From Lepidodermella squamata (Eukaryota > Animalia > Gastrotricha): DNA of 64,000 nt. Below, piece by piece: positions 1-64,000 of this stretch (the first letter of the stretch is position 1; every line of letters begins with the position of its first letter). Under the pieces are notes generated by a model. The model was not told the DNA's origin. It searched no databases and worked only from the letters and a program-made list of their open reading frames with translations. The DNA is taken from the NCBI GenBank assembly GCA_047495785.1, contig JBLDXI010000019.1:2046001-2110000 (forward strand), read 5' to 3'. The position numbers and the translations under genes were made by a program.

Positions 1-272
1 TAAAATTTATGGGTCTTCCTTTGGAAAAAATGAAATTCAATTTGACAGAAATTTTAAAATTTTCGGGAAATTGACTAGAGCCTTGCAATTTGGTTACGCA
101 ATAAATATTCTGATTTTTCCATTTTATTCATGTAAATCCCATTTCATTTATTCATTTTCTCAAATACTGATCTATCGTATTAAATTTTTATTGAGCTGAA
201 ATTAAATCCTATTTCCATTAATTTCGATTAATAATTGATTTATTTAAATGTGAACAAAATGTATATTTTCAG

Positions 273-760
273 CCATGATTGTGTCTTTCAATGCTGCGAT
301 TTCGCCTCAAATGAAGGAGCAAATCGAAAGCAGAAGCCTGAAACTGCTCCACCATAATATAATCTACCGACTCATCGACGGGATTCGGGACGAACTAACA
401 TCTCGCCTGCCGATGAAAGTTGTCGAAGAAAAACTGGGCGAGGCCACTGTGAAGCAGGTCTTCAAACACATCTCTCGTGAGAGTGAAGAAGGACAAATGT
501 GGCCGGGTCACATGTCGACAACGGCCAATTGACCCGAAATGATTTGTATCGAATAACCCGCGCGGCGAGGTGGTTTTCGAGGGCCAACTTGTTTCACTGC
601 GGCATTTCAAGCAAGACGTGCCGAGTATTTCTTCGGGGCAGGAGTGCGGCCTGCGATTCGGCGATGCTGTGATACCGGAACTGGCGATACTGTGCTTTGC
701 TATCGAAAATCGTCGGTGCCAGATAAAATCGACTGGGAACCTTAGTCTCTGAAGATTAGA
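273..760 (+). CDS. MTIF2: Mitochondrial translation initiation factor IF-2, last exon (gene begins before the window); apparent frameshifts
   Basis: Acceptor ttttcag ends at 272. ORFs 275-532 and 570-752 give HNIIYRLID...LGEATVKQVF and LVSLRHFKQDV...GQECGL, typical IF2 C-terminal motifs. Frame breaks are probably consensus indels; the end coordinate is approximate. Confidence 0.85.
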
Positions 761-897
761 ATTTTTGTATTTTTTTGCCGTGATTATATGTTAAATAGGA
801 AACGCTCAATTACTTGTTCAAGTTTGAACATGGCTGGAAATAAAAAGTTTTTGATTGCTTAACTATTTGCGTTTATTTTGTAGTTTATTTTTTTTAA

Positions 898-1945
898 ATG
901 AGCGAGGATAATAAGGAGGCTGGTTCTCCGACTAACCTGCTGGTCCGAATGTGAAATTTACGATTCAGCAGTGTTTGAAGGCTTCGCTGAAAATTGTCGC
1001 GGATGAAAATGAAGCTGAACATGTAATCGAGGTTGGTTATCAAATGAATCACTAATTGCTGGAATATGAGAATATGCGAAACAAATATATTATTGAAAAT
1101 TAGCAAAGGACCGATTCAGCAAAATCAATTTCAGAATAATTTAATCGTAAATTTATAAGTACTTGAGAAGACAAATTGAACTTGGTTCCGATTGGACGCC
1201 ATAAATTTAGCGTTCCATCACATTTCCAAAATATGGTTTTTGAATTTCGGATTAATTTGTTTTAATTTCGATTTTTCTGAATTGAAAATTTGAACTTTTG
1301 AATATCTATAGAATTTAGCCCGAAACGCCTAAACTTGGTGCTGGAGTCTCAAACTGTAGACCATTTTTAGTTGAATTACGCATTCAACTGCCCGATTTCA
1401 ATGCGATATGCTAATGCAAACCATCCCTCAACTTTTTGTTCATCATTTTAAATTTTCCAAAAAAATCCAGATCGGCCGTGGTATCGTAATTTTGCTGTGT
1501 TTCACCGCGGTGCGACGGAGCAAGCTGTCGATAAAGCAGGTAAAATATTATTGCTAAAATTCAAATATTCCGCCTTAATAATTTACGCCATTTTTTAAAG
1601 CGAAACTGGTTTTAGCGGCTAAATTGAGCGAGCCGAGTGAAGACGGATCCGATGGTTCGAATCAGGTGAAGTCGAAAACTCGAGGCCGGGTTTTCGATCG
1701 TCGAATTTGCCCGGCGATATTCTCGTCGTACCGCAGGCGACGCTAGGCGGCCGTTTCAAAGGCAACCAGCCGCAATATCACGCAATTGCGAGGTGACAAT
1801 TGCGAAACAGCTCTACGACAGATTGTGAACACCCTGCGCGAGGCCATGGCGAAAAGGCCGCAAAGTTGAGGCGGGTCGATATGGCGCTAGGCAGCCGTTG
1901 TCTATGGAAACCGACGGGCCTTATACGCATCTCATTGAACTGTGA
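898..1945 (+). CDS. DTD2: D-aminoacyl-tRNA deacylase 2 / ATD-like, 3 exons (898-1031, 1471-1539, 1601-1945), several apparent indels
   Basis: Hand translation gives [45 protein letters not shown] and [18 protein letters not shown] and T(N/D)GPYTH are the ATD/DTD2 signature motifs. GT-AG junctions are present. Confidence 0.85.
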
Positions 1946-2285
1946 TTTTTTTGAATTAATCTTTTTCGTTTCGAGAAATAAATCGAATATTATTGAACAT
2001 ATACGAAATGTTTTCTTAACTGGGAATGATTCAAGCTCAAATACGCGTCAGACAGTAATTTGACGATATCAGGCCGAAATATCCGAAATGCGTTGAACAA
2101 ATGGCATTAAATAGGTTCGAAATTATGTTTCGGAACAGCCAGAAGATATTCTGATAATTAGAAAACAGCCATTATTTAAGAAATTATGGGCCATTCCAGC
2201 TTAATGCATCCAAAGAACTCACCCGGGTGTTCAGATCATCGCGAAACATTTTTTTGGGAGAGCTCCAAAAAGAATTGGAACATGC

Positions 2286-2849
2286 CGTCGGTTCAGCGCT
2301 AAAAACCGTCTAAGCCGCACCACATATAAAATATACGCAGGCCATACGCACGCACTAACATTATATTATACGCGCAAAGCAGTCTGCTTATATTATATTT
2401 ACAGCAATTTCAATATATTATGGATGATAATAATATATTATATACCCAATGTCTAATTATCCAATTTGATCGCTCATTGTTAGCATGATGCATGATGATA
2501 GTCAATATTCGATCGACTGTCCCACATGGTTTAATTTGTGTGATATGTTCTCCCAATGATTGAGGCGGATACGCCTGAGTTGTGAGACAAAAGTACTAGG
2601 AATATCTCCGCAAATTGTTTATTTATTTATTTCTTCATTGTTAGGAGCAAAAAAACTCAGGTCCTTCTCGCAATAAACATTGGCAGGAATATTATAGATG
2701 GATTGAATTATCTCATGACATCAAAGGAAAATCTGACGCCGTAGAATGTGCGCAAAGTTGAGTACAGTTCAGACAGTTCAAAATTGGAGCATAATTGATC
2801 CTTTGAAAAGAGTCGCCATTTCGTTTTCACTCGGAATCAATTGGGGCAC
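2286..2849 (-). mobile_element. Left arm: inverted, diverged copy of 13489-14055 (long TIR, or 3' end of a second Sola-type element)
   Basis: cgtcggttcagcgctaaaaaccgtctaagccgc...cactcggaatcaattggggcac is the reverse complement, with many substitutions, of gtgccccaattgattccgagtg...gcggcttagacggtttttagcgctgaaccgacg. Confidence 0.85.
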
Positions 2850-2874
2850 ATATCTTTGTTCTTTAGTTTTCGGA

Positions 2875-5800
2875 ATCGATAATCGGTCCAAAACGGGATC
2901 GGCCCACGTCGGCTAGCTCAGGCAACGATGGCGGTAACAATGCAGCAGGAATTACGAATGCCGGAGCCAATGGCTACTGGCGGCAATGCGTTGTAGTCGC
3001 GAGATGACCCTGAAACCAGCCAGAATTGACAAGTCTTGACCGATCAATCGCCGAAGATCTCATCGATATCGATAGCTGGCCGGGAACCAAAGCGTGGGAT
3101 GACGTTAGCAGCCATCCCAAGTAAGATTTCAGACCATTGGTTAAACTTGAACCGAGACCCGCCAAGTCCCAGACGTTGAAAGTGAAACGCCAAAATGGGT
3201 CCCAATTCCAGCTTAATACTCAAGTTTTCAGTCTGATCAGCCGAAAAAATCGATAATCGGTCCAAAACGGGATCGGCCCACATCGGCTAGCTCAGGCAAC
3301 GATGGTCGTAACATTGCAGCAGGAATTACGAATGCCGGAGCCAAGGGCTACTCGCGGCAAATCGTTGTTAGTCGCGAGATGACACCGGAAAACAGCCAGA
3401 ATTGACAAGTCCTGACCGATCAATCGCCGAAGATCTCATCGATATCGATAGCTGGCCGGGAACCAAAGCGTGGGATGACGTTAGCAGCCATCCTAAGCAA
3501 GATTTTAGACCATTGGTCGAATTTGAATCGAGACCCCGCCAAGTCCCAGACGTTGAAAGTGAAACGGCCAAAATGGGTCCCAATTCCAGCTTAAAACTCA
3601 AGTTTTCAGTCTGATCAGCCGAAAAAATCGATAATCGGTCCAAAACGGGATCGGCCCACGTCGGCTAGCTCAGGCAACGATGGCGGTAACATGCAGCAGG
3701 AATTACGAATGCCGGAGCCAATGGCTACTGGCGGCAATGCGTTGTAGTCGCGAGATGACCCTGAAACCAGCCAGAATTGACAAGTCTTGACCGATCAATC
3801 GCCGAAGATCTCATCGATATCGATAGCTGGCCGGGAACCAAAGCGTGGGATGACGTTAGCAGCCATCCCAAGTAAGATTTCAGACCATTGGTCGAATTTG
3901 AATCGAGACCCGCCAAGTCCCAGACGTTGAAAGTGAAACGGCCAAAATGGGTCCCAATTCCAGCTTAAAACTCAAGTTTTCAGTCTGATCAGCGAAAAAA
4001 TCGATAATCGGTCCAAAACGGGATCGGCCCACATCGGCTAGCTCAGGCAACGATGGCGGTAACAATGCAGCAGGAATTACGAATGCCGGAGCCAAGGGCT
4101 ACTCGCGGCAAATCGTTGTAGTCGCGAGATGACACCGAAAACAGCCAGAATTGACAAGTCCTGACCGATCAATCGCCGAAGATCTCATCGATATCGATAG
4201 CTGGCCGGGGAACCAAAGCGTGGGATGACGTTAGCAGCCATCCTAAGCAAGATTTTAGACCATTGGTCGAATTTGAATCGAGACCCGCCAAGTCCCAGAC
4301 GTTGAAAGTGAAACGGCCAAAATGGGTCCCAATTCCAGCTTTAAAACTCAAGTTTTCAGTCTGATCAGCCGAAAAAATCGATAATCGGTCCAAAACGGGA
4401 TCGGCCCACGTCGGCTAGCTCAGGCAACGATGGCGGTAACAATGCAGCAGAATTACGAATGCCGGAGCCAATGGCTACTGGCGCAATGCGTTGTAGTCGC
4501 GAGATGACCCTGAACCAGCCAGAATTGACAAGTCTTGACCGATCAATCGCCGAAGATCTCATCGATATCGATAGCTGGCCGGGAACCAAAGCGTGGGATG
4601 ACGTTAGCAGCCATCCAAGTAAGATTTCAGGACCATTGGTCGAATTTGAATCGAGACCCGCCAAGTCCCAGACGTTTGAAAGTGAAACGGCTAAAATGGG
4701 TCCCAATTCCAGCTTAAAACTCAAGTTTTCAGTCTGATCAGCCGAAAAAATCGATAATCGGTCCAAACGGGATCGGCCCACATCGGCTAGCTCAGGCAAC
4801 GATGGTCGTAACATTGCAGCAGGAATTACGAATGCCGGAGCCAAGGGCTACTCGCGGCAAATCGTTGTAGTCGCGAGATGACACCGAAAACAGCCAGAAT
4901 TGACAAGTCCTGACCGATCAATCGCCGAAGATCTCATCGATATCGATAGCTGGCCGGGAACCAAAGCGTGGGATGACGTTAGCAGCCATCCTAAGCAAGA
5001 TTTTAGACCATTGGTTAAACTTGAACCGAGACCCGCCAAGTCCCAGACGTTGAAGTGAAACGGCCAAAATGGGTCCCAATTCCAGCTTAAAACTCAAGTT
5101 TTCAGTCTGATCAGCCCGAAAAAATCGATAATCGGTCCAAAACGGGATCGGCCCACGTCGGCTAGCTCAGGCAACGATGGCGGTAACATTGCAGCAGGAA
5201 TTACGAATGCCGGAGCCAATGGCTACTGGCGGCAATGCGTTGTAGTCGCGAGATGACACCGAAAACAGCCAGAATTGACAAGTCTTGACCGATCAATCGC
5301 CGAAGATCTCATCGATATCGATGCTGGCCGGGAACCAAAGCGTGGGATGACGTTAGCAGCCATCCCAAGTAAGATTTCAGACCATTGGTCGAATTTGAAT
5401 CGAGACCCGGCCAAGTCCCAGACGTGAAAGTGAAACGGCCAAAATGGGTCCCCAATTCCAGCTTAAAACTCAAGTTTTCAGTCTGATCAGCCGAAAAAAT
5501 CGATAATCGGTCCAAAACGGGATCGGCCCACGTCGGCTAGCTCAGGCAACGATGGCGGTAACAATGCAGCAGGAATTACGAATGCCGGAGCCAAGGGCTA
5601 CTCGCGGCAATGCGTTGTAGTCGCGAGATGACCTCCAAACCAGCCAGAATTGACAAGTCTTGACCGATCAATCGCCGAAGATCTCATCGATATCGATAGC
5701 TGGCCGGGGAACCAAAGCGTGGGATGACGTTAGCAGCCATCCCAAGTAAGATTTCAGACCATTGGTTAAATTTGAACGAGACCCGCCAAGTCCCAGACGT

Positions 5801-7455
5801 TGAAAGTGAAACGGCCAAAATGGGTCCCAATTCCAGCTTAATACTCAAGTTTTCAGTCTGATCAGCCGAAAAAATCGATAATCGGTCCAAAACGGGATCG
5901 GCCCACATCGGCTAGCTCAGGCAACGATGGCGGTAACAATGCAGCAGGAATTACGAATGCCGGGAGCCAAGGGCTACTCGCGGCAAATCGTTGTAGTCGC
6001 GAGATGACACCGAAAACAGCCAGAATTGACAAGTCCTGACCGATCAATCGCCGAAGATCTCATCGATATCGATAGCTGGCCGGGAACCAAAGCGTGGGAT
6101 GACGTTAGCAGCCATCCTAAGCAAGATTTTAGACCATTGGTCGAATTTGAATCGAGACCCGCCAAGTCCCAGACGTTGAAAGTGAAACGCCAAAATGGGT
6201 CCCAATTCCAGCTTAAAACTCAAGTTTTCAGTCTGATCAGCCGAAAAAATCGATAATCGGTCCAAAACGGGATCGGCCCACGTCGGCTAGCTCAGGCAAC
6301 GATGGCGGTAACAATGCAGCAGGAATTACGAATGCCGGAGCCAATGGCTACTGGCGGCCAATGCGTTGTAGTCGCGAGATGACACCGAAAACAGCCAGAA
6401 TTGACAAGTCTTGACCGATCAATCGCCGAAGATCTCATCGATATCGATAGCTGGCCGGGAACCAAAGCGTGGATGACGTTAGCAGCCATCCCAAGTAAGA
6501 TTTCAGACCATTGGTCGAATTTGAATCGAGACCCGCCAAGTCCCAGACGTTGAAAGTGAAACGGCCAAAATGGGTCCCAATTCCAGCTTAAAACTCAAGT
6601 TTTCAGTCTGATCAGCCGAAAAAATCGATAATCGGTCCCAAAACGGGATCGGCCCACGTCGGCTAGCTCAGGGCAACGATGGCGGTAACAATGCAGCAGG
6701 AATTACGAATGCCGGAGCCAAGGGCTACTCGCGGCAATGCGTTGTAGTCGCGAGATGACCTCCAAACCAGCCAGAATTGACAAGTCTTGACCGATCAATC
6801 GCCGAAGATCTCATCGATATCGATAGCTGGCCGGGAACCAAAGCGTGGGATGACGTTAGCAGCCATCCCAAGTAAGATTTCAGGACCATTGGTTAAATTT
6901 GAACCGAGACCCGCCAAGTCCCAGGACGTTGAAAGTGAAACGGCCAAAATGGGTACACATCTCGTGAGAGTACTCAAGTTTTCAGTCTGATCAGCCGAAA
7001 AAATCGATAATCGGTCCAAAACGGGATCGGCCCACATCGGCTAGCTCAGGCAACGATGGCGGTAACAATGCAGCAGGAATTACGAATGCCGGAGCCAAGG
7101 GCTACTCGCGGCAAATCGTTGTAGTCGCGAGATGACACCGAAAACAGCCAGAATTGACAAGTCCTGACCGATCAATCGCCGAAGATCTCATCGATATCGA
7201 TAGCTGGCCGGGAACCAAAGCGTGGGATGACGTTAGCAGCCATCCTAAGCAAGATTTTAGACCATTGGTCGAATTTGAATCGAGACCCGCCAAGTCCCAG
7301 ACGTTGAAAGTGAAACGGCCAAAATGGGTCCCAATTCCAGCTTAAAACTCAAGTTTTCAGTCTGATCAGCCGAAAAAATCGATAATCGGTCCAAAACGGG
7401 ATCGGCCCACGTCGGCTAGCTCAGGCAACGATGGTGGTAACAATGTAGCAGGAAT
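2875..7455. repeat. Tandem satellite array, 375-bp consensus unit, 12 full copies plus a partial copy
   Basis: Unit marker gataatcggtcc at 2878, 3252, 3630, 4003, 4380, 4753, 5127, 5502, 5877, 6252, 6627, 7006 and 7381. All six frames of the unit contain stops. Confidence 0.97.
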
Positions 7456-8651
7456 GAGGGATGGAAGGCCTTGATTAACGGTTGTGGCGACGGTTGGTAC
7501 TCCTGTTCAGTACCCTGACGTCTGACGCCGAAGTAATTCGTATTCACACGGAATCGTGGAGAATTTCCCCGCATTTGTATGCGTCAGTTTGCCATGATCT
7601 CGCAAGTGTTTTGAAATACTGATCTGTTAATTGGAAAAATTCATAATTCGTTTTCTCTAGATTTGATATATTACCTTGAGTTGTTCTCGATGTCCACTCT
7701 GTTTCGTATCGCATCGTCTCGCTTTCGTTTCTAAAGCAATTATTACTTGCAAGAGATCTACGGCGAATGACATTCAAGGATGCCTCAGTTATTTTTTTTT
7801 CATAAAAAAGCGGTGGTGAAACTGAATTTCACCATTTCACCATTTTGGCACGAAAAAGATTTTATTTTGCAACCATTTTAAAGGGCAAAAGACTCCATCT
7901 AAGGAATATTTTAGGTATTGTTAGCTGTTAGACACAACCTGTTCCGAGCAAAACCGATCGCATTTTTATATTCAATTGGAGTGACCTTTCTCGGATGATA
8001 TCGAAAAAGAGGTGGGAAACAGTTTTGGTGGTTTTAGCTGTTTTAGTATTTCTATTGCATAGATGTGTGTAGTCTATGTAAAAACGTTGTCAGAATCAAA
8101 TAGAAAATGTGTAAAATGAGGCGCAGTATATTCAAGCCATGAATAAATGTAATCAATAACAGACGCATGCGCGCGCACGGCTGCTGACCTCTAAACATAA
8201 AATGTATGCCTGCATGCTCGTGTACATTCATGTTTGAGCGCGCATAAACAACTCCGCGTGATAGCGTCATTCTCCTCATTCTCTATATTTTCTATTTGTT
8301 GGTTTGAGCTTTCTCACTCTAGGCTTATAGCGAAGATGCACATAAATATATTCAGCTACTATGTTTAACCATAACGTTCATGCAAATTTCAAGATTTACA
8401 GATTTTTCTTCGAACCTACTTTTACAGGAATAGCTTCCGAATGATGCAATGAAATGCATTCTTCCTGTCATCTAGCGGCGTAAATTTATTTCGCGAAATG
8501 CGACAGCCTCAGCTAATTTGCGAAATTTTTCACCAATAGAAAAAATAGCGAAATTTCCGCATGTATTCTCAATTCTCTCGGATATTGTCGGGATCGTTTT
8601 ACAGCTGAAAATTCAGATTTTATTCCCAGTTCTATTCATTTCAAAATCCTG

Positions 8652-8859
8652 CATAGCGCAGCCACTTTTTACCGTAGCCGAGAATATCTCACAATAGAGC
8701 CCTTAATTTGAATAAGGGAACGCGAACAGATTTTTCGGCGAATATTTTTCATTTTGGAAATAAAAAATATTGGCCCAAAAAGTTTGTCCTTATGTGCAGG
8801 CAATTCGTTTGCTCTATTGTGCGATTTTCTCGGCTACGGTAAAAAGTGGCTGCGCTATG
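8652..8859. mobile_element. MITE, ~49-bp TIR
   Basis: catagcgcagccactttttaccgtagccgagaa...ttctcggctacggtaaaaagtggctgcgctatg. Confidence 0.75.
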
Positions 8860-9652
8860 TGATTTCAAAACTAGGGCTTAATAGAGAAACTTGCTATTTG
8901 GTCTAGCTGCTTTATCTGGTGAATCGTATTCATTAGGTGGCATTTAACAACATTATACAACCCGCTAAGAAAGTGATGTGCCACGCATCAAAACTAACAA
9001 CCCAAATCTGTCGTAATTATCCTTTGTCCTAATTTGTCACTAGTTCTTCTTACGAAATGACAGCACCTAGGTAAATCGTTAGGAATCGCTCTTGATTGAG
9101 CGACGCGTCGTAGCTCTGAAACTGTACCGTAGACATGCCGGGCACATGCTCACATACCCGTGCTCCGCAAACTGAGTTATTCTTGCCGCTTGCCGCCGGC
9201 CGGGCAGTTCATGACGGCCGGGAGCTGCTCCTGAGTTATTGCTGAAATGCGGCCGCATTCCCCTTTTTCTGGCTCGACACGAAAAGCAGCCTATTTTAGA
9301 CAACCCTCAGTTAAAATTCCAGCAAAATACCACCAGCTAAAGGTTGCTCCGCTTGCATACATGAGTAATGTCCAGTCAGCTGGGTCCAATCCAGTAATTC
9401 GAGGATTTTTGCTCATTTTCTTTCAGATTAGGAAGAGCGAACCATTTACAAACAATTTACAAAAGTGAATTTAAGCTTTGAGACCCATGCAGGAGTTGGG
9501 CGGGGCTAGTACCTATAGTACTTATCTATTGGTAACAACTGTGGCCCGTTCAGGAAGTTGTAGGTAGCACCGCTGAAGCAACCGCTTCTGTTCCACTCGT
9601 TTTGTGGGAAGTAATCAGCTTAGCTTAAGTTCGTTGTCAAGGCCTGTATAAT

Positions 9653-10363
9653 TAAATGTTTGAATGATGTACCATTTCGGACTACCTCGATACGATTCTT
9701 TGCCGCGAGTAGCCCTTGGCTCCGGCATTCGTAATTCCTGCTGCATTGTTACCGCCATCGTTGCCTGAGCTAGCGGACGTGGGCCGATCCCGTTTTGGAC
9801 CGATTATCGTTTTGTTCGGCTGATCGGACTGAAAACTTGAGTTTTAAGCTGGAATTGGGACCCTTTTTGGCCGTTTCACTTTCAACCTCTGGGACTTGGC
9901 GGGTCTCGGTTCAAATTCGACCAATGGTCTGAAATCTTACTTGGGATGGCTGCTAACGTCATCCCACGCTTTGGTTCCCGGCCAGCTATCGATATCGATG
10001 AGATCTTCGGCGATTGATCGGTCAGGACTTGTCAATTCTGGCTGGTTTCAGGGTAATCTTGCGACTACAACGCTTTGCCGCGAGTAGCCCTTGGCTCAGG
10101 CATTCGTAATTCCTGCTGCATTGTTACCGCCATCGTTGCCTGAGCTAGCGGACGTGGGCCGATCGGACCGTATCCTCGATCGGCTTTATTTATTACAGCT
10201 TCTTCATGGCAATCAGTTTGATATTAGGCCTAAGTAACAATTTCATAAACAATGCAAAGTTTTTAATTATTGAGGCGGATTCTTCAATTTTCATTAGAAT
10301 TAGAATTCGAATTCGAATAAAGGTATCGAGGTAGTCCGAAATGGTACATCATTCAAACATTTA
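9653..10363. mobile_element. Non-autonomous TIR element carrying ~1.25 inverted units of the 375-bp satellite
   Basis: Perfect 41-bp inverted repeat at 9653-9693 and 10323-10363. Internal 9699-10165 is reverse-complement satellite with period 375 (9699 vs 10074). Confidence 0.85.
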
Positions 10364-10881
10364 TTAATCTTCCCTCATGAACGAAGAAACCTTCTTATTG
10401 CACTTACCTGTAGAATTAACCTGTTTATTAAGGCCTCTTACCTCTTGTTAATTATCTTACTAAGCACAATGGGCAATAGAACTCTCGCGGAAGAAAATTT
10501 CAAACTTTGCGATTTAAGCTTGAAAGAAATTTGCGGCCGATGCCAATGCAATCTTAATGTAAGATCAGCCGAAGAAGGGTCGGATTATATCCGCCGCCGG
10601 CGGCCGGAGCCCAGGTGAGGAGAATTTACGGAGAACTGGCATTGCGAACATTGCAGTAGTAACAGTAGTCTCTCGAATCGGATGTTGGAACTTTCTCAAA
10701 TTAAGCTGCTCTAATTTCAAGCAAGCGAGTATCCGAATTCCAGCCCCTCCGCCTAATGATCATTATATGTTTTTCGCCTACTGAGGAAATAACTCGCAAA
10801 TATTTCAACGCTATTTTAGGAAGCTTTTACAAATGAACTATATGATTCACTGATTGTAGGTATTCGTATTTCGTAGGTTTC

Positions 10882-13511
10882 ATGTCGCTAAATCGTAAGC
10901 GCAAAGTCGCTGATTGGATTCTTGGAGAAAAGGAGGCTAGGCATGGCGGAACGGAGTATGAAAGACGCGAACTGAAATTTCGCCGGAAAACAACCGGTTT
11001 GTATTTGAAAGCCTGATGTTATAGAAATTGATTTTTATTTCTGGCGTCATGCAGGTGAAGAGTATGTTCTGAGGAAAGCCAGTCATGTAAGAGCCAAGGT
11101 CGGACACCGCCTTATGAATTGCTGTCCGAAAAAATGCTTTGAAAAATTCAGCGATGAACAAATCGTGAGCTTCGAAAGGGCTTATCGCAGTACTAAAGAC
11201 CTACACGAACAACGCATCTTCATCTCCCGCTTCGTCAACAAGTCTCCGCGAACGACACGGGCTGTCATTACTTACACTATCCCATCGCAGTACGCGTTGG
11301 CTCAATTTCAAACAAAAGGAACGATTTTGATAGCTGTATGCAAGCGGTTCTTTTTGAAGGCCCTTGATGTAAGCAAAGACTATGTGCAATACACACTCAA
11401 CTATAAGCTTGCTGACAATGGTCTGAAAATTTTGCCGGATAATCGCAAGGCGAGTAAGACTGGTATAGGCTGTCTACAACCGGCTACAATTCAATCTATA
11501 AAAGATTTTGTCCAAGTCAAACTTCATAGCGCGTAAGTCATTTCTCCTAAATTCTAATATTTTTGCTATCTGCAATTTGAAATTCCATCTATTTCTTTTC
11601 ATTAGCCGATTGAGCCATCACAGAAGATCTCAGACTAATCGTTTATATATCGATTCCAAATTGACAGTCAGCTCGCTCTACCGACAGTGGATAGATTTCT
11701 TGGCGAAGAATCCACAGCCTGGTGTTTCCAAGTGCTGCTATGAATCATTCAGGTGTCAATTTAGGGCAAACTTTAAAAATTACAGCTTCACACAGCCAAG
11801 AAATGACAGGTAGGTAGCTTGAGGATCCCAATAAGATCCACGAAATGAATTTTGGATAAAAATAATATATTTCAGATGCAAAGTTTGTGCACGATTCTCA
11901 ATGATGTCTAAAGCTGAGCGTGATCGCAACGTTGCTTACTACGCCAAGCATCTGCGGGAAAAAGATCACAGCCGTGCATTCAGACGAGTTCGAGTTCAGG
12001 AAGCCAAAGCCTCACTGACCGCCAACTACGATCAGCCCAAATCCGTTTTCTTGCAATTCGATATGATGAAGCACCTACAGGTATAGTCGCAGAAAGGTTT
12101 TCACATTTTTTTCAACTGAAGGCTTCCTTTTGACAGACTCCATGTTGCAATTTTGCTTACCATCGGAAATTGCACACGCATTGTTTTACTATTCTTGACT
12201 GCGGCACTGGTATAGCAGTGAACTATGTCTACGATGAAGATCAAGGTTCATTTAATATAACACTCGCCCATATTTTCATTTTTATAATATTTTTTCTCCC
12301 CATATATATAATGACAAAAACATTAGGAGGGCAAGGCGCAGCAGAGATTGGTACATGTCTATATCACTATTTGAGAAAATATTTGCATGAAAATGTGGAA
12401 ATCGTCACCTTGTGCTCGGACAGTACTGTTGGCCAGGGCAAGAACAGGTCAGTGAACGCGTAAAATTGGCAAATATAGCCTTTTATATAATTTCACTTTC
12501 ACACATTTCAGATTTATTCCGAATGCAATATTTCATGCCATGAGGAAAATCAACTTTGAAAGAGCGGTCCGAGCGGGCGGAAAAGCGTACAAGCGTCTTC
12601 GGGTTATTGACCACATGTTCTTGGTATGTTAAATTGAGTTAATCGAAGCTTTTAATTAAAAATGAAAATGTAACCCTGATGAATTATTTAGATACCCGGT
12701 CACACCCAAGTAAGTTGCGTCGTTTCATTGTTGCGTTGAATTAGCCAACATTTGCTATTTATAGATGGCTTGCGATAACGTGCATGGGCTTATCGAGCAG
12801 TCCAGAAAACGCCGGCGTAATGTTACGGATCCACTCGAATGGCGAGATATCATCAAACAAGCGCGGCCATCGCCCAACGAGTATACGATCGAAGAAATGA
12901 CCTTTGACAAATTTCGCGACTGGAAGTCTAATCCTAGCTATTTTTCAACTCTGACTGGCCACAGCACATTTAAAATTACTGAGCATGTGCTTTATCGATA
13001 TACATTCGACGAAGGCGGCAGGCACCAGCTTTTTGCTCGAAAAAGCTATTCGAACCTGGCTGATGATGCATCTTTCCCATATATCGCACCTGTTGCAGCA
13101 ATCCAACGCCCTAGGGTGCCAGCGCCACGTGCTCGCGGAGCCTCAACATCGGCGGCCTCATCGACTAATCCTGCTGATCTCGTCCATGATGATATCACAT
13201 TTGATGTGCGCCTTGTCTCCTCGAGACTTGGCCCTTTTGGTTACGAGGGCGAACCACCGCGTGCCTATCAGTCCCGATTGAATATCACGGTCGAAAAGAA
13301 AATTGATATGATCGGGTGGATTATCGACGGAGTGCTTCCTCGTCAGCTACGCGACTACGTTCTTGGCTTGCCTTGCGTGATTACGTCGCCTAAAAATCAG
13401 GCGGCCTATGATAACAAAGTCGCGTTGCTGAACGAAAAATATCAGCGGAATGAGTGGGACGAAGACGATGAAGATTTGATGGACGCTAGTGCCCCAATTG
13501 ATTCCGAGTGA
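10882..13511 (+). CDS. Sola1-like DDD transposase, 9 exons (10882-10996, 11055-11532, 11606-11809, 11876-12080, 12137-12245, 12327-12447, 12512-12623, 12692-12709, 12765-13511), ~702 aa
   Basis: All junctions are GT-AG and in frame. Motifs VCKRFFL, SHHRR, PRNDRCKVC, FDMMK, YHRKL, AAEIGTCL, SDSTVGQGKN and FLIPGHTQMACDNVHGLIE match recalled Sola1 patterns (SDxCxGQNKN, GHTxMxCDSxHxxIE). Confidence 0.85.
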
Positions 13512-14055
13512 AAACGAAATTGCGACTTGTTCCATATAGGATCAATTATGATGCTCAATTTCGAACTATCTATGACCTCTACTCAACTCTGCGCACATTT
13601 TACGGCAGCAGATTTTCCTTTTGATGTCAAGCAATTAATATTAATCTATCTAATCTACCTGCCAATATTCATTGCGAGAAGTACTTGAATTTTTTATCCT
13701 AATCATGAAGAAATAAACATTTCCGGAGAAGATATTCCTACTACTTTTGCCTCTTACAACTCAGGCGTATCCGCGTGAATCATTGAGAAAACGTATCACA
13801 TAAATGAACCCACGTGGTACAGTCGATCGAATATCCTCGACTATCATGCCTCATGCTATCCATGAGCGATCGAATTTGATAATTAGACATTTGTATACAA
13901 TAATATATTATTATCATACATAATATATTAAAATTGCTGCAAATATAATATAAGCAGACTGCTTTGCGCGTATAATACAATGTTAGTGCGCGCGTATGGC
14001 GTGCGTATATTTTATGTGTAGCGCGGCTTAGACGGTTTTTAGCGCTGAACCGACG
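13489..14055 (+). mobile_element. Right arm / 3' terminal region of the Sola1-like element
   Basis: Follows and overlaps the transposase stop codon; inverted homolog of 2286-2849. Confidence 0.8.
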
Positions 14056-14970
14056 ATGCGCATAGAGTACTTTGAGGTCATTTGCGCATTGGCCTTTTGC
14101 GCACTAGGTAACTTGCGCACAAGAGTAGTTGAGGTAGTTTGCGCACGAATTAACGATAATTAACGTTCAACAATCGAGTACTTTCGAGCAGGGTGATTAA
14201 CATCTGACTCGGCCGCTTTCCAGGTGTCTTTCAGCTCGTCCAGCGTCTTCGGTTGCTTCGGGTAAACAGCTCGGCGCGCTTGATACAACGACTTGCTCAT
14301 CGAGTCGAATGAGGGAAACGTAGCAGCGACCTCGGGGTCATTGTATAATTTTAATAATTTTAATCAAAATTCATTTTTTTTTAATTTTTTTAATTTTTCT
14401 TAATTTTCTAAATTTTTATAATTTTCCTGAAAATATAAATAAGTCATTTGAGCGACAGCCAGTTTGGCCGCCTCGTCAATAACCAGTGTCATATCGATGG
14501 CGGTAATAGCTGGCGTTGCTGGAATGAGAGATGCCGCAGTCGATGTCCGAAAATAGCCGGCGTGGTATGGGGCAGAGTCGGCGTCGTCGGCTGCTCAGGG
14601 ACCTCGGCTAGACTGTCCAATGCTCGAGCTACAACTTCGTCTGAAGTCCCCTTAATATTGATCTTTTTAGGAGGGCGGCCGCGTTTCCGAATGCCTGCTG
14701 CTTTATTCACAGTCGGCACCTTAGGCGTTTCGAACTTGCGCGTCTCACGAACCATAATCGCGATAGTTGGTAACAATAATAACGATATTGTGTGGTGTGC
14801 GAATGCGTAGGTATAACTTGCGCATGGGCCATATGTAAACGTGAACAGTGCACACGTTTAGCAGCGTTTTACCTCGAAATGCTCTTGTGCGCAAGTTCAC
14901 TAGTGCGCAAAAGGCCAATGCGCAAATGACCTCAAAGTACTCTATGCGCAAGTACCCATGCGCATCTTCC
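14056..14970 (-). mobile_element. Internally deleted Mutator-like (MULE) element
   Basis: TIRs tgcgcatagagtactttgaggtcatttgcgcattggcc.../...ggccaatgcgcaaatgacctcaaagtactctatgcgca. The minus strand encodes FPSFDSMSKSLYQARRAVYPKQPKTLDEL (MULE-like) and an AT-hook KRGRPPK. Confidence 0.7.
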
Positions 14971-15213
14971 AATATACCTTCCAATCCTTAATATGTCAAT
15001 CCTTAAAACGCCTTTCATCGGTTTTAATTGTTTTTGTGGCAAAAGGTTCAGTCTATTATTATTAGGTTCCTGATTTCGAAGCTGAACCACAGGATGTCGC
15101 GCGAATAGTGATTCAAACGCGTACTTATACGTTAATAGCTTATATACACTTCATTGCACACGAATATTAAAATTATTGCACTATCGCATTATTGATTCCA
15201 AATTTTAGCAATA

Positions 15214-17063
15214 ATGGCTGCACGAAAGATGCCTCCAAACGTCAGCATTCCGATTGGTATTATGGCAGTCCTATCGCTGGCCTCATTTCTGGTTTTAGAT
15301 CATACAATCCTTGGTCTGAATAGCTCAACCTCAATTTCGTCGATAGAAGGCCAACAAGAACTTCAAACCCTGGTAAAACCTACACAGAGACAACTCCAAT
15401 CAATCAAGCTGGCTGAATCTATCAAGGACAACTATTTGCGGCAAATGATGTCCAAATTGAGATCGGAGCCAATTAGTAAAATTCAGTTTTCGACTTCATT
15501 CTGCCAGCAAAGTGTATTCCCGCGTAACATAACATGTTATGACTTCATGTATGTGGCGCTTTCAGGGCGAAACGGACCCTGCCGCGTCAGGGAACATCAC
15601 CCCTGCTGCGGCCTGGGCGACCGGCTGCGAGGCTCAGTTATCGCTTTTTACCTCGCGATCGGCACAAATCGGGTGTTCAATTTCGACTGGAAGAAACCGG
15701 GCGATATTGCCGATTACTTTGAAGTAAACGATCAGTTTTACAAGGCGGAGTTGCCGTATAATTACAATGAAACCTACAACCCTGAGACTACAAAGTTTCT
15801 GTCACATCGCTGTGAGTTGGAAAGCAAGCCTTACAGTGAATTTATGGCTCGAGAGACGTTGTTAAATGAAACTTCTGGCTTCAAATATTTGAAGGTATTT
15901 TCGAACCGCCACGCTGGGTTGGATTCAATTTTGCACAACAGCGCGTTCAAGTGGAACTTCGAAGCATCTGCGCCTGGCTTGCTCGAGTATAACTATGATT
16001 TAAACATTGCGATTTCCGCGGCTTTGAGGCTCATGTTTGAGAGACCTAATGCCAAGCTGAGGAAACTGTTCGATGAAGTTATCTCCGCAACGGTCGGGCA
16101 GGATTTCTGGCAGCAGTCCTTCAAAATTGGGATCCAATATCGAAGCTATCGTAAGTCCTTGGACCTTAGCATCCTAGATTTAGTATAGGATGGGATAGGA
16201 ATTGAAGGATTTAAGATCCTGTTGCAAAAAATCCGGCTCAACTTGGAAGAATGAAACTTCCTTCATTATTCGATAATGGACTGTTTCTGTCATCAATAGA
16301 CCGCTTTCCTGTGCACCTTGAAGAATAATTCTTTGAAATTTGAAATTGAATAATTTGAAATTTGGCCATTAAATAGGGCTATCTTAGATGTGCCCACTTC
16401 AATTTCATGACAATATCGTCAAATTTCGAAATTCCACACCTTTTTGAATAGCTCTGGAAAATCTATTTCAATCATTTTTTGCATGGAACTATGAGCAAGT
16501 AGCTAAACCCTATCAAATAATTCAAAGTAGTATATAATAATATACATTTCGATTTTATTCCAGAAATAGACGACATGGCTAAGCACCACGAGGCCGACGT
16601 GCGCTGTCTCACCGATGAAGCCATGCGATTTCTTAACGAAACAGAAATCGCCGCGAGTAAAAACGTGGCGATTTTTGTGACAGCGGACACCGAACAAGCC
16701 TTTTCGGATGTAACACGTTTTTTCAACGAAACCACCTGGAATTCTAATATGACGATCAAATTTTTCAAGACTAGTGGCATCCACAACATGACTGTTCAAC
16801 ATGTCGATAGGATTCAAGCCGCCGGCGTCGGTGACGAAGCCGTTTGGATGGGCGGGGCGAAAACGTACCTCGACTGGCTGCTGTTGGCGAAAATGGACCG
16901 GCTGGTGATAACGCGAAGCGGGTTCGGCGAGTCGGCTGCTCATCTTTCGCTGGCTCCAACTCGACGGCTCGTATCTGAGCGGAAATTGCCGTGCAATTTC
17001 GATGACCACGTTGGCAGACCTATGGTTGAGACAACTCTAGGCTCACAATTCGACGTGCTATGA
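15214..17063 (+). CDS. Fucosyltransferase-like protein A (GT-B; alpha-1,2/1,6/O-FucT superfamily), exons 15214-16150 and 16564-17063
   Basis: N-terminal TM segment; CCGLGDRLRG, KIGIQYR, IFVTAD and DWLLLAKMDRLVITRSGFGESAA correspond to FucT motifs I-III. In-frame phase-1 GT-AG intron. Confidence 0.8.
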
Positions 17064-17407
17064 AACCTTTGCTTCTAGTCATTTCAATTTTTTATAGTGA
17101 TCTGAGATCTGAAAATTGCACAAATTATGGAAACTGGCATTTAAATAAATTATGATAACAATTCATTTTCATTTTTCTGTTCGTTTGCGACAGCGGAAAA
17201 GGGCAGCGGGATTTTTCTCTCTGAAATTTACTGATGAATCAGCCCAAAATGCCAGCCCAAAATTATGACACCCTGCTTTTTATTGGAAACCTGTTCAGCT
17301 ACCTCGAAACGGAAATAGTGAAATCATTACCAAATTATTGAATTCGGTAACGAATTATTCCAATCAGTTCCGAATTCCCAATTTCAAGACCCAGCCTTCA
17401 ACCCCAA

Positions 17408-17433
17408 CCTAACCCTAACCCTAACCCTAACCC
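17408..17433. repeat. Short interstitial (CCCTAA)n / TTAGGG tract
   Basis: cctaaccctaaccctaaccctaaccc. Confidence 0.8.
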
Positions 17434-17532
17434 AGTTAAATAACGAATAAAATCGTTAGGTATATTGAATTAAATGAAATTTGGTACCGGCGTAAGATTT
17501 CCCCCTCGAAAACTGAGGATCCTTCAATTATA

Positions 17533-17891
17533 CAGCGTGTCCCATGAGTAACGCAAACAAAGGAAATGGGATCAGAAACTCTAAAATGAGAGAGGAAGTC
17601 ATATCTCGTGGCAAGAAAAATCTTAGAAAAATGTAAAATGCCATAAGAATAGTAATCAAGTATGTCTCTTGTGAATCGGATTAAAAAATCTGAATAAATT
17701 GATCCAACCAGGTAAAAACCGAAAATTACCGTATCAGTAAGCATCCGGTTTTCAGGGTTTTCTCCGGTAAATTTTTAATTCCTTCGCTAAAATCGGTAAA
17801 ATCGATGGAATATTTTTCCAAAAATTAGTTCAATTTCCTAAAAAAAATTCCAAAAATTTCAAAATGTTTGCGCAACTTTTAGGACACGCTG
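17533..17891. mobile_element. Tc1/mariner-type MITE with TA target duplication
   Basis: ta|cagcgtgtcccat...taggacacgctg|ta; related copies at 23892-24289 and, degenerate, ~25140-25450. Confidence 0.8.
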
Positions 17892-18266
17892 TACAAAATA
17901 TACCTGGGTGCAAAATAAAGATTTTTTTGGGATAAACTCAAAATCGTTTTGAAAGTTTCAAATTGTCCTGAAAAAAGGGTATACCACCGGATTCTCTGTG
18001 ATATTGTCTTTAAAAATTTTCAACTGTGAGCCTCGGAATTGCCAGCCCGCTCCATAGAACCTTTCATCACGATCACCGTTACTTTCAAAAGAGACTTTCA
18101 ATTATCACAATTAGTAGCCATTTTATTTCAAAAACATATTACGAATCGAACATTTTGAGATAATGGAGTGAACTAGGGTATATCAAGCGCCTAATTCTCA
18201 AAGACACAAGAGCAATATTTCGCATGACTTGAAAAAATGTCCAAAAATTAAGTCAATCAAGTTACT

Positions 18267-20292
18267 TTAATCGACTTCTTCAATAGTCGGGCCCTTCTTG
18301 CTTGAACCGCCACCGTTGGAAGCACCGCCAGCGCCTGGGAAACCGCCTGGGAAGCCGCCTGCACCCGGGAATCCACCAGCCTGCGGCCCACCAGCGCCGC
18401 CTTGGTGAAGCTTCGTCATGATCGGAGCGCAGGTCTTGTTCAACTCCTCCATTTTGTGCTCGAACTCGTCCTTCTCGGCCAGGGCGTTGCGGTCGAGCCA
18501 CGAAACGATTTCCGAACACTTGTCCTTGACGGTCTTCTTGTCAGATTCGGACAATTTTTCGCCAGCTTCTTCAACGGCTTGCTTCATCGAGTACGCCAGC
18601 TGTTCGAGTTGATTCTTCGCCGAAACGCGCTCGCGTTGCTTGTCGTCATCGGCCTTGAACTTTTCAGCCTCGCGCACCATCCGCTCGACATCTTCCTTCG
18701 ACAACCGCCCCTTCTCATTCGCAATCGTGATTTTGTTCGATTTACCAGTGCCTTTCTCGAGCGCCGAGACATTGAGAATGCCGTTCGCGTCGATATCGAA
18801 GGTAACCTCGATCTGCGGGACGCCACGAGGAGCAGGTGGGATACCGCTAAGATCGAACGTGCCCAACAAGTTGTTATCCTTAGTCATCGCTCGCTCGCCT
18901 TCGAACACCTGAATCGTGACACCAGGCTGGTTATCGGCGTAGGTCGAAAAGATCTTTGAGGTCTTAGTCGGGACGCGGGTGTTACGCTCGAGCAGCTTCG
19001 TCATCACGCCACCGGCGGTTTCGATACCCAGGCTCAGCGGGATAACATCGACCAGCAGCACATCCTTTACGGTTTCATCGTTGACGCCAGTCAAAATCGC
19101 GGCCTGAACAGCGGCACCGTAGGCGACGGCTTCATCCGGGTTGATCGACTTGTTCAATTGCTTGCCCATGTAGTCTTGAAGCAGCTTCTGCACCTTCGGG
19201 ATGCGAGTCGAACCACCGACCAACACGACTTCGTCGATCCTTGACTTGTCGAGTTTCGCATCACGTAGAGCCTGTTCAACGGGTTGCATTGTTTTGGCGA
19301 ACAAGTCATTGCAGAGCTCTTCGAAACGAGCTCGGGTGATCTTCGTGTAGAAGTCGATGCCTTCGTGTAGCGAGTCGATTTCAACTGAGGCTTCAGTCGA
19401 GCTTGACAGGGTTCGTTTCGCCCGTTCGCAGGCAGTTCGCAGACGACGAACAGCTCGCATGTTACTGCTCAGGTCTTTCTTGTGTTTCCGCTTGAATTCT
19501 TCGATGAAGTGATTTACCATGCGATTGTCGAAGTCTTCACCACCCAAGTGGGTATCGCCAGAAGTCGAGCGCACTTCGAAGACACCTTCTTCAATCGAGA
19601 GAATCGAGACATCGAATGTGCCACCACCCAAGTCGAAGATCAAGATGTTCTGTTCCTTCGACACGCGCTTGTCGAGACCGTATGCCAGTGCGGCGGCTGT
19701 CGGCTCGTTGATAATGCGGAGAACATTAAGGCCAGCGATTACACCAGCATCTTTCGTAGCCAAGCGCTGGGAGTCATTGAAGTACGCGGGTACGGTGACG
19801 ACAGCGTCAGTGACCTTGTGGCCGAGATAGGCTTCGGCAGTTTCCTTCATCTTCAACAGCACCATTGACGAGATTTCCTCTGGGGCGAACTTCTTAGTCT
19901 CGCCCTTGTACTCGACTTGAATCTTCGGTTTGCCACTGTCACTCACGACCTGTGAAGGAAGAAATGATTAGATAACACTCAATGATAGGATGAAAGTTTA
20001 AACATACCTTAAACGGCCAGTGTTTCATATCAGATTGAACAACAGGATCATCGAATCGCCGACCGATCAGACGTTTTGCATCAAAGACGGTGTTTTGAGG
20101 GTTCATTGCCACTTGGTTTTTGGCGCCGTCGCCGATCAGACGTTCGGTGTCTGTGAAGGCTACGTAACTCGGCGTAGTCCTGTTACCTTGGTCGTTGGCG
20201 ATGATTTCGACCTTGCCATTCTGGTACACACCGACGCACGAGTAGGTGGTACCAAGGTCAATACCAACAGCTCGAGAGCTTCCTGGAGCCAT
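18267..20292 (-). CDS. hsp70: Cytosolic HSP70, probably heat-inducible; exons 20292-20008 and 19949-18267, ~655 aa
   Basis: [35 protein letters not shown] and C-terminal GPTIEEVD; one GT-AG intron. Confidence 0.97.
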
Positions 20293-20388
20293 TTTCGATC
20301 AAATTAGTTGCAGAAAAATGCTGAGAATATGATTTGCTGAGTTGGCTTGGTTTGTGAAGAGGATGCATTGCTAGTCAAGTCTGTAGGC

Positions 20389-20458
20389 TTTTATACTACG
20401 CAGAAGAATTTTCCAGAAATCGATGAATCCAGAATGAGAGCAGCGAAGATTCCAGACG
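20389..20458 (-). promoter_or_regulatory. hsp70 promoter: TATA box plus heat-shock elements
   Basis: TATAAAA on the minus strand (20389-20395); perfect HSE aGAAttTTCcaGAAa (20405-20419); imperfect HSE cGAAgaTTCcaGAcg (20444-20458). Confidence 0.85.
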
Positions 20459-20609
20459 ACGCGTTTCTATGGCGCAATTGAAATTCGTGCCTATTTGAAT
20501 GTCAAGGTCGAATTATTATTTTATCGATAACTTCCAGATAATTTTGTATTGAAATCAATTTGACAGTATTTTGCACATAAGTCGGCCTATTCCTGTGCAT
20601 GCTAATTTG

Positions 20610-20620
20610 TGGCGGGAATT
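20610..20620. promoter_or_regulatory. Candidate E2F site upstream of MSH2
   Basis: tggcgggaatt (reverse complement of aattcccgcca) about 100 bp upstream of the MSH2 ATG; a short motif, so it could be chance. Confidence 0.45.
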
Positions 20621-20717
20621 TTAATTTGGGAAGGCAAATCGGCAAATCGGCTTCTGCCTTTATATGTATTAGAACGTTACTGGTTCCTTCAAATTGAACA
20701 TAAGCATCTGGGCGATC

Positions 20718-23700
20718 ATGTCTTCTGACAATCGTACGATCAAGATCATCGATCGCAATGTGAGTGTCGAGTGACTTATAACTTGCGTCATGAGTAATTT
20801 TCTAATATATGTTTGTATAGGAATTCTACAATGCTAATGGCGAAGATGCAGAATTCATCACTCAAACTGTCCTCAAATCTAAGACTGCCTTGAAACATGG
20901 AGGTTTGTTAAATGATGTGGATGACCATGTTCTCTTTTCATCTTGAAGTTATTTAGATGGCAATGATGTGTACGTGACGATGACTAAAGCTCAGTTCGAG
21001 CAAGTTTTACGTGACCTAGTCCTTTCACTGGGCTTCTCAGTCGAAATTTACTCCGGCGCTGGTGGCAAGTCGAATTTTTCCCCAGAGTACTTGATGGCAA
21101 AAGTTTCACCTGGTAACTTCGGTGAATACGAAGACCTGCTGTTGAGTTCTGGGGGCCAATCTAGTCAAGCAGCTAGTCCAATCATTGGAGCTTTGAAGCT
21201 TCAACTCAATCAAGGCTCGCTGAGTATTGGAGTTGCTGCTATTGATGTCAATGCCAGGAAATTCACTGTTCTCGAAATTTGCGATGACGAAAAATTGGCT
21301 AATCTTGAAACTGTCCTTGTCCAACTCGGCGTTCGTGAGCTTCTAGCCTGTCAAGGTGACCCGCTGAATGAGAAGCTTCTCGACGTCTGCATGCTGTCGA
21401 ATATCCATCTGTCGTACAAAAAGAAGAACGACTTCACGGCGAAAGATCTCGATCAAGACCTAAACAAGCTGATCCGCTTCCCGAAAGGGGCCAGCAAGAA
21501 CTCAGCAGTGCTTCCTGAAATGAAGCTCGAACTAGCTATGCAATCACTTAATGCTATCATCAAATTTCTTGATCTACTCAGTCAAGAAACTAATTGCTCA
21601 CAGTTCAAACTTGAAACATTCGATCCTAAGCTCTTCATGCGAATTGATTCGTCAGCAGTTGTCGCTCTTGGCCTGACGCCTAAGCCTGGAGATGCTCAGT
21701 CGTCTTTCGGCAGTTTATTCGCTTTGCTCAATCATTGCCGAACCCAATCTGGTCAGCGTCTTTTGCTTCAATGGATTAAACAACCGCTCGTCGATATCGA
21801 AAAAATTAGTATGCAGTTTTTAATCACATTTTAACTATTTTTTCATATATTTGTTATAGACCGGAGATTGGATTTGGTTGAACTCTTCGTGAATAACCAC
21901 GAATTACGCCGTGATTTTCACGAAACTCACCTTCGAGGTGTTCAGGACCTGCAGCGATTGGGCAAGAAATTTGTCTCGAAGAAGGCATCACTTCAAGATT
22001 TGTACAAAGTCTATCAAACCGTTCAGCGATTGCCGAAAATGTTGGACCTATTATCTGACGAAAGCGTCCCTGATTTGCCAGCTGTTCAACAAGATTTGAT
22101 CACGCCACTGCGAGAGGCTATCGGCGATTTTGAGAAGTACCAAGAAATGGTCGAGGCGACGATCGATTTCGACTATTTGGCTGCTCAGCGCGAATTTCGT
22201 GTTAAGCCCGAGTTTGACGAAGCTCTTGGAGGTAGGTGTTAGCTATTTCGTATACATTTTCAAACTATTTTGCCTGTATAGAAAAGCGTGACCAGATGGA
22301 CGCGATCGATAGCAAAGCTCACAAGGCGCTGAGTTCATGCTCCGCAACTCTGGGCATCGATTCGGTCAAACTCGAATCGTCATCATCAACCGGCTACTGT
22401 TACCGAATCACGTTCAAAGACGAACAACACCTGCGCGGCAAGAAGCAGTTCACAATTGTCGACTCGTCAAAAGGCGCTGGCGTTCGATTCCGCGACAAAA
22501 CGCTCTCCGCCTTGTCGGATGAATTTATCGAAATTTCGCAGGAGTACGAAAAGCAGCAAAAAGGCCTCGTTGATGATATTGTCGGAATTGCGAGCGGCTA
22601 TGCGTTGCCGATGTTAGAATTGGCTAATCTGCTGTCGACCATTGACGTCTTTGTCGCGTTGGCTGTTGCGGCGTCCAGTGCCCCGATTCCGTATGTTCGG
22701 CCGAAATTGCTGCCGCTGGGTAGTGGCAAGTTCGAGCTGAAGGCCGTTCGCCATCCGTGCGTTGAGGCGCAACTCGGCTCGTCGACTTTCATCGCTAACG
22801 ATATCAGTTTTCACCGATCAAACGGCGGTGATTCGAATGATCAGGGTGAGTCATACGAATTTGGGTGTACATTTTCCTACCATCAATTTCGGGACTTTCG
22901 CCATCAAACCGGAAAATTCAAATTTCACCATCAATTTTGGGGTTTTCACCATCATCAAATCAGGGCTTTCGCCAACGAAACCGAAACCGCCATCAATTTA
23001 GATGCTTTCGCCAACAAAATGGATGTTGTCTCCAACAAATCGGAAAATACCCGCTGATTTGGTTGAAAGAAGTTCGAGACATCTTAGCGAGCCACGTGCT
23101 ATCGTTAGCGCAGAGGAATTAGAGCCTGTCCATGTCAGTTTTAAGGTTATACTATAGGGTAATAAGTAAATAAAAATATGAAATTTTTTCATTTTTATAA
23201 TTTGCATGCCTATGACTTCAACTTCAAAAATGACCCAACAAATTCCCGATCCGACTTCTCCTTCCGCGCCTACGATACGCCATTTGGCAATATTTTGAAC
23301 AACTTAGGACTAAATCAGCGGGTATTTTCGGATTTGTTGGCGAGAAAATCCAAACCCCAAATCGATGATGAAATTTGAATTTTCCGGTTTGATGGCGAAA
23401 GTCCCAAAATTGATGGCAGGAAGCATTTTCCCCTTCAGTAATTTAATACCGTTATGTCGTGATTTTAGCCTACGAATTGCATATATTTCAGATTTATTTG
23501 GGCGAATATTTGGGGAAAGCTTTTTTTATCCGACCAATGTCTTATTTCATCCGACAAGCAAAAATGTGACTAAAACCTGCCGATTTTTTCATATTTTCAA
23601 AAAATTACAGTAAACAATTGACAAATCGGATCGCCGTAAATCTTTTCCCATAGAATTCTGCCGGTTCAGGGGCCAAATTAGGGTGCATAAAAGGGGTACT

Positions 23701-26700
23701 TTCCTACGGCTAAATCGAACTCGGAAAATACGAGAAAATCGATATATTTTTGCAAAATCGGTGATTTCTTAATTAATAAAAACACTTAAATGGTAGATGA
23801 GAAGGAAAATGTAAAAAATTGCCATTCTGGCTTCTAGACTGATTGCTTAATTTGAAAATTCGAAAAATTTATTATTTATTCTTTCGTCGTACAGAGTGTC
23901 CCATAAGTAACGCAAGCAAAGATAATATACAATACACAGAAAAGGGTTCAGAAACTCTAAAATGAGAGACCGATTCACATCTAACGGCCAGAAAATATTT
24001 GGAAAAATTCAAAAAATTACGACAATGGTAATCAAGTATGCCAGTTGTTAAAAGGATTAAAAAAGTCCGGAGACATTTTGTCCAACGGGGTAAATACCGA
24101 AAATTACCCAACCAGTTACCATCGGGATTTTCCGGGTTTTCTCCGGTAAATTTTCAATTTCTTCCGTTGAATCGCAGATAGAAGTCGGACTTTTCTCTCG
24201 GTAGGGTTAATTTAAAAAAATTATTTGAATTTCCTACAAAAAGTTGTCAAATTGAAAAATGGCTGCGCAACTTTTGGGACACGCTGCTGTAATTCTTTTG
24301 ATCTTCTGGTCATTGAATATTGGAATTCACGGTCACATTTGATTTCAGATTTCACTGTAGCAGAATAAGATTTTTTAAAAATTTGAAAAAGCTTCATATT
24401 TAACCAAAATATTCGACCACTTTGAAGTGAAATTCTTAATCATTTCGATTTTTTCTCTCCTTGTTAGCCGGCCCGTCGTTCTACATCATAACCGGGCCGA
24501 ACATGGGCGGAAAATCCACGTTCCTGCGCTCAGTCGCCCTCGCATCGCTGATGGCTCAAATCGGGTCATTCGTCGCCGCCGACGAGGCCGAAATCGCGCT
24601 GGTCGACGCTATTCTGGCCCGCGTCGGCGCCTCCGACTGCATTGTCCGCGGCGTGTCGACGTTCATGGCCGAAATGCTGGACACCAGCGTGATTCTCGAG
24701 AAGGCGACTCCCAATTCGCTGGTCATCATCGACGAACTGGGCCGTGGCACGTCGACGTACGACGGCTTCGGCCTTGCCTGGGCTGTTTCCGAGCATTTGG
24801 TCAGCGAAACGCGGTGTTTCGTGCTGTTTGCGACGCATTTCCACGAGTTGACGCGCCTCGAGAAGGCGTACCCGGCCGGGCAGGTGGCGAATTTGCACGT
24901 TTCGACGCATTGCGATGACAAATCACCGGCGGCATCGGCGCTGACTTTCCTCTACAAACTCAAGCCAGGTTGGATTTTTTACTTACTATTTTCGGTCATC
25001 TTTCTGACTTGTGTTCTCAAAAGGGGTTTGACTTTTTTCATATGAAAACTTATAAAATGTGAATTAAAACATCCGGAAATAATTTTATACCTGGAACCAA
25101 TTTTCATTGACTTTAAAAAATGAAGGACGCTCAAGAGTGGCCGTAAATGCCATAAGAAACGCAAGCAAAAAATGCACGGAAATGGTTTCAGAAACTTCAA
25201 AATGAGGAGGAAGTCCCATCTCATGGCCAGAAAAAATGTATAAAAATTCACGAAAATAGTAGCCAGGTATGTCACTTGTTAATGAGGTTAAAAAAATCGG
25301 AAGAAATATGGTCCAACAATTTACCATCAGGGTTTTCAGTTTTCGAAATCGTGGATAAATGATGGAAGTGGGCTAAATTTCTAAAAATTGGTTTACATAA
25401 ATTCCTAAAATTTTCCCTAAAATTACGAATATTTGCACAATTTCTGGGACTTGATTAAAGTCGATATGATTGGGAGTTGTCTACTTGATGTTTTTTCGGG
25501 AAAACCGTTCAAAGTCAGGCTTTTCTACATCACTGGGCGTCATTGTGCTAAATTGTGCTAAATTGTGCTTATCCCGGGTTCGAGGGGAATTTCCACATTG
25601 CAGATTGCAGAGAAGATTAGAGCTTCGGATCGAATCCAAATAGGCGAATTTTGAAGTTTGGAGCTGTGAGTGCTGTAAATCAAACATAATGGGTTTAATT
25701 TCGAAAAAAATTATGTTTCTTCGGGCTTAAAAATATGCGTGAAAGTTGATTATTCAGCTGCGGTCTTGTTAATGTAGTCCAGGATGTAATTCAGTGGTCA
25801 TTATCAGCAGGCAGCGGCGCCTCCCTCACGAGTTTAGCCAACGCCTCGTTAGCTTTGCTATAAACGATAAAACGTAGGTATATCAGGTATTCAGGCCGTC
25901 GGTATATCTTGACCCGGGTCAATAATGCCTTGGAGAAAAGGAAAAAAGGAGCCTACTAGCAACACTTCCATCAGTGCCTTTTGAGCTGCCCACTCGAAAT
26001 CGGTAATGCAGCTAGCGATAAACAGCCCGGGGAACAAATATCGGACTACTTCAAAGGCCTTTTTGTAGATCGCGTAGTTTTTCCGTGGTAACAGCATATA
26101 CAGGGTCCGAAAAATCGCGGCGAGCATCACCGGGCGAGGTTTCTGGGCGAGCAAAGCGAAGCTTCACAAGCGTAGCATTCATTTGAGTATTCCGTATCAT
26201 GACTGATTGAGGCAGGGGCACCTACAGCAGCCGCGGCACCGTCGCCGGCAGAGGCAACATCGACAATCGGTGGTGGCACCTTGTCCCTATAATCGTTACC
26301 CTTTTTTGGTTAAGAGACACGACAATGCAAGACCAAAAGGCGTCGAATTCGCCAACGTCCAATTCGAAGACAGCCATGAGCCATGAGTACTTGCGCACAT
26401 GAATATTTGAGTCACTTGCGCTCGCAGCGTGAACAATTTCGAAACAAATTTTATTGCTCAAAAATCATCATCACTGGAGTCATCACTAGAGGCATTGTCT
26501 TCGTCAGTTTCGACCCGAAAAGACGTCGTCGCGCCTTCTTCCGGAAAAATTTCTTCGAACTGGTCAAGATTTAGCGCCAATTTGTCAACCAAATCAATCA
26601 AGCTCAGCCCTTGTTATTGTAGACTTCATGCAGATTCGCGATGTTGCTTCTGACTTGCGATTAATTTTGGCATTCAAACGAGCGTCGATCTGTAGAAGGA

Positions 26701-27622
26701 CGGATCTCATGCATGCTTCTTCGGCTTGCAACAATCGCCAAAAGTCGAGGTGAAAGGGACGAGCGAGACATTTGTCTTGTGGCTCCATCCCTCCACGAAA
26801 TTATTTGTCCGAATCGACTCAGTTGAGACATTCCAATCTTGACATATTACTGTAGCTCAAAATACAGCTTTAACTTTAATTTTAAATTCAATTAAAAAAT
26901 TTCGGAGAAACTCGTTGCAACTGGGTAAAATATCGAAAACTACCGAACTTTTTAATTAATCTGTAGAATCGTAGATTAATTGAGATTTTTATCTTCTTTT
27001 AGCGGAACCAAATTTATTTAATCAAAATTAATAAGTATCACCTTTCTGTTATTTTATGCGCTAATCAAACCGTAACGGGTAATCTTGCCCAAAACCATGT
27101 TTTTCGATGATGATGAAATCGATGATTTTTGGTGTTAAGATGTGCAAGGTGAGCCCCGATTTATTGGTAAAATTTGGTGATTTTAAGATTTTTACCGATC
27201 GAAAACAGTTTTGGCTAATGTTGGAAAATTTTTGCATTTTTTTTATCATCGACAACAATCGATTATATTTGAGTTTTTCTGTCACAGGTCCTTGTGGCAA
27301 ATCGCTTGGTTTGCAAGTTGCGAAGATGGTGAATTTCCCCGACGAAGTGTTGTCCACAGCTCGCGACTGGGCGAGCGGCCTGCAAGCGGCTGATTCCGCG
27401 ACTCAAACGGCCGGTTTCACGACGCAACAAGTCGACGACGCCGAGCGAAAATTCAGCGATTTACTGTCGCAATTCCGCTCCCTCGGCCCGAACGACGACG
27501 CCAAGTTCAAGTCGCTGCGAGATGCGTTCAAGAATGAAGTGCTGTCTGCTGAGGGTGAGAACGCGAACGCTTTCCTTCAATCGCTGGTCAAAAGCGGGCA
27601 AGATCTCGCTGATTCGGCTTGA
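20718..27622 (+). CDS. MSH2: DNA mismatch repair protein MSH2, exons 20718-20759, 20821-20902, 20957-21808, 21860-22231, 22282-22845, 24468-24968, 27288-27622
   Basis: [65 protein letters not shown] and FATHFHEL; all junctions GT-AG and in frame. Confidence 0.95.
22874..23422. mobile_element. Intronic MITE with long TIR and subterminal repeats (MSH2 intron 5)
   Basis: gggactttcgccatcaaaccggaaaattcaaatttca / tgaaatttgaattttccggtttgatggcgaaagtccc. Confidence 0.75.
23892..24289. mobile_element. Tc1/mariner-type MITE, same family as 17533-17891
   Basis: ta|cagagtgtcccataag...gggacacgctg; internal similarity to the 17.5-kb copy. Confidence 0.75.
25760..26800 (-). mobile_element. Degraded, rearranged MULE transposase fragments in MSH2 intron 6
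   Basis: [16 protein letters not shown]...[12 protein letters not shown] (MULE core DFE motif) and [12 protein letters not shown]; boundaries approximate. Confidence 0.65.
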
Positions 27623-28714
27623 CTGTGATTTCATGTGAAAAATTGACTCATTAGATTATTAAGGAGGACTGTTTTATCATCATCCGGTGTTTTTCTTCGA
27701 CGTTTTTAATTTTCGTTTTCTGATTTTGTGGCGACGGCATGCAATAAAAGTACGATATGAGTTTGACCTGTCTACGCTTAATTAGGGGCAATTATGTTTC
27801 ACGGAATGTGAGGTCCGCGGATTTTTGGAAAGCACGACAAGCAAACCTAATTATAATGGCCGCGCGCAATAAAAAGTGCGACCCGAGCACACTCATAAAA
27901 ACAGCGAAATTATTGTCACCTGATTTTTTCATCAGCCTCCGAATCAGGTCGAAACAATCAACTCTTCTGCCTTCAAGTTTTCCACTGACCGAACTCAGCG
28001 GAGTTTATTGGCTGCCGAGAGCTTCAGAAAGAGTAATGGAGTTTTCAGGGAATCGGCCCAATTAGTCTCTGCCAGGAAAAAACACAATGAAGTAGGATGA
28101 CAAAGATTGAAATGTGTGGCATTCCCACATTGTTAATGAAAAAGTCACCTTTACAGCTTTTCAAGCTGAATGCCGAATTTACTCGTACGCTCAGAAAAAT
28201 AGCTGCCATTACAGAACATTCATTGATGATTTTTTTTATTTTTTAATAAACGCCTCGCATTTTTTACTGATAATAATAAACGAGTCGACAGATAGTATAG
28301 CCCACCGCGACTCTGAATCATTTGCGGCCTGAGGCGGCGGGGTAAAATAATAATCGCTTTGGCCGGCGCGGCGCACTAATCAAATAATTCCGCCAAGGTG
28401 ATGACTTGGTTAGGGAGGACTCGATTACGGGAAGTATAAAAAGTGGTAGCTTTTGTACGATTCCAAATCCCGAGTCGAATTCTCATCAACCTTTTTTATA
28501 AATATTTTTATACCTCTCTTTTTATCTCGTTCGAAAATTTCATGATAGCTCAAAAACTATTGACCTCTATATACATAGGTTTTTTCATAACTTCTCGGTT
28601 CGAAATGAGTACTAAACTTGAAAAATACTTAAAAAGTTAAACATTTAATAGATTCGATTAAAAAGAAAAATTCAACTTTTTCTCGCTTGTATTCACAATT
28701 TTTTCAAATCATTA

Positions 28715-28946
28715 CCGTAGAGCGGTACAATTTTGAACAAGTACAAAGTTGAACATTTTTTCAAAAGTACAATTTTGAACGAACGTTTGCATTGAAAATT
28801 TCGTTAATGTTCAAAATTGTACTTCACACTCACGAAAGTACAATTTTGAACACTTTCATTTTTTTCAATGCAAACGTTCGTTCAAAATTGTACTTTTGAA
28901 AAAATGTTCAAAGTTGTACCCTGTTCAAAATTGTACCGCTCTACGG
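28715..28946. mobile_element. Near-palindromic MITE with TA target duplication
   Basis: ta|ccgtagagcggtacaattttgaaca...tgttcaaaattgtaccgctctacgg|ta. Confidence 0.85.
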
Positions 28947-29309
28947 TACCTAATACCTTTAACATACCTTTCGTATGAGAATTATTTCATCAAAACTTCG
29001 CCCAATTATTGTTGTGGATTGCGCTTTTATCTATTGCCGCAATAAAATTGCGCGGAAGTGCGGTCCGCGGATTTTGAAATCCGCTTCTCACACACAAAAC
29101 TCGTCGTTTTAATTGCTACGAAACGACGAAACGTCGAAAGATGAGCGCCGAAATGACCTGATTCCACTATTTTATTGCCTTGGCCGGATAATGAGGGGCT
29201 ATCAGAGAGGTCAACAATTTGAATCTTTCAAGCTCCGCCCATCTAGCGCAGCCGCATCATCGTCGTCGTTTAATGCTGTCATTTTCTCATAATTTGTCGC
29301 TTGTGAAAA

Positions 29310-31705
29310 ATGAAAGGCCAGTCCCTGCGTAAAAAGCAACACTCAGCTGCCAGTGTCAGGCAAACAACTGGCATAACTAACCACCCGTCATTTTCGCGGC
29401 CTGGTTGCGACCCGTTCAACCCGAACTACGCGCCTTGTGCCACCGATTCAATGTTGTCTTCGATTTCCGGTATCCCTCCGCCGGCTGCTCACCAGTCCAG
29501 GTCGAATACTAATTTGTTCTTCTCTGCTGCTGGCTCCTTCGCCGAGAATTCGGCCTCGCCGACGCCGTCGCTGCTGATGCTGAGTCCGTCGCCAGCCTAC
29601 GAAGCGCTGTTGCAGCATGTTGATGCTCGGATCGAACCACTCACGCAGAGTATCAACCGAATCGAAGCCGCTGTTTTGGCGATTCATCAGCTCGTCGCTG
29701 TTAACCAGCAGCAACAAGCGCGTAAGTTGGCTTCGTTCAATTTGTCGAATTAGGGCCGATGAAGCGCTTTTTTTTAGGAAAAGGGCCAAAAAAACGCGGC
29801 GTTTGTTTATAATTTGCAACCATTATTCGCATTCTAATTTGTCATGATTTAGTTAGAAATAACGAAAATGTCCACCTTTGTCGGAGAAGAGTTTAATGCT
29901 CAAGGATGACAAAACTGGTCCCAGAATGTCTTCGAAATGTGGAAATTTAGCCGATTTTTTGCTCTATTCCTATAAATTCAGAGAAATTACAACAATTTAT
30001 AACAGCTCGGAAATTTTCCAAAATAATTCAACTTAAAATCTGCCAAGGAATTAAAGAAAATTGCAATCTTGTTCCTAAGGATAATTTCGCGGATTTTTAA
30101 CTAAATGCTTCAACAAGTTGTTTTTAATTTTTAACTGATCAAAAATATTCTGAAAATTGTGTTCCATTTTTTATAATGTTTTTAGTTGTGAGTGCGATTG
30201 CGATTCAAGCCTTCAACTCATACTTGCCCGTTTTCGCGCAAAACCAGGCGTCTTCTCAACAACCACCAGCAGCCCAGCAGCAGCAACAGCAGCAGAACCA
30301 CCAGGACGGCGCTGGCGATGAAACCCTGTTGGCAAGTGGCGGAAACGCCTCCGTCGATTCTGAGCTGATTTTCGGCGACTCGGTGCTGTTGGCGCGACGC
30401 CGGCGTCGTAGTAATCACCACCGCCGACGACGCGTCAGCGCGGCGCCGTCGATGAGCACAGCTTACTCGTCGCCGATGATTGGCGGCCAGGACGATAACG
30501 ACGAAATTCATCCACCATCAACCTCCAATGCAAATCAGGTGAGCTACCCCGAAAAAAATCGCGTAAAAATTCTGACCGCGGAATTTAATTTTCCGCCTAT
30601 CACTGAAACCTGAAAACTCGGTACGAAATTTGACAAAATCCGCCATTAAATCTGTCAAAATTTTGAGCATTATTTTGCGGTATCCGTCGTCACGTAAAAT
30701 AACTCTTTTGTTGTCTTTTCCATCTGAAATCCTGGAAATTCGGCTTTTCGTTTTGCTGAGATAACTCTGCGAGTTTTTGAAGGAGGATTTTTACAATCGT
30801 CGAATTTATTTTCAACCTCTTATATTTATTTTTATCGACTTCTTTAATAATACATTTATTTTATATTTTAACAGAGCGCGGCCGCGAGGATCGAACGAGA
30901 CGGCTCTTCATCGGGCTATGCCACGTCACCACCGCCGCATTCTATCAATGCTGGTCTAACTGCGTTGTCGCTGTTTACAAAAAACGACGTGTTGCAGTCG
31001 GCGATGGCTCATCATCACTTGACCCCGCCGCAAGTCTGCCCTGAATCGCCGCCGCTTTCATCACCGCCCTACCTCGGCGATTGCAGGTCATCGCGCGCCA
31101 GCACCAGCCGACATGAACCAGTTTTAATTGCAGTGAATAGCGTGGATGAAATCAAAGACGAAAAACCGCTACAGCTGCAAGGCGGAGAGGCTGGTTCCCA
31201 TGTTTTGCAACAAGACTCTCGACAGCGGAACAGCGGCGGCGGGCGGCTGCAACGACGATGCAGCCGCTGTATCGGAATGCTTAAGTAAGATACAGAGAAA
31301 AATTCAATTTAATCCAATTTAATTAAAACTGAGTAATGGCGTTATCATAGAGAACAGAAGTACTTCTGTTCTCTATGGGCGTTATAAATTTGGATATTTT
31401 CAGGAGGACTTTTTATTACGTTCATACCGTTTTATATTACTTTTTTCTTATAACATTTCAGGTCATGTGGACATCGAGCTTCGGTGTGTTGGACTATCGC
31501 GCGTAAAACGAGTTACTTCTGCGCAACGTGCCCGAACCAGCCGGCGTTTTGTAAACCTTGCTTTGAACTGCACAATTCTAAAACAGCTCCGGTGACTAGT
31601 GATACTGACCGCAATGAGGCTTTGAATAATAGCGAGGATCAGAATTCGGGCGGAGATCAACCACTGCTAAAATCAATGGATGAAACTGCCGTGACTTATT
31701 TTTGA
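29310..31705 (+). CDS. Uncharacterised ~472-aa low-complexity protein with a C-terminal piggyBac-type Cys-rich zinc finger; exons 29310-29721, 30186-30538, 30875-31284, 31462-31705
   Basis: Four exons join in frame at GT-AG sites. S/P/Q-rich body, basic RRRRRSNHHRRRR, and RLQRRCSRC...KTSYFCATCPNQPAFCKPCFELHN. Confidence 0.75.
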
Positions 31706-31891
31706 CATTCTGCCGGTTTGCTACAGCGTTAAAACCAAGTGAAGGACTGAATCCGTTCTACTGAACATATTTCTGTAATTTGAATTGACTGAATTCATTC
31801 TCTGATCTTTGATACCTTAGCCGTCTACCTCACCCTTGCGTTTTCTAATTATCATCATTACTGTTATGATTTCTTTGCATTATTTCCACTG

Positions 31892-32053
31892 CAGGGGGGC
31901 CAAAAAGCCGCAGAAGGCGAATTTCATGCGCATCAATTTAATGAGGAGTTTCAAGAAATGAAGGGGTTTCATTGGAATTCTTAAATTTCCTGAAACTCCT
32001 CATTAAATTGATGCGCATCAATTTCACCTCCTGCGGCTTTATTGGCCTCCCTG
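31892..32053. mobile_element. Hairpin MITE
   Basis: caggggggccaaaaagccgcag...ctgcggctttattggcctccctg. Confidence 0.75.
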
Positions 32054-32203
32054 TAAATGTTGAGTTCCCTATAAATTAGTTTAAATTACTGCTGTGGAGT
32101 GAATCTTGTATAATTGATTTGTTTTCACTAAATAAATAGTTGCTCGATGTTGCTTGCTATATAAATTATCGATTTTTTTGCAAAGTTTAATGGCTAAGAA
32201 AAA

Positions 32204-32607
32204 GGTTGTGTGCGAAAAGAGCAAGCGAAATAAGAGCAATGATATATGAGCAATGATATAAGTGAAAAACGATATGAGAGCAACGAGATAAGAGCAGAAC
32301 GACGAAAGAGCAATTATTCATGATAAATCACGAAAAATAGTGGCACGCGATCAGATTTTTTTCTTCTAGCAGACAAGTGATTCTCGACCCATTAAGTAGC
32401 TCGAATTGCTGTTAAACCGCTCCGCTAATCACTTGATAGTGATGAGGAGAAAAATCTGATCGCGTGCCACTATTTTTTCGTGATTTATCATGAATAATTG
32501 CTTTTTCGTCGTTCTGCTCTTATCTCGTTGCTCTCATATCGTTTTTCACTTATATCATTGCTCATATATCATTGCTCTTATTTCGCTTGCTCTTTTCGCA
32601 CACAACC
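32204..32607. mobile_element. Foldback/MITE with ~160-bp TIR, ~14-nt subterminal repeats and a probable 8-bp TSD
   Basis: ggttgtgtgcgaaaagagc...gctcttttcgcacacaacc; flanks aagaaaaa / gagaaaaa. Confidence 0.8.
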
Positions 32608-32749
32608 GAGAAAAAAGTTCAAGCAATACTTTTGGAGCAAAGAAAAAAATCAGGCAGAAGCTATATATTAAAAAAGTGAAAAAATGAAGAAATTGTAGAC
32701 GACAGTGCAGTTAGTTATGCAAAAAATGAAAATGCTAACGAAAAAGGTG

Positions 32750-33121
32750 TAGGACGCCGGGGCTCCTATCTCACCATCCAAAAGTTTCGGCGTGACGTAC
32801 CGGAATAACGCAAAAAATCACGTGCCTTCGGACTAACCGCTTAAAATTGTGGCAAATTGATAATTATTTATTATTATTATTACTGGTTACTATATTTTAT
32901 ATTTATAAATATGGAAAGAATTTGATTTCAATTTTTAAAAGCAGCGCGCGGAACGCGGCATTTTCTCTTTTATGGTCGCAGCAAAAAAATTGATCTTTGC
33001 GTTGCTTTTTGTGAATGAGATTTTTTGCTGATCGCTGCTAATAAAGAGGTTGTTTTTTGCCGCGATAACCTTTGGACCTCATTAAAAATTACAGTCGTTT
33101 AATTCGAGCCCCGGCGTCCTA
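32750..33121. mobile_element. Possible MITE with 16-bp TIR
   Basis: taggacgccggggctc / gagccccggcgtccta. Confidence 0.5.
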
Positions 33122-33498
33122 GTTTCTCTCATGGTCTTGGTAGTTTCATTTCGGTAATAAATTGGTTTCGTGGCTGGGTTTTCAGATTCAGATTCTTTGA
33201 AGCCGCCAACTTAACCACTGAATAGATCCTATTTAGAGCTTCAATTTGATATCTTAATTATTGAAAACGCTATTCTACGTCGGTTAGAAGTTGGTCAGTT
33301 TCGTTTTTAATAAAATGAGTAAAAAAATTAGAAGACCGCGGGCGATGTCTGCGATTTTCCAGCTAAACATAACAAGAGCAATTTTAATTCGTGAAACACC
33401 TTATCGCGTGCTAGTTTATCAAGGTCATATCAGACAACTGTTTTCCACAAAACCTACTTTGACTCATTTCATTGATTAAACAGTCGCGATTTTTTTCA

Positions 33499-36184
33499 AT
33501 GCTCTATCGTAGAAGATTGCCTCTCCCAAAGGCTGTGCAATGCCTTCTCATATTTTTATTTTTATCACCCCTGCTTATTATCGATTTTCTCCACGATTCG
33601 ACATGGCCATGTTTTGAATCGACTGGCAACCAGAAGCCAATTTCATTTTCTGATGATAATTTAACTCCGAGGCAACTCCAAGCCATCTCCCTGGCTGAGT
33701 CAATCAAGAACAATTATTTTGTAAAAATGGCTGAAAAAATGAGATCCGAGCCAATGGGTAACATTCAGTTTTCAACTTCATTCTGCCAGCCGTCGGCATT
33801 TTTAACGAATATTAAGTGTTACGACTTTATGTATTTGGCAATGTCGGCACGGAAAAAGGGCAAAAAGTGCAAATTCCGGAAACATCACCCGTGTTGCGGC
33901 CTGGGCGATCGGCTGCGAGGCTCAGTTATCGCTTTTTATCTCGCAATCGGCACAAATCGTGTGTTCAATTTCGACTGGAAGAAACCGGGCGATATTGCCG
34001 ATTATTTTGAAGTAAACGAACACTTTTACAACGACGCGGAGTTGCCGTATGATTTTAATGAAACTTACAATTCCGAGACTACAAAACTTGTGTTCCATCG
34101 CTGTGAGTTGATAAACAAGCCGTACAGCGAATATATGGCTCGAGAGACGCTGTTAAATGAGACGTCTCGCTTCAAATATTTGAAGCTATTTTCGAATCGC
34201 CACGCTGGGTTGGACTCAATTTTGCGGAACAGTGCGTTCAAGCGGAACTTTGAAGCATCCGCGCCTAGCTTGCTCGAGTATAACTACGATTTTAACATTG
34301 CGATTTCAGCAGCTTTGAGGCTCATTTTCGAGAGGCCTAATGCCAAATTGAGAAATCTGTTTGATGAAGCCATTTCTGCTACGATAGGACTGGATTTCTG
34401 GCATCAGTCGTTCAAGATAGCAATTCAACACCGAAGCTATGGTAAGTCGAAATTTCCAATATCAATGACTCTACGTCTTTTCGGCAGTGAAATTTCAGCA
34501 AATGAGGGTCAAATGAGCAGTGACATTTGAGCTGCGACATTTTGCGCAGTGGCAAATCATCAGTGACAAGTCGGCAGTGATTTTTGATAATTTATCCTAA
34601 ATTTTTCTAATTTTTTTTATCTTTATCTCGATGACATTTGTGCAGTGACATTTCAGCGGAGACATTTCATCAACAGAATTTCAGCCGTATTCAGCTGGGG
34701 GACTGCATTGAAATTGAGCTCGAAAAGTGAAAGTTCAATGCCTGAGATTAAACAATAAAAATTAATTAAGTGTCACTGCTCAATAGTCAATGATATTTTG
34801 TCGCTGCTGAAATGTCACTGCTCACTTGTCTACAAGAATTATTTAAATTAATAAAAAAATATGATTTTTATGGATTTTTTACTGACAAGGTGTCACTGAT
34901 GAAAAGTCACTGCTGATTTGACCCTCATTTGCTGATGTCACTGCTGAAAAGTCTGACCACGCTTTTTGATAATTTATAAATTAATTAAATTTGGGTGTGC
35001 CAAGTGCGCACCCTAAATTTAGGGTTCCAGCAATAAATTTGAGACTCCAGGTTTTTCGAATTTCAAGTCTTGACTAGAATCTCAAATTTTTTGTTATCAT
35101 GTCTAACGGACAGATCTTCATATTACGCGTATTTCGCGCTATGAGCCGTCAGTTTTTGCGAATTATACTTCATCCTATAGAGCCGATATCGATTCCAAGT
35201 ATCGATTTTACAAATCAGTGATTTCCCAATATCAGCCCTCTTGGAACCCAACATCAATAATTTTTCTAGTTTAGCTTAGGGCTTAGAGCATCATGTAGCT
35301 AAAATAAAAAATCCTAGGTTCAGTATCGATCACAAAACGATAACGCCGAAATCGCAAAGAATCTGAAAAATTTAGTGCTAGGACGCTTAAATTTAGCGCT
35401 GGAAGCTCATTTTTAGTGGAGGAAATATTTGGACTCAGTATTTGGTGTAAATAAGCAATAGTGTTCGATGTTTAGTTTAGCGCATTTCGCGTTAGCGCAA
35501 ATGTCGTTGGGGAAAGTGGCGCCCTAAGATTAGTACGTTGGGCTTTCGAAGTATATTTCATATAGAATTTTACGGTCATTTGATCAGCTAGATAGATAGA
35601 TCAGATACGAGAGCGAGTTGAATATTGAAAGTCGGGTTTCGCTCCCAAAATTTTCATCAAAGGATTAATTTGTACATTCTTCTCTTTTAGGGATCGATGA
35701 CATGTATCAGTATTATATTGGCGACGTTCGTTGTCAAGCTGAAGAAGCCATAAAGCTCTTGAACAGCGCAAACATCGCAAATGGCAAAAGCGTTGCAATT
35801 TTTCTGACAACTGATACGAATCGGGCTTCTGATGATTTGAAGCGGTTTTTGGCTGAAGAAATCGCGAAATCTCCGCGAACAATCAAAATTTTCATGACCG
35901 ATGGCATCCATAACATGACGATTCAGCATGTCGATAGGATAAATGGCGTGGATGACGAAGCTGTTTGGATGGGCGGGGCGAAAACGTACCTCGACTGGTT
36001 GCTGTTGACGAGAATGGACCGGCTGGTGATAACGCGAAGCGGGTTCGCCGAATCGGCTGCTCATCTTTCGCTGGCTACAACTCGGCGGCTCGTATCTCGC
36101 AATGAAGTGCCATGCAAATTCGATGATCACAGTGGCAGGACTTTGCCGGAGACATCCATGGGTCCTGAGAAAGATTTATATTAA
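33499..36184 (+). CDS. Fucosyltransferase-like protein B, exons 33499-34441 and 35691-36184
   Basis: Paralog of 15214-17063 with the same motifs and the same phase-1 intron. Confidence 0.8.
34477..34951. mobile_element. Intronic MITE with repeated CAGTGACA motifs
   Basis: cagcaaatgagggtcaaatgagcagtgac / gtcactgctgatttgaccctcatttgctg. Confidence 0.7.
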
Positions 36185-38515
36185 CATTTTTCGTATCGAG
36201 TTGATAATTAGATATTAGAGCACTGCTTCTAATTTTACAATGCAAATCGCACGATTTCTAATTTTGAGTTTTTTCACTTAGAACGCGTGCGTTTTTCTTA
36301 TTCGCATTTCTAATTCACTTAGAACACGTGCGTTGTTCTAATTAGCGAATTAGAACACGCACGTTTTTTATTGCGCGTAATTACTCATTCATTAAACAGC
36401 AACGCATTTTTACGCACAGCAATAATTTCTCATTTTTATTGCACACACAAAACGCTGTTAATAACCGAGGCGATAGCCGAGGTTACCAAAGGCGAGCGCA
36501 GCGATGCCTTTAAAATACAACGAGGCGAAGCCGAGTCTAGTAGTGAAAAGCGAGTGAAGCGAGCCTGGATGAGACGTTGAAATGAGTCGAAGCAAGAGTG
36601 GAACGAGGCGCAGCCGAGTGTAACGAGTGCGGAGACGAGTTTCAACGTTTTCCATTCTTTTAAGCCACTTTTCTGCCTGCTGTTTATTGAACGTAGTATC
36701 GCCATTCTTCGTGCGGCGAGTGCACAATTATTACCCTCAATAAAACACACACACACCAGTGTTAGCAATAATGCAATAACGCGAGCGTTGCAAAACTGGC
36801 ACGAATTTCGCATTGCTAGGCGCAACGATTTCAGTAAATTGGCTTCGCTCTCAAAGGTGGTCATAATTTCGATGAGCTGGGCATGTTCAGCGAGGTACTA
36901 GTTGATGCTCACTCAAAGCAGAAATGTGAATAAAATGAGGTGAAAAAACTCGCGTAACTCAGTCCCTGAAAATTAGAAGCCGTGCTCTAATAATGTTAGA
37001 TCACTCGTTTTGATACTAATCTCGAAAACGCTGCCTCTCGTAAACTTCGACTCGTGAAAAACTCGCGCTCCACTCGTCTGCGCCTCGTTCCGCTTGCTCG
37101 TTTTTCACTCGTCTTCGTATACTCGAGATTATAAAAAAATCCGCCGTTAAGGCAAAAGCGTTGCAATTTTTCTGACAACTGATACGAATCGGGCTTCTGA
37201 TGATTTGAAGCGGTTTTTGGCTGAAGAAATCGCGAAATCTCCGCGAACAATCAAAATTTTCATGACCGATGGCATCCATAACATGACGATTCAGCATGTC
37301 GATAGGATAAATGGCGTGGATGACGAAGCTGTTTGGATGGGCGGGGCGAAAACGTACCTCGACTGGTTGCTGTTGACGAGAATGGACCGGCTGGTGATAA
37401 CGCGAAGCGGGTTCGCCGAATCGGCTGCTCATCTTTCGCTGGCTACAACTCGGCGGCTCGTATCTCGCAATGAAGTGCCATGCAAATTCGATGATCACAG
37501 TGGCAGGACTTTGCCGGAGACATCCATGGGTCCTGAGAAAGATTTATATTAACATTTTTCGTATCGAGTTGATAATTAGATATTAGAGCACTGCTTCTAA
37601 TTTTACAATGCAAATCGCACGATTTCTAATTTTGAGTTTTTTCACTTAGAACGCGTGCGTTTTTCTTATTCGCATTTCTAATTCACTTAGAACACGTGCG
37701 TTGTTCTAATTAGCGAATTAGAACACGCACGTTTTTTATTGCGCGTAATTACTCATTCATTAAACAGCAACGCATTTTTACGCACAGCAATAATTTCTCA
37801 TTTTTATTGCACACACAAAACGCTGTTAATAACCGAGGCGATAGCCGAGGTTACCAAAGGCGAGCGCAGCGATGCCTTTAAAATACAACGAGGCGAAGCC
37901 GAGTCTAGTAGTGAAAAGCGAGTGAAGCGAGCCTGGATGAGACGTTGAAATGAGTCGAAGCAAGAGTGGAACGAGGCGCAGCCGAGTGTAACGAGTGCGG
38001 AGACGAGTTTCAACGTTTTCCATTCTTTTAAGCCACTTTTCTGCCTGCTGTTTATTGAACGTAGTATCGCCATTCTTCGTGCGGCGAGTGCACAATTATT
38101 ACCCTCAATAAAACACACACACACCAGTGTTAGCAATAATGCAATAACGCGAGCGTTGCAAAACTGGCACGAATTTCGCATTGCTAGGCGCAACGATTTC
38201 AGTAAATTGGCTTCGCTCTCAAAGGTGGTCATAATTTCGATGAGCTGGGCATGTTCAGCGAGGTACTAGTTGATGCTCACTCAAAGCAGAAATGTGAATA
38301 AAATGAGGTGAAAAAACTCGCGTAACTCAGTCCCTGAAAATTAGAAGCCGTGCTCTAATAATGTTAGATCACTCGTTTTGATACTAATCTCGAAAACGCT
38401 GCCTCTCGTAAACTTCGACTCGTGAAAAACTCGCGCTCCACTCGTCTGCGCCTCGTTCCGCTTGCTCGTTTTTCACTCGTCTTCGTATACTCGAGATTAT
38501 AAAAAAATCCGCCTT
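35783..38515 (+). repeat. Direct tandem duplication, period 1368 bp (3' part of FucT-B exon 2 plus a 3'-UTR insertion element)
   Basis: ORFs recur at +1368 (36184/37552, 36371/37739); the copies look identical by eye. Confidence 0.92.
37151..37552 (+). pseudogene. 5'-truncated duplicate of FucT-B exon 2
   Basis: Matches 35783-36184 but lacks the splice acceptor and exon start. Confidence 0.8.
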
Positions 38516-40663
38516 AACGGCGGATTTTTTTCTAATTACGCGTTTTCTCGATTAGAATCAAAACTCGGTGTTCTAACATATATTAGAAATTTAATTATTG
38601 ATGATAGTATAATAGAATGTTATACATTTATTTTCTGAATGTGCTATTGAAGTAAAATGACCGGAAACAAGTGAAAAGTGGGGCTAGGCGAAATTTTGGA
38701 CATCGTGAGATTTTGATGGCGGACTTTCAAGATCAATTAACGAGCAGTCGAACGATATCAAAAGGAGGTTGATATTCATCAGGGTTGCTGAGAAAATGGG
38801 CTTCAAAGTTTAAGAGCAAACAAATGCTAATTTAAAAAATTGAGTTTTTTATTGGATCAGCTAATAATCCCCCACGCAATAAATTCTGATGTTATTTTCT
38901 TATGCACAGTCGGTTCTATGCCAATTAAGCAAACGAAAATTTAGCAAGGGCTTTTGAGCAACGAATGGATTGAATGAAAAAAATTCTAGAAAATCAGGAA
39001 AAAATCTTCCAAGCTCGCTCCAAGCATCGAAATGTAGAGCTTGATCAGAATTACCTGGTCAATTAAAAATACTCTTCAATTTCATTGTCTTATTGGCAGT
39101 TGGCATATTTTATTAATTGATCATTTTTATGCGATTTTCCCCATTTCAAAAACAGAATATCTTTTAACGTAACCAAATTTGCCTGTTGCGGAACCAAATC
39201 GGCATTTTGCGGAACCTAATTTAAGGAAAGCGAAAGGTCACTTTTTGAATTTTTCTACGAAATTGAGGCAATGCATGAATCCGATAGTGAAGAATGTGTC
39301 TTTTTCAGAGTTTTACGCTGAATTTAATGATGATTTATTTCAAATTATGCTGATAAATCATGACAAGCTTGAATGCTTCAAAAATTGGCTTTAGGCTCAT
39401 TTGGTTCCGCGACAGTCAAATTTGGTTCCGCTAAAAGAAAGGCCCTTTCAAAAATAGTCAAAATTTCGAAAAAATAATCAACGTGTTCATCGTTTCAAGA
39501 GCTATCCAGAACTGCCGGAAATTATTGATTGTGATTAATTGTTCAAGAATAATTAGCGATCGAAAATCACCTGATTTGTTTACTTTTCCAACCACTCGAT
39601 GCTGATTCATCACAACATCTGGTGCCCATGGCGTTTACAGGCTTTGTCAGGAGTAGGACCATCTTAAAACTAGCTCTATGAGCGTGTCAGATCTCTCTTT
39701 TTTATTTATCTATGACTGGCGATTCGCTCTGCGGTGCACATGTTTTTTCTCGCCTGCGAATGAGAGAAAAAAGAAACGAGTTAGTGCGAGGACCTTTATA
39801 TAGCGCAAAATACACAGAACGATTTATCGGTAAACTGTGTGATTATGAAAAATTGAGATATTCCATGTCTATTAATTTATTTCCAGCGATTGCATGCGTT
39901 TCAATCAAAAAATTATCGATTCATTGAATTTCAAGCAATTTTAGTCTATCCAGTCTCCACTTGTGGGGACACTTATCATTAATCGCCAGTCGCTTCCTAT
40001 GCGACTCAATCCCCCCTGGCTGATTGCCAAGGTCGACTTTTTCGAACAGGTACTCATGCGGGTTGATCGAGGCGTAGCGATTCAGAAAATTGGCGCAATA
40101 AATCGGCCTCGCCTCCAAGTCTGTCATCGAGAAACAAACACCCTGCCGAATCGCCCGCCACCAAGTCGCCCAACTGTCGCTGTTATCGTAATGCGAGTAA
40201 TGAATAGCAACTTTGGGCGCGACTCGGATAAAACTGGGCGGCACCCCGGCTTCGGCCAACGTTCTCGTCTGGCCGTCGAGGTTGCTCACCCATCCAGGCT
40301 GCGACTCGCTGATAATCCAGTAGTAGTCGTCTCGAAATTTGTTCCACATGAACGTGCACATGAACGTGCTCATTTTTCGAAAAATTACCTTTGTAACCCG
40401 TCAATTCATATGTTGTTAGAGGCGCACGCGCCCACCACGACGGACCTTCCGGGTTCGGCGGGCCAAACATCGGCCTTACAACGGGTTTGCCATCGACGAA
40501 CACGTCATTGAGACCGACCCTCGAAATGAAGGCTGCATTCGTGTCCGTAAAGCCAACATACTCGGCATCTGTAAAATTATCCGCCCAAAATTTCAACCTA
40601 CGTTAAATAAAATATGAAGTGTTCTTTCATATATATTCATACTAAATTAAGTACGCAGCTTCC

Positions 40664-40979
40664 CGGTTACGTAATATTCCAAATTTCTGGATCATAAAAT
40701 TCTGCTTTTAAAACTGAGTAAAAATAATATCTCATCTAGAAAGCTGAGATAACTTGGCCTTATCGAATTTGCTGGCTAAATCATGAAATTAGGGTTGGAA
40801 AGCTCAGGAAACCTTAAAGGTCCCGAACCTTAGATCGAACTTCATGAAAATAGGGCAAGACTCCTGATTTTGTCAGCAAATTTGATAAGTTATCTCAGCC
40901 TTCTAGATGAGATATTATTATTACTCAGTTTTAAAAGTAGAATGTTATGATCTACTAATTTCGAATATTAGGTAACCCG
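40664..40979. mobile_element. Intronic MITE with ~90-bp imperfect TIR
   Basis: cttttaaaactgagtaa...atctcatctagaaagctgagataactt / aagttatctcagccttctagatgagat...ttactcagttttaaaag. Confidence 0.7.
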
Positions 40980-41493
40980 AAAGCCGATCAACAACAAATA
41001 TCCACTCTGGAAAAACATGTATGAAAGGTAATTTTGTCATCCACAAATATGTACGAAATTATAAAATTTCATACAAATTTGCACCCAATAATGGTAAATT
41101 TATCGGAATCATACACAATAATAAGCTTACCATTGCGACTTGTGCCATCCGTTGCACGGGAAGACACGTTTCGGGTAGAAAATCCTGACATCAGTGTCGA
41201 GTACATCTCGGCTGATTTTTTCAACTTTCGCGCCGAAATTATTAGCTTCTTCCTGATTTTCGCCATCAGCTAAAATCACAAGTTTCAGATGATCGGCCGG
41301 CCAGAATAAAGCCAGGGTATAAGCGAGCCAGTTTTTGTACTCGTCAAATCGCCGGTCATCGGCGGCCGACGTCACCATGAGTTCGATATCGGGCCATTTG
41401 TCATCGCACGACCCACGCTCCGGTATTACAAATTCCGCGGGAAAAGTTGGGCTTGAATTGGATTTCAGGACAGCTTGTTGTACTTGTTGTACA

Positions 41494-42080
41494 CTATATG
41501 GCCATAAAGAAACGCACACCAGTCGAAAAATGCGTTGCGTAAATGGCTGCCATCAGGGTGATGTAGGCCTTTCTAGTTTTAAGCACGAATTCTGATGCGC
41601 TCATATGATTTGAAGTTGGCTATATTATTACTTTCTACGACTTTAGTGGAGGGTTGTTTCGTGTCAAGATTGTCCGCGAGTACCCTATAATTCGGTCGGA
41701 AGATACTTACCCGCCACCTTGATGACAGCCACTGGGGCTTCACGCAGTTCTGACGAGATTCTGCCCGTTCAGCTCGAAATTGTGGGATATTGGTCAATGG
41801 AAACCAGCAGTATTATCACTAATTTGGAGCTGTTTCTGGTGCCTTGGAGAGCTTATGCTCATCTCCGGCGTGCTCAGAAGTCGTGAAAATCGTCAAGAAT
41901 GTCCCATTTCGGGACCATAAATTGACCCATTTCGAAGGTGTTGGAAATGGTTTTCAACGTCAATTACGAATTTAAAAGAACACGATTTGGAAATATCTAA
42001 TGACATCCGGTTTAAAATAACGTCATATTAAACGATTAACGCACGTTTCGACTGGCGTGTGTGTCTCTATGGCCATATAG
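41494..42080. mobile_element. TIR element inserted in X1 exon 1
   Basis: ctatatggccataaagaaacgcacaccagtcgaaa / tttcgactggcgtgtgtgtctctatggccatatag; absent from paralogs X2 and X3. Confidence 0.8.
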
Positions 42081-44059
42081 AATATGACGAATAACGCTAA
42101 CGAGGCGAGGCCGAGGGCGGCTAATATATAATGTAAACGTAGTCGAAGCATTTTTTGCATAAACATTCTGGAAAATGAAATAGAAATGCAACTGCAAAGT
42201 CCGAAAGCGACCACATCGCGGTCTGGTCGACCAGACCCCGACGGGGCATTGCTCGTGTTCCACGTCGCGCTCTGGTCGACCAGGATGCGACGGGCCTGCA
42301 ATCTCTCTTATCAAACACCTATGTCGGACTTCGGCTCGTAGGTGACGACCGAGGTACGATGGGCTCCAAATCGAGAACAATGGACGCGCGCGCGCATTGT
42401 CCCGCCGTGCTCTGGCTCACACGCGCGCGCACAAGCCAGAGCCTTGGGTCGGACTTGGGTCGTAACATAACGACGCCAAAAATCTGGGAAATAAGGTCGC
42501 GAATATTGAAATTCAATTTGCTCATTAAATTTGAGCAGATAAATTATTAGAGATTAATACCTCAGCAAAAAACAATCAACAAATTTGAGCGACATTTTCT
42601 GCAAAATGTAACAGACAAAAAATGTATAGGAAGTCATTTTCGATTTCTTAATACTCATGCAACTTCTTGGCTAAAAAACTTCGATGGCGGACTGAAATTA
42701 ATGTTCGGCTTTCTCATTGCTAATGCATACCACAAGCTCTAAACCTATAGCTTTGTACTACGCATCAGGGAAGAATAAATCACGTCCATGGTTTCTCTAT
42801 TGGATATATGGCTTCTCTAAAGATAGATGTTACATGGCTTTGTGTTGATTTAAGAATGACTGAACTCTAGAAATTCTGAACATTTCAATTTTTTAATGAA
42901 TATGAAAAGCAGCAAGGCCCCTAAAAACGATGCAATTGGCGAATAAGCTCAACATTTGCAAATGGGTTCATCATGCTACCTAATGATAGAATAAAAAATT
43001 GAAAATCCGAGCATTCAAAACCGCAAGAAGTCGAACCCGAGGCGCCCGCAAACGATGTTTTATACAGGAAAAACAAAAAAGCTATGCCCACTTTTGCCTA
43101 TAGCGCAAGAAGTAAAGAAGTACGAATTCTATAAGTAAAGGATCGACTACCCTACCCTTACTGTGGCATTGATGACAAAATACAGAATGAGGCATAAATA
43201 TTGAGCCGGCTTTATTTCTTCAGTGCGCAGTCATTTCGGCTCCGATTCTCACATTTCCTATACCGTTGGAATGCCCATGAAAAATATTCCTCACATGTTT
43301 CGCTCAAGGGATCCTGGTCGCATTGAAGTTATAGCCAGATCAAGAATTCCAGCTAGCGATTGCGACATTCTCAAAGTTGGAAAATAATGTTTTTTCGATT
43401 TATCTCAAAAAGTCGTTTTGTGGACATGGCACTATTTTCCGCGCGCACGACGAAATTACAACAGAAAACGACACCTGTAGTTCACGCCATGCACAATAAT
43501 CAGTAGCTGGGCCAAGCCTCCGAAATAAGTGGTTGAACTTTCGCACGTCTCTTGCGCTTTAAATTTGCATCACTTGTGCATTAATTCCGCAATTTTCACC
43601 GCTCTATCGTTGGCGGATGTGTCGTGGGCCGTGTTGCGTGTTCACATCTCGTAAATCAATCATTGGTAAATCGAATAAAATAAAAAATTTCCTAAATCAA
43701 TCAAATCAAATCAATGTCTCTGCCATCTCATGAATTATGTTTCTTTGTATTCAGGCCATTTATCGCCTAGGTATTCGACCATTGAAATTTAGAATTTTTC
43801 GAAATTTGGCCACCAAGAGATTGATGAATCAGCAGACCATCTGGCGCCCATGGCGTTATACACCCCTTTTGTACCCCTTTTCTCGTGAGTAGACAGCATA
43901 GATGTCTATGGTCGACAGTGGATCCGCCTTATAATGAGCCCAACATTTACCGGTTACCGGTTACTGTCCAAATAGGGGATCATGATTGGCAAAATGTTCA
44001 CCATCCTATTGAACTCCTTTATTAAATTTATATCTCTGAAAGCTGTTATATAATAGCAA

Positions 44060-45090
44060 ACAATCACTTTGACGCTGAGGGACCTCCTGGCTGCTACCCC
44101 TCTTCCGCAGGTTGGCAACCCTCCAGCCCGGTGCTTGGGTACCGACGTGCCATCACTGCCGCTATCGTTGAGGCGCGACGCCTTCATCTACCCCTGTGTG
44201 ACCGCAGTGAACTAAAGAAGATTTCCAAGTCTGCCGTATGCGTCTGATCCCGAAGCAGAAACTTGTTCTTGAACGCGCGATTGGCCCTCATTGTGACCCC
44301 CAGTTGACAGTGGAGATCTAGCGACTCGACGGCGAGTTTCGAGAAGCTAAGCAGCAGCACGAGTTCCGCCGCGGCGTTGCAAATCTGCGTACGGTAGAGG
44401 CTCTCTCGGGCCAACTTCGGTATCGCGAGGCGTGGGTCCGGCTGCAGCGACTTGACGGTCATCAGCAGCAGCGCTCGAGTGGGCATATGAAACTGGACGA
44501 TGGCACTATAGTCGCACCGTCCACCGTCCACTACGCTCGCTGACCATTTACTTAGCCACTTCACTTCGCCGATGTCGCCCTACTGCGCGACCCGACCGCC
44601 GACGACGCCCTGCAGCCAGCGTTGGCTCGAGCTTGAGACCATGATGGCCACCGATCCTGGCCTTCACAGCACGGCTACGAGTCATCTGCCTGGCCCTACC
44701 GACTTCGGTGTCAGCCAACGTAAGCCGGCCTTGTGCACCGCCTCTGCGGACTTCCTCTCCCGCGGAACCTCATCGGTTGGCTCACAGACTTTCTGCGCGA
44801 CCGCAAACTGCGGCCCGTGTAGCCGGTTTCCTTAGTCGCTCCGTTGTGGTAAATTGCGGAGTGCCGCAGGGCTCGCCTCTGCTCTACATCTTATTCACCG
44901 CGGATCTCGGCCTTGCAGAGTTTTTCTCCCAAGTTCAAGTCTGCCAAGCCGAGAATGCCTGCAGACATGTCCTGCATCCGATAAACCTTAAGCTGCCGAT
45001 AATTCCTTCATTCATGTCTTCCCACTAGTGTCTTCCGCGAACTGTCTCAGACAATCGCGTGTCCTCTTTGTGCCGGCGCCTTGTCTGACA
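44060..45090 (+). mobile_element. Degraded non-LTR retrotransposon fragment, same family as 50227-52286
   Basis: ARVAGFLSRSVVVNCGVPQGSPL matches the RT at ~51.1 kb; multiple deletions; boundaries approximate. Confidence 0.75.
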
Positions 45091-45185
45091 TGTATTTTTA
45101 TTTTTTTTCTGCCTTTAAATTCAATTTGTATGTCAAATGAGGGCAATTAAAAGAGATTTTAGTTTGTTTGTTAGACAGCGATTCA

Positions 45186-46914
45186 CTATAGCAAGTCCAT
45201 TAATTTACCGAAAGAAGTTGAAGGCATTGGCCTGCCGCTGTAATCATCGAAAACGCATGGCTTTAACGAGAGAGGAGTATGTCGCCGCGTCGGTGCTAAC
45301 GAGAAATGTGCCGCCGATTCCGCGAAGCCACTTCGCGATATGATCAGCCGATCCATCTTAGTCAACAGTAACCAGTCGACGTAGATTTTAGCCGCTTCGA
45401 ACCATGCCGAGTCGTCTGTAGCCGAAACTTGCGGCAGCTCTTCAATGTGTCTTATCGTCAGATTCTGGCTTTTGTCTGTCGTGAACATTTTCACTGTCGA
45501 AGGGAAGTTGGTGAACACTGTGGATGTCAAAAGGTTCTTCAGGTCGAGATAGGTCTTATCATCGTCACTGGTCATGAAGATAGTGACATTCTTCCCTGTG
45601 AAGACATCCGAAGCAAGAACTTGAGCCACCTCGTTAGCGAAGCATTGTAGATGTGATGACTTGTAAACTGATGGATCGTCTTGCTCTAAAAGAAAACAAT
45701 AAGGATGAGTTGTAATGAAAATTGAAAAATTAGAGATTGCCTCCTAGGTCCACGACAAAAAAGCACACCTATTTATTTTTATAAATCACAAAAAATCAGG
45801 TGAACAATGTACAAGGTTGCTTACTGGAAAATGCTAAGGTTCGCAGCTGGATGCCAATTTTCAGGGACTGCCTCCAGAAGGTGAGCCCTATAGTTCCAGC
45901 TATGACCTTTTCGACAACGTTTCGGAGCTTCGCATTCGGTTTCTCGAAAATAATTTGAAGAGCAGCTGAAAGCGCAATATTGAAATCCGTGTTATAGTCG
46001 AGCAAACCCGGCGCAAATTTTTCAAAATTTGACTTGAAAACTTCATTTTTCAGCATTGCGTCCAGCCCAGCATGGCGATTAGACATCAATTTTACGTGTT
46101 TAAAATGGTTGATTTGCCGAGGCAAACCCTTCCCTGCCATCAAATTGAAATATTTACTATCTTCAAGTAGATCATAGTGGCACATCCATTTCGTATTTTC
46201 CGGACTGTACGAATTGCCGTAGAGTTTCGAGAAAACGTCGGAATCAGCGTTGTAGTAATGCTCGTTAACACCAAAATATTCCGAGACATCCGCCGGCTTT
46301 TTCCAATCAAAGTTGAACACTCGACCAGTGGCGATCGCAAGGTAGAAAGCGATAACTGTACCCCTCAGCCGATCGCCCAGGCCGTTGCAATAGGCAGGTT
46401 TCGGGAAGGTACATTTTCCTTGTACCCCAGCAACAGGATACATGAAATCGAAACAGGTAATGTAGGGCGGGAAAGCATTCGGCTTACAGAAAGAAGTTAC
46501 AAATCGAATTTTACTCCAATTTTCCGATTTTAACAGCGCTTCCATTCGAGCCAAGTAGTTTTTCCGGATCGATTCAGCCAATGCTCTTGCCTGGGCTTGT
46601 CTCGGAGAAATAGGCTTTTTCAACTCTTCAGGTAGTAGACCTCTTTCTAGGCGACTTGTGCTTGGCATCTCCGTTTGGATAAAATTGCTCCTTCCAGAAT
46701 CGAAAGCAGTGTCGTCGCGTAGTTTGGACTTTGGGGTCAGAAGTAGATCTCTTTCCGGGCGACTCCTAGGCGTGCTTACCATCTCCCGTTGGATAACATT
46801 GCTCCTTCCATAATCGAAAGCTGGGTCTCTGTGTGTCTCTGTCTCGGACTTTGGGATTAGAAGTAAATATCCATTTATTCCGAGAAGGACAGAAGTCATA
46901 AGATCATAAGTCAT
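45186..46914 (-). CDS. Fucosyltransferase-like protein C (divergent, inverted), exons ~46914-45825 and 45685-45186; 5' end uncertain
   Basis: CNGLGDRLRG, KIGIQLR and DWLLLTKMDRLIISRSGFAESAA; in-frame phase-1 intron; duplicated ~40-aa stem repeat. Confidence 0.7.
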
Positions 46915-46949
46915 AAGTCATAAGTCAGAAGTCGAGAAGATCTCGATTT

Positions 46950-47640
46950 ATTAGATCGCATCTTCCTTATCATTTTATAAAGCACTAGGAAGCCTTTATT
47001 AGTTCGCATCTTTCTTATCATTTTAAAAAGCACTATCAATTTGAAAACAAATTCTTTCAATCTTGAGAACGTTAAAAGTGCGTCAGATTTATGCTTCAGA
47101 AACATCACCGTTATGTAACATATCTCGATAAATGTCGTAGGGATTAATAGAAGCCGCATGCATATTATGTCCAGTATGGTCCAGAGGAGCTTTCGAACGC
47201 ATTTTCTTGAGCTGGCGTCTGATTTTTTAGTCATTTTTCCGTAGACGCATTCTTCGCGAAAATCCAGCTTGTCATTTTTAGGCGACTCAAGCCCCTTACC
47301 AGGTCCAGAGGTCCTCGCCATTAGTTTCTTTTCGTTCACATGCCACAAGTTAATCAATCGGAGAATTTGTAGCATAACAGTATATTCTTGATCATTATTC
47401 CGCAATTTCGCTGAAGCCCCAACTTCTCCGTTCCACTTGACGCTTGATTTCAATGGTTTGCTGCAGCACTTGCGAATGCTTCAATGAACCACACCCCGTG
47501 AAGACCAGGCGGTGTCCACCACTAACAATTTTTATGTTGCATGACCGCGACCTTTAGCGTCAATGCGACGTCCGTCGTTCAGGGGCTCCGGCATATCCTC
47601 AAATCGATGAATTTTCTCTCGGTTATTCGTCATCAGACTC
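46950..47640 (-). mobile_element. Ty1/Copia-like pol remnant (GAG-pre-integrase and integrase)
   Basis: LWHVNEKKL...LDFREECVYGKM, YITVMFLKHKSDALLTF and IRKMRTNKG (compare LRTDNG); decayed, boundaries approximate. Confidence 0.65.
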
Positions 47641-48305
47641 AGAAAATTCGGGAAAACTGCCGCATGAGAGGATTTTTGAAGAATCGAGCTTGATGAATAT
47701 TTCACAAAGCGAGTTTTTAATTATTTTTCCTTGCCAGATCTTGGGTGGTACAGAGTACGGTGTACGGAGGAACTTCGATTCATACAGTCATTCGTACAGG
47801 CAAGGTGTTTCTGTATCAAGTAGAAAGTCGAGTCCAATATTGCCTTTCTCCTCTGTATCATCTGCTAAAAACTCGGAGAAACGCAGTCGAAGAGTGGAAG
47901 AAAAAGTGATCCCCCTATTTATATACGATAATATATAAATATAGTATATACTATTTATATACGAAAATACGATAAGCATCAATCATAGGAGAGCGGATGT
48001 TTCCTCCGTTCTCTATGCCGCAAAATAAGGTGTGTTTGTTATTTCATTTTCAACGGATATAGAATCAATGTACTAAGTCCAACACAACCAATCCTAGAAT
48101 CCAAGCCCTTTCCAGGTAAACGCTGGGGGTCAAATTCGATTTTCGATTTTCGATTTTCTTCGGTTAAATAGAAGGGAGGGGTCACACACTAGTTTAAAAG
48201 CGAATATTTACTAAAAATAAACGAATTCTGCAAAAATATTGCAAATTCCAAAACGTCAACCTCCGACGATCTTTCAACACCCTGTATAAATCTTGGGACT
48301 AACAG

Positions 48306-48490
48306 ATATCGTTAGCGGCGCGCCAAAACAACCACTTTACTATTTATAGATTTTATATGGATAGTACGATCGAGAGTAGAAAAAAATCAGTGCTCAAATG
48401 GCCTATCGTACTTTATCATTACGTTCGGCGACTTCAAGTACGATCGAATGAATCATCTAAGTGGTTGTTTTGGCGCGCCGCTAACGATAT
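48306..48490. mobile_element. MITE, 32-bp perfect TIR
   Basis: atatcgttagcggcgcgccaaaacaaccactt / aagtggttgttttggcgcgccgctaacgatat. Confidence 0.8.
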
Positions 48491-49012
48491 ATGGACTCGA
48501 AACTTGCTGATAAACACATACAAACGTGTTCTGACCGACGAGTTGGATGAAAAAGTGTTGAAAAACTCACAAGCTGACGCACGAGTGCAAAAAGTAGCGG
48601 ATTAATAGTAATAAATGCCTAAAAATCTGCATCCGCCCATTATGAGGCGATTTTCAGTCATGTTCGGAAGTTAAGGGGAGCTTGCTAATTCATTTGGTAA
48701 CCTTTTTAGTTATAAATTGAATATTTGAAAAGCTTATCTCCTGACGAGTGAATTGATTTGAGTCACTAAGGGTGCCTCAAAGGTAACTTTTCAGCTAAAA
48801 TGTTAAATTCATACCAAAATCATATCATCCAGCATAGTATGAAATTCATGTTACTGTGATGTTAAATTCACAACTAAGTTCTAGCCATTAGACATTCATA
48901 TGCGATTCATATGTCCGAAATTCATCGTTTTCAAATAAAATCTTGTTTATATTAAAATCATATCACTTTCATATGAATTTTTGAGGTAAAATATTAACGG
49001 CGTTCGTCTGGG

Positions 49013-52000
49013 ACATGAACGTGCACATGATCGAAAATTCGGCTTCGTTGCCAACTTTTATTACCTTTTCAAAAGTTTGGTCGAACGTCCAGCCGGGCTT
49101 GCCGGCGTTTCGAATTATTGCATCTCGCATGTATTTAATATGGTCAGTTTTCACGATTACAGGAAAATACGACATACAGTTGAACGGCTCTGTGAAAAAT
49201 ATAACAAATTAAAAAAATGCGGAGAAATTGAACACAACTCGTCAGACATAACAGAGGTGATCAGCGGTGATAAAACAAAGCATCTTTTAGCGAAACCAAT
49301 ATTCAATTTGGTAGTCAACTTAGAATTTGTAATTTTCGAACAATTTCATAAATTAATTATGTAGAGCAAGAATGCAAGCACGATTACTGAAGATTTTCCA
49401 CTTTGCTGCCATGCTCTCTACATCGCGGCTGAGTAAGGCCATTGGCCGATCATGTCAAATGACTTGAGCTAGAGGTGACATTTCGCCAGCAGCTTTTCAA
49501 AATTAATGGTAATTTTAATGAACTTTGGCAAAACGGAAAAAATTACCGAAATTTTTTATAATGTAGGGGTTTATCATATAGGGTATAGGGTATATATTTT
49601 TCTTCCTGTTTCATGGTCTAAATAAATTTCCACCGTCTTCTAACAATTTTCCAGCTTTAATACAAAAGGTTACGCACACAGGTTGCGCACAGCAAAAGTT
49701 ACGCACGCGCGGTTGCGCTCTTGAGGTTGCGCTTACGGGAATTGACCCACTGGTCATTCAAGTAAGTATTCCTTATTATTTTTAATTTCTTAATAAATGG
49801 CGTAATATCTACCTAACATTTCTCTTAATAATCCACGCAAGTTTTAAAATTCATGTAAAATTGATTAACTAATTAAGCAACAAAATTCAGAGGACTATTT
49901 TCGACGCTGTCTTTATGATCAAATCGACTCTGCCCTCTACCGATAAAGTCAGCTTTATCCAATAAATTCGACATTAGCAAGGTTTCCTCTGGCTTTGACC
50001 TCACCACGCAGTTCACCATCTTGGGGTCGACTTAAAAGATAATTATTGAGTAAAGCTGACTTCACCTGGCACTAAACTAGGCGCCATTTTAAGATTTCCC
50101 ATCATTAGCCGTGACCTCATTTTAGCCAGCCTCTTTTATTGCTATGATTATTATTTTTACAAATAGGTCAACACTTATTTTTGAGGTCAAAACATCTGAT
50201 TTCGGACAAAAATCGATCCTTTAATCTCTCCGCCGAGACGTCGCCAACCTTCGAATGGTAGAAGCTCTGTCAGCTCAACGCCGCTACCGCGAAGCCTGGG
50301 AGCGACTCAACCGTCTCGACAAGCAGCGCTCGACTGGTCCTATGAAGCTTGATGATGGTCGCGTCTTAGAGCCGTCCGTCGAGCTCGCTGATGTCCTTCT
50401 CGATCAGTTTGTGAAGCCCATGACGCCATTCACCGACCCTGCTGCCGACGCCTATCTGAAGCAACAGTGGGCTGACATCGAACAGTTCGTCGCCTCGGAT
50501 CCCGACCTGCAACGCACTGACCGCCTTCAGCTTCCAGCCCCGGGCGAGTTCTCCGTCATTCAGCGCATGGTTGCCGATGCTGTGTCACGCCTCAAGCCGT
50601 TCAAGGCTCCCGGGTTGGATGGTATCAGTCCAATCTTCTACCAGTGGGGTGGACCGGTGCTGCAGCGCCACCTCCGGCACATGTTCAACCTGAGCCTCGG
50701 ATCGCGCTTCGTACTGCCCGAATGGAAGGAAGCTGCTGTGATACCCATGCCGAAAGCTGGCAAGCCGTTAGGAGCTGTCTCATCCCAGCGGCCGATCTCG
50801 TTGTTACCCGTCGACGGCAAGCTGTTGGAGTCCATCGTGGCGCGTTGGTTGGGCGAGTTTTTGGAAAGCCTCTACGCCCTGCCCGACAACCAGTATGCGT
50901 TCCGCGCGCACCACTCTGCACCCGATGTCCCTTTACGCGTCGCCCACACTGTTCACCTTGCCCGTTCTCGACACCGAAAAGTGATCGCTGTTGGTCTGGA
51001 CGTCCAGGCGGCTTACGATTCCGTGTGGAGTGCTGGCCTGGCGTTCAAGCTTGCTAAACTGTCGCTTCCTCGAAACCTCGTTGGGTGGCTGACCGATTTC
51101 CTTCGCGATCGCAACTTGCAGGCTCGTGTTGCAGGCTTCCTTAGTCGACAAGTTACCGTCAACTGCGGCGTACCGCCAGGCTCGCCGCTGTCGCCGCTGC
51201 TCTATATCGTTTACACTTCCGATCTGCTGAACGCGCCGGCTGCCCCGGGGTGTTATCTCGATGCCTATGCTGATGACCTAACTGTTGTCGGTGAAGGGGT
51301 GGATTTTCCAGAAGCTGAGCGTGCTACCCAGAATGAGATCGACCGGATATCAGCGTGGGCCCACGAGTGGCGGCAAATGCCTCCAAGAGTGAAGTGATGC
51401 CATTCGCGTGGCGCAGCTACGATGCCCGACTAACACTCGATGGCTCGGCTATCCTGCAAGTCCCAGTCCTGCGCAGTCTTGGTGTCCATCTTGATGCTAA
51501 GTTGACCTGGAAGGCACACATGGACCGCGTGATCACCCGCCGCTGCACTCGCAATTTATCGCACTTTCGCAGTGTCTGTCGAGCCCCTGGCCTTTCTCGC
51601 CGGTGGCGCCGAACCGCGTATCTAGGTCTCGTTCGAACCACGTCAACGTATGGTAACATCGTTTTCTGCACTGCACCCAAGCCGCAATTCAAGCGCCTTG
51701 ATGTCCTTCAGAACGATTGCCTTCGGGCTCTACTGAACGTCCGCTGCGATGACCACGTCAGGGTCTCGGGGCTCGAACGTCGCGCTGTCCCCAGTCTCCC
51801 GTGTTTCTTTGAACAGACGCAGCGCCGTTACGCCGACAACGCCGTCCGCTTCGTCCTCCCGATCCGCGAAGCTGTCGAGCAACTACGTCTCTCTGCGAAC
51901 CCGGTGCCCCTGTCTCCGCTGGCCCTGATCGCCAGCAGGCTTCCTCGGGGTCCTCTGCCCACCTTCGGTGTGTGATCTTTCGGTGTCTCTTCCGTCTTTC

Positions 52001-53128
52001 TATAACCCTGGTTCCTCTTCTCCTTTCTTTTCTCGTTCTTCCTGCTGCACTCCTCTGTTCTGATTAACCCATTCCATGTAATCTTCTGTATACGATAAAT
52101 ATTCCTTTAGCTCGCCCACTAGCGTCCTCAGCGCACTGCCGCAGGCAAGCGCATGTCGTCTCGCAACCGCGTGCCATCTATGTCACTTTGTATATATTGT
52201 TCGAAAGAAGGGAATTTATTATGTTATATTGTTCTTTTATATTTTTGTGACTGATGGACAAATAAATTTGAATTTAGAATTTAGAATTTAATCGGCCATC
52301 ATAGTTTATGTTTGCAAGTTAAGCCGACTTTTGTTCGAAAATCATACCGGTTAAGTCTACTTTATTTCCAGGCGATAAAGTCGACATTACGGGATAAATT
52401 CAACTTTACCGACAAAGACGTTTTCGAAAACCACCCTGATTGTTAAGAATTTTACCTTTGTAACCCGTCAATGCATAAGTCGTATTCGGCGCTCGCCCCC
52501 ACCAATCCGGACCTTCCGGATTCGGACGAATGAAATTTCAACCCATGCAGTAAATATCGTGCAAAATTACCTTTGTAACCCGTCAATTGATAAGTTGTAT
52601 TCGGCGCTCGTCCCCACCAGTCCGGACCTTCCGGATTCGGCGGGCCAAACATCGGCCGCACAACAGGTTTGCCATCGACGAACACATCGTTGAGGCCGAC
52701 CCTCGAAATGAAAGCCGCATTCGGGTCCGTAAAGCCGACGTACTCGGCGTCTGTAAAATTATCCGCCCAAAATTTCAACCTAGGAGGAAATAAAATAATG
52801 GATAATGGTAAATTTACCGGAATTATACACCAAAATGAGTTTACCATTGCGACTTGTGCCATCCATTGCAAGGAAAGACACGTTTCGGGAAGAAATTCCT
52901 TGGATGAATATTGAGTATGTCTCGGCTGATTTGTTCAACTTTCGCGCCGAAATTTTCAGCTTTTATCTTATTTTCTCCATCAGCTAAAATCACAAGTTTC
53001 AGGTGATTCAGAACTTCCACGGGAAATGTTAAGCTAGTATTGGATTTCAGGACCGCTTGCTGATAGACGAATAAACCTAACAAGGCGAGGCCGATGGTGG
53101 CTAATAAATTCAAACGTGGCCGAAGCAT
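49013..53128 (-). pseudogene. Uncharacterised GT-A-like paralog X2 (exons 53128-52845, 52779-52571, 49189-49013 truncated)
   Basis: ~45-codon in-frame deletion in exon 1 relative to X3; LINE in intron 2; last exon breaks off after IMCTFM. Confidence 0.75.
50227..52286 (+). mobile_element. 5'-truncated non-LTR retrotransposon (RT ORF, frameshift near 51375)
   Basis: KAPGLDGI, RPISLLP, NQYAFR, LDVQAAYDSV, GVPPGSPLSP (Q>P) and YADD; AATAAA plus a (TTTAGAA)n tail; candidate TSD tttaatc at 50220-50226 and 52287-52293. Confidence 0.92.
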
Positions 53129-54049
53129 TTTCTGTATAAAAATCTGGAATAAAAACAGAATATCTTTTAGCAGAACCAAATTTGCTATGTAGCTGAGCCA
53201 AAGTCGAAATATGCTAGAGTAATTTTTCTAATAATTCTACGAATTTTAGGCTAAGCATGAGTTCTAAATTAATTTTATGTCTTATAGAGAATGTTACGCT
53301 GAATTTACTGGTGATTTTGTAGAATTATTGTGGCCAAGCTTGACCCGCAAGAAATATCCGAAAAGCGATTTCAGGCCACTAGAAAATTCCAAAATGTGGT
53401 TCCGCTAAAAGGAGGACCCAAAAGAAAATATTTTGTTATTCAAATTAATTAAATTTGATATTCAATGAATCCAAAACTGGGAAATAAGGTCGCGAATATT
53501 AATATACAAGTAGCTTCATTAAATTAGTAGCCGATAAATTATTAGAGATTTAAGCAAAATACAATCAAATTCCGAGCATTAAAAATAGTAGCATCGATGA
53601 CATTTCAAACATATATGCAATCTCGATCTAGCGAGATTCTCAATGTTGGAAAATTAAGTTGATCTCGAAAAGTCGTTTTCCAGGGCACTTTTTTCCGCGC
53701 GCATGACGAAATTAGAACAGAAAATGACACCTTTACTGAATGCAATGTACAATAATCACTCATCAGTATCTGGGCCAAGCCTTCGAAACGTGGTTGAAAT
53801 TTCGCGTACGTCGTTGCATCATATTCTAACGCATTATATGCACAGTATATGCCTCATATAGATATATCGTAGACAGATGAGCAAAAAATAGCGGTTTTGC
53901 CCAAAAAGTTACATTTTTAGCGAATGTCTTAAAATCTAGATCTTAACGCATTTTTTAAGTTGAATTTCTAGTTTGTTAGATAGATACATAGATTTGTTTA
54001 CAACTACTTGGGCTGATTCATTGATTCAACAGCCGCGAATTGTTTTTCA

Positions 54050-56420
54050 ATGATCTGTCGTAGAAGATTGCCTCTCCCGAAGGCAGTGCGATGCCTTCTC
54101 ATATTATTATTTTTGTCACCCCTGCTAATTCTTTATTTTCTCCATTTTTCGACGGGCGAATATTCGACATGGCAATGGTTTAAATCAACTGGAAACCAGA
54201 CGCCAATTTCATTTTCTGATGATAATTTAACTCCGAGGCAACTCCAAGCCATCTCCCTGGCTGATTCAATCAAGAAAAATTATTTCGCAAAAATGGCTGC
54301 GAAAATGAGATCAGAGCCAATGGGTAATATTCAGTTTTCTACCTCATTCTGCCAGCCTTCGGCATTTTCAACGAATACTACGTGTTATGACTTCATGTAT
54401 TCGGCAATTTCGGGCGAGAAAAAGTGCCACTTCCGGGAACATCACCCGTGCTGCGGCCTGGGCGACCGGCTGCGAGGCTCAGTTATCGCTTTTTACCTCG
54501 CAATTGGCACAAATCGCGTGCTCAATTTCGACTGGAAGAAACCGGGCGATATTGCCGATTATTTTGAAGTAAACGAACATTTTTACAAGGCGGAGTTGCC
54601 GTATAATTTCAATGAAACTTACAATCCTGAGACTACAAAAATTGTATCACATCGCTGTGAGTTAGACGGCAAGCTGTACGGCGAATTTATGGCTCGACAG
54701 ACGTTGTTAAATGAGACGTCTCGCTTCAAATATTTGAAGCTATTTTCTAATCGCCACGCTGGGCTGGACTCAATTTTGCGGAACTTTGCGTTTACGGAGA
54801 ACTTCGAAGCATCTGCGCCTGGCCTGCTCGAGTATAACTACGACTTTAACATTGCGATTTCAGCAGCTTTGAGGCTCATTTTCGAGAGGCCCAATGCCAA
54901 GATGAGAAATTTGTTTGATGAAGCCATTTCTGCTACGGTCGGGCTGGATTTCTGGCATCAGTCGTTCAAGATAGCAATTCAACATCGAAGCTATGGGAAG
55001 TCGAAATTTGATTAAATTCAATTGTTAATATTTAGTAAAAATATACAGAAATAAATTTAATTTATAAAAAATATTCAATTCGTAAGAATGTTCGAAAAAT
55101 TCAAAATTTTTAACGAGAAGTCTTTTATTAGGAAAAATAACGGGTAAGATTTCCGAGCAGGCCCCTTTTTAATATTTCCACCACTAATAATGAGGTTACA
55201 GCACTAAATTTATTAGTCCTGGCACCGAATTTTATTGATTTTTTGCGATTTCGGCGTTTTCGTTATTGAACGATACTGATGCCTTTCCTGATCCCAGAAT
55301 TTTTTTTAGCTAATTGGTGCCCTATAAGCTACGTAGAAAAAATATCGATGCTGGGTTCTAAGACGATATCGGGAAAATCACTGATTTGTAAAATCTATAC
55401 TTGGAATCGATATTTGCTCAATAGGATTGAGTATGATTCGTAAACTGACCGCTAATAGCGCAAAATATGTGTAATATGAATCTATTAATTGGTTAGGCAT
55501 GATAACAACAAAAATTGAAATTTTAGTGAAGATTAGCAATTCGAAAAATTTTAGGGGAAATCTAGCGCACATTTTTTGCTGGAACCCTAAATTTGGGGCA
55601 CCCAATTTTCATCATCGGATTTTCGCCAAAGGAGTAATAAATGAATAAATAATTAGTTAAATATCTAGTAAATTCAAATAATAAATTCAAATAAAATTGA
55701 TAAATATATTGATTTAGCGCAATTGGCGTTTGCGCAAATGTCGCTGGCGTAAATGGCATGTGCTCTCTCGAAGTTCAGAATTTACGGTCATTTTTTAATA
55801 ATCCAAATCGCTCTCAGATCTCTCACAAAATCCGCGATTTCGATCAACGAATTAGAGAAAAATAAATTCAAAGTCGGGTATCGCTCCGGGTATTCTTCAA
55901 TTAATTTGTGCATTCTTCTCTTATAGGGATCGATAACATGTATCAGTACTATAGTGGCGACGTTCGTTGTCAAGCCGAAGAAGCTATAAAGCTCCTGAAC
56001 ACTGCAAATATCACAAATAGTAAAAGCGTTGCAATTTTTCTGACAACCGATACGAATCAGGCTTCTGATGATTTTAAGCGGTTTTTAGCTGAAGAAATCG
56101 CAAAATCTCCGCGAACAATCAAAATTTTCATGACCGATGGCATCCGCAACATGACGATTCAGCATGTCGATAGGATAAATGGCGTGGATGACGAAGCTGT
56201 TTGGATGGGCGGGGCGAAAACGTACCTCGACTGGCTGCTGTTGGCGAAAATGGACCGGCTGGTGATAACGCGAAGCGGGTTCGGCGAGTCGGCTGCTCAT
56301 CTTTCGCTGGCTCCAACTCGACGGCTCATATCTCGCAATGGAGTGCCATGCATATTCGATGATCACACTGGCAGGACTTTGCTGGATACAACTATGGGTC
56401 CTGAGGACGATTTATATTGA
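54050..56420 (+). CDS. Fucosyltransferase-like protein D, exons 54050-54995 and 55927-56420; donor reads GG instead of GT
   Basis: Close paralog of FucT-B; both exon frames are open; the donor site is non-canonical. Confidence 0.7.
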
Positions 56421-56834
56421 AATTTTTTCGCTTTGAGGTGATGATTAGATATTATCATCGTAATTGTACATAATATTATACATCATAGTATTATAAATTT
56501 ATTTTCTGAATGTCTGCTATTGAAGTAAAATATCGTTTTCACAGCTATTCACTGATTTATTATTGCAAAAATCACTGCTTTGTAAAATCGATAACTGGAA
56601 TCGATATCGGCCGAGGCGACTGAAATATAACTGACCGCTCATAGCGCAAAGTACATAGAGCGATTTATGAAAAATTGACAAGTCCAACGCGATAAAGACT
56701 CATTTTGAGGGGGTCCCTATATCGGCATTGGGGAAAAGTCGGCGAAAACAAAAAATATCATCCATGTCCATTAATTTATTTCCAGTGATTGCATGCGTTT
56801 CAATCAAATTCTACTCATTCTAAAAAAGTTCTAT

Positions 56835-58575
56835 TCATTGAATTTCAAGCAATTTCAATCTATCCAGCCTCCACGTGTGGGGACATTTGTCGTTAATCGC
56901 CAGTCGCTTGCGGTGCGACTCAATCGCCCCTGGCTGATAGCCAAGGTCGACTTTTTCGAACAGGTACTCATGCGGGTTGATCGAGGCGTAGCGATTCGGA
57001 AAATTGGCGCAATAAATCGGCCTCGCCTCCGAGTCCGTCATCGAGAAACAAACACCCTGCCGAACAGCCCGCCACCAAGTCGTCGCATTTTTGCTGTTAT
57101 TGTAATGCGAGTAATGAATAGCAACTTTGGGCGCGACTCGGATGAAACTGGGCGGCACCCCGGCTTCGGCCAGCGTCCTCGCCTGGCCGTCGTAGTTGCT
57201 CACCCAACCCGGCTGCGATTCGCTGATTATCCAGTGGTAGTCGTCTTGAAATTTGTTCCACATGAACGTGCACATGATCGAGAATTCAGCTTCGTTGCCA
57301 ACTTTTACTACCTGCTCGAAGGTTTGATCGAACGTCCAGCCGGGCTTGCCGGCGTTTCGAATTATTGCATCTCGCATGTATTTAATATGGTCAGTTTTCA
57401 CGATAACAGGAAAATACGACATACAGTTGAAAGGTTCTGAATAAATACAAAAAGAAAAGAAAATGCGGAGAAATTTGCTTTCAATTCAGGTACTATTAAT
57501 ACCTATTAATTTTGGATAAATTAGGAAGCTGCGAGCTTGGAAAATGTCGAATTTAAAATTTCCGAGAAAAATATGTGAAGATATAACGAAAACTTCATTT
57601 GTAAAAGGTCCCACGGAAATATTTTACCGATACTTTTCAAGCCAGAAATCCATTTAAACCGGGTTTTTTTTATTTGATTTCCCAATTTCCGCAGCAAAAC
57701 ATTACTGGGCTAAAACTAATACTTATATTTTAATACATTTTAATTTTAATTTTTCAATGTTGCTATAAATAAGGAAAACTGCGCCCCAAAAGTTGAATAA
57801 TTTCGACCAAAATAATTGTTATATTTTTTTTTAAGAATTCAAATTGATCGACGAATGAAATTTCAACCCATGCAGTAAATATCGTGCAAAATTACCTTTG
57901 TAACCCGTCAATTGATAGGTTGTATTCGGCGCTCGTCCCCACCAGTCCGGACCTTCCGGATTCGGCGGGCCAAACATCGGCCGCACAACAGGTTTGCCAT
58001 CGACGAACACGTCATTGAGACCGACCCTCGAAATGAAGGCCGCATTCGTGTCCGTAAAGCCAACATACTCGGCATCTGTAAAATTATCCGCCCAAAATTT
58101 CAACCTGAGATGGGTTAAAAATGGTAAATTTATCGATTTTACAAGCAAAATGAGCTTACCATTGCGACTTGTGCCATCCATTGCACGGGAAGACGCGTTT
58201 CGGGTAGAAAATACTGACATCAGTGTCGAGTACATCTCGGCTGATTTTTTTCACTTTCGCGCTGAATTTGTCAGCTTTTTTCTTATTCTCGCCATCAGCT
58301 AAAATAACAAGTTTCAGGTGATCAGCCGGCCAGAATAAAGCCAGCGTATAAGCGAGCCAGTTTTTGTACTCGTAAATTCGATGGTCATCGACGGCCGACG
58401 TCACCATGAGTTCGATATCGGGCCATTTTTCATCGCAAGAACCGCGCTCCGGTTTTAGAAAGTCCACGGGAAATGTTAAGCTGGTATTGGATTTCAGGAC
58501 GGCTTGTTGAAAGAAAAATAATGCTAACGAGGTGAGGGCCAAGGCGGCTAATAAATTTAAACGTAGTCGAAGCAT
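56835..58575 (-). CDS. Uncharacterised type II membrane protein X3, putative GT-A-fold glycosyltransferase; exons 58575-58160, 58104-57896, 57436-56835; ~408 aa
   Basis: Intact in-frame GT-AG structure and N-terminal TM segment. SQWLKFWADNFTDAEYVGFTDTN...DVFVDGKPVV and MSYFPVIV resemble DUF6492-like proteins (recalled similarity); function is inferred. Confidence 0.7.
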
Positions 58576-59383
58576 AATCTGCAGAAAATTCAGAAAAAGG
58601 CTATTCAATTGTAATTTAATGAAGCAAAAAATTTGGAAAATAAGGTCGCGAATTGTCCATATTTTTTTTATTAAAATTGAGTAGATAAATTATTGGAAAT
58701 TCAAGCAAAGTACAGAAAATGGTGCCAAATTTTCTACGCAAATATTAGGGCCGTCTCATTATTTTTTGAATAATTCCGAATAATTATAAACGCTTGAGAT
58801 TGGAGTTTTGTGGCAGTGAAACATGCTGTTTCGTTTTCGCTATAGTTAAGCTTATCGATACTAATTTTTTAATGAATTATTCAAAAATCTGACCCAAGGT
58901 CATAAATCCTGAAAAAATACTCATAAACAAGATCGCTCTGAAATTAAAAGTCAAAAATTCATTCATTTTTTACGTGAATACTACTGCGAAAAAATCGGCA
59001 CGTTCCACAAATCTCACGTCAGTTATTTTTTTTTCAAAATTCAATCTTTATTAAAAAAATTTCATCATATCGCCCATATCACTGGCCCCTTTGAAAAATG
59101 AAATTGATACGGGCCATTTTTTAAGCGGAATCAAATTTCGAATATCGGGCCGAAAATTGCCCTTTACACAATTATCTAAAATCTACAATTCAGATTTTCT
59201 GAAATTTTCTGAATTTTCTGGATAACTGTTAAATGACAGTAAATTTCTGCATAATTTACAGTCAAAGGCCTTGAGTACGCGATTTAAACCATGCCAATTC
59301 CAAGCTATTTCAGTTTGACGCCGAAATTTTTCTCTATTCTCAAGCTGTAATTCTTCGAAAATATTTTTTAAAATAGATTCATC

Positions 59384-60382
59384 ATGCATTATCGGAAAGA
59401 TAAAAAGTGGCTATCGGCAATTTTGTTCGTCACTTTCGGAGGCGTTCTTTACCTTTACTATGATCATTCGAATTCAGATGCATCGACTTCTTTCTCTTAT
59501 TCAGCTATAACGAGTGAATTCGACTTGTTGGACGCTAAATTGTTGGCAATATCCTCACAGAAATCCAGCGCAATTCCTCGAATTCTTCACCAAACATGGA
59601 AAACATCGCAACCCGGCCCTAAATACGCGAAATACCGCCAGAATTGGTTGGACCTCCACAAAAATTGGACGCATCACTTGTGGACAGATGACGAAAATCG
59701 AGCCCTGGTTTCGAAGCACTACCCGTGGTTTCTAGCGACTTACGACTCGTTCGCAATCGGCGTCATGCGATCCGACGTCATTCGATACATGCTGATGCAC
59801 CGCTACGGCGGCATGTACGCCGATTTGGACGTTGAACCGCTGCGAAATCTCGATTTTCTATTCGATAACATCACCCAGCCCGTTGCCCTAGCATACCTAG
59901 GGTGCAGTTCAAGTCGCCACAACATCCCGCCCGCGTGGCTAATGTCCCGACCTGGCCATCACCTGTGGCTTCTCGCTATGATGCGGGCTCAGGATGCGAC
60001 GATGAAATATAAGGGAAATGTCAGGCCTGAGTACATAACAGGCCCTGTTACGTTGTATAAAGCCGTTGAAAGTTACATTGGACTGAAAAGCGAAACAACT
60101 GGCAAGCGGATTGACGCTCGTCCGCAGAACTGTTCGACTATCATCGGCGACTTGCGAGTTCTTGAGCCTGGCCTGATTTACCCGTATCACTGGAAGATGG
60201 CTAAAACGCCTATCGGCAGGGTTTGCAGTGGCGAGTCGAAGCAACAGGACGAAGTGGCTTGTAAAAAATTCTTCCCTAATGCCTTAACCATTCAATACAG
60301 CGGCAATTCTTGGAAGGACGACTGGAAAGGCTTTTTGGCCAATGCCAATGTCACAGAAGGTTGGAGCGAAGAGTCCTCATAA
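59384..60382 (+). CDS. Intronless GT32 glycosyltransferase (OCH1/SUR1-MIPC synthase-like, DxD)
   Basis: N-terminal TM segment; IPRILHQTWK, LWTDDE, RSDVIRYMLMHRYGGMYADLD and TGP. Confidence 0.9.
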   Translation: MHYRKDKKWLSAILFVTFGGVLYLYYDHSNSDASTSFSYSAITSEFDLLDAKLLAISSQKSSAIPRILHQTWKTSQPGPKYAKYRQNWLDLHKNWTHHLWTDDENRALVSKHYPWFLATYDSFAIGVMRSDVIRYMLMHRYGGMYADLDVEPLRNLDFLFDNITQPVALAYLGCSSSRHNIPPAWLMSRPGHHLWLLAMMRAQDATMKYKGNVRPEYITGPVTLYKAVESYIGLKSETTGKRIDARPQNCSTIIGDLRVLEPGLIYPYHWKMAKTPIGRVCSGESKQQDEVACKKFFPNALTIQYSGNSWKDDWKGFLANANVTEGWSEESS

Positions 60383-61508
60383 ATCTCACTACCTTGAGCT
60401 GTAATTCGATTGACAATAAAAACGCTCATAAATATTTTTCCGGGTTTTTATTCTCAAGATGAGCGTTTGGATTGAAACATGTTTTCCGAAGGCTGGAAGG
60501 GAACCTTTGGAACCAAGAATGGGCAGGGTATGATTCCAATTGTTCAAATTTTGGGGATTTTTCGATTCTTACTTCAATACTAAAATTGAGTGTCTTGGCA
60601 CTAAATTTTCCAATTTTTTTGTGATTTCGGGTTTTTCTTTCTTTTTTTCTTTTGGAATTAGCATTCTTTTTTCTTTTTCCCATCGATATTGAAGCCCCTG
60701 GGATTTTTTATTTAGCTAACAGGTATCATCAGATAGGTAGACAAAATTCATTTCAGGCTTCCTAGACTGATGTTATCGAAAAAATCACCGATTTATATAT
60801 TCGATACTTGAAATCGATATCGGGTCTACAGGCTGAAGTACACGTCGGAAACTGACCGCAAATGTGCATAATAAAAAGATATTTATAAATATGATAATAA
60901 AAATTGGGTCCTCCTTTTACCGGAACCAAATTTACGGCGAGCGGAAATTTCTAATTCTAATTTTGGAATTTTCTAATCGCCTGAAATCCCTTTTTGCATA
61001 TTTCTCGCGGTTCAAGATTGAGCACAATAATTCTGAAAAAATCACCAGTAATTTCAGCGTACCATTCTCTATAAGACAGAGTGTTCGATTCAGAACTAAT
61101 GCTTCGCCTACTATTCTCAGAATTATTCAAAAAAGGAATCTTTGAATATTCCAAGTTTTGTTCCGCTGCAGCAAATTAGGTTCCGCTCACCGTAAATTTG
61201 GTTCCAGTAAAAGATATTCCGATAAAAATGCACGGCTTATACGGATAGATGAAGGACGTGAAACTCGAAACGCAATATTTCAGGGATATCCAAAGCTGGT
61301 TTCAAATTTTGTGCTAGAACCCTAAATTCTGGCCGAGCACACCTAATTTTATTTTTCATGAGATTGCACATCCAATTTTTTTCAAGTTGACATCAATTTG
61401 TAATTTGAATTTAAAACATGGCAATTTTCATCGCTTTTATTTTTATCAATTGACTTGGAAAAAATTACATGTTTGTAAAAATAAATTATTTCTCTTAATT
61501 ATTATTAA

Positions 61509-62835
61509 TCAAAGCTGTAAATTCGAATGAGGCTCATCGGGCCCAAATTCACGTGTCCAAATGCAAGCTCCAATTTTCGATCTAACATCAGAGCTATTAT
61601 GTTTAGCCGATTTCAAGCCATATACATCAGGCGACGAATTTGAATGCAGAATTCGACACAAATTTCGCCAGCCATTTTTAACCAACCAATTCGGCTGACT
61701 TGACACAAATTTATCATATTGCCATGAGTAGAATTTCGCTAGTTCAAGCCGATCAAAATTCGGCGCCGAAATTTCTTGAATTATTCGAACAAGATCGATC
61801 AAATTTTGTTGATAACTCGTCGCATCGATGTACGAACCAGCTGGTAAAATTTCCGAATATTTTCCAAGGCCATAAACGATCGGAATGAGGCCGTATTTCG
61901 AGCTGAGAGAAAGACTTCTGAAGGCCTTTTCCGATATGTATTCTTCACATAACGCGTTCTCAAAAGCCAGGTAAAATCGATATTGTTCAAAGAAGGATTT
62001 TTCGCCGAATTTACGCCATTTTTCATCCGGCTGGCTTGAATTCCAACACCTGCCCCAAATGTCGATTTTCACGCCGAGGCTCGCTAGTGATAGCACCAAT
62101 TTCTCACGCCGACTCATTGTTAAACAATCTTTAAATTAATTAAATTAAATTAATTATTTTAATAATTATTTTTACCTGAAACAATCCATACAGCATCTTT
62201 CGGGCGTTTCGAGAAAGAATCGACAAATTCGTTGATTCTCGCTCGGATATTTCTTTTAAAATTATCGCTAGATTTAACTTTTTCTTCAACATTTTGCGAA
62301 GCACCGTATGGGAAAACAATTTCCGAATATCGACTATACGACATGGTGTAGTTGAATCCGAAATTATGCAAAAAGTCCCGATATTCCGCATCGTATAATT
62401 TGTTCAATTGAGGCGGTTCCAAGGTGAATAGAATGTAATTTTGCCACGGTTTTCTCGCTTCAATCGGAAAATCGGTGTAATGATTTTGGAAGAAGCCATT
62501 TGTTTGAAAAATCAAAGCATCAGCCTCAGAAATTAGCGAACGATTTGTTGTTAAATAGCATCGATTTCGCTGGGTTGTAGTCACCCAAGGTCCGTTATTT
62601 TTAGCGAAAACCTTCGACCAATCCGGGTCGTCATACCAACTGCTCCATAACCTTGAAAAAAATTTAATTAAAAAATTAAAAAATAATGATTGACTCACAA
62701 TATAATTTTCGTCGAGTTTTCCGGAACATTCGAATTACCATAAATTAATGTGAATTTGTGAAAATATGCCGCCAATAACCAGGTCGTTGATAATATTGCG
62801 CCGATGATTACGAAAAAAATCGGATAGCGACTCAT
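61509..62835 (-). CDS. GT10 alpha-1,3-fucosyltransferase, exons 62835-62699, 62651-62176, 62128-61509
   Basis: TM segment; IILLW, LEPP, FNYTMSY, WIVSDC...RRE and YRFYLAFENALCEEYISEK; in-frame GT-AG junctions. Confidence 0.92.
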
Positions 62836-64000
62836 TTATACCAGCCTCACGTGATGAACGTCCGGGTCATTGGCAATTTTTCAGCTCATCCGCACAAGTT
62901 AATTTATCACAGCGCAATTTCGAGTTTATAAAAAATTCATGCCATTTTAGCTTGTTGCCTCGCAAAGAAAATATAAAGCCGAAATTGTGTTGCACAGGTG
63001 TGAAAAGAATAGTAATAATAATAATAATAATGTCGTGTCTGCGATAAGAGAGACACGGGGATGATACCTGTTTACTATTTACCCATATTAATGCAAGTGA
63101 ATATGCCTGTGTTTTACGCTAAAAAGTGCATTATTTATGGCATTCATGCCCATCGTCGCTGTCAATAACAAACGAGCGAAATGTTTACTTGCTCAATGAC
63201 CGCCCTTTGAAAGGCCTAGATTATGATTATGATTATGCTTAATTTCCGTTTTCCAAGTCCAATCAGTGTATTTTGCCTTTCATCTTTTTTATTTACAAAT
63301 GAGATTTATTTACAGTAATTTTCAACAAAATAGCAGGCAAATAAAGTCAGATAGCCGCCATCTTTTTCATCATAATAGCCACTTGATTATTTTTGACTTA
63401 AATTAGCACTCAAACTCAAAAGTTGACTGAATGTGAGCCATTACGTCTTATTTTGTTGGCAATTTAAAGATCGGCCGAAGCCGTCGTGGACACCCGGCGT
63501 CCCGTTCTGGCTTTTGCCACAGCACTCCGTGAGTGCGTGAGCCGCTCATGTAAAGCAGCTACTGCAGAGGGAGCCCAATCACTCGGGCCGCAATTTTCCG
63601 GCCTCTCTGCAGCAATAATGATGCAATAAAATTAGCACCGGGGCTCGCGGCCGAGCAGGTCATTTAAATGATAGGTAATTTGCGTATTCACACAGCCTTC
63701 GATTGAGGAATTAATGATAAGGCGCACACACGTAAATTTAAACGTCTCATAATTTCGTAACCGTCTGTTATTTGCGCTATTCAGCAGCCAAGAGATGTGC
63801 AATGGGTCATTTTTCGAATCAAGGACGGCTAGAAAGCTGCGGCAAATTATGTGTTTTATGTTCTAGCAGATATTTCAAGCATTCATAAATGGGACGTTAA
63901 CCATGTCATGCGTAGACTCATGTGAAACATATTCATCATTTCTGACACTTTCGCGGTGTTTTCTAGATGACCGGATAAAACAGTCCAATGACCCATGGAA

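Follow-up and report, generated by a model that had tools for sequence, protein, structure and literature searches.

Clusters that encode successive steps of a pathway are rare in animals, and in small invertebrates glycan structures are poorly tied to genes. Mixed-family 'glycoclusters' are known in Caenorhabditis elegans, for example in the C13A2, K06H6 and T15D6 regions, with some correlated expression (PMC7614267). We analyzed a locus of this kind in the gastrotrich Lepidodermella squamata, within a window of 64,000 nucleotides of contig JBLDXI010000019.1. In both systems, neighbouring single-pass Golgi-type genes of different CAZy families stand beside domains of unknown function and several paralogs of one family, and in both any function for the clustering is conjectural. 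The families themselves differ: GT37-like, DUF6492-like and GT32 here versus GT92, DUF268 and others in C. elegans. Unlike the C. elegans glycoclusters, the window contains no methyltransferase and no sugar transporter. An operon has been offered as the explanation in C. elegans; operonic co-transcription was rejected for the window because its gene orientations alternate.

Microbial O-antigen- or capsule-type loci offer a second comparison. There too, several glycosyltransferase families are adjacent. In contrast to those loci, the window has no recognisable gene for nucleotide-sugar synthesis, transport or export, no flippase, no polymerase and no operon, and its genes are Golgi-anchored and spliced (GT32 is intronless). 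In the microbial sense of a biosynthetic cluster, with precursor synthesis or export genes and co-transcription, the locus is therefore not one. In the C. elegans sense, at least three adjacent type II Golgi-type genes of different families, it is.

Between 33.5 and 62.8 kb of the window (~29 kb), the only recognisable non-transposon genes belong to four families: fucosyltransferase-like (FucT-like), X, GT32 and GT10. The original prediction held that every such gene here is a type II glycosyltransferase-like gene or a paralog of one; tblastn, Pfam and gene models bore this out, and all four families were found where it had placed them (Table 1). FucT-D, X3, GT32 and GT10 fit within 8.8 kb, with FucT-B, FucT-C, X1 and X2 upstream. 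Compactness and alternating orientation of this 'intact core' held up on inspection; its intactness did not, because the 5′ splice site of FucT-D reads GG rather than GT. Reading frames are open in the spliced models of FucT-A, -B and -C, X3, GT32 and GT10, each of which has an N-terminal hydrophobic anchor and, where introns are present, GT-AG boundaries. The rest of the recognisable content of the cluster is LINE reverse transcriptase and a MITE-like palindrome, along with unassignable ORFs. An Rfam search of window positions 1-60600 returned zero RNA families. In RNA data, a single possible run contains 17% of words.

These data establish that glycosyltransferase genes of the Golgi type, with type II anchors, form a genuine cluster of several families here. 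Mixed glycogene clusters were already known from C. elegans, which weakens the earlier premise that animal glycosyltransferases of different families are usually unlinked (PMC7614267); what appears to be new, from sequence comparison, is the tie between X and DUF6492 and the recurrence of the gene neighbourhood.

Table 1. Annotated features of the cluster and its surroundings, in window coordinates
Feature	Position	Strand	Self-tblastn of window (kb)	Description
FucT-like A, predicted GT37-like GT-B fucosyltransferase paralog	15214..17063	+	15.2-17.1 (+)	exons 15214-16150, 16564-17063; 478 aa
FucT-like B	33499..36184	+	33.5-36.2 (+)	exons 33499-34441, 35691-36184; 478 aa; intact, canonical splice sites
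Tandem duplication, very recent	35783..38517	+		unit 1368 bp, 99.9% identical; self-blastn
X1, decayed X copy	39924..41534	-	41.5-39.9 (-)	tblastn, alignment to X3
LINE fragment	44.7-45.0 kb			recognisable non-glycosyltransferase content
FucT-like C	45186..46914	-	46.9-45.2 (-)	exons 46914-45825, 45685-45186; 529 aa; intact
X2, pseudogene	49014..53152	-	53.15-49.0 (-)	tblastn
LINE reverse-transcriptase ORFs	50255..51975	+		inside X2; Pfam RVT_1 4e-24
FucT-like D	54050..56420	+	54.05-56.4 (+)	exons 54050-54995, 55927-56420; 479 aa; both exons open
X3, only intact X	56835..58575	-	58.6-56.8 (-)	exons 58575-58160, 58104-57896, 57436-56835; 408 aa
GT32	59384..60382	+		single exon, 332 aa, type II anchor, DLD motif
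GT10, putative fucosyltransferase	61509..62835	-		exons 62835-62699, 62651-62176, 62128-61509; 410 aa

Fucosyltransferase-like, GT32 and GT10 genes

The four FucT-like paralogs have the branching pattern (C,(A,(B,D))), with FucT-A grouping with B and D. FucT-C is the oldest, sharing ~50% amino acid identity with B and D, which are 89% identical to each other (dN/dS 0.30, dS 0.22); dN/dS between FucT-A and B is 0.26. FucT-A, which lies outside the cluster, is an open spliced model with a GT-AG intron. The single 5′ splice site of FucT-D (54996-54997) is the GG mentioned above, in contrast to GT in A, B and C, and no alternative in-phase donor was found in its sequence.

The Pfam family XG_FTase (GT37; gathering score 23.4 bits) matched three paralogs weakly, at a shared position and below threshold in each (B, 18.8 bits, E 7e-4; D, 17.5 bits; A, 11.9 bits), and did not match C. 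Because of these sub-threshold scores, we file the family as GT37-like rather than GT37. As a stand-in for the window protein we folded a homolog, P0002:330-802, which the FucT-like exons of the window match at 2e-33 and 6e-22. The homolog model (pLDDT 83.5, pTM 0.88) has the two Rossmann domains of the GT-B fucosyltransferase superfamily (GT11/23/37/65/68, NodZ). Foldseek with this model returned AtFUT1 first (E 1e-11), followed by FUT8, NodZ and POFUT, and every one of the best 50 matches was to one of these four.

The best structural match, reached via the homolog, is thus Arabidopsis FUT1, a xyloglucan alpha-1,2-fucosyltransferase of GT37 (PDB 5KOE/5KOP). AtFUT1 and the FucT-like proteins have in common the GT-B fold, a GLG(D/N)R-type N-terminal motif and an Arg-containing motif I, but identity is 12-14%, the TM-score is about 0.45 and the Pfam match is sub-threshold. 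The acceptor of AtFUT1 is xyloglucan, which cannot be the acceptor of the animal enzymes. The Arg of an IQ(H/Y/L)R motif (IQxR) and the sequence RSGF(G/A)ESAA are invariant in A-D and conserved in relatives; we take the motif I Arg and the C-terminal S/T-x-F-type motif to bind GDP-fucose, as in FUT8 and POFUT. The model and motifs suggest that the FucT-like proteins are inverting GDP-fucose-type GT-B fucosyltransferases, GT37-like. Relatives are few, numbering 60 among 1.84 billion proteins. A word-based protein search with FucT-D exon 1 gave no match, and in profile searches of solved-structure sequences the FucT-like exons gave noise only.

The remaining two recognised families are assigned by Pfam well above their cut-offs. 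GT32 matches Gly_transf_sug at 1e-16 (61.9 bits against a cut-off of 23), which places it in that family, and its best match among solved structures is the alpha-1,6-mannosyltransferase Och1 (3e-4). It is predicted to be a DxD-dependent retaining alpha-hexosyltransferase of the Och1 or alpha-1,4-Gal-T type. A look-up of its exact sequence returned no record. We rejected a link to clostridial toxins, as that match was limited to a generic DxD stretch.

The GT10 gene has two 47-bp introns and a type II anchor, YPIFFVIIGAILSTTWLLAAYF. Its product matches Glyco_tran_10_N at 5e-17 (62.8 bits; cut-off 28.7) and Glyco_transf_10 at 8e-25 (87.9 bits; cut-off 23.9), and its best solved-structure match is human FUT9 (4e-6). 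Exon 3 contains YLAFENALCEEYISEK, in which the FEN...Y.SEK stretch is kept, so that the GT10 motif is present; we take the conserved alpha-1,3-fucosyltransferase motif to be F..FEN....Y.TEK. The gene probably encodes an alpha-1,3/4-fucosyltransferase.

Gene X and DUF6492

X3 has introns of 55 and 459 bp and a type II anchor. X1 lacks ~600 bp, which takes out intron 2 together with the opening 52 codons of exon 3; its N-terminal anchor segment is displaced, and a MITE-like palindrome (40658-40984) lies within intron 1. X2 retains an intact exon 2, with an in-frame deletion of ~47 codons in exon 1, a LINE in intron 2 and an exon 3 truncated after 54 codons. Judged by these lesions, X1 and X2 are pseudogenes. 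Divergence between X1 and X3 is dS 0.25, with a dN/dS of 0.30.

X was searched against databases exon by exon, and its spliced sequence was used in local comparison only. None of the X exons matched a Pfam family at E values up to 10, and Pfam, PHROGs and NCBIfam together gave nothing beyond one weak GT2 match, that of exon 1 to a cellulose-synthase GT2 N-terminal region (4e-4). Exon 3 had no match among PDB sequences, and X queries had none in metagenome, viral and prokaryotic genome collections. A word-based protein search with X3 exon 3 also gave no match, which says nothing about full-length relatives. AlphaFold modelling of this exon with three paralogs reached a pLDDT of 35.

Language-model features of all three X exons pointed to DUF6492 (0.95, 0.86 and 0.82), and all neighbours of X in these features were GT-A families. 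A second line of evidence runs through a metagenome locus, L022, whose DUF6492-like ORF scores 22.7 bits against the Pfam family (E 6e-5; cut-off 22.9). X3 matched this ORF by blastp at E 2e-4, the best of 277 ORFs, with a Smith-Waterman score of 71 against 34±5 for shuffled sequences (p about 3e-5). When a profile was built from the DUF6492-like sequences of L022 and a second locus, L010, without X, it found X3 at E 5.7e-5. Three stretches align collinearly between X3 and the L022 protein: the N-terminal strand, the LFWP/VxxxD region, and the strand bearing the DxD position. In the DxD column, X1 and X3 have D-T-N and X2 has D-P-N; the canonical DxD is absent.

The collinear alignment of X3 and the language-model features of three exons agree on DUF6492 (PF20102), an uncharacterised Pfam family of which we found no mention in the literature searched. 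X differs from DUF6492 in its D-T-N, its eukaryotic type II anchor and its introns, and has no direct Pfam match. We conclude that X is a very divergent DUF6492-like protein, with homology drawn through intermediates by links that are each weak. Its fold is probably GT-A.

Gene neighbourhoods in relatives and distant eukaryotes

Relatives of the FucT-like genes occur at 24 metagenome loci, and the other families of the cluster reappear beside some of them. DUF6492-like genes lie near FucT-like genes in three eukaryote-like contigs (L022, L010 and L029). GT10 genes lie near them in L021, where the two are convergent and 147 bp apart, and in L026 and L029; in L033 a GT32 gene 36% identical to that of the window is 3.7 kb from the FucT-like gene. 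In these unrelated eukaryote-like contigs, DUF6492-like, GT10 or GT32 genes are within 5-10 kb of the FucT-like gene. All six of the long metagenome loci examined have glycan-related neighbours, and genes for O-FucT, DUF5672, DUF268, FkbM methyltransferases, Cas1 acyltransferase, Fringe-like and CAP59 proteins are found at the same loci. L010 and L029 stand nearer to the microbial O-antigen-type loci, with methyl- or acyltransferases and an added gene for GDP-6-deoxyhexose synthesis, a fusion of ColD and GDP-fucose-synthase-like parts.

This recurrence bears on the prediction that the cluster serves one pathway, building a single fucosylated glycan. The recurring combinations of families speak for it, and the fusion genes in two contigs favour a shared fucose/6-deoxyhexose pathway. 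Against it, linkage is not conserved in the nearest relatives found: at four ENA loci the FucT-like genes are dispersed among unrelated genes, and the nearest GT32 relative, with 52% identity, has a different neighbour. Moreover, the metagenome loci with co-clustering lie in the opposite half of the FucT-like tree from the window genes, mostly in one clade; given this placement, the recurrences represent few independent events and not orthologous synteny.

Since the same families stand side by side in distant microbial eukaryotes, it is plausible that those in the window cooperate on one fucose-type glycan. We lean towards reading the locus as a lineage-specific glycogene cluster of the C. elegans kind, whose enzymes act successively on the same glycans. 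They would do so in the Golgi, on the glycans of glycoproteins or glycolipids. Hexose residues would be added or extended by GT32 and X, and capping with fucose, or with a similar 6-deoxyhexose, would fall to both types of fucosyltransferase. GT32 is head-to-head with X3, with 808 bp separating their start codons, and proximity, including this presumptive promoter region, would favour joint regulation. If the families do cooperate, X3, GT32, GT10 and the FucT-like paralogs are candidates for building one lineage-specific fucosylated glycan.

The pairing of FucT-like with DUF6492-like genes looks like a functional module, since it recurs in distant eukaryotes, and it would suggest a testable role for a functionally uncharacterised family. 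More speculatively, GT37-like and DUF6492-like enzymes could form an ancient eukaryotic two-enzyme module, often with GT10 and sometimes with GT32, that builds a fucose/6-deoxyhexose-capped glycan and is retained, or has been reassembled, as a gene cluster from protists, there with GDP-6-deoxyhexose synthesis genes, to an animal. We hold this broader version to be doubtful. If it were true, the module would be to eukaryotes what O-antigen-type loci are to bacteria, and DUF6492 would gain its first functional context.

The presence of comparable clusters in microbial eukaryote-like contigs also raises the possibility that the locus was put together from bacterial, viral or protist genes gained by lateral transfer, an idea that the original prediction raised for some of the genes. 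No animal relatives of X were detected, and the entries of its nearest family, DUF6492, come mostly from bacteria and phages. The GT32 gene lacks introns, and its weaker homologs include bacterial or fungal ones. However, FucT-like, X and GT10 genes have spliceosomal introns, and all four families have eukaryotic type II anchors. A scan for the FucT-like signature motif found it in 0 genomes among 185,579 prokaryotic species and in 0 viral contigs, and A-D of the window form one clade adjoining animal-like sequences. Protein identities between the window and the microbial loci are just 21-36%, so any transfer would be ancient, and GT10 and XG_FTase-type enzymes are regarded as ancestral in Opisthokonta (PMC10481521). 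We therefore consider lateral assembly to be unsupported and highly improbable.

Duplication, decay and selection

Much of the length of the cluster is due to duplication of a tail-to-tail [FucT> <X] unit. Self-blastn showed the duplicated [FucT> <X] blocks to be 88-92% identical, and the two genes of the unit have diverged to a similar degree (dS 0.22 for FucT-B/D and 0.25 for X1/X3, with dN/dS 0.30). The very recent tandem duplication copied the 3′ part of FucT-B exon 2, leaving an orphan exon-2 fragment at 37154-37549. These comparisons show that the FucT-like genes expanded in place, following the branching of the tree, and that the tail-to-tail unit was block-copied afterwards; redundant copies have since decayed, leaving X1 and X2 dead and FucT-D without its GT donor.

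On a rival reading, the cluster is a coincidence of duplication, in which expanded glycosyltransferase families pile up paralogs locally, GT32 and GT10 merely adjoin a FucT/X hotspot, and the genes serve separate pathways. Most of the 29 kb consists of copies of one two-gene unit and transposons. FucT-A adjoins HSP70 and MSH2, so the FucT-like family is not confined to glycogene surroundings. In the nearest relatives its genes are dispersed. What this account does not predict is the reappearance of DUF6492-like, GT10 and GT32 genes beside FucT-like genes in distant contigs, and glycan-related neighbours in six of six long loci would be unlikely by chance for families this rare. We regard coincidence as an appreciable possibility, if on balance an unlikely one; if the families do not cooperate, the locus shows how segmental duplication and decay yield pathway-like clusters.

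The signs of decay could instead mean that the locus is a graveyard of redundant copies with few or no genes in use. X1 and X2 are broken and the FucT-D donor is GG, and the cluster has accumulated a LINE, a MITE-like palindrome and a tandem duplication with 99.9% identity. This seems very unlikely, because FucT-A, -B and -C, X3, GT32 and GT10 keep their frames, splice sites and catalytic motifs; as judged from their sequences, these six are the intact set at present. Wherever paralogs could be compared, purifying selection was evident, with dN/dS about 0.3 over a dS range of 0.2-0.8.

Gene models and content of the cluster

The cluster was predicted to hold four unrelated families of glycosyltransferase (GT)-like genes, and a search of the ORF translations against the window itself recovered all four within 33–63 kb: the FucT-like genes B, C and D (paralog A lies outside), the orphan gene X in three copies, and single GT32 and GT10 genes. 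Pfam bore out the last two, with Gly_transf_sug over threshold in the GT32 gene (1e-16) and the N-terminal (5e-17) and C-terminal (8e-25) domains each over threshold in GT10. Splice sites were taken from paralog comparison and then verified by translation. All modelled FucT-like, X3, GT32 and GT10 proteins have a hydrophobic anchor of type II at the N terminus, and every modelled intron except that of FucT-D is bounded by GT-AG.

Features of the window in and around the cluster
Feature	Position	Strand	Description
Satellite	2874-7455		375-bp unit, 12.2 copies, 94% identity
Inverted partial satellite copy	9699-10164		2.2 kb downstream of the satellite
Two ORFs	11114-13511		140 and 248 aa
FucT-like A	15.2-17.1 kb	+	two exons, 478 aa
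HSP70	18267-19946		left of cluster
FucT-like B	33.5-36.2 kb	+	two exons, 478 aa
Tandem duplication	35783-38517		1368 bp, 99.9% identical
142-aa ORF, two copies	36436-36864, 37804-38232		in tandem duplication
FucT-like orphan fragment	37.15-37.55 kb		exon 2
X1	41.5-39.9 kb	-	pseudogene
MITE-like palindrome	40658-40984		~330 bp, 98-nt arms, 89% complementary; inside X1 intron 1
FucT-like C	46.9-45.2 kb	-	two exons, 529 aa
LINE reverse transcriptase	50255-51975		fragment at 44.7-45.0 kb
X2	53.15-49.0 kb	-	pseudogene
Inverted repeat, 230 bp	53169-53395, 60960-61187		80% identical
FucT-like D	54.05-56.4 kb	+	two exons, 479 aa
X3	58.6-56.8 kb	-	three exons, 408 aa, introns 55 and 459 bp
GT32	59384-60382	+	single exon, 332 aa
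GT10	62835-61509	-	three exons, 410 aa, two 47-bp introns

FucT-D, X3, GT32 and GT10 had been proposed as an intact core. The models of X3, GT32 and GT10 held, but FucT-D has GG (54996-54997) at its one donor site instead of the GT shared by A, B and C, and no in-phase substitute donor is visible in the sequence. Either a recent mutation has inactivated the site or the assembly has a wrong base there; unless the base is wrong, the core includes a possibly unspliced gene. Of the X copies, X1 and X2 are pseudogenes. X1 is missing ~600 bp that cover intron 2 together with 52 codons at the start of exon 3; in X2, exon 1 is ~47 codons shorter through an in-frame deletion, intron 2 harbours a LINE and exon 3 is cut short. 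With these corrections to X1, X2 and FucT-D, the observation of a multi-family cluster stands.

Besides the GT genes, no recognisable element of 33–63 kb is a gene in the ordinary sense, and no family assignment was found for its remaining ORFs. The two copies of the inverted repeat lie in the X2/FucT-D and GT32/GT10 gaps. An MSH2-like gene accompanies HSP70 to the left of the cluster. The satellite has one inverted partial copy, and the two ORFs between it and FucT-A, which have no Pfam family, are possibly mobile-element remnants.

Identity of the FucT-like and X families

Pfam matches of the FucT-like genes to XG_FTase (GT37) were sub-threshold only, although they fell in the same region of A, B and D; we therefore call the family GT37-like and do not class it as GT37. 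Word-based protein searches found no relatives. When 1.84 billion proteins were searched exhaustively with a profile, only 60 were returned at E ≤ 1e-3, all unnamed and most from ENA metagenome assemblies, and the ENA contigs that we fetched encode animal-type Cys-loop receptor, ANF receptor and trypsin domains. Many relatives also match the exon-2 profile, indicating that the two-exon model is complete. For structure prediction we used residues 330–802 of P0002, the closest full-length relative, with a 37-row alignment that included the window exons (pLDDT 83.5, pTM 0.88). The best 50 PDB matches (Foldseek) were fucosyltransferases only, with Arabidopsis FUT1 first (E 1e-11), followed by FUT8, NodZ and POFUT1/2; ESM Atlas matches were unnamed, mostly molluscan clusters and plant XG_FTase clusters. 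The IQxR arginine and the RSGF(G/A)ESAA motif are invariant across A–D. The predicted structure of this homolog settles the fold of the family as that of a GT-B fucosyltransferase, as originally labelled. P0002 also has an extra N-terminal domain of ~330 residues (1–330; locus L007, 709-3117) for which Pfam gave no match.

Gene X matched nothing in Pfam, PHROG or PDB sequences. Exon 1 gave a single weak match, to the start of the cellulose synthase GT2 domain (4e-4), and exon 3 could not be modelled with AlphaFold (pLDDT 35). When the exons were searched separately with language-model features, DUF6492, a Pfam family of uncharacterised proteins, was listed for all three (0.95, 0.86 and 0.82), among other GT-A families. 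An ORF beside a FucT-like gene in metagenomic locus L022 (3956-5023) falls just under the DUF6492 cut-off (22.7 bits, E 6e-5; cut-off 22.9). Spliced X3 stays collinear with it across the boundaries of all three exons (blastp E 2e-4). The Smith-Waterman score is 71, where 3000 shuffles gave 34±5 (fitted p about 3e-5), and is the top X3 score among 277 ORFs from all fetched loci. The second-best match, in L010 (14244-15815), is clearly homologous to the one in L022 (p about 4e-10), and a profile of just these two retrieved X3 at E 5.7e-5, plus a third member in L029. The alignment pairs the first strands (IELMVTS with IDIFVRT), an LFWP motif, and the strands VILADGEN and VVVLDEAD. X is thus probably a very divergent DUF6492-like protein, for which we infer a GT-A fold. 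Its DxD strand, D-S-D in relatives, reads D-T-N in X and D-P-N in X2, which may reflect either different metal use or a non-catalytic protein. X1/X3 dN/dS is 0.30 across 339 codons, indicating a real, constrained gene.

Origin of the cluster

In the FucT-like tree, A–D group together with full support as (C,(A,(B,D))), adjacent to animal-like ENA proteins. By self-alignment, B and its flanks match D at 88–90% and X1 matches X3 at 89–92%; dS is alike in both genes (B/D 0.22, X1/X3 0.25), as is dN/dS (0.30 each). These matching divergences indicate that a tail-to-tail [FucT> <X] unit was duplicated as a block. One member of each duplicated pair then decayed: dead X1 adjoins intact B, and D, lacking a GT donor, adjoins intact X3. 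A tandem duplication that copies part of FucT-B exon 2 is, at 99.9% identity, very recent. It also holds a 142-aa ORF without known family.

The proposal that the cluster derives in part from laterally acquired genes is unsupported. X lacks detected animal relatives and DUF6492 clusters are biased to bacteria and phages, as such an origin would have it, but recent transfer is argued against by the introns and type II anchors, by the place of the A–D clade on the animal side of its tree, and by identities of 21–36% to the microbial loci. According to a published survey, GT10 and XG_FTase-type enzymes are ancestral to Opisthokonta, and in fungi their distributions match (PMC10481521).

Linkage of the same families elsewhere

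Linkage was absent near the window genes' closest reachable relatives. None of four distinct ENA/Logan FucT-like loci from the same half of the tree (flanks up to 10 kb) has X, GT32 or GT10 alongside; in one of them a GT31 gene lies at a distance of 4.4 kb. For GT32, the nearest relative (52% identity) sits on a 3.6-kb Logan contig, where the gene after it encodes an unrelated protein. This neighbour (L008, 2099-3657) is type II anchored, with an SGNH/GDSL-like 'NVND' block recognised by eye, and its second ORF had no Pfam match.

In contrast, the same families are co-located in distant metagenome loci. A pattern scan of JGI metagenomes yielded 24 loci whose FucT-like relatives are more distant, and the neighbours there are nearly all glycan-related. 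In L021, FucT-like and GT10 genes are convergent and 147 bp apart, on a contig that also has PARP and P450 exons; L026 has FucT-like, GT25 and GT10 genes, and L033 a GT32 gene, 36% identical to that of the window, 3.7 kb from a FucT-like gene. L022 pairs FucT-like with DUF6492-like, and methyl- or acyltransferases lie near FucT-like genes in L012, L025, L027 and L028. L029 combines a ColD and GDP-fucose-synthase-like fusion with DUF6492-like, CAP59, FucT-like, Fringe-like, HtrL-like and GT10 genes, and L010 has O-FucT, DUF5672, FucT-like, DUF268 and DUF6492-like genes with the same fusion. DUF6492-like, GT10 and GT32, three of the window's four families, thus recur beside FucT-like genes. The fusion (L010, 15926-17935, minus strand; L029, 1-1947, plus strand) encodes, as one polypeptide, a ColD-like PLP-dependent GDP-4-keto-6-deoxymannose 3-dehydratase and a GDP-fucose-synthase-like reductase, so that both loci also contain a gene for making GDP-6-deoxyhexose; it suggests GDP-colitose-type sugar synthesis within eukaryote-like glycogene clusters. 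The source organisms are eukaryote-like, judging by type II anchors and, in L021, exons. Scans for the FucT-like motif had no hits in genomes of 185,579 prokaryotic species or in IMG/VR contigs. In the FucT-like tree these loci fall in the half without A–D, most of them in one clade, and the independent events are few.

That the same families lie together again in distant eukaryote-like loci strengthens the reading of the cluster as a pathway for one fucosylated glycan, a reading that is plausible, if unproven. A precedent exists in another animal: C. elegans has mixed-family "glycoclusters" of Golgi-type genes, with some correlated expression, whose function is unknown (PMC7614267). One of two sequencing runs with the stretch, a possible RNA run, holds 17% of its words.
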